DNA from: Blastocladiella emersonii ATCC 22665
Taxonomy: Eukaryota > Fungi > Blastocladiomycota
Length of the DNA: 64,000 bases
Assembly: GCA_025594325.1 (NCBI GenBank)
Contig: JANHCV010000009.1
Span: 434,001 to 498,000 of the forward strand
Reading direction: 5' to 3'
Shown: one piece after another, positions 1-64,000 of the stretch
Layout: the number at the start of each line of letters is the position of its first letter
How positions within the stretch are numbered: position 1 is the first letter of the stretch
The notes under the pieces: generated by a model
Told to the model about the DNA's origin: nothing
Seen by the model: the letters and a program-made list of their open reading frames with translations, nothing else
The model's database searches: none
Position numbers and translations under genes: made by a program

Positions 1-2
1 GG

Positions 3-1076
3 GTGGTTCTCAACATGGTCGAGTACGGCGGACAGGTGCGGGGCAAGTATAAGGTACCCCTGGAGCGAAACACCGTCAAAGGTACGGCCGCCCTCGCACC
101 AGGTGTTTTCGATGAGCCAGTCAAGGATACGGATAACTTTGTCGGGGCGGACCTGCTCGAGACCCGGGAGATCGGACAGCGCAAGCGTGATGAAGAATTC
201 ATTGCGAAGAATCTCGACGACGCGCGGCCGGTCAAACGCGAACTCGGTTTCGGTGAGCAGCTCGAACGAGTCCGCGTCCCAGCGGCTCAGCGCGGCGAGA
301 GCGAGATACACGGTCAAGCGGACGGGGAAGTTGCAGTCCGGGTTGAGGGGCAGGTGGTCCTCCCACTGCTTGTTGATTGACATGGCGGACGCACGGGCCC
401 ACGTGAAGAGCGGAAGGTACACGCCAAAGATCGCGTGCGCGTGCTGGGCAGTGTGCATCAGGACAAAACGGAGGACATGGGCGTGGCCGAGGCACGAGAC
501 GTGGACCAAAAGCTGAACGATCGAGGCAACCGGGTTCGTCGTGAAGAGCGGGACACGATCCGCGACCGCTACTTCACGGATCTGCCGGTTCACAAGGGCT
601 TTGACTTGTTCGACGCGCTTCTGCGTGAAGGGCGCATCAGACGTGTGAAGTACGGCAGGAACTGAGTCGAGGAGGCGACGCAGCGCCATGACGATGATGC
701 TTGGAAAATCGGATGGATCGACGGGGCGCGTTGTCTCAGGGCGAGTGTTGCTGCGGACGGGCGCGCGGCTATCAATCTTGCACTGCTCGAGGTACGCGAT
801 GAGGTTGGAGCGCATGCTCAAGTTCCAGCGGCCGCGATACGTTTGAAGCACGTGCGCGGGTGTGGAGATTGAAAACTGCGTATTGATCCAGGCGAGTTTG
901 AGGCGGTTTGCCTTGCTCGGCTCGGCAAGCTCGCGGCTGGCCGAGATCACGCAGAGGCGAGGCATCACGAGAACCACGACGTCGGCAAGCAAGTCGGACG
1001 GCAGATCGTGAAGTCCGAGCGGCTGGTCGGCTGGAGCGGCCTCGGCGTGTTGCGGCGAGTTGCATGAGCTTAACAT
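3..1076 (-). CDS. Divergent member of the F-box-like accessory family; 3' end runs off the left window edge
   Basis: Not in the ORF track because no stop lies inside the window. Manual translation from ATG 1076 gives MLSSCNSPQHAEAAPADQPLGLHDLPSDLLADVVVLVMPRLCVISASREL..KLAWINTQF..TTNPVASIVQLLVHVSCL..HAHAIFGVYLPLFTWARAS..ALSRWDADSFELL..VIRILDWLIENTW. This is co-linear with motifs in the 24.5-26.9 kb and 56.7-59.0 kb proteins. Confidence 0.75.
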   Translation of the reverse strand, partial: MLSSCNSPQHAEAAPADQPLGLHDLPSDLLADVVVLVMPRLCVISASRELAEPSKANRLKLAWINTQFSISTPAHVLQTYRGRWNLSMRSNLIAYLEQCKIDSRAPVRSNTRPETTRPVDPSDFPSIIVMALRRLLDSVPAVLHTSDAPFTQKRVEQVKALVNRQIREVAVADRVPLFTTNPVASIVQLLVHVSCLGHAHVLRFVLMHTAQHAHAIFGVYLPLFTWARASAMSINKQWEDHLPLNPDCNFPVRLTVYLALAALSRWDADSFELLTETEFAFDRPRVVEILRNEFFITLALSDLPGLEQVRPDKVIRILDWLIENTWCEGGRTFDGVSLQGYLILAPHLSAVLDHVENH

Positions 1077-3343
1077 TGCAAGGAAGGGTATGATGATGTG
1101 CGAAAGAGAGCCGACGAGCCTTGACGCGAGCTCCGCGAGCGTGTGAACAGCGCGCCAACGCGTCGCGTCGCGTCGCGTCGGTCACGCGGTGGCGTGATCC
1201 GCACTTGAGTTCTCAACGCGTGACTGTCTCGCGGCGTGTCTCACGCTCACCCTTTCTTGAGGTCCTTGGACCCAAAGTCACACCGGCAGCTATTCTTTCC
1301 CTTCTCTTCATGGTCGCGGGCTAGCTGTTGTCACTTCTGTTACGCGCTCCATCCTACGCCCATGAGTGAAGTAGCCGCCGCAGCCCTCGACTCTCGCGAG
1401 CGCTGACCCGACTCGACGACGTCAAGTAGGTTCACATTGTTGAGAACAGACTCACGGGCGCGTTCGCGCCGCCGCTGAGGCAGTGCTCCATGCGCGTGTC
1501 GAGGCGGACCCTGCGTTGTACAGGCTGCCAAGAGGACCAAGCGTGGGCTGCGAAAACGGCCCGCGGGGTCCTGAGATTGCACGGCACCCCGCTCACCAAC
1601 GATCACGACAATGAACGCAGAGTTAGGGTTCGGTGCCTGTTCCAGCAACAAGCAGGGCCGCAACTGGGTGTTCATCGTCTCGAGGCTGACCTGCCACACC
1701 TTGTCAGCCCACTTTGTAGGATAACGCCCGAAACGGACGACGCGGGGACCTCCGATCCATCGAACATGCACCTTTCTATGAGCCGCGCTGGAGCGGCGCT
1801 GAGTTGGTCAGAGCCCAACCCCTTGAAACCCGTCCAAGCCAGCGGCGTAGGGAGAAATAAGGACAAAGAGAATACAATAATGTAGCAACGTAGAGTGCAA
1901 TGCCGTTCATATACTATCTAGCGTTTACAAGAATTCATCATAGCCCGCGTTGCGGGTTCCGATGTCCCTATCTTGATGTGTTCTAATCATCGGCAAGGCA
2001 CTCGCAGCCGTGGCGAGCGACAGAAGGCCGTCGTTGCTCACGAGAGGATATGGGCATAACTAGCAGAGTATGAGCGGACACCGAGGCGGCCGCCCGGGAG
2101 CAGACGAGACGGCGGCAGCGGTCGGTCGTGGTTGGAAGGGCGGAGTCCAGGTCGGTCGTGCGAAGGCGATGGTCGCCGTCAGACGATAACGGCGTGGAGA
2201 GCGCAGCGGGATGGCGAGGATGGCGTGGCGGACGAGAGGCTGCGACATCCTCGTGCGAGGGAAGACGCGAAGGTTGCCGACGATCGAGAGGAAGACCTGC
2301 CGACAGCAACGGCATGCATGGACTTGCGCTAAGGCTAGGTTGGGCTACATGGCTGAGCATTGGGGGAGCTTTTTGGACGGCCGGAAACCCGATTTTGTCT
2401 CCCGAGCTTCCGCGGCATCAGAGTGTGTTGATCGATCACCACGTGATGTCACACCCGCCGTTTCTGGGCGGGGTCACGCGCTGCGCCACTGCTGCGCCAC
2501 CGCGCGAGTTGGCCGCTGCTCCACGCTTGTTGCACCTCGCTCGCGAGTGAATGAAACTGATGCTAACCTGCTGCAAACACGGTGCGGCGGACGGATATGG
2601 CCGACGTCGCCATCCGTGTCGCGAAACTCTGGTCGCGCGTGGTCGACAAGGGGCGCCGGTAGCCGGATGCATTTCTACGTCCACGCTGTGCTCCCGAAAC
2701 CCGTGTACATGCGGCCGCCACCCGGTGTCGGCGCCGCCGATGACGACGTGTACCGGCTCAACAAGTCGCTGTACGGCCTCAAGGACGCAGGCCGTCACTG
2801 GTACCTGCTCTTTTCGTCCGAGGTCGAGAAGCTCGGGTTCAAGCACACCTCGGCCGACCCGTGCGTGTTCACGCGCCTGCTCGACGGCCGCGTCACCAAC
2901 CTCATCTGCTACGTCGACGACCTCCTGATCGGCGGCGACGATGAGGAGCAGGTCAAGGGTGTCAAGGCCGACCTCGCCAAGGTCTTCGACATCAAGGACC
3001 TCGGTCTCGCTGACTCGTTCCTCAACATGGAGGTGGTCCAGCACGAGGACTAGATCTGGATCGGGCAGACGGGGTACGTCAAGGGCCTCGTCAACCACTG
3101 GGAGCTTGGCAAGACCAACGCGCCGGTGCCCATCTCGCAGCTGCCCGAGTCCGGTATCACCAACACAATGCTCAGGTCGCCCAAGACCGCGGGTACCACG
3201 CTCGACGCGGGTACCCCCGGCGACGACATGTACGACGCGTCGCAGGTCGACATCACGCACTCGACCACCACGCTCGACGCGGACCGCACTCGCGCGTACC
3301 AGTCGGTCCTCGGCGCGCTGCTCCACCTCGCCACCGTGTCGCG

Positions 3344-3446
3344 CCCCGACATCTCGTTCGCGGTCGGCGTCGCGTCCCGCCGCGCGGCGTGCCTGACCCC
3401 GACATCTCGTTCGCGGTCGGCGTCGCGTCCCGCCGCGCGGCGTGCC
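3344..3446 (+). repeat. 53-nt-period direct duplication inside copia pol
   Basis: ccccgacatctcgttcgcggtcggcgtcgcgtcccgccgcgcggcgtgcc starts at both 3344 and 3397. The period of 53 is not a multiple of 3. Confidence 0.95.
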
Positions 3447-4074
3447 CGACTTTCGCAGATCGCAAGGTGCTCAACCAGATCTGCCACTACGTGTCCAACA
3501 CGGCCGACCACGGCCTCAAGTTCGCCCGCAAGGCGCCCATCAACGAGTCGATGCGCTGCTACGCCGACGCCGACTACGCGGGCGACAAGGAGACGTGCCG
3601 CTCGACCACGGGCGTCGTCATCTCGATCGCGGGCGCCGCCGTCGCGTGGATGTCCAAGCGCCAGCCATGGGTCGCGCTGTCCACGGTCGAGTCGGAGCTC
3701 AACGCCGCCACCGAGGCGACGCGCGAGGTCATCTGGATCCGCGACCTGCTCGAGCAGATGACGCACTCCGAGATCAACCCGCCCGTCCTGCTCGAGGACA
3801 ACGAGCCGCTGATCGCCGTGACTCGAACCGATGCCGTGTGCCGCTCCGTCAAGCACATCTCGGTCCGCATCGAGTTCCTCCGCGACAAGGTCAAGCGCGG
3901 CATCATCTCGCTCCAGAAGGTCGCGTCGGCGCTCAACCTCGCCGACTTCTTCACCAAGGCCATTGTCGACGCCAAGGCGTTCCAGTGGGCCGTGTCCAGT
4001 CTCGGCCTCGTCCCGCGGTCGCTCATCCACGAGCACGCCGAGTCCGACGCGTAAGCTCGACTCGCCCGGCGGTC

Positions 4075-4383
4075 GGGGGAGAGTTCAAGTACACGTGACC
4101 GCGTTGCGCCACAGTCACCGGACGCGTGCGACCCCGCCCGCGTCACGCGCGTCACGCGCACCGCGCCGATCTCCCTTTGTCATCGCCGCGGACCGCCTCA
4201 CCTCACCGAGCGACGCGTCGGCCCGCTCACATCGGACGACGCGCCTCCGCATCCCCTCTCTCTCTTGTTCCTTTGACCAGTTGCTAGTATTAGCCACCAC
4301 ATACAGCCTGTTGTCCTCTCGTGAATCCCCTCACTGTCTCCTCTCGTGAACCTCTTCACCGTCCCCTCTTGTGAACCTCTTCA
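4075..4383 (+). repeat. Polypurine tract (GGGGGAGAG, 4075-4083) and putative 3' LTR
   Basis: The purine run lies 20 nt after the RNase H stop (4054). It is followed by ~300 bp of non-coding sequence ending in a duplicated ..GTGAACCTCTTCA. The canonical 5' TG is not seen, so boundaries are approximate. Confidence 0.5.
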
Positions 4384-4852
4384 CCGCCTCGATCTTCTAC
4401 TCCGCCAAGATCGCACGTCCATCGTGCCGAGTTTCCTCCCAGTCGAGTACGCTCCAACTCGCACGTCCAGCTGCTCGTCTGCACGATCACGGTCCCGTTT
4501 AAGGCGGGGATCGGGTACTGGCTGACATTCGAAACCTCGGTCTTTAATCTGGGTTACTTTGGCACCGCGGTCGCGCGGGCGGCGTGCGAGTGGATCGGCC
4601 TGCTCCTGACGGTGTTCTACATGTTCCACGTCGACGGATACCAGCGGTGGAATCCGTGGTAGAAGAAGAAGAAGAAGAACTGTTTGTTATCATCCGGCTA
4701 ATTTGACTGACCTTCATGGAGAGGAGAATCCGCGTTGCGCCACACACGTGTGGGGCGCGACGCGACCCGAGCTCAGCACTCTCGCGAAAACCAAGCAAGC
4801 AATGATAGGAAGTAAATCGTCCACATGTATTCCAAAACTAGCCACAACCACT

Positions 4853-7800
4853 TCAGTGCGTGCGCGAGTCCTCGACCAGCTTGGCAAAGAGACTCTCGGG
4901 TCGCTGCAAGAGCACCTCGGGCGTGTCGAACTCGGCCACCTCGCCGTGGTCGAGGACTAGGATCATGTCCGAGTCGATAATCGTGCCGATGCTAATATTG
5001 CGCGGTCACGGATTGTGAGTAATCGGGCCGCAGTACCGCACGCGAGGCGAGCAAACGCACCGGTGAGCGATCGTGAGCACGGTGCACCCCGCAAACTCCT
5101 CGCGGATCGTCTTCTGGATGATCGCGTCCGTCTCGGCGTCGAGGCTCCCACTCGCCTCGTCGAAGATGACGACGCGACGCTTACGCAGGATGGCCGCCGC
5201 GAGCGTGAGGAGCTGGCGCTCGCCGCTCGAGAAGCTGGACCCGCCCGCGGCGACGGCAGCGTTGAGCTTCCCCTCCAAGTTGGCGACGCGGTCCTGCATG
5301 TGCGAGAGCTCGAGCGCGCACCAGATGGCCGCGTCGTCGTACTCGGCGCGCGGGTCGAGGTTGTCGCGCAATGTGCCCTCGAAGAGCTGCGGGTCCTGTG
5401 GGATGATGCACAGGTGCGAGCGCAGGTCGGCCAGGCCCAGCGTCGACAGGTCCGTGCCGTCAATCGAGATGCTGCCGCCCGTCGCCTCGATGATGCGGAA
5501 CAGGGCGAGCGTCAGCGACGACTTGCCCGCGCCAGTGCTAGTGAAACGGTCGGGAAGGTCAGCGCCACGTCCAGAAGGAAGTATGACTGTTGAAAGCGTA
5601 CCGCCCGACGATACCGACGCGCGTACCAGGTGCAATCGAGACGTTGATGCTGCGCAGGACGGGCGGGAGCTCGGGGCGGTACGTGGTCGAGTAGTCGGCG
5701 AACTCGACGGCGCCGGCGACGGGCCAGTCGGCGGGGAGCACGACGTCGGTCTTGGCCGCGGCCTCCTGGTCGATCTGCGAGTACTGAAGGACGCGCTCGA
5801 CGGCGACCATTTCTACAACCGCTCGCGTCAGCACCTCGACCATCCGTTCTTACACGCGAAAAACGCACCGCTCTCCATCTGGCACGCGACGTTGACAATG
5901 ACGCGGAACGACCACACGAGCCCCTGGGCCTGGCTGAGGGCGAGCCCGATCATGGCCGAGGTGGCGGTACCGCGCGTGAACACGGCGGCGAGCCCCACCG
6001 CCAAAATGAACAGCGACGCGAGCGCGGCCGAGTTGACGGCGAGCCAGCGGCCGAGGGACATGGACAGGTACCGCGCGCGGTTGTTGCGGTCGATGGCGTT
6101 ACTGAGCTGCTGCGCGTAGTACTCCTGGACAGCGTACGCGCGGATCGAGACGAGGCCGTGCAGGGACTCCTCGAACCGTTGGTACACTGGCGCGATGGTC
6201 GCGCTGTCCATGCGCTTGAGCTCGCGGCTCGCCTTGAGGAAGTAGACGGCGAGCTGGTACAGCAGGGCGACCGCGAATGGAACGACGATGAGCGCCATGG
6301 GCGCCGAAACGCCGATGATGGCGAAGGTCGCGAGGAGCATGCCCGCGTTGAAGATGAAGTTGATCAGCGCCATCGGGATCGACTCGTCGATGGCCGTGAT
6401 GTCGGACGAAAAGCGGTTGACGATGCTACACGCGAGGACGCGCACACAATGTCAGAACGAGCGCCACGCGAGTCGACGAAACGAACAAACGCACCGTCCA
6501 GCGGGAACGACCGTGAACCACGCCATAGGCGCGCGCATGACGCGCGTGATGAGCCCGGCGTGGAGGTTGCGCGACGCGTTGATGGACATGTACGCGAGCG
6601 ACGTGTACGCGACGACGGCCATGACGAGGATGTTGGACCCGGTGAGGCCGCCGTACACGCCGAGGTAAAACACGAGGTCAGCGGGCTTGTCGGGCGTCGC
6701 GTCGTTGATGGCCGACGACATGACCTGCAACCAAAAGCTGTGCAGCGCCATGATACCGATGCCGATGACGAAGCACGGCACGAACAGGATCAGGCCGCGC
6801 TTGCCGCACGCCGCCAGGTAGCTGCGGTACACGGCCCACGTCACGGTGCCCGTCAGCGAGTCGTCGTCGACCTGCTGCGCGGCCGCCGCGGGCGTCGCGA
6901 CGTCGGCGGGTTTGGAATCGTCGGCGCGCGACGCGTCGTCCTTGGTCGAGATCACCGAGTCCTCGCGCGCCAGCGTCACCGGCTCGTCCGCGCCGCCGTC
7001 ACGTTCCACATCGCCGGCGGCGTCCTTGGTCAAGTACTCGGCCACGAGCTTGGCGACGGCGCCGCCGAGGTCCATGAGCTGGTCGAAGGTGCCGTTCTCG
7101 GCGATCTCGCCGTCCTTGAGCAGCACGACCTCGTCGCACTGCGACAGGTGGTGGACGCCGTGCGTGACGAAAATGACCGACTTGCCGCGGAGCAGGCCGC
7201 GCGGGCCGAAGACGCGCGAGAAGATGTGCTTGTCGGAGACGCTGTCGACGGCGGAGAGGACCGAGTCGACGAGCAGGATCGAGCTCCTCGAGTACACGGC
7301 GCGCGCGAGCGAGATGCGCGCCTGCTGGCCGCCCGAGCACTACGCGATTCGGACACGCATTTGTCAGCCTTCACCCTCAAACCTCCGCACCACACCGCAA
7401 AAACGTACCGTGACCCCCTTATCCCCAATCACCGTCGCGTCGCCATTGACCATGGCCTTGATATCGGGCCCGAGCGCGCACGCCTCGACGACCGTGTCGT
7501 ACCACTCCTGGTCGAACTCGGAGCAAAACACAATGTTCTCGCGCAGCGTGCCGTTGAAGATCCACGCCTGCTGCGGCACGTAAGCGACCGACCCGCGCGC
7601 CGCCACCGACCCGCGGAGCTTGCGCATCTCGCCCAGGATCGCGTGCAGGAGCGCTGACTTGCCCTGGCCCACGCGGCCCACGACGGCCGTCAGCTTGCCG
7701 CGGGCCAGCGTGAAGTTGATGCCCTTGAGCTCGAACGCGGCCGGGGTGTCGACCTGCTCGTTGTCGTCGGCGGTCGTCTCGTCGTCGTCCTTCTTGGCCG

Positions 7801-9724
7801 CGCGCTCCCACTGGAAATGGCCGTCGGTGATCTGGACCGCGAACAGCGACTCGTTGTCGCCCTCGGAGCGGTCGACGGCGGCCGGGTCAATCTCGCCGAC
7901 CGCGAGAAACTGGCCGATGCGGCGGTACGAGACGAACGCGGTGCCCGCGGCGCCAATGACGTTGAAGATGTTGTTGAGCGGGAGCAGGAGGAGATTGAGA
8001 TACGACATGGAGACGAACATGCGCTGCGGCGTGAGGGGCTTGTCGGCGGGCCCGATGAGCGCGTACGACACGAAGGTGAGGAGGAAGACGAGGATGTGCG
8101 TCGAGTTGGAGACGCCGATGACGACTGACAGCGCCTGCCAGAGTCGGCGCAGCGCGGCCTGCTCGGTGTCGCGCAGGGCGACGAGCTTGCGCTTGAAGTA
8201 GTCCTCGAGCCCGTACAGCTTGACCGTCTTCATGCCCGAGATCACCTCGTTGAGCAGCTTGATGCGCATGTCTTTCGCCGCGAGGTTGACCTTGTTCTCG
8301 CGCACGTAGATCTTGGTGTACACGCTCGTGATCGGCGTGACGACGAACATGGCGAGCAGGCCCGTGAACGCCGAGACGCCGAGCAGGTCCCACAAAAAGT
8401 ACAGCGACAGGCCGATCGTGACGGGCATGCTCCACACGTCGGTCTGCTGCAGGAACGCGACCACCTGGCTCGTGTCGACGGCCATGCGGTTCACGATCTC
8501 CCCGACCGACGACCCGCCGCGCGCCGTCAGCGACAGAACCAGCGCCTTGCGGTAGATGGCCGTCATGAGCACGGTCCGCATCCGAAGCTGCAGCTTGGTC
8601 ATGAGCTGCACGCAGTACGCGCCCGAGATGGTGACGAGGTTGGTCGCGATGAACAGGCCGATCGCGTAGGTGAGCCCGTCGCCGAGCGGCGGCGGCGCCG
8701 CGCTGCCGGCCACGGCTGTGGCGCGCACCGAGCTCTGGTCGACAAACCCGATGAGGCCCGACAGGAACACGGGGCTGAGGAAGTTGAACCCGACGTACGC
8801 GAACTCGGCGACGACGCCGAGCGCGAACGTGGTCCAGAACCGCCGGATGACGCCGAACGTGAGCGCGTGGACCGCGGCTGTCTTCTTCCCGTCCTCGCCC
8901 GACCGCGACCGCGCCAGCAGCGACTCGTAGACGGGCGTGAGCCGGCGCACGGTCAGGAACCGGGACGTGTCGTAGATATCGTCCATGGTGATGGTCCTGC
9001 GGTTGGCGAGGCGCAGGACCGGGAGGACCCACGCGAAGGTGACGCGCGAGAAGACGGACGCGTTGTTTTCGGGCAGGTCGTTGGGCGTCGACCGCGACGC
9101 CGCGGGTACCGCGACCGCGATGGTTCCCATGAGCGAGACGAGCGTGCCGGCCAGGGACAGGTAGTAGAAGACCGGGTCCACGTCGTCGCCGAGGCGGCTG
9201 TACGTGCGCAGCGCGAGCGCGTCCGTGATGCTGCGCGCGAACCAGAACGCCGTGATGAGGGCCGATGGCGCGGGGACCTTGGTGTGCTCGAGCCACTGGA
9301 CGGGGATGGCGAAGAGCTACGAGACGCGTGGAGGTGATCGGGATCATGATCAGTTTCACGCTTAGCCCCGCACTGCACGCACACAGAAACGTACCAGCGC
9401 AACCGCTGCGCCGAGCTGCGACACGAGCAAGCTCACATCCACGCCCGGCCCCGCCGTAGCTGCGACGACCGCCTTGGCCACCGCCAACCCCGCGGCAACG
9501 AGCAGGAGCGCGACCTCGAGGTACAGCCGCGCGTCAGCGGCCGGGAACCGCGCGGAGCGCTTGGCGAGGAACGCGAGGCGCGGGACACCGACGGCGAACA
9601 CGAAGAGCGAGGGCACATTGAGCAGGATCGCCTGGTGGAAGCACGGGGTGAAGTCGACGGCACCGCCTGACGCGAGGACGGCGAATTTGGCGTTGCCGCC
9701 GCCGCTTGCGGGGCAGAAGGGCAT
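4853..9724 (-). CDS. ABCC/MRP-type full ABC transporter (TMD0-TMD1-NBD1-TMD2-NBD2), about 6 introns
   Basis: Start [29 protein letters not shown] linker. NBD1 Walker A GRVGQGKS with [21 protein letters not shown]2 [39 protein letters not shown] and FDEASGSLD. Short GT..AG introns near 9.33-9.39, 7.34-7.41, 6.43-6.49, 5.82-5.87, 5.54-5.60 and 5.0-5.06 kb. Stop TGA at 4853-4855. Confidence 0.95.
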
Positions 9725-10268
9725 GTTGCAGGGTGCTAATTCGAGGAGCGAGCGAGGGAGGGAGAGCGAGAGCGCCGCGGCCGGGTTTTGACCGGAAGAT
9801 CTGGCGAACAGGGACTTTGGCGCGCGCGTGCGGGGACGGGCCGGGCGCAGGGCCGGCGGTGGCGGCGCGGCGGCGGTGCCACCGGGTCGCGGCCTTGCCT
9901 CAGGCGTGCGCGCGCACGTCGATTGCCGCGACCTTCGGCCTTCGGCATCACGCCCGGACCCGGCTTGATCGCCGCCGCCGTCGAGCTGTGTGTGACTCAA
10001 AGGCTCCAGACGACGTCGACCAAGTCGAGGAGATCCTCGGCGAGCATGTGGGGTGTGTGGCGCAGCGCGTCAGTCAGGCATGGCCGCGGTCGGGGCCACG
10101 AGGGCAGCGGCGCCTCCAGTTTGCGTGAGCCGCTTCGCCCAAGCTCAACGCTCAGAAGAGGACGCCAAGCAGAGAGAACGAAAGATGTAGGACGCAAGTG
10201 TGCATCTCTATTCCACTATACACTCGGGATGGGGAACACTACTACTAGAACAAGTCTGCGCTCTCCAC

Positions 10269-11360
10269 TTAGAGCATGAGGGCAATGGCGCCAACGGCCG
10301 CGAGGACGACCGCGGCCGCAGCGTTAGTCGCGGTGGCGGCCGAAGTACCCGCGGGCCCAGCCTTAGCGGTCGTGGTCGTGTTAGGCGCGGCGCCCGTGTT
10401 GGAGGTGCCGTTGTTGACGGACGCGATCTGGTCGGGGAACACGACAAAGTCGATCCCGAACAACACGCCGTTGTTGGTGAAAATGTCCTTGGAAATGATG
10501 TTGATGTTCTTCTCGACCGTGATCTTATCGCCGTCGACCTGGACCGCGAGGTCGTGGCCGTGGATCGTCGGGACGGAGCGCGACTGGAGCCCCGCCGAGT
10601 ACGCGATGACGCCGGGCGAGATGTGCGTGGAGACGAGCGCCTTGAGCTGGCTGTCGCTGAGCTTGGCGAGCGCGTCCTTGACCTTATCCATGGCCGCGTC
10701 CGTCGGGATAAAGCCCGTGGTGTCGCCCTGCTTGTCAACGGTGGCGTCGAGCTTGGCCTTCTTGAGCAGCGCCGCGAACTGGGTGAACTTGGCGTCGCCG
10801 AGCGTGTCGGTGAAGCCCTTGGCGGGGAGCAGGACCTGGTCGATGACGTGGATGATCGAGTTGCCCGACTTGAGCGAGTCGACGACCTTGGCCTTGACGC
10901 CGGCGCTGCCGACTGCGACCGTCACGTCGTTGCCGTTCTTGGCGACCGCGAGCGCCTGGCCGCGCGCCGACGTCGGCGAGAAGGCGACGTAGGGGGACCC
11001 GATGCGCCGCAGCTGCGTCTGCACGATCTGGAACGCCGCGAGGTTCTCGGCGTAGATGGGCCCCGTGACGAGGTGCAGGGACAGGAGGTCGCCCAAGATA
11101 GCCTTGTCGGAAGGCACGTCGGCGAGCGCCTTGAAGGCGGCGTCGGTCGGCGCAAACAGCGTGAGCGGCTGCGCGCCGCCGAGCGTGGCCTCGAGGTTCT
11201 GGTCCTTGACGAGCTTGGCCAGCGTCTCGGTCCGGTAGTTTTTGCCGTTGGCGCCGCCCGACAGCGCCGCCAGGTTCTGCGCAATCGTGTTGGTGTCGGA
11301 CTGCGCCGCGACGACCGCGAGCAGCGCTGCCGCGAGGAAAATGGTGAGATGCGCCCGCAT
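10269..11360 (-). CDS. Secreted, probably GPI-anchored fasciclin (two FAS1 domains) protein
   Basis: Signal peptide MRAHLTIFLAAALLAVVAAQS. H1 motifs TLFAPTDAAF and TGFIPTDAAM; H2 motifs IIHVIDQVL and VLFGIDFVV. Thr/Ala stalk and a hydrophobic C-terminus. Confidence 0.92.
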   Translation of the reverse strand: MRAHLTIFLAAALLAVVAAQSDTNTIAQNLAALSGGANGKNYRTETLAKLVKDQNLEATLGGAQPLTLFAPTDAAFKALADVPSDKAILGDLLSLHLVTGPIYAENLAAFQIVQTQLRRIGSPYVAFSPTSARGQALAVAKNGNDVTVAVGSAGVKAKVVDSLKSGNSIIHVIDQVLLPAKGFTDTLGDAKFTQFAALLKKAKLDATVDKQGDTTGFIPTDAAMDKVKDALAKLSDSQLKALVSTHISPGVIAYSAGLQSRSVPTIHGHDLAVQVDGDKITVEKNINIISKDIFTNNGVLFGIDFVVFPDQIASVNNGTSNTGAAPNTTTTAKAGPAGTSAATATNAAAAVVLAAVGAIALML

Positions 11361-11637
11361 GATGAAGTGTTGATGTGGGTGAGAGAGCATGGGCGGGCGG
11401 AGGGCCGAATCCGTGCCCTTTGAAGCGCGTAAGGAAAAAAAACGGTCGGCGGGCCGGCCAAGCCCGGCGACAGGCCCGAACGACGCCTCAGCGGTGGCTT
11501 GCCGTGAGGGTGGCGCAACTCGCTTGATGAACGAACGATCAATCACGGGCCACGTGGCCCTATGCGCCGATCGCGTGCGCATGAACGCCTTCCCTCGCCA
11601 CACATGTGCTCGACTCAGGGACGAGGAAACGCGCTCT

Positions 11638-13254
11638 TTATTGCAGGGACCCATTGATCCGATTCGCCGTCAGACCACGCGCCCACGCCTCCCAGTCATC
11701 CACGACGGGCCCCTCGTCGCTGTCAGCGCGGCGGTACTCGGCGATGGTCGCGTTGAGCGACTCGAGCGCGTCCTTGAACTCTGCCGGGTCCATGTGCTGC
11801 GTGTAGTGGTGGACGTTGGCCTTGCGTTTGTACAGCTTCATGAACCTTACCTTGAGCCCGGCGAACGAGTGCGCGATACACGTGTTGTTGGCGAGGGTGA
11901 GGAGCGAGTACGGTTGGCCGATGGGCGGGACGCGGCACAGGCCCGTCTTCCACCCCTCCTGGTTCCACCAGGCGAACTTGAGCTGGCGCTGGACCCGGTC
12001 AATGTTGCGGCGGACGTCCGTCACCTGCACGTCGGCGCCACGCACCATGAGCGCGCACGCGAGGTACCGCGACGTCTTGGGGTCGCACGCGATCAGCTGC
12101 GAGTCGCGCGAGAAGGCCGCCGTGAACATGTGGTCGAGGCTGCGCGGCTGGTTCGCGGCTGCGGCCGTCGCCGAGGCGCGGGGGAGCGTGACGGGGGTCA
12201 GGCTCGACAGGAGGTACTTGAGCTGCGGGAACGGGACGAGGTTCATGGTGATCTCGTTGATGTCGACGTTGAGGGCGCCCTCGAACCGCATCGACGACGT
12301 CAGGTTGAGCAGCAACTGCGCGACGAGGTCGTTCATGGCGTCGAACGGTTTGCCCGTGTCCTTCGCTTTTTCGGGAGACCCGCGCGCACCGTGCAGGGCG
12401 CAGATATCGAGCAGCGCCTGGTTCTCGACGGGCAGGACGGCGTCGGCGTGCTCGGCGAGGTGGCGGAGCGCGAGGACCGCGTTATACGGGCTCGTGACCA
12501 CATCATCGTTCCGCGGCGATGGCGCGACGACCGTGGCGAACTGGTACACGTCGGGCAGGAGCTCGTCGGCGAGCATGCCGGAGATGTAGGTGCCGAGGCC
12601 GCTGCCGGTGCCGCCGCCGAGCGAGTGGACGAGGAACACGGACTGCAGGGCGTCGCACGCCTCGGCCTCGCGGCGGATCGCCTCCCCCAAGACTTCCCGG
12701 AAGGCGGGCCCGTAGTGGTGGTGGCCGACGGCCCAGTTGTTGCCCGAGCCCGACTGCGACGTGATGCGCTGGTGCGGCTGCGCGAACAGCTCGTTGAGCA
12801 GCGGCGCGTCGTGCTGGAACGCGTTGATCACGCCTTCTTCCATGTCGACCATGATGCCCTGGGGTTCGGGGTTAGCGATGGGTGGTGCGGGTGCAGGTTG
12901 GCAGGGAACGTACGCGCGCCTCGAGGCCCTGGATCGGGTCGGTCCCGTCGCCGACGGGCAGCATGCGCCTGCGCTTCCCCCTAGACTCTCTCGTGGGTTA
13001 GGACGAGCGCAATCACGGCTAGCGCGGCCACACGCACCGGATCTCAACGTTGCGAAAGAAAGTCGACATGGATTCATCGTAGACGCCCTTGGCGTTGTAG
13101 TGCGAGTGCTCCTGCAGCGCCTTTTCCCAGAACCGGCCGCCGATCTGGTTGCCGCACTGCCCGACTAGGCTGGCCCGCGGCGTTAGCGCGGCTGGTGGCG
13201 GCGGGCGGGTGCGGTTGGGCGGTAGACACCTTGGATCACAATGGACTGCGGCAT
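11638..13254 (-). CDS. TUBE1: Epsilon-tubulin, 3 introns
   Basis: Spliced start MPQSIVIQ|VGQCGNQIGGRFWEKALQEH..FFRNVE..LEAR|GIMVDMEEGV, then SGSGNNWAVGH, HSLGGGTGSGLG and EGALNVDINEITMNLVPFP. These match the epsilon-tubulin class rather than alpha, beta or gamma. Confidence 0.92.
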
Positions 13255-13438
13255 GTTACATGGGATTTACAGAGATGCATGGAGTGTTGACAAGAGAGAG
13301 AAGAGCGTGAGAAGGCGGCCGAGAGAGACGGCCACGGAGTCACACGCGCCGTGCGCCACGAGCAACTCTTCTCACCGCGCCCGCCTCGCCAACCGTCCTC
13401 CCTCCCTCCCTCCATGACACCGCACACGCCTGCCCGCC

Positions 13439-15631
13439 ATGCTGGGCGACTCTCCACACCACCATGAATCATCGCATGCGCACGCCACTTCCGCGTCGCG
13501 CCCGCCGCGCCGATCCGTCGACCAGCGCCTGCGCGACGCCATGAAGCCCGTCACCCAAAGGACGCCGCCGATGCCGCCGCGGAGGCAGACCGAGCCGCTC
13601 CCGACCATCCCGCGCTCGCCCGCGCTCCAGACCACGCGCTCCGCGGCGTCGCAGCGGCCCAACGAGCTGCCACGGGGCCCGCCGGGCCGCATGCCGACGT
13701 GGATTGCGGACACGCCCAACGACCCGGTCGTGTCCCGCGCGGCGTCGTTTGCGACCGACGAGTCTGACCCGGAAGACGAGACCGCGGTCAGCGACACGGA
13801 GACGGTGAGGGGTCCACAAGTCGCGTACTCTGCCTCCTCGTCAAGCTCGCGCACCCGACATGCGCGCGCGGCGCCGCGCGGGTACCAGCTGACGTGCAGC
13901 CTGCCGACGGAGCGCATGTGCGACTTCCTTTGCCGCGTGCCGCGCCCGACGACGAGCGCGCGTGCAGCGCAGGGCCTGCTGGACCTCGCGGGCGAGATTG
14001 ACGCCGCGGTGCGCAGCCAGCTGCACGCGCTCGGCGGGCTGCCCGCGTTCGCGTCGCCCGTGTACGACTGGGACATGGAGTTCTGGGGGAGTTATGGGCG
14101 CAAGATGCCCCCGGGGATGCTCGACGTGCTCGCGTGGCTCGGCCGGGTGCCTGCGGCCGACGCGGTGGCCGCGCTCGCGGTCTCGCTCGTCGATTACCAG
14201 AAGCAGGCGGCGGCGTGCTCGCTCGTCCTGACCAAGTCGTTTGGCCACCAGGCGCTCCTCGTCGCGCTCGTGGCACGGGACCCCGAGTCGTTTCTCCTCG
14301 CGCCGCACGCCTCCGCAACATCGTTCCTCGCGTGGTTCCACGCCGCGTTCCCGTCGCTGTGGTCGACGCCCGCCGAGGGTCTATCGCTCGCGTGGCTCCT
14401 CCAGCGGCTCGTGTTCCACGCGCCCTCATGGCCGGCCGTTCTCGACGACCACGACCGCCTCGCCGCCATGTTCACACAGCTCCAGTCCCTGACCACGACG
14501 TACCTCGGCCGCTCGCTCCTCTCCCCGACCGCGCACCCGCGCGTGCACTCGGCCGCCGTCCACCTCCTCCGCCAGCTCGTGCAGGTCCTCGTGCACGTCG
14601 ACCTGCCGCTGCTTGCACCATGCACCCTCGACCTCCTCGTCGCGCTTCGCGACCCCACCGCCCTCGCCACCGCGCGCGCCGACCACCTGCGCCCGCGCCT
14701 CGACCCGCTCCTCGCCTCGCTCGCCCGCCACGTCCACGCGCACGCCGACGCGTACGCGAGGGGACGGCTCGCGCCTGCGCTGTGGGCCGCCGCGCAGACC
14801 GAGGCCGAGCGCCGCGCACGCCAGCGGCGGAGGGTTTCAGACACGCCCGTGGGTGAGCCGATTGTGGTCCCGCTCCTCGCGCGGCTCCTCGCCGAGTGCG
14901 ACGGCGGGACGTGGTGGTCGACGGTTTCTGGGCAAACGGCGCGCGCGCCCGCGGGACTCGCGGCCGTGTTCGGCGTGCTCGCACGCGACCGGGTGCCCGC
15001 GGACCCGCGCGTCCGGCTGGCGCGCGGAAAGTGTCTCGAGCAAGTCGCGCGCGCGTGCGAGACAATGGCGGCGGCGGGCGCGGCGGCAGGGAACCGCGAC
15101 GTGTTCGAGGCCGCGGTCCGGCTCGCGGGCGTGTACCTCGACCACCACCCGCCCGCGCGGCGCGCTACTACTACCCGGGCCGCGCCGACCCCACCGCCAG
15201 CAAGAAGGACTCCGGTCCTCGGCCCACTCCTCCTCGCTCTCCTCCTCCTCGTCCCGCTCCTCCTCGCCATCGACTGCACACTCCCATCAACCGGCCCGCT
15301 GCGGCATACCCTGTGCGTCCTGCGCAAACCGCTGCCGCGGCTCCCGCCGCGCGTCGCGGTGCGCGAGTGGATCCTCGACTCGGGGCGCGCCGTCGAGCAC
15401 GCCGCGCGGATCGCGGTCGTCGCGGAAGACGACGCGGACGACGACGGCGAGGACGAGGTGCTGGATGTCGTAACGCACCCGCGCCTCGCCGCCCCACGCG
15501 CGGCCGTCGCCGTGGTGCGCCGCGGATGGGCCGCCGCGGACGCGGGCGCGGCGTGGGTCATGGACTTGGTCGAGGAGGCGGCGGCTGGGGTCGACGGGGC
15601 GGTGCGGTGGGTTGACGGGGATGATGATTGA
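13439..15631 (+). CDS. Hypothetical ~730 aa protein: low-complexity N-terminus, helical core, single TM segment near the C-terminus
   Basis: Long ORF with strong GC3 bias. Hydrophobic stretch PVLGPLLLALLLLVPLLLAIDC. An intron near 13.8 kb is possible. No recognised family. Confidence 0.75.
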   Translation: MLGDSPHHHESSHAHATSASRPPRRSVDQRLRDAMKPVTQRTPPMPPRRQTEPLPTIPRSPALQTTRSAASQRPNELPRGPPGRMPTWIADTPNDPVVSRAASFATDESDPEDETAVSDTETVRGPQVAYSASSSSSRTRHARAAPRGYQLTCSLPTERMCDFLCRVPRPTTSARAAQGLLDLAGEIDAAVRSQLHALGGLPAFASPVYDWDMEFWGSYGRKMPPGMLDVLAWLGRVPAADAVAALAVSLVDYQKQAAACSLVLTKSFGHQALLVALVARDPESFLLAPHASATSFLAWFHAAFPSLWSTPAEGLSLAWLLQRLVFHAPSWPAVLDDHDRLAAMFTQLQSLTTTYLGRSLLSPTAHPRVHSAAVHLLRQLVQVLVHVDLPLLAPCTLDLLVALRDPTALATARADHLRPRLDPLLASLARHVHAHADAYARGRLAPALWAAAQTEAERRARQRRRVSDTPVGEPIVVPLLARLLAECDGGTWWSTVSGQTARAPAGLAAVFGVLARDRVPADPRVRLARGKCLEQVARACETMAAAGAAAGNRDVFEAAVRLAGVYLDHHPPARRATTTRAAPTPPPARRTPVLGPLLLALLLLVPLLLAIDCTLPSTGPLRHTLCVLRKPLPRLPPRVAVREWILDSGRAVEHAARIAVVAEDDADDDGEDEVLDVVTHPRLAAPRAAVAVVRRGWAAADAGAAWVMDLVEEAAAGVDGAVRWVDGDDD

Positions 15632-15683
15632 TACCATTGTGATATGCAAGAACACTGCCTGTTGTACATCTATTGATTACGTT

Positions 15684-17942
15684 CTATGACCGCGGATCGT
15701 ACTGCATCGTCTCGAGCTTGGTCCGCCACGTCGTCGCCTCGGTCCGCCACAGCTGCGAGAAGGTCGGGCCGGTTGCTGCGGCGCTTTCGTCCTGCGACGT
15801 CGGAGACACGGCCGAAAGGCCGCCCGCGACGCCCGACCCCGCCGACGACGAGCCGACGCGGCCGAGGACGATCCCGCGCGCAATGGTGCACGTACACCCA
15901 CCGTGCGATGAACACGCCGAGCACCCCGCCGCGGTTGGCCGCCGCGCCCGCTGCTGCACGGTGGCCATGGACGATGGGAACACGGGTGGCGGCGCGGACA
16001 TGGCGCTTGACGCGGGCCACGACTCTCCTCCACCCTTCCCCGCCATCCCGCGGAGCCGCAGCCGACCAAGCTCGGCGGCCCACCGGCGGCAGCACCACCA
16101 CGGCCGCTTGAGGGGGTCGTCAACCGGCTCTTCTGGGTGGAACGCGCGGCGGCAGCTGACCTTGAACACGCGCACGAACGCGGCCTCGACCATGAGCCCC
16201 GCCGCGCCGACGAGCGACCCGAGCATCGACCGGAACCGCGGGTGGACGGCCGACCGCGGGAGCAGGAACGTCACGCCGAGCAGGAGGACGAGCAGGACCA
16301 CGGTCCATGTCATCCACTTGAACGTCAGCTCCAGCGGTTTCTGGATCGCGTACGCCGCCGGCGCGGGTTGCGCGGAATCGAGTTTTGAGGATGCGCGGCG
16401 CGTGGTGGTGAGGGTCGGCGTGGTGTGGATGTGGGCGACGGGACGCCACGTCATCTCGGACGCGGTGTCGTCGACAACGGCGCCGGCCTCGAGATCGCGG
16501 TCGCGGTCGTGCTGGTCGCAGCACGGAGCGTGCGGGCTCGGCGGCGGGACCACGACCACGCCGACTCCCCACGACACGCGGTTGTTCCCACCTGCTGTCG
16601 GGCTCGGCGTCTGCAGCATCAGCGGGCGACCCTCGCGCTGGGGTGTCGCGGGGGTCGCGGGCGTGGCGGGCGTAGCCGGCGTCGACGGCAAGTCACTCGT
16701 CGCGAGCGGCGGGAGCGGGACGGACGTCAGCGACCGCATCTGCAGCCCGCGGCGCGCCGCGAGCCGGCCGCCGCCGAGCGTCGGGCCCCCGGACCGCAGG
16801 TGTAGCGAGTGCGAGGATTTGAGGAGGTCGGTGCCGCCGCCGGCGATGGGTGGGGTGGTCGCGGCGAAGGTGACGGACGTCGGCCGCGGTGGCGAGGCCT
16901 CGGTGGAGGCCGAGTCCCAGCTCGCGGGCCGCAGCGCCGAGGGTTTCTCGCTAAGGACGAGGTCAGCAGCGGCGGGCGGTGTCGACGTGAAGGCGAGCTC
17001 GCGCCCGTTCTGCGTTGCGGTCACACCCGCGCCGAGCGTGGTCGCGGTGGTCATGGTCGTGGCCGGCGCGGCGACCGTCGTCGACAACGCATCTCCCACT
17101 GGCGGGTGCGGCCCGGCCCCGTCACCGCCGCTCGCGCCGAGCGACGACGCGTGTTTCGGGAACGCGGCGCCGAGCGACCACATGGACGCGGCGACGACGA
17201 TGAGCGGGTACGGGATAAGCGCAAGGACGCCGTACCCGGGCACCCGGAAGTCGTCCCAGACGTGCGCGCGCTGCAGGCGCGACGCGTCGGGCGGGAGCGT
17301 CGTCTCCTCCAAATCGCGCAGCCGCAGGATCTCCTGGACCATGGCGGCCGCCGAGACGAACGTGATGAGCGTCGACCCAAGATACGCAGAGCTCAGGATG
17401 AGCCGGCGGGTCCGCGGGCGCGGCGTGAGCAGCAGGCCGACGGTCCGGTGCAGGACCGCGAGCATCAGCGGGCCCGAGACGGGGATGAACGTGCACGTCC
17501 GCACCACGTAGTACGAGAACATGTCCGGGACCGTCGCGTCGTGCCACGCGTCGTGGTGCGCCTCGTTTTCGTGCATCGCGTGCGCGTGCTCCGTGTGCGA
17601 AGACAGCAGCGGGCGCACCATGGCCGACGCCATGATCAGGTTGTTCCCCGCGTCGATCAGCAGCATCCCCGCCGCGAACGCGAGCAGGAAGAAGCGCGCC
17701 CGCATCGACCCGTACGGCGACGCGTGGTACGACGCGAAGGTCCAGGGTAGCGCGCCGAGGACGATCACGATGGTCACGGCGACCACGACGGGGGCCAGGA
17801 TGCGCGTCGAGGAGAAGAGGTCGTCAGCGAACACGTCGCCGTAGTCGTTGCGCATGGGCGTGTGTGAGGCCGAGCCCAGCGAGGAGGTGCCGGGTGGGGA
17901 GAGCGGCGGCATGTGGGTTTCGGACAGGATGTCGGTGGCCAT
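15684..17942 (-). CDS. Seven-transmembrane, GPCR-like protein with a very long loop between TM5 and TM6
   Basis: Probable start MATDILSETH at 17942. Seven hydrophobic segments: ILAPVVVAVTIVIVLGALPW, FFLLAFAAGMLLIDAG, YYVVRTCTFIPVSGPLMLAV, LILSSAYLGSTLITFVSAAAMV, GYGVLALIPYPLIVVAASMW, FKWMTWTVVLLVLLLGVTFLL and MLGSLVGAAGLMVEAAFV. Confidence 0.72.
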   Translation of the reverse strand: MATDILSETHMPPLSPPGTSSLGSASHTPMRNDYGDVFADDLFSSTRILAPVVVAVTIVIVLGALPWTFASYHASPYGSMRARFFLLAFAAGMLLIDAGNNLIMASAMVRPLLSSHTEHAHAMHENEAHHDAWHDATVPDMFSYYVVRTCTFIPVSGPLMLAVLHRTVGLLLTPRPRTRRLILSSAYLGSTLITFVSAAAMVQEILRLRDLEETTLPPDASRLQRAHVWDDFRVPGYGVLALIPYPLIVVAASMWSLGAAFPKHASSLGASGGDGAGPHPPVGDALSTTVAAPATTMTTATTLGAGVTATQNGRELAFTSTPPAAADLVLSEKPSALRPASWDSASTEASPPRPTSVTFAATTPPIAGGGTDLLKSSHSLHLRSGGPTLGGGRLAARRGLQMRSLTSVPLPPLATSDLPSTPATPATPATPATPQREGRPLMLQTPSPTAGGNNRVSWGVGVVVVPPPSPHAPCCDQHDRDRDLEAGAVVDDTASEMTWRPVAHIHTTPTLTTTRRASSKLDSAQPAPAAYAIQKPLELTFKWMTWTVVLLVLLLGVTFLLPRSAVHPRFRSMLGSLVGAAGLMVEAAFVRVFKVSCRRAFHPEEPVDDPLKRPWWCCRRWAAELGRLRLRGMAGKGGGESWPASSAMSAPPPVFPSSMATVQQRARRPTAAGCSACSSHGGCTCTIARGIVLGRVGSSSAGSGVAGGLSAVSPTSQDESAAATGPTFSQLWRTEATTWRTKLETMQYDPRS

Positions 17943-18469
17943 GGTCGGTTGAGGTTGGAGAGTGCGGCGCGGGCGGCGCACCTTCTTGATGGCGGCGGCG
18001 CGACTCAAGCGAAGCGCAGCGGGCAATGAACTCGGCGGCCGATCCACCAATCCAGTTGACGACGACGGCGGCGGCAGTGGCAGCTGCTGCGCAAGATGAG
18101 GTTGGGGGTCACCGAGTCTTTGGCGGCGACGAGTGCATGAGCGGGCAGCGCCAAGTGGCGGCGGCTGCGAGATAATATGAAGGAGCGCGGGGAGAGAGGG
18201 AGGCCCCGGGCGACGAACAACAGCAACGGTTCGTGTTGTGGCTAATGCCTCAGCGGAGTGTGGCGGCCTCGTGTGGCGGAGCCTTCTCCAAGCTGAAGCA
18301 GGCGCTTCGCCGCAGGTCGGGCCGGTCGACCCGACTCGATCCCGCCGTCGCGGCCGCTGAGTGGCCAGCGTTGTTTGGTGGGCCCTGACATCATTCGCGA
18401 GGAGGGACGTGCTGCGCCACACACAAAGAAAGAAGAACTACATGTGTACATTACAGCCGACAGACCTGC

Positions 18470-19218
18470 CTACTCCTCGGCCGTCGTTGGCGCCTCCTCG
18501 CCCTCGCCCGCGGCCCCGGCGGCCCCGGCGGCCGCCATGCGCGAGACGACGAGCTCGGTGACGGCGTCGCGCAGCTCCTTGTCGCCGGCCTGGCCGTCCT
18601 CGAGGTAGGTGCGGGCGAGCGCGCGCTCGATGCGGGCCATGGCGGCCGAAGTCTCGGGCGAGGCCTCCTCGTCGGCCTCGTCGTCGGCGAGCGTGTGCTC
18701 GAGTCCGTCTACGGACACGTCGCCGGCGTCCTCGGGCAGCGTGTAGGCAATGCCACGCTCCGTGTACAGCGCCTTGAAGTACTCGACCACCTCCTCGCGG
18801 TCGTCCTCGAAGGCCACGTCGAGCGGCTACGTCGCATGTACGAGTGAGTTACACGGGTAACGACGACCAGGGAACCAAGAGCACGCACCGTCATGCCCTC
18901 GAGGTTGCGCACATCGGGCGACGCGCCGGCGTCGACGAGCCGCTTGGCCATGGCGGCCGACTCGACGGCGTGCAGCGGCGTGTCGCCGTCCTCGTCCGTG
19001 AGCGACACGATCGTGGGGTCGAGCGACAGCAGGTAGTCGACAATGTCCTCGTGCTCGTAGCTCGCGGCCGCATGGAGCGGCGAGTAGCCGTTCTCGTCCT
19101 GGGACGACACGGTCGCGGCACCCGAAGCGATTAGACTCTTCACCGTGGCGAGGTCGCCGTCGGCGCAAGCGAGCCAGATGTTGTTCTCTCCAGTAGGGTT
19201 CGGGAGGTCGCGGCCCAT
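18470..19218 (-). CDS. Small ankyrin-repeat protein (resembles yeast YCR051W family), 1 intron
   Basis: MGRDLP..NIWLACADGDL..QDENGYSPLHAAASYEH..DEDGDTPLHAVE..VRNLEGMT|PLDVAFED. Intron at about 18829-18888. Acidic tail. Confidence 0.88.
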
Positions 19219-19783
19219 CGTGTTTTTTGATACGTTGCGGAGGGGTGAGGTCGGGAGAGAGAGCGAAAGCAGGCGCCACTCGACAGCGAAGAGAAAGGGG
19301 GCGCGGATCGGCGCCGCATCACCTGCGCCCACGCGACCCTGCGGCGCGCGGATCCGCCTCCTCCGCGCCGCTGATGCCGGCGATACCGCGGCCATCGTGC
19401 AGCGTGGCGGAGCGCGACTTGGCGCAACGCGCTGTTCGACGCGTGAGTCGCGGGGGGAGAATGCGTGATTGCTGCCGACCTCTGAAGTGAAGAGCGCGGT
19501 GCTGGGTGGCCGCAACACCAGCGTCCCGCTTCGCGACGTCGCGTCCAGTGCGGCGGCGTTCGCGGTGACGCAGAGTGACGCGGCGGCGGACGCCGCGGGC
19601 GACGGCGACAACGACGCGCGGCGGGATGCGGATCAACTTTAAACGTTGTTTTAGAGTGGCTGGCTGGTCGGCCGGGGAACCCTCCACCACACAAAATTCG
19701 ACGACTTGCCTCGATCGCCCGCTCTCCCTCCCCGCCCTCATCACCCGCTTGATCAGCGCGCGACACGCACACTCCACCACACC

Positions 19784-21922
19784 ATGGGATTTAAATTCTG
19801 GCGCAGCAAAAAGGACAAGGACGCGGCCAAGAAGTCGACGGCCGTCCTCGTCCAGCCCGCCGGCACCGCCATCACCGCCGCCGTCGCCGCCGCCTCGTCC
19901 TACGTCGTCGCCAACGACGACCCGCGCCACTACCGCCCGCACGCGACTATGGGGAGTCTGGGATCGGGTCGCCAGCACCGCGCCGCCCAGCAGCAGTCTC
20001 CCTCAAACGGCGCGCCCGCCCTCGGCGCCCTGTTCGGCCCCAACGGCCGCGGCTTCAACTACTCGACCTCGCACGTCGACGACGTCCTGCGCCAGTACAC
20101 GGCGCCCTACGTCGGCAACGGGTCCGTCGTCCGCCCGACCCCGCCCAGTAGCCGGCTCGGGTACAGCGAGGACGAGGCGTCCGACGACGACGAGGTCGAC
20201 TTTCACGACGCGCAGCCGTACCACCACCAGCGCGGTCCCAGCAACGACTCGTCGTCGCCCATGAGCCCGCCGCGCGGCGCCGGCGCCGTCGCCGCCGCCG
20301 CTGCCCCCAGCTCGCCGTCCGCCGCGTCGCCCATGTACCACCACCTGCACCACTCGCAGTCGCTCCCGTCGCTGCGCGGCGTCGTCACGTCGCCCGTCGT
20401 GATCCCGACCCCCGGCAACACGGCGACGCAGATGTACCAGTCGCCCGCGCCGACCCCTCAGTCCTCCGCCATGTCCCCGCCACCCGGCGCCGCGTCCTCC
20501 CCCGCGGGCTCGGGCTCGCCCGTGATCACCGCGACCCTGATGCGCATGGCGAACGCGGCCGCCGCCGAGGCCATCGCGAGCGCGACGACCGCGACGGCCT
20601 CGGGGTACGGCGCCGCGGCGCCGCCCGGCTCGCCCGCGCTGACGTACACGTCGCGCCACCTCGCGCGCGGGTCGCCCAGCATGGTCGCGCTCCCCTCGCC
20701 CAGCATGTCGCCCGCGCTCGGGCCTGTTGTGGGAGCGTCGCCGCACATGCGCCCGTCGTTTGACGGCATGGGGATGCACATGCCGATGGCGATGAACTCG
20801 TCCCCCGCTCTCGTCGCTGTCGCCAGCTCGCCGATCCAGATGCCGACGCCGCGTATCGCTGCGCCCATGACGGTTGCCCGCGCGTCGCCGCTCGTCTCGG
20901 CCGCCGACGCGCAGCCGGCGCAGGCGGGCGGGGTGCAGTACATCCAGATCCGCGAGGTCGTCCCGGACCAGCCGCGCGCGCTTCCACCGGCTGCTGGGTC
21001 GCCGTACCAGCACCCGACGCAGCAGCAGCAGTACGCGCCACCACAGCAACAGCAGTACGTGCCCCAACAGCAGGTCCGCCCGCGCCCGTCCATCGCGTCG
21101 ATGCGCTCGCAGTCGTTCCCGCACGCCTCGCCCTCCGCCGCGCCGGTCCCCGCGAGCCCCGCGCGGTCCGCGACGCACCCGCCGCCCGCCTCTCCCGCAA
21201 CCTCGGGCCCCGTGACCGTCGCCCCGCCCGTCTCGGCGCGCCTGCGGACGTACCTTCCCATGGACCTGGGCCTCCCCATCACCGCGCCGCTCTCCTCGCC
21301 CACCGCGGCCTCCCTCTCCCCCTCGAAAGCCGCACGCGGCGTGCGCGGGTACTCGATCGCAGACCTGGTCGCCGAGTGGGACCGGCTGCACGCGGTGCTG
21401 CGGACGTGGGCGCCGCGCGGGTGTGCGCCGGACGTGCACGCGGCGGCGACGGCGACCGCGATGGCGATGCTCGCGGGCGCGCTCACGCACCCCGTCAAGG
21501 CGCGCGCGCACGCCGCGATGCTCCAGCGCGCGTACCCCGCGTGGTTCGCGCCGCCGCTCTCGACGCATCTCGTGAGTGTGGGTCTGGACGCGGTGCTGGA
21601 TGAACACCCCGCGGCGCTGTGGGCGTACCTGCGGCCGGTGCTCGGCGCGGCCGTCGACCGGCTCGCGGAAGACGGGATCGCGGCGCCCGAGGGACCCGAC
21701 GCCGTCCACGCGTGGTGCACCGAGTACGTCGCGTGGTGTGTCCGCCTCAAGCGCGAGTTCCCGCACGTCGGCCTGTTCGCCGCCGGCGCGCCCGAGTCGG
21801 ACCCCGCGTTCTATGTCGGCGTGCAGGCCGCGGGACTGGGCGTCGGCGAGACACTCGTCCCCGGACTCTGGGACGCCGTGTCCGGGATCGTCGGGTTCAA
21901 GGCGCGCGTGTTTGTCTCTTAA
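19784..21922 (+). CDS. Pro/Ser/Ala-rich protein with a basic N-terminus and a compact ~190 aa C-terminal domain
   Basis: ATG at 19784 (MGFKFWRSKKDKDAAKK). Uninterrupted ORF with GC3 bias ending ..TLVPGLWDAVSGIVGFKARVFVS*. Confidence 0.82.
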   Translation: MGFKFWRSKKDKDAAKKSTAVLVQPAGTAITAAVAAASSYVVANDDPRHYRPHATMGSLGSGRQHRAAQQQSPSNGAPALGALFGPNGRGFNYSTSHVDDVLRQYTAPYVGNGSVVRPTPPSSRLGYSEDEASDDDEVDFHDAQPYHHQRGPSNDSSSPMSPPRGAGAVAAAAAPSSPSAASPMYHHLHHSQSLPSLRGVVTSPVVIPTPGNTATQMYQSPAPTPQSSAMSPPPGAASSPAGSGSPVITATLMRMANAAAAEAIASATTATASGYGAAAPPGSPALTYTSRHLARGSPSMVALPSPSMSPALGPVVGASPHMRPSFDGMGMHMPMAMNSSPALVAVASSPIQMPTPRIAAPMTVARASPLVSAADAQPAQAGGVQYIQIREVVPDQPRALPPAAGSPYQHPTQQQQYAPPQQQQYVPQQQVRPRPSIASMRSQSFPHASPSAAPVPASPARSATHPPPASPATSGPVTVAPPVSARLRTYLPMDLGLPITAPLSSPTAASLSPSKAARGVRGYSIADLVAEWDRLHAVLRTWAPRGCAPDVHAAATATAMAMLAGALTHPVKARAHAAMLQRAYPAWFAPPLSTHLVSVGLDAVLDEHPAALWAYLRPVLGAAVDRLAEDGIAAPEGPDAVHAWCTEYVAWCVRLKREFPHVGLFAAGAPESDPAFYVGVQAAGLGVGETLVPGLWDAVSGIVGFKARVFVS

Positions 21923-21951
21923 ATCGTACATGTATGCACACTTTCTTTGAC

Positions 21952-22716
21952 TTACAGCGGCCGCTCGAGCAAGATGAAGTGCGAGTCCTTGGTAATCAAC
22001 TCGGGCGCGATCCCGAGCTCCGGCCACGTCCGCGTCGCGCCCGTCCGCACAAACCCGCGCTTCTCGTAGATCCCCGCCAGGTGCGCCTGGATGTTGACCA
22101 CCTCGATCAGCAGCGCGCGCTTTGTCTGCGGGTTCCGACTCGCCGCCGCCCGCGCGACGCCCACGGCCACCTCCACCAGATACCCCGCGAGCCCGCGCCG
22201 GTGCAGCAACGGGTGCACCGCCAGCTGCGACAGCGTCGGCTGGCCCGTCACGGCGTCGCGGTGCACGCTCAGCGCCGCGGCCAGCGGCAGACCGCGCGCG
22301 CCGAGGACCGCCGTCTTGCTCCCCGGCTCCGGCTGCGGGAGGTCGGGGAGCGCGGGCCAGTCGACCACGATCCGCAGCTCGTCGCGCACGTTGGCGAGCG
22401 CGGCGGAAACCTCGGCTGCGTCGGCCCGGTCGTGGATCGCGGGGACTTTGAACCAGTGCGCGTCCTCGTACGCCAGGTTCGTCACGGCCACGATCGCGGC
22501 CACGTCGGCGGGGTCGGCGGCGCGCGGGAAGGTGCCGAGCGAGCACGCGCCGCCGGCTTGAGAGATGGCGGCCGACAGGTCGGCGGAGGTGATGTACTCG
22601 GCCTCGGCCGTGGGGGTGGTGGGAACGGGGGTGTCGTTCGGCCTACACGCGCGTCGCGGATCGGTGGGTCGGTGGCCATCGACGAAGGCGACGCGCTCAG
22701 ATGGGGCGAGATGCAT
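21952..22716 (-). CDS. GNAT-family N-acetyltransferase (paralog 1, intronless)
   Basis: Acetyl-CoA-binding motif A LAVHPLLHRRGLAGYL. Motif B EVVNIQAHLAGIYEKRGF. The start codon (22716) is uncertain. Confidence 0.85.
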   Translation of the reverse strand: MHLAPSERVAFVDGHRPTDPRRACRPNDTPVPTTPTAEAEYITSADLSAAISQAGGACSLGTFPRAADPADVAAIVAVTNLAYEDAHWFKVPAIHDRADAAEVSAALANVRDELRIVVDWPALPDLPQPEPGSKTAVLGARGLPLAAALSVHRDAVTGQPTLSQLAVHPLLHRRGLAGYLVEVAVGVARAAASRNPQTKRALLIEVVNIQAHLAGIYEKRGFVRTGATRTWPELGIAPELITKDSHFILLERPL

Positions 22717-23096
22717 ACATGGTTGCGGTGTGCGGTGGAAGCTGGTCGCTAATCGGGCTGTATTGTGGGAGAAGCGAGCGAGCGGAGCGGGGTCTCGACG
22801 ACGGCGGCGGACGTGGGGGACCGCGGCGAGAGGCCGATGGCCGCGGACGATGGGCGACATGGGACGTGCGATGGCGCGAGCGTATGGGGGAACCGAGACA
22901 CCGGGTCCCATCAGGCTCATTTATCTGGGTTGAACGGTTGAACGGTCGCCGGGCGCCGGTGCGACGCGTGAGACGCCGCGGCGCACGTGCGCCGCGCGAG
23001 ACACTTTTGTTTCCTTCCAGAACCGTCAACACACGGAGACGGGCAGCTCATCCAGTGACCGACTACCGCAAAGCTATGTCTATACTCCCTATCACT

Positions 23097-23817
23097 CTAC
23101 AGCGGCCGCTCCATGAGCACCAAGTGACACGGCTGCGTGAACATGCTGGTCGGCACACCAAACTCGTCCCACGTCCGCACACGCCCGTTCTCGCTGAACC
23201 CAAACTTGCCGTAAATCTCGAGCAGGTGCGGCTGCAGGTTGATGACCTCGAGCAGCAGCGCGCGCGGCACTTTGGGGTCGTCCCGCGTCACGGCCACCCC
23301 GCCCACCCGCGCAGCGCACTCAACCATGTACTTGGCCAGCCCGCGCCGGTGCAGCAGCGGGTGCACCGCCAGCTGCGACAGCGTCGGCTGCCGCGTGAAC
23401 GCGTCCCGGTGCACGCTCATCGCGCACGCGAGCGGGCGGCCCGAGGCGCCGACGGCGGACGTCGCGCACCCGGCCGCGGGTTCGGGGATCGAGGCGGAGG
23501 GGGACGGCCAGTCGACGACCACGCGGATCTCGTCGGCCGTGTTCTCCGTCAGCGAAGCACGGATCTCGCCCGGGTTCGTCCGCTGGTGGAACGCCGGCTG
23601 CTTGAACCAGTTCGAGTCCTCGTACGCCTAGACACCGCGCCGAGCTGTCAGCCCTTACATCGCCTCGCTGATTCTCACAAGCGACCCGTACCAGGTTCGT
23701 CAGCGCAACAATCGCCTCAACATCCGCCTCGGTCGCGGGCCGCGGCGCCGTCCCGAGCGACGTCGGGCCCAGCGCCTGCGCGATCGCGGCGAGCTCGGCG
23801 GGCGTCAGGTACGTCAT
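23097..23817 (-). CDS. GNAT-family N-acetyltransferase (paralog 2, one intron 23628-23691)
   Basis: MTYLTPAEL..IVALTNL|AYEDSNWF..LAVHPLLHRRGLAKYM..EVINLQPHLLEIYGKFGF. The 64-nt gtacgg..ctgac..ctag intron restores the frame. Confidence 0.88.
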
Positions 23818-23869
23818 GGCGAGGCGAGTGCAAGTAGTTGTTTAGTGCCCAATGTGCGAATTCATGGGG

Positions 23870-24187
23870 TTATGGGCAGGGACGAGTGCGGTCCGCGGAC
23901 ACTCGAAGCGTGCAACGGCGTCGGCATCGGCGGGGTGGCTGATCTCGCGGGTCGACCCGGGCACGTGACGGATGCGAGACAATGCGCCACATCGAGGCGC
24001 GGCGCGTCGACGTGTCGGACGTGGGCCGGTGAAAATAGGGGTGCTGGTGAAGGTCGTACGGGATCGAGACGCGAGAAGTGTGAATGCAACCTAGACCGAC
24101 CGCGGTACACTCGGGTGGCAGCTTGCCGAGTTCAAACTGAGGATCGCGTTGCATCAAGTTCCATTCGGTCATTTTATCGGATTGCAT
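23870..24187 (-). pseudogene. 5' relic of the F-box-like family
   Basis: MQSDKMTEWNLMQRDPQFELGKLPPECTAV matches the family N-terminus (MQTNEMTECNLMQSDPRPGLGNLPLELATV), then homology is lost. The upstream palindrome is retained at 24276-24293. Confidence 0.75.
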
Positions 24188-24275
24188 GATGTCGTTGATC
24201 CGGGAGGGAGCGCTGCGCGTTGCGCAGCGATGAAACACACGAAGTGTCTGCGCTCAACGACGCCAAGGTCACGCC

Positions 24276-24293
24276 GGTTACGCGAAGGTAACC
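24276..24293. promoter_or_regulatory. Palindrome GGTTAC-N6-GTAACC upstream of the family relic
   Basis: Read directly. It lies 89 nt upstream of ATG 24187. Equivalent sites occur at 26995 and 56544. Confidence 0.55.
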
Positions 24294-24522
24294 AACGCGA
24301 TCTCCATGAGCAGCACCGCAAACACGACGTACCGACGGAATCAAACGTCAGGATTCAACAAGGCCAGATAGACGCGTAGGCCATCAAGGAGTAAAGGTTG
24401 AGGCTTACGGCGCGCAAATTTAGTTAAAGTTCGAGATCGTTTCGTCAACTAAGTTCAACATCAAATGAAAGATACATTTACTCCGTGACATTTACCTGAA
24501 CAGAGCGACCAACGGATCTCAA

Positions 24523-26893
24523 TCATAAGACTTCTTGGACGGCCGCGAGCAGCGCGTCCTTGAACTCGATTGAGGCTACGGTTTGAGGGGCCACGCGCGT
24601 GAGCTGTTCGAACGTCAGCTTGGCATAAGAGCTGTTATGCACCGAGACGACTGTAGCTTGCGCGATCCGCTGTGCACTCACAATCCCGTCAAGTGCGCCG
24701 TCTGGAATCTCGCGCAGCAGCGAGTGCGTGAACGGTACAAGTTTGTAGCCCGGGCCGTGTTCAAGGTCGAGCCACTTCAAGACGCCCGAAAGATCAGCGC
24801 GAAGAAGCGTACGGAGAGTCTCGCGGAACGGCGCCACGACTGTGCGGCATTGAGCGACACAGGGCAGGAGAACCACTTCGGGCTCGCCCGTGTCAGGCTG
24901 AGTGCTGTGAGCAACATAATCGATGAGAGCAATGTCCGGATTGGACCAAATTAACCCTGCAACCGCAGAAGCTGAACTCTTGGAGAGCTGGCGCACGAAG
25001 CCGGGGGGCGCGATGTCGATCACATGGACCATGGTATTGAACCACGCGCGCTGGCGCGAAAGCGGGCAGTCACCGCATGTTTTGAGGAACGGCGAACACG
25101 GAAACGTATGGCTCTCCACAAGCAGCGTGAGTTGGGCGTAGATCATCGCGTCGAGGTACAGGGACGCGGTGCCCCGTTCCCGAATGAGTTGTGACGCATA
25201 CTCGCGATGCGCGGGATCGTGGTCGATGGCGACAAGAACCCACACAAGTTTGGCACAGAACTTGACGTCGTACTGCCGCACAAATGCATCGGCAAGCTGG
25301 AACAGGATGCGCAAGTCGACGTGAAGCTGGCTCGAAAAAGTGACCTTCAGGGCCGCGTCCAGTGCAGGAGCCGTGCCACTAGCCCCGCGCACGGCGGACG
25401 GAAGCGCTTCGATGAAAGCAGCGAAGTTGTCACCAAAGTGCACATGAGCAAATCCAAGAAGTTGCTGGGCGCTGTGAGCCGTGTGAACGTGCGTGACAAA
25501 TGCTACCAATATTTCTTTGGTCAGTCAAGGGAATCAATAGGTGTAAGAAGAGTGACGTACCAGCCGTCAGCATTTCGGACAGCGCGTCGCCAGCGTACTC
25601 AACAAGTGCGATCGCGCTTGGGCTCGATAGACCGCTGTCAGCATCGCGCAAAGTCTGCAAAACGAGGTGTCCCCAGCCGCGCACGTCAAGCTGCCTGCAC
25701 CAGATGAGCGTGGTGATCAAGTCGCCAGAGCAGAAGCCGCCGGCTTCGAAATGGTCTGCAAGATCTTCCTTGGTCGCATTTCCAACAAGTCGGAGGCCGA
25801 TCTTGGAGTTGAGCTCTATGAGTCGCCGAAAGACAGATGGCCACTCTACGAAACGGGCGATTAGATCCCGGGTGTCGTCGGTCAGAATAATGCCTTGACG
25901 CGGCCAGCACTCGAGAAACAGCCAGTTGAACATGTCGATAATACAATCTTCACTCATTCCATGCAAAAGCCTCGGGAGGTCCGCGAGGAAGTTTGCCATG
26001 TTTACTTGCTTAACAAAGTACGTGGTAAGCCACTGCTCGTTGAAGCTGAGCCGCGGGTGACGCAGGGCCTGCATGGTCGGGTAGCTCCACGTAAAAATCG
26101 AAATCAGGCCAATCATGTCGAGGAGCTTGACAGGAATCAGGTCCTGACCCTCGTCCGCCTCGTCGTCATCATCGTCTGCGGCGACCCGCCAGGAGAACTT
26201 GTTCCAGAGAAAGTAGAGCCGCGCTTGGCGTGAAAAGGCACACCAGCTATTACCAGGAAGTTCAAAGAGGAAGAGCTCGGGGACCCGCTCCTTGGCGCTC
26301 AGAAGCGGCGGAAGCAGGTGCCGGGGCTCGAGCGCAAATGCGGCAGTAATAAGAATTTGAAGCGCGGTGGCGATAGGGATGTGGGTAGCGTTCACGACTT
26401 TGCCAACCGGGCGGTCCTTGATGAGTTGATTTGCTTCGTCGGCGAGGTCAGCAAGCTGGTTGCAAGCTGGGTCGAAGCCAGCGATATTGGCGGCCGCTCG
26501 AACAAGAAAGTAGTCCAAGATCACGGGGTACAGGGACACGACAGAGCGAGCATCCGCGCTCGGGTGGGCGGCCGAAATGCGTGACTTGAACAGCGAAAAG
26601 TTGCGTTGACGCTCGAGCAGATAAGTCGCGTAAGTGACGAACAGCTCGTCCCTGAACCGAAGCCGGTTATCCTCCGCGTTGTATGTCTGATTGACGAGGA
26701 GAGAGTGGACCCACTTGTGCTTGACCTGCGTGGTACAAGCCATGTGGTGAAGCTGGCGGGAAGCTGTGGCAACAGCGCGCTTTGGGCCCGACAGCTGGAG
26801 CACGACAGTCGCAAGTTCAAGCGGCAGGTTGCCGAGCCCGGGCCGCGGATCGGATTGCATCAAGTTACATTCAGTCATTTCATTGGTTTGCAT
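24523..26893 (-). CDS. F-box-like accessory family member, apparently intact (774 aa, phase-1 intron 25515-25560)
   Basis: GLGNLPLELATVVLQL N-terminal motif. The 46-nt gtacgt..ctgac..aag intron joins the two ORFs in frame. C-terminal KTCGDC and LLREIPDGALDGIV motifs. Confidence 0.85.
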
Positions 26894-26994
26894 GAAGTTA
26901 GGAGGGGAGGGAGAGAGCTCGGAACCGCGGATCGGGCGGATGCTCGAAACGAAACGACGGAGTCGCAAACGACGCCAAGAGCGCCACTCACGCC

Positions 26995-27012
26995 GGTCAC
27001 GCGGTGGTGACC
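26995..27012. promoter_or_regulatory. Palindrome GGTCAC-N6-GTGACC upstream of family gene
   Basis: Read directly. It lies 102 nt upstream of ATG 26893. Confidence 0.55.
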
Positions 27013-27114
27013 AACACGTTCCCGCATCGGGGAAGCCAAGGTAAACGCTTCGTGAGTCTGAAGAAATGAGCAAAAGAACAACCTTAATCGTATAATTTTA
27101 AAGACAAACAAGAC

Positions 27115-30100
27115 TCAAGCCGTGGGAAGAAGCGGGAAGAGGAGCGCGCGCTTGAGCTCCGATTTGAGCATATTGAACACGGCGACCGTGCCCGGCTCGG
27201 TCCGCGGGAACTGGGCCACGTCAGGGATCGAGTGATCCATCATGGCCGCGTGGCCAAAATCAAAGTACTCGTCAATTGCGCTCGTGTGATCGCCAAGCCA
27301 GTCGATGACAGGAAATTTGGTCCGCTTGTGCGAGAAATGGGCAGCTTCCGCGCCATCGACCAGCCGGCGAAGCTTCTTGACGTGTGCCCGCGTAGCAGCC
27401 GAGGCGGTCGACTTTGCTGGAAGCATTGGCACACGCAAGAAGCTGACATCGAAGACGACGGTTGGACCAAACGCCTTGCCCTGTGGCGCGAGGACCACTG
27501 GTCGATTGACGAAAAGGATCGCGGTGATGCCGTCGTACTCGCAGTCCACGATCTTGGCCACAAAAGCACACGAATGGCGACCGATCAGGTTTGGAATGTC
27601 AATGAACAGGGCCTTGAGTCCAAGGGCGCTGCACGCGCCTTGGTTGCGCTGGTTGGGCTCAGGTTCAGGGTAGTTAATCCGGCCGCCTGGCCTCAGGCAT
27701 TCGGACTTGGAGTACATGTTGACGATCCGGTGCAGCCCAGCTCGGTAAGAGAGTCGCGAGATGGCCCGCCCGCCGTCTACGGGCTCGTACGGCGGGAGTG
27801 CGATTCGAGGAATAAGCGGGACAAGGCCAATCACAGGAAGCACCGCTTGTGGGACAAAGTACACCGAGACTTGGATGACGCGCGTGGTACGATCGACCGC
27901 AACAGTGGTTGCTTGAGCAGAGGAGGGAAGTCGGAATTGCTGCAGCTTCCCATCGACGTACAGCGCAACAGCGCCTTTGTAAAGCGTGAGATCACAAGCT
28001 GGAGCAATCTTCAAGCGAACCTTGTCGCGACCGGCGGGCAAATCCAGGAAGAGGCGCGCAAGGTTGGGTCCGAGTACCGCGAGATGAGAGACTGGCAAGT
28101 TCCAAGCAGGCGGACGCGAAGCGCCGGCTGCACGGGCAGCGGCTGCCGACTCCATGATTCCGCGGACAGCAGCCTGCATAGCCAAAAGCGGGATCCGTGT
28201 CGTTTTGATCATTTCACAACCGAGTTCGTTACTGATCGTCATTAGGCCTGTGCCAAGAGCGGCGTCTGGCCGCGTGAGAGCTCGGTAAGCAGCAAGGCAG
28301 CATTGAGCGCTAGAATTGTCCAAGTGGTGAGCTGCCATGTACCAAGTCGCGTGGACCGTTCCGCGCGACGCGTCGTGGACCACGCGAAGCGATTTGAACG
28401 CTGTCTGTCGCTCGGTTTCCTTCCAGCCGACGTAGATGCACGCAGCGGGAGAACGCAGCGGAAACGGAGACGCAAGCGTGAACGTGGCCTCGGCGCGGTA
28501 AGCAAAATCGAGGTCATTTCCAGGGACGCCATCCCCCTGAAAGCCGTGGCCAAGCGCATGGAGAGAATTCTCGGAATAAGGGCGATGAAAGATTCCATAG
28601 TGGGTCAAGGTAAGTGCGCCAAGATCAGCGTTCCCGCTCCCTTCAGCTGGCGCGCTCAGGTGCGGCCAAGGAAGCGTGGTGTACGGCGCTGCACCACACC
28701 AGGTCAGGCGACCGCCAGCAAACGCGTAAGCAAGGAGCTTGATGGGAAGCATGCCCGTCCGAAACGATCCACCTAAACACGTCAAAAACACCGTCAGTAT
28801 GCATGCTCGACGGGCCAGGAGTATGTAAACAAGACTTGCCAAGAGTACACGCATCCGGATGGCCGAGCTTTAGGCTGGAGGAAACGAGCCCCGTAATCTC
28901 TCGCGACACGTGAGGCGAATCACCAAGGGAGACGGGGACCATGGGCTGGCCAAGCTTTCGGAACGTGTACTGTCGATAGGGCATGATTTGCGACTCGGTG
29001 CACGCGGCGGGAGCGAACGGCTGCGCGCGCGAGTGCCAGCTGTCAAAATCGGCCTCGCCAGCCTCGCACAAGGCGACCCCAAAAAGCACGGAAAGCACTG
29101 AGATGGTCAGCCCAAGGGAGTGCTCGAGCGCCTTGATCGCGCCTTCGCTGCGGCTGGAGTGCTGGTTGGAGCAGACTCGCAAGAGCGAGTGGTCGCCCGC
29201 CTTCGCGTCGTTGTACTTGAGAACAGCCGACGCAAGCAGGAGCAAGTGGACGAGCCCGCACCGATCAGCGAGAGTCGAAGTGTCGACCACGTCAAAACGA
29301 AGCGCAGGATCCGCGGCCAGCTCCTCGAGCAAGAGAATTGCGTCGCCGAGGACAAAGACAAGCTGATTCGCTGGCGCGGTAGGCGAAACGAACGGAGCTG
29401 GAGCAAGGACACGGCGAAGGGCACTTGTCCACTTGGTGAGCTGATCCATCAATCCGTCCTCGATGCTTTGAGAGCTCACATCCATGCTAATGCCGGAAAG
29501 CTGCGAGCCCAGGGTGGAGCTGCTGTAGAAGGTCGGGTTGACAAAGACACGCGGGCACGTGCCCGACTCGGACCGTTTTCGCAACAGGATGCTGCCGCCG
29601 GACTCGCCGAGAAAGTACGCGTTGTCGTCAACAAGCCGCTCGTGCTCGCAAGCGAGTCGCCCCTTGACAGAGAATCCAAGGAAATCGGTTAGGTCGAGGG
29701 AGAGCGCCGTACGGGAACGGAGAACGAGCGCATCGCGCGCAACCTTCGTTCGCTCAGTCTGCTCCGATGGCAAGGATAGATCGTGATCCCTTTGAAGCCG
29801 GTGGAGGGCCGACGTATCCGCCGCGAGAAGTTGAGCGCGCGCGGCGACCTGGTCAGCCGAGTCCGGAAGTGAACTGGACCGCTCGCGCCAAGCGTGCCAG
29901 CAAGCGCGGACGGCGTCGAGCGTCGGCTGGTTCATGACACGCACCTGCAAGTCTGTCGCGAGCCAGTCAAAGTCAATGCACAAGCGCATCTGCTCGATCC
30001 AGAAGTTGAACGCGTCCGCCTCGAGGTGCTCCGAAAACCAGAGCTGGCCAATGAAGCGGTCGAGATCGTCGTGGTCAAGGAACGAGTGCATAAGGGCATG

Positions 30101-30394
30101 GAGAATCAAGAGCGAGCGAGCGATGGGGTCAGGGCGCAGGTCGTTGAGCGTGAAGGACATGGTTGCGCGCGACTGCTTGCGCTCGGCCTCGCCCAGCGTG
30201 TGCGCGATCGAGCGCAGGTCATTGAAACCGCATAAAAGCGCACGAAGTTCGCGATCGGCGATTTGGGCGTCGTGGTACATGAACACGTCGGTGGCATACG
30301 AGTCGCGGAACGGATCAAAGTGGTCTGCTGGGTTTGTGTACAAAACCGGCGCGCTCGTCTGTGTCGGTACAAAAATAAGGTCGGCCGATTCCAT
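27115..30394 (-). CDS. DUF4470-like protein, copy 1 (intron about 28773-28848)
   Basis: LLCGFNDLRSIAHTL, FTLNDLRPDPIARSLLIL and RFDVVDTSTLADRCG resemble the DUF4470 motifs (GxGDxRn, DxxxxxARN, FDxIDTSNLAD). Splicing restores alignment to the 34070-37399 paralog. Confidence 0.8.
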
Positions 30395-31041
30395 TGCAGC
30401 AAGTTACTTCATTAGATTAGCATTGCTAGATGAGTGAGAGTTGTCAAGGGGGAGCGCGAGTCGCTGGCGACAGAGGCTTGAAACGCCACCGCCATCACAA
30501 CCAGTGTTGAATATCACAACACGTGTTTTCGCGACGCGTCTCGCGTCGGACGTCGGCATCATGAGTTTGTCCGTTGATCGAATTGACCGCGTTTTTTCGA
30601 AGGGCTCGCTGCCCAGCAGGGCCAACAGCATGTCGGCCGACAGCGCTGCTTCACTTGCGACCACCCCCCGCCACAACCAACCACTTGGCGAGAAGAGCCT
30701 TGTCGCGCCTGGCAGCGTGCGTTGCCAAGTCGCTCACCGTTGTAGGTCTTAAACATGGGCATGACGGGCGCGGGCCATCACGGAGCACGCGCCGCAGTTT
30801 GACACGTTCAGCATGCGTTGCGACGCACGTCGCTCGCGCAAGCGGGCCTCGATGCGATCCTCAAGCACCGATCCGCCAGCCTCAAACAGGTTATGCTTGA
30901 GGAGGTCAAAAAAGCTGGGATGGGCAGCAAGCTCGACGTTGCCGGCTCTCCGGCTCTGTGGATAACCCGTCAATCAGCTGATCAAAACTCGGCGGTGCCC
31001 CCTGCCCTCGCTTTTCCGCGCATCTGCACAAACCCTTCACC

Positions 31042-32214
31042 ATGGATCTAATGGAAAGGACACTCCCTGCATTGCCGGTTGAGATACTGGATCTTATCTT
31101 GCGCGAAGCCGTTTTGACGCACGGCCCAAACGAGCTCGACAGGCTTGCCGAGTATGGTCACGTCATGCCGCAGGCGTATGCACCGCGCGCCCGCGACACT
31201 ATTCAGCAACGGCTTCTCTAGCGCATGGCCATGGACAAAGCCACACACAAGGGTCGCATCGATGTGCTCGAGGCCTGGCGCCGCTCGGGGTTCCCGCTTG
31301 GTCACACTGAAAGAGCTTTCTATATTGTCAACTCTTACGAGTTACTCGACTGGTGGTATCGATCTGGACTCGCTATGCCAGAGGTCAAAGAGCCATACCA
31401 AGCCCACATTGCTGTTCACCTTATGGGAGAAACTCGCGCGGACGTGAAGATGTGGGTACGTCGCGGGTGCTCAAACTCGACCTCTCCCGGCTTTCGCTCT
31501 CGTCGGACGACATGGCCAATCTCGCATCCCTACTTGCCTTCTGGACTAACTCACCTCAATTTCTCGGTCACCGACTTCAAAGCCCTTGGCGCGGAATATC
31601 TCGCGCGTCACCTTCCGCCTGGACTGATCTCGCTTGACGTGTCCAGCAACTGGCTTGGCGATGCGGGCGCAGCCGTACTCATCAGCCACATGCCACCGGG
31701 ACTGCACGAGCTCTCACTACACGAGTGTCGCAATGGCTCAACTGGAATTGTGAACCTCGCCCCACGCCTTCCCGCGAGCCTAGTTGCCCTGACGATATCA
31801 GGGAACGGAATTGATGCGTTTGCAGCAAGGGTTCTCGCGCAGCATCTCCCTCAAGCTCTTGGACGGCTTGACATTTCGAACCATCCGCTTGGGCTTTGTG
31901 CACAAGGTGCCGAGCAAATCGTACATGCTCTGCCGTCGACGCTGCGCTTTCTCTGGCTAAACAACACAGGCGCGACCGACGCGGTTGTGTGCACGCGCAT
32001 GTCGCGCGCGCTATGGAGATTCGTGGACCTGGACATTAGCGGGACGTGTTCGACCCATGTCGCACTCGAGGCCATTCTCAACCACAATTTGCCAAGCTTA
32101 CAGTGGCTCGGACTTGCCAACATCACCGATCCAGACACGGGGGACGAGGTTGACATGACATCGTTCCTCGCACGAGTCCCAGTTGGACTTCCCGTGGACC
32201 TGGACGCCGCATGA
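31042..32214 (+). pseudogene. F-box-like / ankyrin-like 'VLDWW' / RNI-type LRR gene, disrupted
   Basis: ATG 31042 gives MDLMERTLPALPVEILDLIL, then an in-frame TAG at 31219-31221. It continues AMDKATHKGRIDVLEAW..LLDWWYRSGL, followed by about 7 LRRs (e.g. LISLDVSSNWLGDAGA). A second frame around 31.47-31.53 kb encodes an LRR-like VLKLDLSRLSLSSDDMANLASLL. Confidence 0.8.
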
Positions 32215-32388
32215 ATGTATCGGTGTTATGATCTGTCTCGGCGCAGATGGGCAGTCTCGGGCGAACGACGCGTCGTTCATAACACGTGATGTGAACAACC
32301 CGAAGCTCAGAGGACAGGTATTGCGCAGCTTCATCGCACCCGTCCAGAAATTCATTCAAAATCTGCATTCAAATGATTACACCTATTG

Positions 32389-33819
32389 CTAATACATTGA
32401 CATGAGTGGATTCGCAGGCCCTGGCGACGCCCGCGCTGTACTCGCAGCAAGAATCGCGGCCGCCGCGCTGTACGCTTCGGGGCACTCGAAATCGAGGACG
32501 ATCCAGGTCCCCGTCGCACGCGCGTTGACGACAATTGATAGTTCTTCGCCAGGTGGGGCAGCGTACGCGATGAACGCGGTCGCCGGCCCGCATAACGAGC
32601 GCGACATCCGGCTGCTCCGTTCGCGCAGGACCACCGCAGTCGTATCGCCGTGTCCAACGCACCACAGATCCATTTCTGTGGCTCGTGTCGAGCGCCACGA
32701 CTGCATGAGCCGATCAGCGAGACTGCGCGCGGGCGCCCATGCCGGAAAAGCACGATGCGCGCGGACGCGGAAGTGCAGAACGGTCAACCCACACGCGAGA
32801 CTCGGGTCGCTGAACACGTCAAGCGCCTGTGACGGCCAAAAAAACGAGGGCGGTAGCGGTGAATGTACGGTGCTCGTCTCGCTGGGTGGAAGTACGAGAA
32901 GTGGGACCGTCGCGGCGAACGGCGGAGTGAAAGCGGGCAAGGCCTTGTCGTTGGAGCGAGTCGCTGCGTCCACGAGATCCAGCGGCGGAGAAGCATCGGA
33001 AGCGCTGCTGGCGACCGCGGACGGCTTGGCCGCCACGACGGCCGAGTCGAGTGTGAGATTCAGGTCATCGGATTCGTCAGCATCAGCGAAACCACCGCGG
33101 ATTTGCAGGCTACCGGCGCCATCGCCCGCGGTCCCGCGCTGCTGCTCGAGCTGACGTCGCACCTTGGCCGCGTTGAGCGCGGCGAGCAGCATCGGGCCCG
33201 TGTAGCTTGCGACCGAGAACGCGCCCGCGAACGCGACAAGCACGGTGATCAGCTCGTACTGGACACGGGCGCTCGGCGGCGTCGAGAGTAGAACATTGAC
33301 GATGATGATGATCACGGCCGCGTTGACGAGGCAGATGCCCCAGCGCACCGCCTCCTTGAGGTTAAACCGACATCCACGCGCGCGCCACGCCCACCACAGC
33401 GCGAGCGCGTAGAATGCCGAATGCGTCGACGTGATCCACAGCGCCGCGTTGCCAAGGATGTCGGGCGCCGCGCACCGGCAGCGGTACTCGATGGTCGTGA
33501 TGGTGGTCAGCACGTTGACCGACGGCGAGCACGACACGGCGAGGTAGATGGTGGGACCGAGATACATGAAGACCATGACGAGGCCCGACTGCGCGAAAAG
33601 TCGAGCGAAATGCGAGCTAGACCCGTTGAGCGCGCCGAGCGCGAGTCGAAGGCGGAGCTGGGCGGCCGCGTTGAGCCGCGGTTTGCCCGACGCGGACGAA
33701 CCAGACCGCCCAAAAGTCCCGATCGTCCGCCGCCGTGAAGCAAGCTTGCCGCCACCGCTGCTACGAACGCTCCCCATCCTGGCCGTCCGAAGGACGGGAG
33801 CGTGGCCACCGGGCTTCAT
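32389..33819 (-). CDS. N-terminally truncated class C (7tm_3-like) GPCR: about TM4-TM7 plus cytoplasmic tail; possibly a pseudogene
   Basis: Four TM segments. ALWWAWRARGCRFNLKEAVRWGICLVNAAVIIII resembles the class-C TM5-loop-TM6 pattern (W.tR.....N-e/d.+.+g..+yN). No signal peptide, ligand-binding domain or TM1-3. Confidence 0.62.
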   Translation of the reverse strand: MKPGGHAPVLRTARMGSVRSSGGGKLASRRRTIGTFGRSGSSASGKPRLNAAAQLRLRLALGALNGSSSHFARLFAQSGLVMVFMYLGPTIYLAVSCSPSVNVLTTITTIEYRCRCAAPDILGNAALWITSTHSAFYALALWWAWRARGCRFNLKEAVRWGICLVNAAVIIIIVNVLLSTPPSARVQYELITVLVAFAGAFSVASYTGPMLLAALNAAKVRRQLEQQRGTAGDGAGSLQIRGGFADADESDDLNLTLDSAVVAAKPSAVASSASDASPPLDLVDAATRSNDKALPAFTPPFAATVPLLVLPPSETSTVHSPLPPSFFWPSQALDVFSDPSLACGLTVLHFRVRAHRAFPAWAPARSLADRLMQSWRSTRATEMDLWCVGHGDTTAVVLRERSSRMSRSLCGPATAFIAYAAPPGEELSIVVNARATGTWIVLDFECPEAYSAAAAILAASTARASPGPANPLMSMY

Positions 33820-34069
33820 AACACTAGAAGCCGTCTTCGACCAGTTACTCCATCAGTTTTGCATGATAGCCAACGAGCAAAGGAGGAGGAGCGGCTCGGG
33901 GCTCGTGGGAAACGGAGGCACAGAGAGCGCCGCGTTGACCGCGTGTCTCATCGCGTGAGCGGCGCCTCCTGCAACGGACTGGCCGGCGGGCTGAGGCGCT
34001 GACTCCCTCCTCCCACACGGCCCCATCAGCTCTCGAACCCATGCTAAACTGATGAAGTAACTGACCGCA

Positions 34070-37000
34070 ATGGAACCCTTGCCCGACCTTGTCCCGACAC
34101 AGACGAGCGCGTCGGTCCTGCTCACCGACCCCGCCGACCACTTCGACCCGTTCCGCGACTCGTATGCCGCCGACATCTTTCTCTACCACGACGCCAGGAT
34201 CGCCGGCCGAAAGCTTGGCGCCCTGCTCTGCGGTTTCCATGACTTGCGCTCGGTCGCGCTCACGCTCGCCGACGCGGAGCGAAAGGGCTCGCGCGCCGCC
34301 ATGTCCTTTGTCCTTAACGACTTGCGCCCGGACACAATTGCTCGCTCGCTCCTCATCCTTCACGCGCTATCGACATCGGTTCTTGACCCCGCCACGCTCG
34401 ACCGCTTTATCGGACAGCTCTGGTTCTCGGAGCACCTCGAGCAGGAGGTGCTGACCTTTTGGGTTGACCAGATGCGCGCGTGTGTCGACCACGACTGGCT
34501 CTCGTCGACCTCGCCCGTCCGCGTCATGGACGAAGCGACCCTAAAGTCGGTCCGCGGCTGCTTGCAGCGCTGGCTGGACCAAGCCGAGTCGCTGCCGATG
34601 TCGGCCGACCAAGCGGCTTCGCGCAAGACCCTGCTCGATTCGCGCGCGCTCGACCACCGCCGAGTGACGTGCGTCGAGGAGGCGCACACCTGCACAAACA
34701 GCAAATGCAAACACTCGCGCCGGATCCTCGGCGACGTTTTGACGGAGCGCGTGTCCTCGGCGGTCTTCTTCGACGCGGAAGACAAGGTTCCGCGGGCCTA
34801 CGATGCACGCACGCGCTGTGAAATTGAGCGCGTCGTCGAGGCCAGCTCGTTTTTCCTCAGCGCCCGTTCCGACCGCTGCCCGAACCCGACCTTCTTTGGC
34901 GCCAAGTCGCGCGAGGCCAAGATTATTGCGGCACCCTCGGCGGGCTTTTTCGTCGACGTGACCCAGGAGCGCATCGAGCAGTCCATGGAGCGCCAGCTGT
35001 CCGCGTGGCTCCGCGCTCTCGCTGCTGCTTTCGCGCCGGCTTCCAAGGGCAGCAAGGGCGTCCAGCACCGCGTCACGTTCGCTCTCGGCGACGCGGTCTT
35101 GGTCATGGAGCAGCTCACCGCGGACCCCGAGCTCCGCTTCGACGTGGTCGACACGTCGACGCTCGCCGACCGCTGCGGCGACCTGAACCTGCTCCTGCAC
35201 GGCTCCGTGCTCCTCAAGTACAGCGACAAATCGGCGGGCGACCGGTCGCTCCTGTTCCTTTGCGCGGCGAAATCGGAGACCACGGTCTCGCCGACGCTCG
35301 CCGAGATGTTCGACAGGATCTACGATCTTCCCGCCTCGCTTTTGCCCGTCCTGTTCGGCGTCACCCTTTGGGAGCAGCTTCCGCAGGCCCTCGACAGCTG
35401 GGCTGCCCACGTCCAGCCGTTTGCCCACAACCTCCTCGATTCGAGCGCGACGATGCCGTACCGCCGCAACGTTTTCTGCAAGGTGGACGCGCCCGACGCG
35501 CCGATTGCTCTTGTTGCCGCCGAGTCCGAGTATTTGTGGGAGCAAGTTTCCTGCTTTATCAAGACGCTGGACCGCAAGGACGAGGTGAGTAGCTACTCCC
35601 AAGGTACGCTTTGCGCTCTCCACAATGATGATCTGGCCGCGCTAACCGATTTGACTCATGGTGTAGGCGGTACTTTCTCGACGGCGGTGTTCCCTGTCAA
35701 ACTCCTCGCTTACGCATTCGCCGAGCGACGCCTCGTCTGGCTCGGCGCCGAGCCGTACACGTCGCTTCCTTGGCCTTGCTACGACGCGGACGTGATCGAG
35801 GAGGAGCTCAGCGACATGGGGTTCATGAACGGGTACTACCCCGAGCGCGGTTTGTACGCGCGGGCGCACGGCTTTGCCTTCGAGTACGACGATTGTCGCA
35901 TGGATTTGGATCCCGACGACATGGACGAAGTCATGGAGTTCGAGTTTAACGGCGAGGTGACTTGGATTCGCCAGGCCCGCGCCACCTTCACGCTGCTTCC
36001 CGGCATCCACCCGACGTCCGTGATCCGCGTCCACCGCACCGAGGGCCGCGGGTCCATGCCGTACCAGTCGATCAGCCACACGTACGACGAGGCCCGCGGC
36101 ACCGTCGACGTGGTGTGGTACATCGAGGCGAGCGACGTGGCGCCCGCGCCGGCCGCCCGCTTCTCGCTGTGGGCGCGGCCCACGCTCGACCAGTTTGACC
36201 TCTTTGACGAGGATGCCGACTGGGTCCGCATCAGCAACGAGCTCGTGCACGTCACCCGCTTCGACGACCTCTTCTTCCTCCCCGACGGCACCGACGCGGT
36301 GCTCGCGACCCGCGTCCCGCTCACCACCGTGCGCGGCGCGATCCGCGGGATCATGGCGGCGGCCGCCGCCGTCGTGCGCAAGCCGGCGCCGCAGCTGACG
36401 CTCGTCGACGAGGTCACCGACGACGACCACGCCATCGTCAAGCTCACGTTCGAGCTGCCGCGCGGCCGCGGCAAGCCGACGGTCAAGGCGATTCACGGGC
36501 CGGACCTCGCGCAGTACCGCGGCGCCGTCGCGCTCGTCATCGACGGCAAGACGCACACGTTCCAGCTGTCGTACCCGGGGTTCGTCATCGACACCAAGCT
36601 GTACCCGTCGCGGCGCGTCGACGTTGTGTTCCGCAAGACCACCCACGCGATTGAGCCGATGCTCGGTCTCGACCCGCCAGTCCCGCGGTTCGCGCTGTTC
36701 CCCGTCCCCGCGCGCGGCCCGCCCGTGTCCGCGTTCATGGGCGAGGTCGCATCCGCGACGCTCCCGCGCATGTTCACGCGCGACGAGTGGCCGCAGGCGT
36801 CGCGCGGCGTGTTCCACGCGGTCAGCCCGGTGCTGTCGCAGCGCGAGTGCGCCCTCGGGCTCAAGCTGCTGGTCAAGAAGGTGTTCGATTTCGCGGCCAG
36901 GAAGGGCGGCGCGTGCGTCATCAAGGTCGCCGGCATGGGCGACCGCGGCGACGTCGCTGTCATCTTCGTGCACCGGCCCATCGTCATCCCGCCGCAGGGC

Positions 37001-37399
37001 AGGGCGCTCGGCGTCACGCCCGCGCTCGACGTCGCGTACGTGTACGTGCCGCCGCTCCCGCCCAAGTCGGCGCCGGCCGCGCAGCGGTCCGCTGCGATCA
37101 GGCTGCGCAACCTCGTTGGCAAGTGGGACAGCTGGTACGACCGGTTCGTCGGGTACAGCTTCCCCGTGATGAAGTGGGTCAGCCCGCACAGCGAGACGGT
37201 CGCCGAGTACCTCGACTTCTGCCACGCGGCGACCGTCGACCGCTCGATGCCCGATATCGGCCAGTTCCCGCAGACCGCGCCGGGGACGGAGAAGGTGGCC
37301 AGCGCGACGGTGACGTCCTTCGCGGCACTCAAGGGCGAGCTCAAGCGCGCCACGCTGCTCCCCATGTACCCAACCTACTTCGACAATTGTATGCACTAG
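34070..37399 (+). CDS. DUF4470-like protein, copy 2 (probable stop-free 63-nt intron 35604-35666)
   Basis: LLCGFHDLRSV, VLNDLRPDTIARSLLIL and RFDVVDTSTLADRCGDLNLL. gtacgc..gctaac..gtag occurs at the same position as the copy-1 intron. Confidence 0.85.
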   Translation: MEPLPDLVPTQTSASVLLTDPADHFDPFRDSYAADIFLYHDARIAGRKLGALLCGFHDLRSVALTLADAERKGSRAAMSFVLNDLRPDTIARSLLILHALSTSVLDPATLDRFIGQLWFSEHLEQEVLTFWVDQMRACVDHDWLSSTSPVRVMDEATLKSVRGCLQRWLDQAESLPMSADQAASRKTLLDSRALDHRRVTCVEEAHTCTNSKCKHSRRILGDVLTERVSSAVFFDAEDKVPRAYDARTRCEIERVVEASSFFLSARSDRCPNPTFFGAKSREAKIIAAPSAGFFVDVTQERIEQSMERQLSAWLRALAAAFAPASKGSKGVQHRVTFALGDAVLVMEQLTADPELRFDVVDTSTLADRCGDLNLLLHGSVLLKYSDKSAGDRSLLFLCAAKSETTVSPTLAEMFDRIYDLPASLLPVLFGVTLWEQLPQALDSWAAHVQPFAHNLLDSSATMPYRRNVFCKVDAPDAPIALVAAESEYLWEQVSCFIKTLDRKDEVSSYSQGTLCALHNDDLAALTDLTHGVGGTFSTAVFPVKLLAYAFAERRLVWLGAEPYTSLPWPCYDADVIEEELSDMGFMNGYYPERGLYARAHGFAFEYDDCRMDLDPDDMDEVMEFEFNGEVTWIRQARATFTLLPGIHPTSVIRVHRTEGRGSMPYQSISHTYDEARGTVDVVWYIEASDVAPAPAARFSLWARPTLDQFDLFDEDADWVRISNELVHVTRFDDLFFLPDGTDAVLATRVPLTTVRGAIRGIMAAAAAVVRKPAPQLTLVDEVTDDDHAIVKLTFELPRGRGKPTVKAIHGPDLAQYRGAVALVIDGKTHTFQLSYPGFVIDTKLYPSRRVDVVFRKTTHAIEPMLGLDPPVPRFALFPVPARGPPVSAFMGEVASATLPRMFTRDEWPQASRGVFHAVSPVLSQRECALGLKLLVKKVFDFAARKGGACVIKVAGMGDRGDVAVIFVHRPIVIPPQGRALGVTPALDVAYVYVPPLPPKSAPAAQRSAAIRLRNLVGKWDSWYDRFVGYSFPVMKWVSPHSETVAEYLDFCHAATVDRSMPDIGQFPQTAPGTEKVASATVTSFAALKGELKRATLLPMYPTYFDNCMH

Positions 37400-39800
37400 G
37401 GTCGAGAGAGTTTGTTGTCTCAACATCGAGTGATGAAGTCCGATTTTGCTATCCACCTCCCTTCGTCCCTCAGCGAGGTGTCTTACGTCCGCAAGATCGC
37501 TCCTGGGCGTGCTTAGTGACGACGGTCGACACCACGACTACCCCGGGAGGCTCCCTCCGCGATTGCGCTCCAACAAGTCAAGCATGACATCGCTGAGATC
37601 ACGCTCGGCCAGATGCAAGCGATTTTGTTGGGACTGGACTGCTTGAACGTCGAGGAAGGAGCGCGCGACATGGTCCACGGATGGCGCGAGCACGCTCACA
37701 CGCGCCGCGCACTCGCTCTAAGGCCCCTGTAAGCTCGTCCGCGAGACGGATGGTGGCACGGCCGCGTTCGACGCGTCGCCCGCGCCGCCGTCAGGACCGT
37801 ACTTGCTGAAGGTGGTGGACAGCGGCGTCAGTAGAGTTCACTCACCCGTACCCCCGCTGCAAGATCTGTCGTCGCTCGAGGTCAAGTCCGCAGTCTCACC
37901 GACAAGCTCGACGCGGGCGGAAACATGCAAGGAGACTCGGGACCATACTTTTGAGCATACTGGGCGACAGCGGCAGGCGAGCCACCTCGGGCTGCCGCCC
38001 CACGCCCGCTCGTACGCCCAGCTGCTGCCAACGCCGCCCGTGCCGTTGTTCGGCTCGGTGGGCACGTCGCCGTTGAAGTCATCGTTACACGCGTTCGGCC
38101 CATCGAATAGTGGACCGGTAGGCGAGAAACCCGCGTGCGCAAAGATCACCATGGCCGTCGAGCGCACGCCGCTCGTGCAGCACCGGATCCTGGCTGCTCA
38201 CGGCGACAAGAGCAAGAGGAGCACTCGAGGAGTGTGATGCAGCGAGTGAAAGTTGATCTCCATGCGTTTCGTTGGTGGCGTAGCGGCGCAAGGCAGAGGG
38301 CGATGACCGACGGCTCGACGGGGTGTTCATGAGCGCCACGAGCCGCTGTCAGCACGAAAGCAGAGCACGTTGCTTCAGGCTTGCGACGTTCAACAGGTAC
38401 GACGTCCAAGCGGCTCAAGAAGACGAGACATTAGGACCGTGGAAGCGACGCGCTCAGCGCCCGCGTACGGGCCTCCAGGTTCCCACGCGACGCGACGCGC
38501 ACGAAGGGCGAACAGCGTGCGCGTTGCATCCAAGCGCGTCCCCGGACATCGAGCAGCGTTGCAGCGCTCGTATTTTCATGGTCTCTCGCTTGAGCTCATG
38601 TAGCATAATGTAAGATGGCCTCCATTGGACTCGGTGACGACGCGTTGGTCCGCGAGGCGAGTGGCTCGCAGCAGGCCGAAGACAACGGACCGGCCGCGAC
38701 ACGGATCAGACTCGGTCGGTCGCAGTCGCCGTGGAGTAGATGGGTTGTGGATGTGAGCGGACCTGTGATGCGTGTGCAGAACACGGGAGCGAGCGGCGTC
38801 AGCAAGGCGAACGAAGCCCCGCGGCCTGTCGCGGCTCGATCTCCTCGCATGGCTGCGTCGACGCGTCGTAGACAGCATCCCTCAGGCCTTCGAGAGCAGA
38901 TCGAGTACGCCGCAGCCGCCTCAACCGGCGAGCAGCGCCCTGAGCGCGACGAGGGCGGCAGGCTGTCGGTACGGGCATGGGAACGCCGTTGCGGGAAGTC
39001 GCGCAGAGTTGCGCGGTCCATGATGCCCCAAGACGCCTGTGAACGCGCCGGCGAGGCGAGAGCTCGAGGAGAGGAGGCCGCCGCCGTGAGCAGGTGTGGG
39101 AGTCGGCGAACCTGGTGATGCAATGTGGCGCAACGCGTTGACCGCGTGTCCTTCTCATCCACGGCGACGCAAAGTGCACCGTCTGTTGAAGTGTCGGCGT
39201 ATACAACTCGGCGAAAGCTCTTGCATCAATTCTTCGGTCAACGCGAGGCGAAAATTGTCAAGTCGGGGAGTCCCGTGAAAGTCACGTTTGTCTCGCGGCC
39301 GCGGGAGACGCTGCGCCTTCACGCGCGCGCGCGCCAGTCGCGCTTGCCTCACGAATCGCGACGCGTCGACACGTTTATCAAAACTCCCTCGATACAACCG
39401 TCGACTCCTTGCGATGCCATCAACACTGACTCTTTCCGCACGCGTGCCTCTGCACCACCATTCGCAACTGGTCGACATCGCAAAACCTGCAGCAGCGGTT
39501 CGGGGCCCGATCGCGGCCGGATCGCGGCCAGAAAGCAGCATCTGGGCCGGATCTGTGATATTACCCTGACGCGGACCGGATCTGGCTCAGACGCCGCGCG
39601 GGCGGCGCGAGCGGGGTCGGGGCAGCGTCTGGGCAGCGTTGGGGCGGTATCCGGCCCAGATCCGGCCCTGATCGTGCCGTGATCCTGCCCTGATCTCGCC
39701 CAGGTCCGGGACAGAGGCTGCCGTGATGCCGCCGCGAAGTGCGCACCGATCGTGTCACGATCCCGCTCGCATCGTGGCCGGATCCGGGCACACGTCGCAG

Positions 39801-40030
39801 TCAGATCCTGGCCGTATCGTCGCCAGATCCGGGCCATGTCGCGCTCAGATCCTGGCCGTATCGTCGCCGGATCCGGGCCATGTCGCGCTCAGATCCTGGC
39901 CGTATCGTCGCCGGATCCGGGCCATGTCGCGCTCAGATCCTGGCCGTATTGTCGCCGGATCCGGGCCATGTCGCGCTCAGATCCTGGCCGTATCGTCGCC
40001 GGATCCGGGCCATGTCGCGCTCAGATCCTG
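39801..40030 (+). repeat. 44-bp tandem repeat, ~5.2 near-perfect copies
   Basis: Unit tcagatcctggccgtatcgtcgccggatccgggccatgtcgcgc starts at 39801, 39845, 39889, 39933, 39977 and 40021 (partial). Degenerate GATC-rich copies extend to about 39490. Confidence 0.95.
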
Positions 40031-40327
40031 ACCCAGTCGGGGAGTCATCCGCATAGCATTCGGGTATATATATATACAATATCATCATATCGGAACACGC
40101 TTGGGCGGCCAGCCGGCCGGCCTGCCCGCCCGCTCGCCCGCCCCCACCCCACGGTCAACAGCGTGTGCGCGCGCGCGCGCCCTTGGCCTACTTCTTGGCC
40201 TTGGTCTTTGTTCTGCGCGGCATCGAGATGGCGAGCGCCGCGAGCGTCGCCGCGCGCTTGGCGCTGGGCTTGCGCACGCGCGTCGACTTGGCCCGCGTCG
40301 CGGGTGGCGCGTTCTTGACGTTGTTGG

Positions 40328-41900
40328 TCAGGTCCGTCTCCTGCGTGACTTGAGCATCGGACCACGCTGACTCGTCGTCCTCGGCGCGCTCGTCGTCCTC
40401 GATGACGCCACCCTTGGACGCCGCCGACTGGCGCAGCTTGGCCTCGGTCTCGCCGTCGACCACGCCCGCTGGATCTTGAGCAGCAGCCGCAGCATCGATG
40501 GCTGCGGCCGGCGAGGTGAGCCCGTGTGCCGCGCCAACTTGGGGCTCGACCATGGACCTGCTGGTCGGTGTTGCACCAGCACCGACACCTGCAGCAGCGG
40601 AGCGATGGGCTGGGAGGTGGGAGCGGTGGCATGAGCGTCAGCGTTGGTCACTCGGACGCGGAGACAGCAGCGAAGGGAAGGGAGCATACAACGAGGCCGC
40701 TGCTGCAGTGGTGGAGGTGGTGGTGGCCGAGGTGGTGGCGGGGTCGGCGAACGTGGACAACGAAGGGGACTGGCGTCGCTCTCGCCGCCCTCGTCATCGA
40801 GAGAGGGGAGGGAGAGCGGGAGCGGGAGCGGGGGCGAGGGGAAGGGCGCGGTTGTAGTCTCGACGGGCACAAGCGAGGGCGCGCCGGTGGCGAGCGGGAC
40901 CGCGGCTGAGGTCAAGGCTGACATGGTGAGCGAGGCCGGGCCGCTACCGTTGCCGCTGCGCGCGAGCAGCTCGAAGATACTGGGGTCGAGGCCGTTGTGG
41001 GCAGCGAGGTGAAGAGGCGACGCCGGGTTGCCAGGGTTGATGAGCATTGACAACGTGTTGCCCGACGGCATCTCGACCGCGTAGCCCGAGTCGGAGAAGG
41101 GCATGGCGCCAGCGGCTACCGTTGACGAGGCCGAGGCCGCTGCTGGTGCCCCGGCGATGGCAAGGCCGGACGCGGGCGTGGCAGTGCTCGGCGGCGGGGC
41201 GGTGAACCACGCGAAGCCCGTACCGTACCCACGCCGGGCACACGTCTCGCGGAACAGCACCGAGAAGCCGGTCACCTTCTCAGTAAAGTCGGGTTCCGCC
41301 ACAACCTTGCGGAGCTTGGTGAGGTTGGATTGCCGGTCCGACTGGTTGCAGAAGTCACCCCACCCCTTCGCAGGCGACAGGGCCGAGCCCAGCTAGGCAG
41401 CGCGCGCGCGCAGGGGTGAGCAGGCTGCAGAAAGAAAGCGGCGGTGATGGCAGAGGCGCAACGTACCACGGCGAGAAGTAGAGCAAGGAAGCATTGGGCG
41501 CGGTTGACCTTGAGCACGGCCCCGTCCAGTTCCTGCAGCACCAGCACAGCGATGGATCCAAAGGATACATTCGCTATGAGGGCAAGGTCGGAGGGGGAGG
41601 GGAGGGGCAAATGAGGGGCACGAGTCGTGTTGAGGGATGGGCAGACGCACGCAACGTACAGTTCACGGACAACAGGAGGACGCTGTCAAGCAGCACCTCA
41701 AGGATCGTGTTCGGGTTGCCGGCCGCGTTAAAGAGCACGTTGTTGGTCCACGCAGGCTCGAGGACGCCCATGTTGCCGGCCTTGGCGGCCTTGAAGGCGG
41801 CGTGCGCCGTGTCCCAGGTCCCCGAGGCAATCGAGGCGTTGTTGACCAGCTTCTGCTTGATGAACTTGAGGACCAGCGTGAAGAGGTTGGAGCTCGTCCG
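40328..41900 (-). pseudogene. Spliced gene of unknown function, head-to-head with the transposase-like ORF; boundaries approximate
   Basis: Coding-like segments NLFTLVLKFIKQKLVNN..AWTNNVLFNAAGNPNTILEVLLDS (41.66-41.9 kb), YPLDPSLCWCCRNW.. and ..LRKVVAEPDFTEKVTGFSVLFRETCARRGYG. They are separated by intron-like gaps. Confidence 0.45.
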
Positions 41901-42409
41901 CCGTCATGTCGAGCGGCAACACGGCGGGCGCCGAGCCGGACGACGGGCGGGGCGCGGGTTGGTGCGACGCCATGACGGGCGACGCTTGGGACGCGAGATG
42001 GCGGTGACGGTGGCGGTGGAGGGCGGGTGGGTCGGATGCCAGCAGGTCGAGGGCGGCGGGTGTCTTGCGGGAGCGGAAGCGACCGAGGCCGAGCAGGCGC
42101 AAAGTCAAGAGAGGGGAGGGAGAGCGGGAGCGGGAGCGGGCGGGGCGGGGCGAGGGGCGCCCCCTCTTCGCCGCCGCTGTGCAGCAGGCTGTGCAGCAGG
42201 CTGTGCAGCACGCCGCCGAACGCGCAAACGCGCCAACGGGCCAACGCGCCAATCACGTGCTCGACGCGTCACTGCCTTGCCACCTTGGCCGCCTCGCCGC
42301 TGCGCCGCAATCTCTCCCGCGCGCGCGCACGCCAACGCTGGTCCGCCCACGCCCAAACTAGTTCCCATGTAACTGCCCGCAACTCGACCCGTCCACCCGT
42401 CCATCCATC

Positions 42410-44280
42410 ATGCCGCCGGCCAAACCCGGCCGCCCTGTCTCCCGCCGCCACGCGGCCGCTGTCGCCACCGCTGCCTCTGCAGCCGCCGCGCCGGCCTCGC
42501 CTTTGTCTTCGTCATCGTCGTTGGTCGCAACGAACCCGACCGCTTCCACTGCGCCTGCCGCATCCGCCGCGCCCGCACCGTACGCGGCGCCGCCTCGGTG
42601 GAGCGCCCGCCCGCGCAAGCCCAACCTGCGCGCCAACCTCAGCTGTATCCCGCCCTGCACCTTCAAATCCGATTCGTACGCGGGCCTGCACATCCACGAG
42701 GCCAGCTGCCACGTTGTTGACGCCCTCCTGAACCAAAATGCACGGGCCCCAGCTGTCGCGTCTGGGCACCAGCCGGGTGAGATCCGCCGCGCTGCGCTGT
42801 CTGGTCCCGGCGGGGTGTTTGCAGCTCCGCCACCACCTCCGCTGCCACCTCCGCTACCACCGCCGCAGCAGCAGCCTCAGCAGCACTCGCAGCTCGAGCA
42901 GCAGTTGCAGCAGGATGTCGTCATGCAGGACTTGCCCAAAAACGACTCGCAGGATGGCGTCGGCTCCGCCGAGGACGCCGGGACTGTGACCAACCTCAAT
43001 GGCGACGTTGTCATGGAGGACGCCAACGCCGAGACTGTGACCAACGGCGCGCCCACTCCTGTTGCTGAAACCACGTCCGCTGCGCCCGCCACGACCATGC
43101 TCGCCTACAGCGCCAAGCTCCCGATTGGCAAGCACCGTGTTCCGGGAACGACGCCGCCCGTGCCCATTGGCCATGAGCCAATCCCGCGCGCCATCCAGCA
43201 GTCGCCCACCCTCACCGATGCGCCGTGGGACCCGTTCCCGGACTTTGTGTCGTGGCGCTTTACCTTCTTCTGCATGGTTGAGGCCGCGCTCTCGGACTGC
43301 GAGATCGACGCGCTCATCAACCTGATCAACCTGATCGCCGCCATCGTCATTGTCAACAAGTTTGGCAACCTCAACATGTTCCCCGACCGCCTGCTTGTCA
43401 AGCTGCCCAAGGGCATTGTGCAGCGCAAGCTCGTCAAGAAGAGCGCCTTCTACCGCAAGTTCAAGTGCTCCGTGCTCACGGACTCAGATGGCAACAAGTA
43501 CAACTTCATCACGCTCAGCGTCGTTCCCTCGCTGCTGCGCGGGTCCCGCTGCGGCGTCACGCTTGACTGGCTTGGGAACAAGTTCCCAAACCTCCTGCGC
43601 GGCCTCACCAAGGCCATGGCCAAGCACGTCCTGCTTGACATTGAGTACGTACTCCTGCATCACTGCCCTCTCTCAAAGTCATGCACTGACGCCACTCTCC
43701 TGTTCGCTCCCTGTCCTTTTCTGCCACCCAGCAACCGCGACGCCAACGCTGCGCTTCGTCCCAAGGACCTTACTGATGCCGCCAGCCGCGTGTCGCAGGT
43801 CTGCGGGTTCCAGTGCACGGAGATCCATTGCACAAGCGACCTCGACCGCCAGCCAATCGTCGAGATCCTCAAGGCCCGCGTCACCGAGTCCCATGGTCGC
43901 CTTGTCAACGACTTTTTTGTGGTACATTTAACCTCGCCTTGTTATCTTCCTGCCGCTTTACACCACTCGTTACTGATCGCCTCCCCCTGGCAACAAACCC
44001 AGGCTCGATGCGGCAACCAGGGCGGGCTCAACATCATGGAGCCCATCCTCTTCCTCGACTTTGCCGTCAAGGGCTTTGACAACCGCTTCCAGGTCGCCAT
44101 TGGTCGCTGGTTCTCGCGGTTCAAGCCCAACAGCAACACCATGCTCGCCCGCGACGCCATCACTCACCTAATCCAGGTGCGCTGCAAGGACGGCCTTGCC
44201 GTCGTACCCGTTCCCGCCATTGTCAGCCCTGTCCATCTCGTGCCGATGTTCCTCAAGCACCTCGTCAATGGGAAGCCCAA
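42410..44280 (+). mobile_element. Plavaka/CACTA-like transposase remnant (N-terminal and C-terminal motifs; catalytic core not recognised)
   Basis: Possible zinc finger CIPPC..H.HE..C. WDPFPDFVSWRF..AALSDCEIDALINLI and GRWFSRF..VVPVPAIVSPVHLVPMF resemble, from recall, the N- and C-terminal signatures of fungal Plavaka transposases. Confidence 0.5.
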
Positions 44281-44289
44281 GAAGAAGCC

Positions 44290-45397
44290 GTACTACCCGT
44301 CCCGCGCCGCGAGTACCTCGCCAACGTTGCCCTCCCCAGCCGCCCGTCCACCGCCAACGTCCTCGTCTCGGTCTCGGGCCCGAAGCGCATCTTTGAGCTG
44401 CCGACCGACGCCGCCAAGCTCCCCGCGGCCATGACGTGGCTCGCCACGCTCGTTGCAGGCAACGGCGCCCCCAACTGGCTCCGCGCGCTCGTCCTCGCCC
44501 AGCACGTCGTCCAGGGCCGCATGCTCGCCAACAACTACGTGCCGCGTCTCCTCGCGCCGCGCGCCAGCATGACCGTGGCCGTGACGCCGACCAAGCTCGC
44601 CCTCACGCTGCACGACGCGCGCACCCCCGGGCTTGTGATCCGCCGTGGAGCGGGCAACAAGATCACCCTGACGCTCACGCACGCGTACGTCAACCACGCG
44701 GCCAGCCTCGACCTCGTGTTCCGGTACTCGCCCGAGACGCCGTACGCGCTGATCCACAAGAAGCTCGACGGCCGCAACGCCCGCGTCAAGGCCTTCTATG
44801 TGGCGCTGTGGGCCACCGAGGTGGTCGCTGGCGAGGCGCGCAAGTGCACGTCGTCGCACGTTGTCAACTGCAACTCGATTGCCCGGTTCTGCAAGGTGGT
44901 CCAGAACGACGCCGAGCAGTTTGTTGACTGCGGCTGGGACCAGCTCACGGCGCCGCTCGACTACGCCATCGTCGCCGGGTGGCAGGCCGTTGTGCAGCCG
45001 CTCTTCTTGGGCCTCATTGACAGAGACCTGCTCAAGCTTGTCCACCTCAGCAACTCGTTCAAGGTGCTTGTCCCCGGGTTGCTCGTCTACGCCGGCGACA
45101 AGATCGAGACCCAGGCCAAGGTCATCTCCATGACCAACACGCCGACGGCCAAGAAGATCACAGTCAAGGACACGCTTGCGCGCGACGGCACCGCGCTTGT
45201 CAAGGTCACGTTGGCCTTCTTTGTCCGTGGCGCCTTCAACAACTACCACCGCACCTTCAACAACGTTGACAAGGAGCCCATCTCGCTCACGGTGCGCCGC
45301 CCGCAGGACTGCGCCGTGCTTGAGTCCAAGGAGTACATCTCCTTTGACGCCGCCAGCCCCGTCCCCATCGCCGTTGGGTCCACGCTCATGTTCCGCC
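44290..45397 (+). pseudogene. FAS1: Fungal type-I fatty acid synthase fragment, part 1 (region preceding and including the first half of the dehydratase)
   Basis: NWLRALV..DGRNARVKAFYVALW..APLDYAIVAGWQAV..DLLKLVHLSNSFK..FFVRGAFNNYHRTF aligns with yeast Fas1 (APMDFAIVVGW, GDLLKLVHLSNGYK). Confidence 0.9.
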
Positions 45398-45426
45398 TAG
45401 GGTTGCATTAGGAGGGGCGGGCTCCG

Positions 45427-45620
45427 GTACCTCATACCTACCAGCCCACGCGCAGTGGGAATGCACCAGTACCTTGTACCTCCAGACCACATCAAAGCCC
45501 CAATACCTTGTACCTAGCTTAGGATTTTCCCAAGTACCTTCCCCCAAAAGCCCAATACCTTATACCTGTCCCATTTCAAAGCGCCTCATCCAGTACCTCC
45601 AATCAAACACCATAATACCT
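45427..45620 (+). repeat. Left subterminal (A/G)TACCT repeats of the hAT-like element
   Basis: Clustered gtacct / atacct / agtaccttgtacct motifs. Matching cluster at 50475-50704. Confidence 0.85.
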
Positions 45621-45658
45621 TGCTCATATACATCCAGCAGCGGGCTGTGTGAGAACAC

Positions 45659-45746
45659 ACATCAGCTTGAGCTGATGGGTGCACATCAGCTCACAAGCTG
45701 ATGGGTGAACATTGGCTCACGAGCTGATGGGTGCACATCAGCTCAC
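45659..45746 (+). repeat. Left cluster of 24-bp quasi-palindromes GAGCTGATGGGTGCACATCAGCTC
   Basis: About 3 copies. Reverse complement of the right-hand array units. Confidence 0.9.
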
Positions 45747-48700
45747 GGACCAATCAGCGCACAACCAAGTAGGCAGAAATTAGCAAAACAAGGACATGCG
45801 ACGTCCTCCATGATGTGCGACTAGGCCAGAGGCACTGCCAAGCTGCAAAATGAGAAGGCGCTGCAGGACCAAACCAAGGGCGCGCTCCTCTGCCATCATG
45901 CCCACTCTGCTGCCATTCATCATGGCTGCCAGCAGAGATGGTTTGCGAGGTGTTGGTTAGATGCGTGGGTGCTGACCTTGACTTGCGGAACAAACGTGTT
46001 GGCACCACAGCCAGGGAACAAACGTGTCAGCACCACCAACAAGGCAGTGTCAACGACGTGGGGAGGTTTAGAAAATTTCGCCAACACTCCTACCGCGCGT
46101 GGGCAGCAGATGGTGGACTGCAACGCCGTTGTGGAACTGGCACTAGTGCAGGCGCATGATGGCGTCCTTGAAGCCGCGCGCAGACAGCATCAAACTGTGC
46201 ACCAGCCGTACTGCTTGGGCGGGAAGGTTTGCAACTGCACAACAGCGGACCACGAGGACAGGAGGGCTGGAGGGGTGGCCGCGGTGATCCATCCGCCATT
46301 CTGCACAACCCGCTTGGAGTTGTGAGCGTCGCGAAGTGAAGAAAACGTACATCAATCCCCAGAGAGTTGTCCACAGCCCCGCTTTGCGTTAGCATGACCA
46401 TCAGCGCGTTCGCCATCTGCATCAGGAGCAGACGGCGAACGCCCAGGATCATTGTTGCCGCCCCAACTGCTCGCGCCTGGTTGAACAGAGCGAGCGGATG
46501 GATTGGCGTGGCGATCCTGCGTGGCACAGCAGTGACGATCAGCAGCACCTGCGTTTGCAGACGAGGACGGAGTGCGGCGACGTGGTGTGATGATGCGAAC
46601 GAGGTGGGGTTTATAACGATTCATAAATCATTTGTCGTGGTCAGGGAGAAGGAGCAAGCTTTGCGCAAGCGGCAGGAAAGTTCCTCCCAGCGCTGCGAGG
46701 AGCGGCTGGTCTGCTCAATAGTTATTGGAGAGGTTGCGCAGCGAGCGAAAAAATCCGACGACTGGAAAATTTTCTCTGGACCGGCCGCAGCGTGAAAGCG
46801 CGCGACCCCAGCGCGTGACTGTCGCGTCGGAAACCATCGGGACGCCGCGCTCGCGGCCTGCGCGCCAGCTCACGCTCCTGCGCTTGTGCTTCGCTTGAAC
46901 ACATACGCCGTCCCCACAAGCACACGCAACTGCATGAAATCACCATGGACCGTCAGGCTGTCGCTCTTGCAGTGGTTTACGTCACGTTTGCGGCGGTTTT
47001 AGTCGCGTTGTACCAACAGCAGCGCTGCAGCCTGCACGCGGGCCGCGAGATCATCACGGGCCTGCTCGGTAGCAGCGCGCGAGGCCCGAGCGGCAGCAGT
47101 CGCAGCCTTCGCCGCACCGGTGAGACGCTTTTCATGCGCGCACAGCTCGTTGTAGAGTCTCTGGGCCATATCGGCCCATGGCAACAAAGCGAAGCGAGCG
47201 GGCAGGGAAGCCGAGCAAAGGACGCAGCGCGCGGCGTCCGCCACGTTTTCAAGGCAGTGAGGGGGCGGATCAAGTTTGCGGGGCTGGGGGAGTTCGTCAC
47301 AAAGGAGGCGGGCGCGGGCGGCGACGCTGTTGCCAGCAACAAGCTGAGTGGCTTGGAGGAGGGTCAGAGAGGGGTCGGCGCGGATGCGGGCTTTGAGAAG
47401 GATGAAGGCTGCAACGATGTACGGCATGGGCCAGGTCATGGTGAGGGATGGGTGGGATGCGGGATGGATGGGAGAGGGGGGGATCGGGCGAGGAGAAGGA
47501 AGATGGTCAAGCGCAGGTCATGGCGAGCGCCTGGCGGGGTCGCGCCAAGTTATATGAGCGAGGCGGGGCATCTGGACGCAAGTGCGCGGGCGGAGGGTGC
47601 CCAAGCCAGCAGCGGAGCCATGGTGATGAGTGGGCCTGCGAGCGCTGAAGGCCGCCGCGTCAGCACCGAGGAGCCAGTCCATGGCTGGGAGTGACGGGCT
47701 CCAAATTGGCGATGCGGGCGAGCTGCGTGAGAAGCAATGCATTGGTTCATAGGGCAATGGTTGGTGCAACCTCGGGAGCGAGAGCCGGCGAGGTCGGGCA
47801 GGACAACAACAACAGGGTGACAGGGTGGCGGCAGCCCTTTGGTGGCGGCTGCGAGACAGCGCGAATCAGGCACGTGCCCCAAAACCGCGGGAACCGCCAG
47901 GTGTCCGCCGCGCTCACCGCTTTCACGCTGCGCTCCACGCCGCGCCTGGTCCGGAAAAAATTCTGACCAATCAATTTTTTTCTCTCACTGCGCAACCTCT
48001 CCATTGGCTGGCGCAGATGCAAGTTGCTGCAGCTGAACGCCACAGCGAGTTGCCCAGCTCCCCGAGGGTTGACACGTAACGCCCGGGTGAGCGCCGAGTC
48101 AAACCGCCAAGCTGAAACCTGTGCGCTGCGACTGGCTGCGCGACTTGTTGGTCACTCGTCTCCGTTTCCATCGCGTAACCACTACAGATCTTGTCACAAG
48201 GTCTTGAGATTAAAGTTCTATTCATTAAAGTATGCTCTGCGCATCTTGTGGTCTTTACTAAATTGCTGCAGCTTGATTGTGGGCCGAGATCGGTGATGGT
48301 CGCGCGACCACAGCTGAGTCTGGGCGCGTTCAAGTCCACCTGCAGGTCGCAACGGGAGGTTTCTTGCGAATCCAAACACGCCATCGTGTTCGGAGCTCGT
48401 TTTTACATTGTAAAGCGTCTTCAATGGCCCCGCCCACTGGCAGGTCGAGTTCGCGCATCGATCGGTGCAGTAGACTTGCAACAGCTCAGTGCGAACCTGC
48501 AGGACGGGTTGACGCGGGCACCTTTTTCCACCCCCGCCGCTCCAAATTGTAACTGTGGGGTATTTGATGTCTAGGAGCTCGATTTTTGAGGTCCCGAGAC
48601 CAGCTTGTGTGATATTATTTCGAGAAATCTAAGGTCAAACCGTGACAGATTGGTGCACCCGCTGGCAATGGCCCTAGAGACACGCTGCTGTTTATCGGCC

Positions 48701-49903
48701 AATAGGAGAGATGTTTGATGTAAGTTCGAACAAGTCTTCTGTTTGGCGGAAGTCGATCTGATGGGATTTGAGTCGGTACGCGACGAATCGGTGCTTACGC
48801 ACGCGCAACCCTCTGCCGCGCACCCCAGGCATGCCGGGCATCCACAAATTGAGGTGAAGGTGAGCGAGATACGTATCTATAAAGCCTCTGTTTGGCCTGG
48901 CCAGATTAAGTGAGTTTTGAGTGTGCACGCGAGCCTCAAAGACTGCAGCTCCGCTCCGCCCGCTTGAACGCGCTCCACTCGATTTACTTCCCTCATTAAC
49001 GATGTGGAGAAGTCGCGTCAAGTTATATGTTGCGTTCGTAGCGTGGATTTGTGTGCGGGTCGCTCGCTCGACGTGTGGCGGTTAAGGCGGGCCGCGATGC
49101 GCCACTCAGCCAAGCGCCACGCGGCGCAGCGCCACACGGCGTGAGTCGTCGCGATCGCTTTCTCTCCACCACCCCCGCCGCAGCTCATACACCACTGCCG
49201 CGGTCGATACGACTCTGTGCACTGTATGCAACGAGTTCTTGAGGTACCAACCCGCCTCTCAGTTCAGCGGTAAGCCTCAGGGTCAGCGATAGGACGACTT
49301 GCATGCCTTGAGCTTCTACGGCGGCGGCACACTTTTGCCCTGAGCGATCAGACGTCAGACCGTAGTAGTAGTTGAGCTATGTAAGCTTGAATATTCACCC
49401 AGCGGACTACATCGCGGCGGCGAACGCTAAGGCAGCGTTGAGTGAGGGTGGCAACGCCGCAGCTGATGTCACATGACTGTCCCGCACTGCTCGCCCACCT
49501 GTCCGCCCACTCGCTCGCTTGCTTGTTCGCCGTGCCGCGCTGCTGCCGCCGCTTGTGTGCTTCCTTGACCCCTACTTGCAGCACAGGGCTGCAACACAAC
49601 ACCATGAACACTGGAAGGAACCACCAACGCTTTGCCCCAATCCTGGTCCAGACAAGCCTGGGCCTGCAAGCGATCATGAAGATCCTCTACCAGGTCAGCA
49701 GGACGCGCGATGTCGTCCCTATTAAGAGCAGCGCCTCCTTCCTTGTTGCAGCAGCATCAGGGATGGAATGTTGTTGAGTCAAGCCCCAGATTGGGACAGG
49801 TGAGCAAGTTGAAGGGTTGGGAGTGTTTGTGGGATCTGCCACAGTTCCCTGTCTTGAGTGTGTATCATGTTGAGGACCTTGAGATGGGCAGAGATCTGCT
49901 CAT

Positions 49904-50336
49904 GAGCTGATGTGCACCCATCAGCTCGTGAGCCAAGGTGCACCCATCAGCTCATGAGCCAGTGTGCACCCATCAGCTCAAGCTGATGCACCTCGCGAGC
50001 TGATGTGCACCCATCAGCTCGAGTTGATGTGCACCCATCAGTTCAAGCTGATGCACCTTGCGAGCTGATGTGCACCCATCAGCTCGAGTTGATGTGCACC
50101 CATCAGCTCAAGCTGATGCACCTCGCAAGCTGATGTGCACCCATCACCTTGTGAGCTGATGTGCACCCATCAGCTCAAGCTGATGCACCTCGCAAGCTGA
50201 TGTGCACCCATCACCTTGTGAGCTGATGTGCACCCATCCCCTTGTGAGATGGTGTGCACCCATCAGCTTGCAAGCCAATGTGCACCCATCACCTTGCAAG
50301 CTGATGTGCACGCATCACCTCACAAGCTGATGTGCC
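49904..50336 (+). repeat. Array of ~14 24-bp quasi-palindromes GAGCTGATGTGCACCCATCAGCTC interspersed with four 17-bp AAGCTGATGCACCTYGC units
   Basis: Read directly. Each 24-mer has a 9-bp self-complementary stem. Higher-order 24+24+17 periodicity. Confidence 0.93.
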
Positions 50337-50474
50337 ATAGATCTAGTTGTCAATAAACAGTTTGAGCTTATTGAGCCCCGCTTTACCTTATTCCTTTGTC
50401 CCATCGTTATTAATCCCAAGATCTTTCCTAGCCTGCAATAACAATGGTTGATCTCCTCAAACACAGGTTCCCGC

Positions 50475-50704
50475 ACTGATACCCAGTACCTTGGCTTCTC
50501 AGGAAGCCAGTACCTTGTACCTACCCTCCCGCCAAAACCTCAATACCTTGTACCTTCCTGTGTAAAATGCTGGACAATACCTACCCCAAAATCGCAGTAC
50601 CTGATACCTTTGGGGAGGGTCCCTGAAAAAAATTTTCTGTACCTTGTACCTCCAAAACTGAGCTGAAAAGGTATATACCTACCAGATACCTACGGGTAGG
50701 TACT
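50475..50704 (+). repeat. Right subterminal TACCT repeats of the hAT-like element
   Basis: agtaccttgtacct, aataccttgtacct, agtacctgatacct and similar motifs. Confidence 0.85.
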
Positions 50705-50721
50705 GAGTCCGTGCAACCCTA

Positions 50722-52330
50722 GTTCCGCCTCAAGACCCACATTGAGTACCAGTCCAGCACCGCCTACGCGTCGCTGCACACAATCGGCACCATTGAGATG
50801 GTCCACATGGAGCAGACCCTGACCGTCGGCCACGTCATGTTCAGGTGCGACCACCCGCTCGCCGTCCAGACGTCGCCCATCGTCGCCATGCTCCAGCGCC
50901 TCGGCGGCATCACCATCAAGCAGCCGTGCCTGTTCAAGGGCGCAGGCAACGGTGCCGGGTACACGGTGCACACGTCAACCTTCACGGCGCCCGCCTCCAA
51001 CACGGCGTACGCGTCGGTCTTGGGCGACTACAACCCAATCCACGCCAACCCGCTGCTCGCTGACCTCGCCAGCCTGCCCGACACCATCACCCACGGCATG
51101 TGGACGTTGGCCATGACCCGCCGCGTTGTCGAGCTGCACGCCGCCGAGAACCAGCCGTTGCGCGTGCTCTTGTTCGCCGTCGACTTTGTCAACATGTGCG
51201 TCCCCAACACGGAGCTCACGACCACGCTGCGCCACGTCGGCATGCAGAACGGCCGCAAGATCATTGCCGTGACGACGGCGGCCGCCGCCAACAGCCGCGT
51301 CTTTGTCAAGGGCGCCGCACAGGTCGCGCAGGCCACGTCATGCTTTGTGTTCATGGGATAGGGCTTGCAGGAGGTCGGCATGGGCATGGACCTGTACGCG
51401 TTGTCGCCCGTCGCGCGCGAGATCTGGGACCGCGCCGACGCCCACTTTAAGCGCAAGTTCGGGTTCTTGATCATCAAGATCGTCCGCACCAACCCCAAGG
51501 CTAAGACAGTCGGTCCACTTTGGCGGCAAGCGCGGCCGCGCCATCCGCTCCAACTACACACCGAGGACACCGATCATCCAACTGCAGCATGTGCGCCGTC
51601 AACCCGGCGCGCGTCAACAAGTTCTTCAAGGAGAAGGACCTCGAGGACCTTGTTGCGCACGTGCGCACCGTCACTGGCAGCCTGCTTGAGATCGTCAACT
51701 ACAACGTCGACGGGTGGCAGTACGTGGTCGCCGGCGACCTGCAGGGCCTCAACGCCCTGACGCTCGTCCTCAACGCGGTCGCGCGCGGCGTCTTCGACCA
51801 GGCCAAGCTCGAGGAGCTCGTGCGCACCGCCGACCTCAAGAGCATGCCGCTGACGCGCGGCCACGCCACGATCCTGCTCGCTGGCATCGATGTGCCGTTC
51901 GACTCGTCGTTCCTGCTCCCCGGCGTCGCGCCGTTCCGCAAGTACCTCAAGCGCAAGATCAAGCCCGCGTACATCCACGCGCAGCGCCTCGAGGCCCGCT
52001 ACATCCTGAACCTCACGGCCAAGCCGTTCCGCGTCACGCGCGTGCAGATTGTTGTGGTTGCTGACTAGATCTAGTCGCCCGTACTGCAGGCACTACTGCC
52101 CAAGCTCGCGCTCGCCTCGTCCAAGGACAACGAGGTCGTTGCCCACGTGCTGCTCACCGAGCTGCTCGCGTACCAGTTCGCGTCGGCCCTCAGCTGGATC
52201 AAAACCCAGAACGTGTCCTTTACTGTGTCCTTTACTGAGTACGAGTTCGAGCGCATCACCGAGATCGAGATTGGCTGCTCATCAAACCTCGCCGGAATAG
52301 CCGAGCGCTCCCTCAAGTTCTCACGACCTG
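50722..52330 (+). pseudogene. FAS1: Fatty acid synthase fragment, part 2 (MaoC-like DH, deleted MPT, and the alpha-type MPT segment in the same frame)
   Basis: YASVLGDYNPIH..TITHGMW..LRHVGMQNGRK; FVFMG*GLQEVGMGMDLY; HFGGKRGRAIRSNY; GIDVPFDSSFL; RYILNLTAKPF; AHVLLTELLAYQFAS..WIKTQ. Several stops and frameshifts. Confidence 0.92.
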
Positions 52331-52504
52331 CAACGACGCTCTCACTTTCCCCTGTACCACCATCTCGTACGTGATCAACCGCCGCTGAGGCTTTCATGAC
52401 GGAAAAGTCACACCGGCCTTCTTTTTGGCCGCTTCATCGCCAAGCTCTTCGACCCGTGCGGCTGCAACCGTGAGCCAGAAATGCTTCTAGCTCGCGCAGG
52501 CGCC

Positions 52505-52684
52505 GGCTTGCGCGATCGAACCGAGCCGAAGGTTGGGTTGCATCAAGTTACTTCATGAGTTTGCGTTCTTTGACTCGGTTACGGGTTCCAAGCTTGCTGG
52601 TCGAGCGAGACGGGTGATCGAAAGCTTCTGTAGGAGAGGGGCTGAAACCGCTGGCGCCACTCACGCCGGTCACGCGGAATGACC
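52505..52684 (-). pseudogene. Orphan promoter/5' relic of the F-box-like family
   Basis: Reverse strand reads gcaaactcatgaagtaacttgATGCAACCCAACCTTCGGCTCGG (NLMQPNLRLG) and then stops. A 24-nt stretch gcgccactcacgccggtcacgcgg at 52654-52677 is identical to 26981-27004. Confidence 0.75.
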
Positions 52685-53179
52685 AGTACGTCTTGGCCCT
52701 ACGCAGCAGACGAAGCAGCACTCAATTTTTTTGAAGCTCAGTACTGATTGCGCTCACTGCCTGCGCACACAAGAAGCCGTCGACGGTGACTTGCGTGCGA
52801 TGCCGCCGTCAACCGATTCCGCTTGAGTGCGGCGTGGGGTCGGCACTGATGCTTCACCTCGAGTACGCATAATTAGTGCAACAGTGGGTTATTCGTGAAA
52901 TCAAAAGATTCTTTCAGTCAGTCTGCCCTCCTTGGGGTGCCGAGTCTTGGCGCAGGTCTTGGCGTGCACCGAAACCGGGTGCAGTCGGCTGGTGAGCCGG
53001 AAATTAGGCGGGAGACGTCACCGGACTGGGGAACCGACGCGTCAGGAGCGTCCGCGTGCAAGCCGGCCGGTCCGTGGGTTGCCCTTCAAATTTCGTCGCG
53101 CCCGCTCACTCTCGCTCCCGCACTGCAACTTTGCAACACGTCGGATTTTGGCGGCCACAGTACTGGCAACGCATTCACC

Positions 53180-53936
53180 ATGACCTTCCTCGCGGCCATC
53201 GCATCCAGCATGGACGGCTGGGGCCTGCACTCGGCCGCGTCGCTCGCGCTCACGATTGGCGTCCCGGTGCTCTCTGGTACGCGCCGTTTCCTTGGGCTTT
53301 CGTTTCGAGCTAGCATGCTGACAACCGCACCACGGTGTAGGCCTTGCCACCAGCATGACGATTGGTAACTCGCTTGAGACCTGGTACCGGGAGATTAAGG
53401 TTTGTGACATGCGTTCCTCGACCCTCGACCCCCACTGACCATCACCTTTGCCCCCTCCCACAGAAGGCCCCGTGGAACCTCTCGGGCGACATCTTCGGCC
53501 CCATCTGGGCGCTACTCTACACATCGATGGGCTACGCGTCGCATCGCATCTTCCACCTCGCCCCGCCGCACCTCCGCGCTGCGCCGCTTGCCCTGTACGG
53601 CGTCCAGCTCGCCATCAACCTCACGGTACGGTTTTTCACGGTTCCTCCGCAATGAACCTCTCACTCACCTGCTGCCTCGCCCCAAAAATGCAGTGGTCGC
53701 CCGCCTTCTTCGCCGCCAAGCGGTTCGGACTCGGCACGGCCGTCATCTCGGCGCTTTGGGGCGGCATCGTCGCCACGACCTACTCGTTCTTCCAGTTCGA
53801 CGCCACGGCCGGCTACCTCATGCTCCCGTACCTCGCGTGGGTTTCGTACGAGTCGACGCTCACGTGGTACATCTGGCGCAACAACCCGGGCTTCCGCCAC
53901 AAGTACGCCGCGGGCAAGCGCGTCAAGAAGGAGTAG
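53180..53936 (+). CDS. TSPO: TspO/MBR (translocator protein) family, 3 introns
   Basis: Spliced ..TWYREIK|KAPWNLSGDIFGPIWALLYTSMGYASHRI..LYGVQLAINLT|WSPAFF..AGYLMLPYLAWVSYESTLTWYIWRNN. Confidence 0.9.
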
Positions 53937-54113
53937 AGAACGGGCGTGAATTGTGGGATGATTGATGCGGTTCGGACATCGGCGTATACATGCCTTTCTC
54001 GTAGCTTGCTCGCGCGCATGCGTGTCCCTGATCGATTGAGTTTCTGAAACTAGTTATCGCGCAAATCACGGACAGTATATTCACATCATAAACACGTAGC
54101 GAAGCACAGGACA

Positions 54114-56468
54114 CTATGGCTCCTTCACTGAAGCGGCGGACATGCAAGCTGAGTGCACAGCAGCGCAGAGCGCGTCATTGTACTCGGCGGATGCCACCGT
54201 CTGCGGCGCCGTGCGCTTGACTTGCTCAAACGTGAGCTGCTTGCGCGTCGACTCGCGAGTCGAGTCAAACACGGCCCGTGCAAGGAGACGCGGGTCAACG
54301 ATCCCGTCCAGCGCACCGTCTGGGATCTCGCGGAGCAGCGAGTCCAAGAAGGGTGTCTTGCCGCCAAGGTCGAGCCACTCCACAAAGCCCTTGAGATCAG
54401 CGCGAATGAGAATGCGGAACGTCTCGCGGTACGAGGCCGGAACTGGCCGACACAGCGCGAGGCACAAATGCTGGACCGTCGAGTCAAGGGGCAGGGGGCA
54501 AGTCTGGGCGAAGGCAGCGAGTGGGGTCACATAGTTCGGAAGATCGAGGTTGTTCTTCCACACAAGAAGGTTGCGAAACGGGCGTGTCGCGGTCTGAGAA
54601 AGTTGGCGAACAATACCGCGCGGCTCATGATTTATGAGCTTAGCCATGGCATCGAAATACACGCGTTGAGTCGAAAGGGTACACCTGCCGCAGATCTTGA
54701 TGAACGGCGTACGTGGAATGACGTGCTCGCCTGAGACTCAGAAGAACTGGGCGCAGATCATGACGTCAAGGAGCAAGGCCGCGGTGCCCTGTTCACGAAT
54801 GAGCTGCACAACGGCATCGTGTTGGGCATTATCGTGAAGAGCGGCGACAATGACCCACGCGAGTGGTGCGAAGGCCCACGGATTGTAGCGCAAGACGAAT
54901 GCGCTGGCGAGAAGAAACAGTGTGTAGAGCTCGGCACCAGCGTTGCTCGGGAAAATGATCGGTATAAGCGCATGTAAGTTGTTGGTATCACACGAAGCCT
55001 GGCCGACGGCAGTAGCGATAGAATCGACGCATTTGCGGAATGCACCGTCATCGAGGTGGGCGCGAGCGAACATGAGAAGCCGTTGGGGGCAACCTTCAGA
55101 CCGCATGTGTGTGATAAAATCTAGTGTAAAGCGTGGATTTGGTGAGCATACATTTTTCATCGTGTGTCTCGATCTGCGGCGCACCTGAAGTAACCCTATT
55201 CTGAAGCGAATCACCCGGGTTAGCATCAAGAGCCGACGCAGCGGGGCCCGTGGGCCCGTCTCCATCGTCCCGAAGGGCCCAAGCGGCGAGGCGAGACCAA
55301 GTATCGGCATTGAGCAGCTGGCATTCGGCAAGCGCAATAACAGCTTCGTTCGAGTACTTGACCTGATCCTTTGAAAGTCATTCTGCGATGTGGACCTTGC
55401 TCGCGTTGGTGATTCCGGCAAGCAGCCGGTTCGGGTCGAGCTTGGCAAGGTGAGGAAGCACCTCCGGACGACAAGCAAAGAACGCGATGAGATTCGTGTC
55501 TTCAAAAACCAGGCGTCGATCGTTCGGCCAGCATTCGCGAATCAACCAAGCGACCACAGCTGCAACTTGCTCCGCTGGCTTACCCACCCAATGCCGGTCA
55601 CGCAGCAAATAGCTAACGGGACAGATTGAAGTTGAAAAGGTCGAGATGAGTCGTTGCTCGTTGAAGCCGAGCCGCGCGCCGCGCAGTGCCTGCAGAATTG
55701 TGAAGTCCCAGGTCAACACTGCCAGCAAGGCGACGAATTCGACCAGACTGAGGTGCTCGAGTGGCGCTGGGTCCAATTCCGATTCGACTATCATATTTGT
55801 GTGGCAGAAAATGAGCGAGCCCGAATGAGAGAGATAACTCCAAGTTATGCCGGGCATCTTGATTTGGAAAAGGGCGGGTGCACGTTTGTAGGCGGACACG
55901 AGCAGCGGGATGAGCGCATGCGGGGCAAGATTACTCGCGCCAGCAGCCAAGACCTGCAGGACCAAGATAACAGGACAATCGGTGAGATCCAGCACATCAC
56001 CGTCTTCCCGCTCGTGCACGAGGTCGCGGATCAGTTGGGCAAAGGAATCGAGGTCCAGGAGATCATCTTGCATCACTGATCCCATAAAGTGGTCCAGGAG
56101 CACAGGGTAAAGCGAAGCCACGCGGCGAGCCTCCAAGAGAGCGTGATCGGCGGAGGCGCGGTCAAAATTGGAGGATCGAGGACGGTTCCGCTCAAGCAAA
56201 CAGGTCGCATCCGTCGTGACATGCTCGCCGTTTAAGCGGACCGACTCTTCGGCGGCATGGCCATGGTCATCGAGAAGATACTTGATCCACGCGTGCCGCA
56301 CGGGAAGAGTCCGAGCGACGTCGCAGAGCTGGCGAGATGCCGCCGCCGTGATCCCCCGGGGAGCGGACAGCTGCAGCCGACCGTCGCGATTTCGACGGGC
56401 AGGTGGTCGAGGCCAAGCCGTTGATTAGATTGCAAAAAGTTGCCGTTATTCATTTCATTTGTTTGCAT
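54114..56468 (-). pseudogene. F-box-like family member, pseudogene
   Basis: Start MQTNEMNNGNFLQSNQRLGLDHLPVEIAT. Frameshift at about 56377. In-frame TGA at 55378-55380 (VHIAE*LSKDQVKYSNE) and at 54738-54740 (ICAQFF*VSGEH). Conserved intron at about 55126-55190. Confidence 0.85.
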
Positions 56469-56543
56469 CGTTTCGACTGCCGTGGGAGCGGGAGAGTTTG
56501 CGCGGGGGGGGGGGGGAAAGCGAATATTTCCGCCACCCCATGC

Positions 56544-56561
56544 GGTCACGTGCGGGTGACC
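56544..56561. promoter_or_regulatory. Palindrome GGTCAC-N6-GTGACC upstream of family gene
   Basis: Read directly. It lies 76 nt upstream of ATG 56468. Confidence 0.55.
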
Positions 56562-56693
56562 TCCGCGTCGCCCACGATCGTTCCCGTTAGGCTTTCCCGA
56601 GCGCCAATCGCAAGGCGCCAGTGAATGGAATTACATCAAACATGCTATATGGATCATTATCACGTCAACGGGGACAACAAATGTTTCCTTTGA

Positions 56694-59022
56694 TCAAGCC
56701 GAGTGGACGGCGGCGAACAGCGCGTCCTTGTACTCGGCCGAGGCCATGGTGCGCGGTGCCACGCGCATGAGCTGCTTGGACGTCAGCTTGGTGTCCTCCG
56801 GGTCGCGGACCAACGCGATTGCGGCCCGTGCAACCATCGGCGCGCCCACAATCCCGTCAAGCGCGCCGTCCGGGATCTCGCGCAGCAGCGAATCCGTCAA
56901 CGGCGTCGTGCCGCCGACCTCGAGCCAATAAAACACGCCTGCGAGGACGGCGCGAAGTAGCAAACGGATCATCTCGCGGAACGGATATTTGACTGGCTGG
57001 CACAGCACGAGTCGGGGACACTTTGCGTCGGGCAACTTCAAAAAGGCCGAGTTCTGCGCCAACAAAATGATTTCCACGAGCTGAGGAACGACAGCCTGCG
57101 ACAACTGGCGCGCAGTGAACCCGGGGTCGACGCGAGTCAGCCACACCATCCCCTCGAACCAAGCGCGTTGGATTGAGAGCGGGCAGCTGCCACATGTCTT
57201 GCGGCATGAAGTCAGCGCAAGCACATGCTTGCCAACGGCGTCCCCAAGCTGAGCGCAGATCATGATGTCAAGGAAAAACACGGCAGTCCCATGGTCACGA
57301 ACAAGCAGTTCAGCAGTCTCGCGCAAACCTTGATCGTGAACGACAGCAACAGGGATCCATGCGATCGGCGTGCACACAGAGGGATCAAACTGCTGCACAA
57401 AAGCGTTGGAAAGAATAAAGAGATCGCCCAGGTCACAATGCAAGTCGCTGGAGAAAATGGCGCGAAAAGCAGTGCGAAGTTCCTTGACGCCAAGCGAGCT
57501 CGCAGCGACAGCAGTCGCAACCGAGCTTGCGAAGCCCTGTAGGCCCTCGCTGTCCATGTGCACCCGGGCAAAGGCGAGAAGCCGTTGCGCGTCATGTTTG
57601 CCATACAAGAATGTAACAAACGCTACATTCGCGGTGCTCTCCGGGTGAGTTACGGGTATCTGGATCGCGCGCTAGGCTAGGAGTAGAGAACGTACCCGAG
57701 GTCAGCATTCTCTGGAAAGCGTCACCAGCGTAATTGACTAGGGCCACTGCGACTGAACCAGAAGAACCGCTGCCTGCATCACTCTGGGTCCATACCACAA
57801 GCTGATTCCAAATGCGCTCGTTGAGTAGCTTGCACTCGATGAGCGTGATGGCGAGCTCCTCGGACAAAATGCGAGCACGCGAGCGATGGTCGGCGAAAAG
57901 ACTGGCGATGCTGCTCATGAAAGCCTTGAGATTGCACTCTGGTCTGAGCTCCGCGAGCCGCCGAATGATCGCTGGGAAACTGAGAAGTCGGCTAACGACA
58001 TCTTTGTGGTCCAAGTCGCGGACCAGGCCTGGGCAGCACTTGAACGACCAATCAAGGAAGTCAACGACTTGCTCGACCGGCATGGCATTCCAAAAGTTCG
58101 TGCAGCACAGGAAAAAGACAGGCGGAGAAACATGGCTAGCGAACACGGCAAGAAGCGATCGGTCGTTGAAGTTGAGGCGCGGATGACGCAGGGCCTGCAG
58201 CGTTGGCAGGCTCGACGTGTAAATCGCGACGAGTCCGATAAAATCGAGCAGAGTCATCGTTACAAGCACTGGATCAGCCTCTTCGACTTCGTCCTCGTTA
58301 TCAAATGGACTGACGTAAGCCTTGACGGTCCACTCAAGATTGGTATGGTCGAACAAACTCGAGACGCGCTCGGAAAGTGAGCTCCAAGGAAAGACAGGAA
58401 TCTCGAGAAGGAAGAGTTCCGGGACCCGCTCCTTGGCGGTCAAGAGCAACGAGAGCAGGAGCTGTGGCTCGAGGCAGTACAACCCAGCAACGAGAACTTG
58501 GAGCGCTGCAGCAATCGGATACTCTGTGGTGGCAAGGAGAGGCATCCCTACGTAAGCATCAACCAACTCGCTGATTTCGGCGGCGACGTCTGGGAGCTGT
58601 GTGCACTCTGGGTCGGTCTTGCGCAGCTTGGCGGCAGCGAGCCCCAGTGTGTAGTCCAAGACGACGGGGAAGAGCGACGCGGCGCAGCGCGCGTCCGCGT
58701 TTGGATGATCCAAGGAGATCCGGTCGTATTGGAAAGACTTGTCACGATTCACCTCGAGCAGGCACGTCACGTCCATTCCGACAACGAGTTCGTTCAACTG
58801 GACCGATTCCTCGTTCTCGCGATGGACCCGGTTCACGAGAAGAGCGTGGACCCAAGTGCGCTTGACCTCGGTGGTGCGCGCAACATCGTATAAATGCTGG
58901 GACGCTGTCGCATTGATGCGCTGCGGGACGGAAAGCCGCAGTACATTGGAGAGGATTTCAACGGGCAGATTTCCGATCCCCTGGCCAGGATCAGTCGATT
59001 GCATAAGGTTCAAGTTTGTCAT
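56694..59022 (-). CDS. F-box-like family member, apparently intact (751 aa, phase-1 intron 57623-57695)
   Basis: GIGNLPVEILSNVLRL. The gtacgt..atgtag intron joins the ORFs in frame. ICAQLGDAVGKH..KTCGSC and LLREIPDGALDGIV motifs. Confidence 0.87.
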
Positions 59023-59242
59023 TTCATGGGATTACGTAGTACATTAACGTGCGGAGTGGAGCGAGTAACGAGTGAACAAAGTTTCGCGATCACGGCCAAA
59101 GCTGAGCGTCTCCCACCCTTCACTCCAGCATGAGCGACGCGTCTCCGCGATCGGTCCGCGACAACGCAAGGGTTACAGCGAGAAAGTTTGAAGGTACACG
59201 AAGAAATCAAATTATGTGATAATGCAAAGGAGACTCAAAAGT

Positions 59243-61791
59243 TCAAACTCGGTGGGACACTGCCGTGAAAGCCATGGCATACTCGGGTGAGGAAACCGTG
59301 CGCGGCGCCGTCCGCACCACCTGCGCGATCGTCAGTCGCGCGTCGGACGGATTGAGCATGGCCTTGAGCACAGCCTGAGCGAGCCGCTGCACATCGACAT
59401 TGCCATCAAGCGCGCCGTCCGGGAGCTCGCACAGCAGCGCGTCGGTGTAAAGGAGGGAGTTGCCGACGTCAAGCCACTGGAGCGCGCTTGCGAGGTCAGC
59501 GCGGAGTAGCAGGCGGACCAGCTCGCGGGTCGGATCCGCGACACGCCTGCAAAGGCCGAAGCAGGACCGCTTCGAGTTGCTGGCGGTCGCATGTGGGTCG
59601 CGACCGCGCTCATCAGTAAGCAAGACATGGTGCATCGAGTTTACGAGCTCCGCCAGCCGAGGAGCTGCGGACTGAGAGAGCCCACGGATTGCGGTGCGTG
59701 AATCAATCTCGATTAGCCACGCCGTCGCATCGTACCACGATTGTTGCTCGCACAGGCCGCACTTGCCGCAGGTTTTAATGAACTGCGTGCGCGAAATTGA
59801 GTGCTTGCCGACCGCGTCATTGAGTTGGGCGCAGATCATGACGTCGAGGAATAGCGGAGCGGTTCCCTGCTCTCGGATAAGCTGGGCAGCGGTGTCACGC
59901 TGCTCGTTGCAGTGGACGATAGCGACGGGAACCCACGCAAAAGCGGTGCAAACCGACGGATCGTAGCGCCGCACAAACGCCTCGGCGAGCAAGAAGACGA
60001 GGATGGGAGTGACGCACGCGTCGCTGGAGAAGATCGCTGAAAGCAGGGCCTTCATGGCGCCAGAAGTTTGCACGCGTTCACCCACCTCGGAAGCAATCAA
60101 GTCGACCAGAGTGCAAAGCTTGGTGCTGTCGAGGTGAGCGCGAGCGAACACGAGAAGCTGCTGCGCCGAGTGTTTAACCCGCATGTGTTTGATAAACGCT
60201 AGCCAAGGGAAGCGTAGCCGCGTTAACAAAACGCGCATCGCAAGTTTTCTCGCAACGAATGTACGAACCTGTAATAAGCCAGCGAGAAAGCTCTTCGCCT
60301 GGAAGCGCAGCGAGAGCGGAAGCGGCTTGGCCAGCGGGGCCGCCATTCTTGTCCTCAATGGCCCACAGCACAAGCTGAACCCAAGCGATTCTGTCAAGCA
60401 GCTGGCATTCGGCAAGCGTGACAACCGACTCGTTGGTGAGGGGGATCTTGTAGCGCGACAGGAGGAGAGAAACTTTGTCCTTGCTTGCTTTCGTGATGCC
60501 CGCGAGAATCCGGTCCCGATCGAGCTCAACAAGCCCACGCACAACCGCTGGCGAGCGTACAAAGTAAGCAACGAGGTTTTTGCCGCTAAAAATCAAGTCG
60601 CTGCGAGGCCAGCACTCGTGAATGAGCCAGTTGAGCGTTGCCACGGCGTGTGCGGCGGGAACCCCCTTTCGCCAATACCACGAGTGGTCGAGGTAAGTGG
60701 CAGGGCGCACACGCAAGTTGAAGAATTCGACAAAGCTCTTTTCGTTGAATCCTACGCGCATCGCGCACAGCCTGGAAAGTCGGGAAACTCCACGTCAAGA
60801 GGGCGATAAATGCAAGGAACTCGGGCAGCGTCATCGAAACGGCGGTCGGCGGGCCGTTGTCGTTCGGGAGCTCGTTGAGCGGGATCAGCACATCGACGCA
60901 GCGAAGGAGGATGGCCCACATGGAGAGCGAGCGCCAGAGGGAGATATCCATCTTGATACGGAAAAGTTCGGGGGCGTGTTCGCGTGCACGGACAAGCAGC
61001 GGCAGGAACAGCTGCGGGTCAAGGCGACACGCTGCGACGATGAGAATTTGGAAGACTGAGGCCACGGGAAACTCGGTGCTGGAGCGCACTTCCTCGATAC
61101 CCCGCTCGCGGAACAGATCGCGAACTTTGGCGGCGGTGACAAATGAAGCCGCCTCACCATTACGGAGCGCCTCGGCCGCGGGTGCAAGGAAGTGATCCAA
61201 GAGCGCAGGAACGAGCGCAGCGTATGCGCGGCCGTCCGGGGTCGGGTGGTCAGCCGAAAAACGGACATATTTGTACTCGCAGTAGCGGTGACGCTCCAAG
61301 GTATAGGTCACGTCCGTAACGCCAAGGCTTTCGCTATAGAAGCGGACCAAGTCTTCAAAGCCAGTTACCCTGCGGGCGAGGATTGAGTTGACCCTGTAGC
61401 GTGGCGAGGAGGGGGACACGAGGAGACCACGATACAGCTAGTCAGGGATGTGTATTCCTGCCTCCGGCCCCGAACCCAAGGCGGGGTGAGGGGAGAGTGG
61501 ATGCGAATGCAGGGAGCGCCGCCGCGGGCAGCAGGCGGCGCAGGAACAGGTGCGCGGTCGGTCACATGCGACCAGGTGGCTGGTTGCCACACGCGTCGGT
61601 TAACAGACCCATGAGCGCTTCGTAGGAGCAGAATGGACAATTTCGTAGATCTGGCGGGACGCCGTCGCGATTGGGAGCTGCGGCGTGACGAGCTGAAGCA
61701 CAAAATTCGCCAGCTCGACAGGCAATGAGCCCAGTAAAGTCTGCTGGTCGTGTTGCATCAAGTTGCAACTAGCCATTTCATTCGTTTGCAT
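59243..61791 (-). pseudogene. F-box-like family member disrupted by a solo LTR and a frameshift
   Basis: MQTNEMASCNLMQHDQQTLLGSLPVELA. Insertion at 61395-61605. Frameshift at about 60755 (DAR/RIQR vs LGFNEK). Conserved intron at about 60.20-60.27 kb. Exon 2 is open to 59243. Confidence 0.87.
61395..61605. mobile_element. 211-bp solo LTR
   Basis: TG..CA termini (tgtagc..gttaaca) flanked by the 5-bp TSD GACCC at 61390-61394 and 61606-61610. Excision restores KRSWVNSILARRV, matching KRTWVHALLVNRV in the paralog. Confidence 0.9.
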
Positions 61792-62099
61792 AGAGTACTT
61801 GCCGTCGACGGAGCGTGCGTTGTGAGGTCATGGAGCGGCGATGACGAGGCTTGGTCACACCAATCACGCGGTATGATCATAGCGGGCTTTTCTCCCACCG
61901 TCGTCAAGAGCCCGGGCGCACGCTCTACCCGCCGTAACGCGGGCTGGATACGCTGGATATCACTTCACCCATGAGCGTGGATTGAAACAGTCCATTGAAG
62001 TCGCCATCGATCGACTGGATCACATTGAACACGGTGATGGGGCTCAGGGAACACTATGAAATTCAAATAAATGGGACAATTACAGGAATATGAACCTTC

Positions 62100-64000
62100 T
62101 CAAAGCCGGTGAGCGAACGAAACAAACGCCAGCGAGTACTCGGGCGACGCGGTGGTGCGCGGGGCCACGCGCAGCGCTCCTGCAACAGTCAGCTGCGAGT
62201 TGGTCGGATCACGCACCGCCTTGAATACGGCCTGCGCAAGACGACGCGCGCTAATAACCCCGTCAAGCCCACCATCGGGGACCTCGTACAGGATCAAGTC
62301 GGTGATGGGCGCTGCGCCGCCAAGGTCAATCCATTTGGCGAAGCTCTTGAGGTCAGCGCGGACCAGTAGACTAACGAGCTCGCGAAGAGGGTCAGCGACA
62401 CGCGGGCACAGAGCGACGCACGAGCTCCTTGAAACGGCCGTCGTGGAAGCGGGGCGAGAAGATTGGTTCGTGCGCGAAGTAACCTCGCCCGTGGAATCCG
62501 GCATGGCGGGAGCTGGGCTTAGAAGCTCGGTCAGGCGAGGAACTGCAGCGTGTGACAGCTGGCGAACAGCCGCAATCGGGTCCACGTCAATAAGCCACGC
62601 GATTGCGTCGTGCCAAGCGCGTTGGAGGTGAAGGTCGCACTCGCCGCAGGTCTTGGTGAGCGGCGAACGCGAAAGGACGTGTTTACCAACTGTTTCATGA
62701 ACCTGGGCGCAGACCATCACGTCCAGGAAGAGTGAAACAACTCCCTGCTCGCGAATGAGCACTTCAGCGGACTCGCGCTGCTGGTTGTCAAGGAAGACGG
62801 CCACCGGAACCCAGGCGAGCGCTGAGCATAGCACGGGATCGTACCGCTGCACAAACGCGGCGGCAAGTAGAAAGGCGGCATGGGGATCGACAAGAAAATC
62901 GCTGTCAAAGAGCTTTGACACGAAAGCGCGCAGCTGATCAGGGGTCGGGCGGAGCTTACTGAGAGAGGACGCGGCCGAGTTGGCAAAGGTCGGAAAGGTG
63001 TCGCCCAGCTGCCCGTGTGCGTAAGCAATGAGGCGAATCAGATCGCCTTGGCTCGCGACAAACCTTTTCGACTGCAGATGATGGATGAATGCTAGACGCA
63101 GCGGGAACGGTAGGTTAGTAATGAGCGTGATGACGTGCCTCAAAGGATGACAAACCTGCAGTAAGCCTCGCCACTAACCCATTGCCAGAGTGCGATGCAA
63201 GCGCCAAAGCAGCTGGACCCGTCGGCCCACTGCCCTTGGTCCCAAGGGCCCAGGTGATCAGGCGGACCCACGCCTCGTCATTAAGCAGCTGATACTTGGC
63301 AAATGTAACCGCGAGGTCGTCCGAAAGCGGGACCCTGTTGTAGTTGTAGCCGTATCCGGCGTCGGGATCGTGAAGCGAATTAAAGACATGCTTTTTGGTC
63401 TCGCTTGTAATTGGGGCAAGAAGCTTGTCCGGGCCGAGCTCTGCAACTCGCTGAAGCACTGCGGGACGTGAGACAAAGAAGAAAATGGGATTCCGATCGT
63501 TGAAAACGAAGTCGGTCCTGGCCCAGCTCTTGTGTACAAGCCATTCAATCATTTGAACGACGCTGTCTTCCGGCAACTCCGTTCGGTAGTAATACAGTTC
63601 AAGATACGAAGCTGCCGAGAAGTGGATCCAAAAGTGGTCGCCGAGTCGTTCCTCGTCAAAACCGAGGTTCGAGTCACGGAGCGCGCAAAGCGTCGCCGCG
63701 CTCCACGTTAGGATCGCAAGGAGGCCAGCAAAATCGATGAGCTTGATCTTGGGTTCGGCACTGTTCGTGCTGCGCCGGGCGGCGCGTTTCGGAGGCGCTG
63801 GTACGTCACAAAAAATCCTGAATGCCTTCTCGGAGAGGCAAGACCAAAGCAAGGGTGTCATTTCAAGATGAAACAGTTTGGGAGCCCGTTCCTTGGCGCG
63901 TAAAAGCAGGGGAATCAGATGCTGAGGTGCGAGGCAGTATGCGCCCACAACAAGTACCTGGAGCACGGCAGTAATAGGAAACTCCGAGCCGGATGAGCAG
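62100..64000 (-). CDS. F-box-like family member; 5' end lies beyond the right window edge
   Basis: FPITAVLQVLVVGAYCL..LTWSAATL... Intron gtttgt..ctaac..ctag at about 63.10-63.16 kb. Exon 2 carries VCAQVHETVGKH..KTCGEC and YEVPDGGLDGVI. Confidence 0.85.

Follow-up and report, generated by a model that had tools for sequence, protein, structure and literature searches.

A minus-strand tandem array in Blastocladiella emersonii ATCC 22665 consists of members of a very large, mostly unannotated protein family that is restricted to this species. The array lies in a stretch of 64,000 nucleotides, hereafter the window. The family is read here as a set of soluble proteins of 750–800 amino acids that has grown by tandem duplication and whose members are probable substrate receptors of the SCF (Skp1–Cullin–F-box) ubiquitin ligase, an interpretation given slightly more than even weight. 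In the predicted architecture, three N-terminal helices form a head resembling a divergent F-box; the middle is an alpha-solenoid that evolves fast, and the C-terminal domain, helical and better conserved, carries CxxC and CxxxC motifs.

Extent and distribution of the family

A sequence-only reading of the window had described an expanded, unnamed and lineage-specific family, and had proposed a genome-wide copy count. The genome contains at least 150 matches to the head and at least 121 to the tail, both counts being lower bounds beside 503 candidates at first look, and half of the tail matches are located on contig 21, which represents 5% of the genome. No described family matches the body. 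The reading holds on the first two points. It also holds on the third: a search of 1.84 billion proteins with an exon-2 profile produced matches confined to B. emersonii proteins, with one exception. This sole match from outside the species, a saposin-repeat metagenome protein aligned in seven weak stretches, was rejected as compositional. A word-index protein search with five intronless paralogs and exon 1 of copy B returned no match; this blank is uninformative, as annotated paralogs present in the collection were missed too.

Clustered at 50% identity, the family has only 32 representatives in the public protein library, versus at least 150 genomic loci. One representative is a fusion of two genes, and copy D is represented by its last 80 amino acids only. 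The family illustrates how much of the gene content of a published genome can be missed by its annotation. The possibility that the head is a module attached to varied bodies was rejected: all 14 additional head loci sampled match the body profiles as well, which points to a single family. Statements on whole proteins derive from the five intronless paralogs and NCBI KAI9173088.1, the exon products of the window being handled separately. Alignments were made per exon (exon 1, exon 2); a mixed alignment of full-length proteins and exon pieces was dropped, as fragments became stretched over the whole length.

Gene copies in the window

The copies were located by tblastn and family HMMs (Table 1). 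As had been proposed, all occupy the minus strand and copies C to F are arranged head-to-tail; the spacers between them measure 220–310 bp. Copies B (770 aa), D (751 aa) and F (783 aa) are intact genes of two exons each. C and E are pseudogenes, A is a divergent fragment cut short, and two 5' relics complete the set. The initial count was of six gene-length copies: two intact, two pseudogenes and two cut by the window edges. Both pseudogenes stand, but the edge-cut copies require revision. The ATG of copy F is found 515 nt past the edge, at window-equivalent position 64515, and the frame is continuous over 783 codons with a stop-free exon 1, which brings the intact genes to three. Copy A is a truncated fragment: the rest of exon 1, exon 2 and the tail were not detected in the 3.3 kb past the window edge.

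Table 1. Family features in the window (window positions)
Feature	Position	Strand	Basis or remark
Copy A, divergent and truncated, limited to the head and the greater part of exon 1	27..1034	-	exon-1 profile positions 12-337, E 1e-45
5' relic just downstream of copy B: first 32 codons and upstream element	24092..24302	-	tblastn, blastn
Copy B, intact	24523..26893	-	ATG at 26893
Copy B exon 2, conserved C-terminal helical domain, 325 full codons and stop	24523..25502	-	open frame, exon-2 profile, AF2
Copy B intron, 58 nt, phase 1, GTACGT...TAG	25503..25560	-	
Copy B exon 1, head and variable helical body	25561..26893	-	open frame, AF2
F-box-like head of copy B, residues 20-68, three predicted helices	26690..26836	-	hhalign, AF2, Atlas
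Conserved His/Cys positions of copy B exon 2 (H131, C142, C145, C214, C218), candidate metal site	24847..25110	-	
Short element conserved in both relics, some 90-130 nt ahead of the copy B ATG	26981..27019	-	blastn
Faint 5' relic: upstream element and about 12 codons	52540..52691	-	
Copy C, pseudogene	54114..56468	-	
Copy D, intact, 751 codons	56694..59022	-	exon 1 57696-59022, intron 57623-57695, exon 2 56694-57622
Copy E, pseudogene	59243..61791	-	
Copy F, intact, crosses the window edge	62100..64000	-	exon 2 62100-63091, intron 63092-63155, exon 1 from 63156

The pseudogenes are disrupted in several places. Copy C bears a frameshift at about 56377, within the head, and in-frame stops at 55378–55380 and 54738–54740, and keeps its intron at 55121–55184. 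Copy E is interrupted by stops at 61600–61602 and 61438–61440, and an insert of about 200 nt past the head; its frame also shifts near 60756, and the intron lies at 60199–60268. The two proposed relics fare differently. In the one close to copy B, positions 24092–24187 match at 56% identity over 32 aa (tblastn, E 7e-5) before the frame decays past the LP motif, and blastn aligns the relic with the region upstream of copy B at 79% over 76 nt and at 82% over 34 nt, the latter match falling at 24269–24302. The relic near 52540 is faint: it consists of a 12-residue N-terminal echo and a 39-nt element (52654–52691) that is 87% identical to the upstream region of copy B (E 7e-7), and the interval 52540–52691 shows no profile match at E <= 0.01.

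A single phase-1 GT..AG intron of 58–73 nt interrupts the same codon in copies B, C, D, E and F, as the sequence-only reading had it, and an intron stands at the homologous position in the NCBI models of paralogous genes. The shared motifs are likewise borne out: all of 30 paralogs carry L23, P24, E26 and W61, at least 90% of them carry L27, V31, L34, P37 and A44, and the PDGALDG block of the tail is nearly invariant among 38 paralogs. Mean pairwise identity is 0.34–0.41 in the head, the best conserved part of exon 1, falls to 0.13–0.28 in the variable middle and is intermediate, 0.31–0.39, in the tail. This alternation of conserved head, variable middle and intermediate tail agrees with an adaptor.

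The N-terminal head

The F-box-like character ascribed to the N terminus is upheld at the level of profile comparison but not by Pfam cut-offs. An alignment of 30 family heads to 12 canonical F-boxes of the same genome with hhalign gave 87.9% probability and P 3.3e-6 over 39 columns, covering residues 17–55 of copy B. The score of 33.5 compares with a mean of 9.0 (SD 2.3, maximum 20.8) in 200 column shuffles and with 8.9 for the reversed profile. The best of 177,635 PDB sequences was the F-box of FBXW7 (PDB 5ibk chain B), at E 0.18. The ten best named clusters among Atlas language-model neighbours of residues 12–80 are all F-box, with a top score of 0.91. In the AF2 model of copy B, helices are predicted at residues 25–35, 39–52 and 55–68, at the extreme N terminus. 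With its L-P-x-E start and hydrophobic core, the head has the predicted form of a three-helix module some 45 residues long.

The profile HMM search that had been suggested as a check went the other way. No copy rises above the gathering cut-off of Pfam F-box (PF00646) or F-box-like (PF12937), the best single score being 11.9 bits (E 0.2) versus 24.3; F-box-like is nonetheless the sole Pfam family to recur, matching 4 of the 30 heads (best E 0.031). Across the genome, PF12937 matched 47 places and PF00646 27, none of them on contig 21 and none among the copies compared. Helix 2 carries the signature A-x-R-x-L versus V-x-K/R-x-W in the canonical F-box, and the loop is two residues shorter. Further points against an F-box are the hhalign probability, which lies under 95%, and the fact that three-helix motifs with an LP start may arise by convergence. 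Several lines, each of them weak (hhalign, PDB, Pfam, Atlas neighbours and the structure model), agree on a divergent F-box, and profile-level homology of the head to bona fide F-boxes appears moderately supported, short of proof. The partner machinery is present, as three loci in the genome match Skp1.

The body and a candidate metal site

The body is confidently predicted to be an alpha-solenoid with conserved Cys motifs and without a specific relative in fold or sequence. AF2 models of copy B reached pLDDT 79.5 and pTM 0.80 for exon 1, and pLDDT 90.4 and pTM 0.89 for exon 2. The claim of a novel body is sustained by several searches: Foldseek with the exon models found nothing in the PDB at E <= 0.001 (TM about 0.2); VIA-wide with both exon models recovered generic solenoids only, with best Z values of 6.8 and 6.5, under the helical-protein background stated for the tool; the exon-1 and exon-2 profiles matched no PDB sequence; and Pfam detected no ARM, HEAT or other repeat in the body. 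The Foldseek comparison of the C-terminal region, put forward as a check, accordingly disclosed no specific relative. An Atlas search with a whole paralog returned only large helical scaffolds with low recognition.

Five residues of copy B exon 2 form a candidate metal site, judged from their conservation among 38 paralogs: H131 (30/38), C142 (37/38), C145 (38/38), C214 (33/38) and C218 (34/38). C214 and C218 are situated within a lower-confidence loop of the AF2 model. For structural study, the family provides an alpha-solenoid domain that is new, can be modelled with confidence and bears a conserved cluster of Cys residues.

Turnover and selection

Birth-and-death turnover, as originally suggested, is supported. 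The window copies group, with 100/100 support, in a clade that includes two further copies, the next one at 500 kb and another at 301 kb. Intact and broken genes are mixed within this clade, a pattern that indicates growth by tandem duplication. Pairs of window copies are saturated, so that dN/dS was taken from the closest genomic pairs only: it amounts to 0.29–0.66 in the six closest (dS up to 0.67), and to 0.29–1.15 over all pairs with dS under 0.8. The rapid divergence noted earlier therefore stands only as relaxed constraint, with no evidence of positive selection. Frames of 750–800 codons remain open between copies only 40–45% identical; together with the conserved intron and the dN/dS of the closest pairs, this argues that the genes are real. 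GC3 is 0.67–0.70 in the family versus 0.86–0.95 in likely housekeeping neighbours, which suggests weak expression.

Proposed function and alternatives

If the family works as favoured here, the head would dock on Skp1 of the SCF ligase, the variable solenoid would bind a target protein differing between copies, and the target would then be ubiquitinated. The family gains members by tandem duplication and loses them via frameshifts, stops and truncation. Both Skp1 binding and ligase function are inferred, as are metal binding and any biological role. Nothing speaks for the defence or host-interaction role initially attached to the family; B. emersonii is a free-living saprotroph, and a role towards a host is thus unlikely.

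A rather unlikely reading regards the head as a family-specific helical cap, an F-box look-alike without Skp1 binding, on alpha-solenoid scaffolds or binders that operate outside the ubiquitin system and have the Cys-bearing tail as their functional core. The Pfam scores, all under threshold, and the altered helix 2 are compatible with such a cap, and a tail as conserved as the head, with near-invariant CxxC, CxxxC, PDGALDG and RVAP motifs, is unusual for a purely substrate-binding end. Set against this, four independent sequence-based methods all lead to the F-box and to no other family, the shuffles give no comparable score, and the head has the place and size of an F-box.

It seems very improbable that most of the family is DNA in decay or selfish DNA, in which case a mobile element or segmental duplication would have multiplied open reading frames with hardly any role in the cell. 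Its many broken copies would be expected on these grounds: besides C, E, A and the relics, about 20 of the 121 listed tail matches contain in-frame stops. The scarcity of annotated representatives, the low GC3 and the accumulation of half of the listed tail matches on one contig point in the same direction. However, decay is hard to reconcile with long frames kept open at such low identity, with a splice site conserved at the same codon and with dN/dS below 1 in the six closest pairs. The tight head-to-tail units contain no terminal repeats or transposase, for which reason a transposon origin was rejected, and no RIP-like dinucleotide bias was seen.

A bolder extension of the SCF reading, distinctly unlikely, would make the family a diversifying set of receptors for recognition inside the cell. 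They would number from 150 to perhaps 500, each with a variable solenoid that catches a different foreign or selfish protein (of viruses, parasites or transposons) and with the shared head that delivers it to the ubiquitin ligase, an immune-like, SCF-based system independent of the nematode and plant cases. Alternatively, head and Cys tail might constitute a new adaptor system working without Skp1.

Comparison with known systems

Canonical F-box proteins (PF00646, PF12937; for example FBXW7) and the family have in common an N-terminal module of some 45 residues that opens with L-P-x-E-L/I, comprises three helices and keeps a Pro behind helix 1 (profile–profile P 3e-6). In both, a large protein-binding domain comes next. 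The family differs in falling below every Pfam cut-off, in its A-x-R-x-L helix 2 and shorter loop, and in a body that is an alpha-solenoid with Cys motifs, neither WD40, LRR nor kelch. Stacked helical hairpins of the ARM/HEAT type (beta-catenin, PP2A PR65, the FANCE C-terminal domain) are the only structural neighbours found, and the likeness is generic only (no Foldseek match at E <= 0.001, TM about 0.2, Z <= 6.8, no Pfam repeat). Plants possess F-box/ARM proteins, such as ARABIDILLO.

Mushroom-forming fungi, nematodes and plants harbour lineage-specific F-box expansions, the latter two as superfamilies. These resemble the B. emersonii family in their hundreds of tandem copies, the many pseudogenes, the pairing of a conserved head with a target-binding part that varies, and the narrow lineage. 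In contrast to these, the present family belongs to a zoosporic, early-diverging fungus, has all its copies on one novel body, is invisible to Pfam-based counts and is mostly absent from the annotation. Yeasts encode about 20 F-box proteins and filamentous fungi 60–90, and mushroom-forming fungi carry 67–1,199 copies, most of which stem from recent tandem duplication (bioRxiv 10.1101/349894). With at least 150 head matches, the single hidden B. emersonii family would exceed the totals of yeasts and filamentous fungi. Should the heads bind Skp1, ubiquitin-ligase adaptors would outnumber Pfam-based counts several-fold (about 47 canonical versus at least 150 hidden), and large F-box expansions would not be limited to complex multicellular fungi, plants and nematodes.

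Family copies in the window and their turnover

All the family copies that the sequence-only reading had placed in the window, on the minus strand, were recovered by tblastn with copy B and by family HMMs (see table). The single phase-1 intron it had described is confirmed: it is GT..AG, 58–73 nt long, and interrupts the identical codon in copies B, C, D, E and F, with a conserved L-T-x-G immediately preceding it and x-F-[VI]-x-H following. NCBI models of paralogs carry an intron at the homologous position. Exon 1 encodes the F-box-like N-terminus (the head) and a variable helical body, and exon 2 the tail, a conserved C-terminal domain. The proposed tally of two intact genes, two pseudogenes and two copies cut by the edges stands for B and D (intact) and for C and E (pseudogenes), but not for F, which proves to be intact. 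No remainder of copy A is recognisable in the 3.3 kb past the window edge.

Features of the family in the window and Skp1-like loci in the genome (G000, the B. emersonii assembly; C, contig)
Feature	Position	Strand	State
Copy A	27-1034	minus	divergent exon-1 fragment
Copy B	24523-26893	minus	intact, 770 codons
Copy C	54114-56468	minus	broken: frameshift within head and two in-frame stops
Copy D	56694-59022	minus	intact, 751 codons
Copy E	59243-61791	minus	broken: two stops, ~200-nt insert, frameshift
Copy F	62100-edge	minus	intact, 783 codons; ATG 515 nt past window end, in L006 (where the frame of F continues)
Relic	24092-24187	minus	32 codons and some upstream sequence kept
Relic	near 52540	minus	only 39-nt upstream element and ~12 codons left
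Skp1-like L039	G000:C15:2012492-2012704
Skp1-like L040	G000:C1:792512-792658
Skp1-like L041	G000:C1:3199651-3199794

The claimed expansion holds genome-wide. With the head profile, all 150 scored places (from 503 first-look candidates) match at E <= 1.6e-7, giving at least 150 loci, and the exon-2 product of B matches at least 121 places, about 20 of the matches listed having in-frame stops. Contig 21 (1.74 Mb, 5.3% of the assembly) holds 62 of the 121 exon-2 matches listed and may be a fast-evolving compartment. A modular head borne by varied bodies was considered and rejected: the body profiles recognise every one of the 14 extra head loci fetched, which makes this a single family.

In the exon-2 tree the window copies, the next copy (500 kb) and one at 301 kb form a clade with 100/100 support; terminal branches are long (0.46–0.8) and contigs are mixed within other clades. 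The dynamics of the family are tandem birth, some dispersal and death through mutation; the birth-and-death turnover suggested earlier is upheld, and the fully supported clade of window copies holds intact genes beside mutated ones. The six closest pairs (dS up to 0.67) have dN/dS of 0.29–0.66, and two pairs at dS ~0.69, each including the copy at fetched locus L011, reach ~1.0–1.15; more distant pairs are saturated.

Family density is especially high at 425–514 kb of contig 21, surrounding the window, which occupies G000:C21:434001-498000. The family genes (window 24001-28000 and 54001-64000) have a GC of 0.56–0.60 and a GC3 of 0.67–0.70; nearby likely housekeeping frames (2001-24000) have a GC3 of 0.86–0.95. 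The TpA/ApT ratio gives no indication of RIP in the family regions. ARAGORN places a tRNA-Val (GAC) of 97 nt at 21436-21532 on the minus strand, a length that could accommodate an intron.

Annotation and occurrence outside B. emersonii

The genome searched comprises 21 contigs and 32.65 Mb, against 34.27 Mb in the genome paper (10,031 genes, N50 2.02 Mb, 21 contigs), whose text mentions neither the family nor F-box proteins in general (PMC9730499). In the protein library the family's matches, located on contigs 21, 6 and 19, bear NCBI titles of the type 'hypothetical protein H9P43_...' and belong to B. emersonii ATCC 22665. Public annotation supplies 32 representatives at 50% identity against at least 150 genomic loci, so the majority of copies lack annotation: B and F are absent from the library and D is represented solely by an 83-aa fragment. 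One NCBI model, KAI9173056.1 (1,425 aa), fuses two neighbouring tandem copies (L013:6153-10000, that is G000:C21:646.6-650.5 kb).

An exhaustive search of 1.84 billion representative proteins with the exon-2 profile, applied without a word filter, returned 33 matches. Names were looked up for 20, of which 19 are B. emersonii; eight further matches map at 98–100% to loci fetched from its genome, and the other five are short (57–131 aa). The sole confirmed outsider, P0029, is a 754-aa saposin-repeat protein encoded on a 2,280-nt metagenome contig from JGI. It reaches E 5e-9 with the tail profile by way of seven weak repeat matches over the CxxxC-helix stretch; these are probably compositional, and the protein was taken as spurious. 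Two word-index searches with family queries were blank, yet they also missed annotated paralogs in the same collection, so such blanks carry no weight for this Ala/Leu-rich family.

The head

The head had been described as F-box-like, a description that more sensitive tests make probable but that Pfam does not support. Whole pieces and 80-residue heads gave no Pfam F-box match, or one at E 0.2. Genome scans matched PF12937 at 47 places and PF00646 at 27; contig 21, the site of half the tail matches, has none of them, and no copy that was compared is among them. On Pfam's verdict the head is not an F-box. However, a profile of 30 heads aligns with one of 12 canonical F-boxes from the same genome at 87.9% probability (P 3.3e-6, 39 columns), scoring 33.5 against a maximum of 20.8 in 200 column shuffles and 8.9 for the reversed profile. 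The top PDB sequence for the head is the FBXW7 F-box (E 0.18). Four of the 30 heads match the Pfam family F-box-like, and no other Pfam family is matched by two or more. Residues 12–80 have F-box clusters alone among their ten top-scoring named Atlas neighbours, and AF2 predicts three helices across residues 25–68. Each line is weak singly; combined, their best reading is that the head is probably a divergent F-box.

F-box expansions often come with additional Skp1 paralogs. The genome has three Skp1-like loci. An intron splits one of them; the open frames of the other two span 237 and 227 aa.

Body and tail

The exon products were searched, aligned and folded separately rather than as a joined protein; whole-length statements are based on the intronless paralogs L001–L005 and the NCBI model KAI9173088.1 (P0004). 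AF2 models of B exon 1 (444 aa, 26 sequences aligned; pLDDT 79.5, pTM 0.80) and B exon 2 (325 aa, 38 sequences; pLDDT 90.4, pTM 0.89) are essentially all helix. Foldseek found no PDB match to either at E <= 0.001, and the best VIA-wide Z scores, 6.8 and 6.5, are below the tool's stated helical-fold background; they pair the models with a mixture of ankyrin, HEAT and ARM proteins. Pfam, PDB sequence profiles and Atlas likewise yielded no specific match, in keeping with the novelty claimed for the body.

Mean pairwise identity is highest in the head (0.34–0.41), intermediate in the tail (0.31–0.39) and lowest in the middle solenoid (0.13–0.28). Near-invariant tail motifs (B exon 2 numbering) are C142-x2-C145, C214-x3-C218, H131, R-V-A-P and P-D-G-A-L-D-G, the last agreeing with the common C-terminal block reported earlier. 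The Cys/His positions are a plausible candidate metal site. Position 121 (window 25138-25140 in B) is Cys in C–F, within M-I-C-A-Q, and Tyr in B; as fewer than 15 of 38 paralogs have this Cys, the 'C-x9-H' part of the putative zinc site is limited to a local subfamily.

Possible function

Many broken copies, poor annotation and low GC3 could suggest that the family consists mostly of non-functional repeats, but frames of 750–800 codons and the splice site are preserved, and this reading is considered improbable. A stronger rival, though still doubtful, holds that the head is a family-specific cap with a function outside SCF (the Skp1-Cullin-F-box ubiquitin ligase), which the conserved Cys-bearing tail would allow. 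Somewhat favoured, because the anatomy fits the known pattern of F-box expansion, is that the proteins would act as SCF substrate receptors; nothing supports a role in defence or host interaction in particular. Mushroom-forming fungi possess expanded F-box families of 67–1,199 copies (10.1101/349894), and the Blastocladiella family resembles them in its conserved adaptor-like head, its variable binding solenoid and its tandem birth-and-death.
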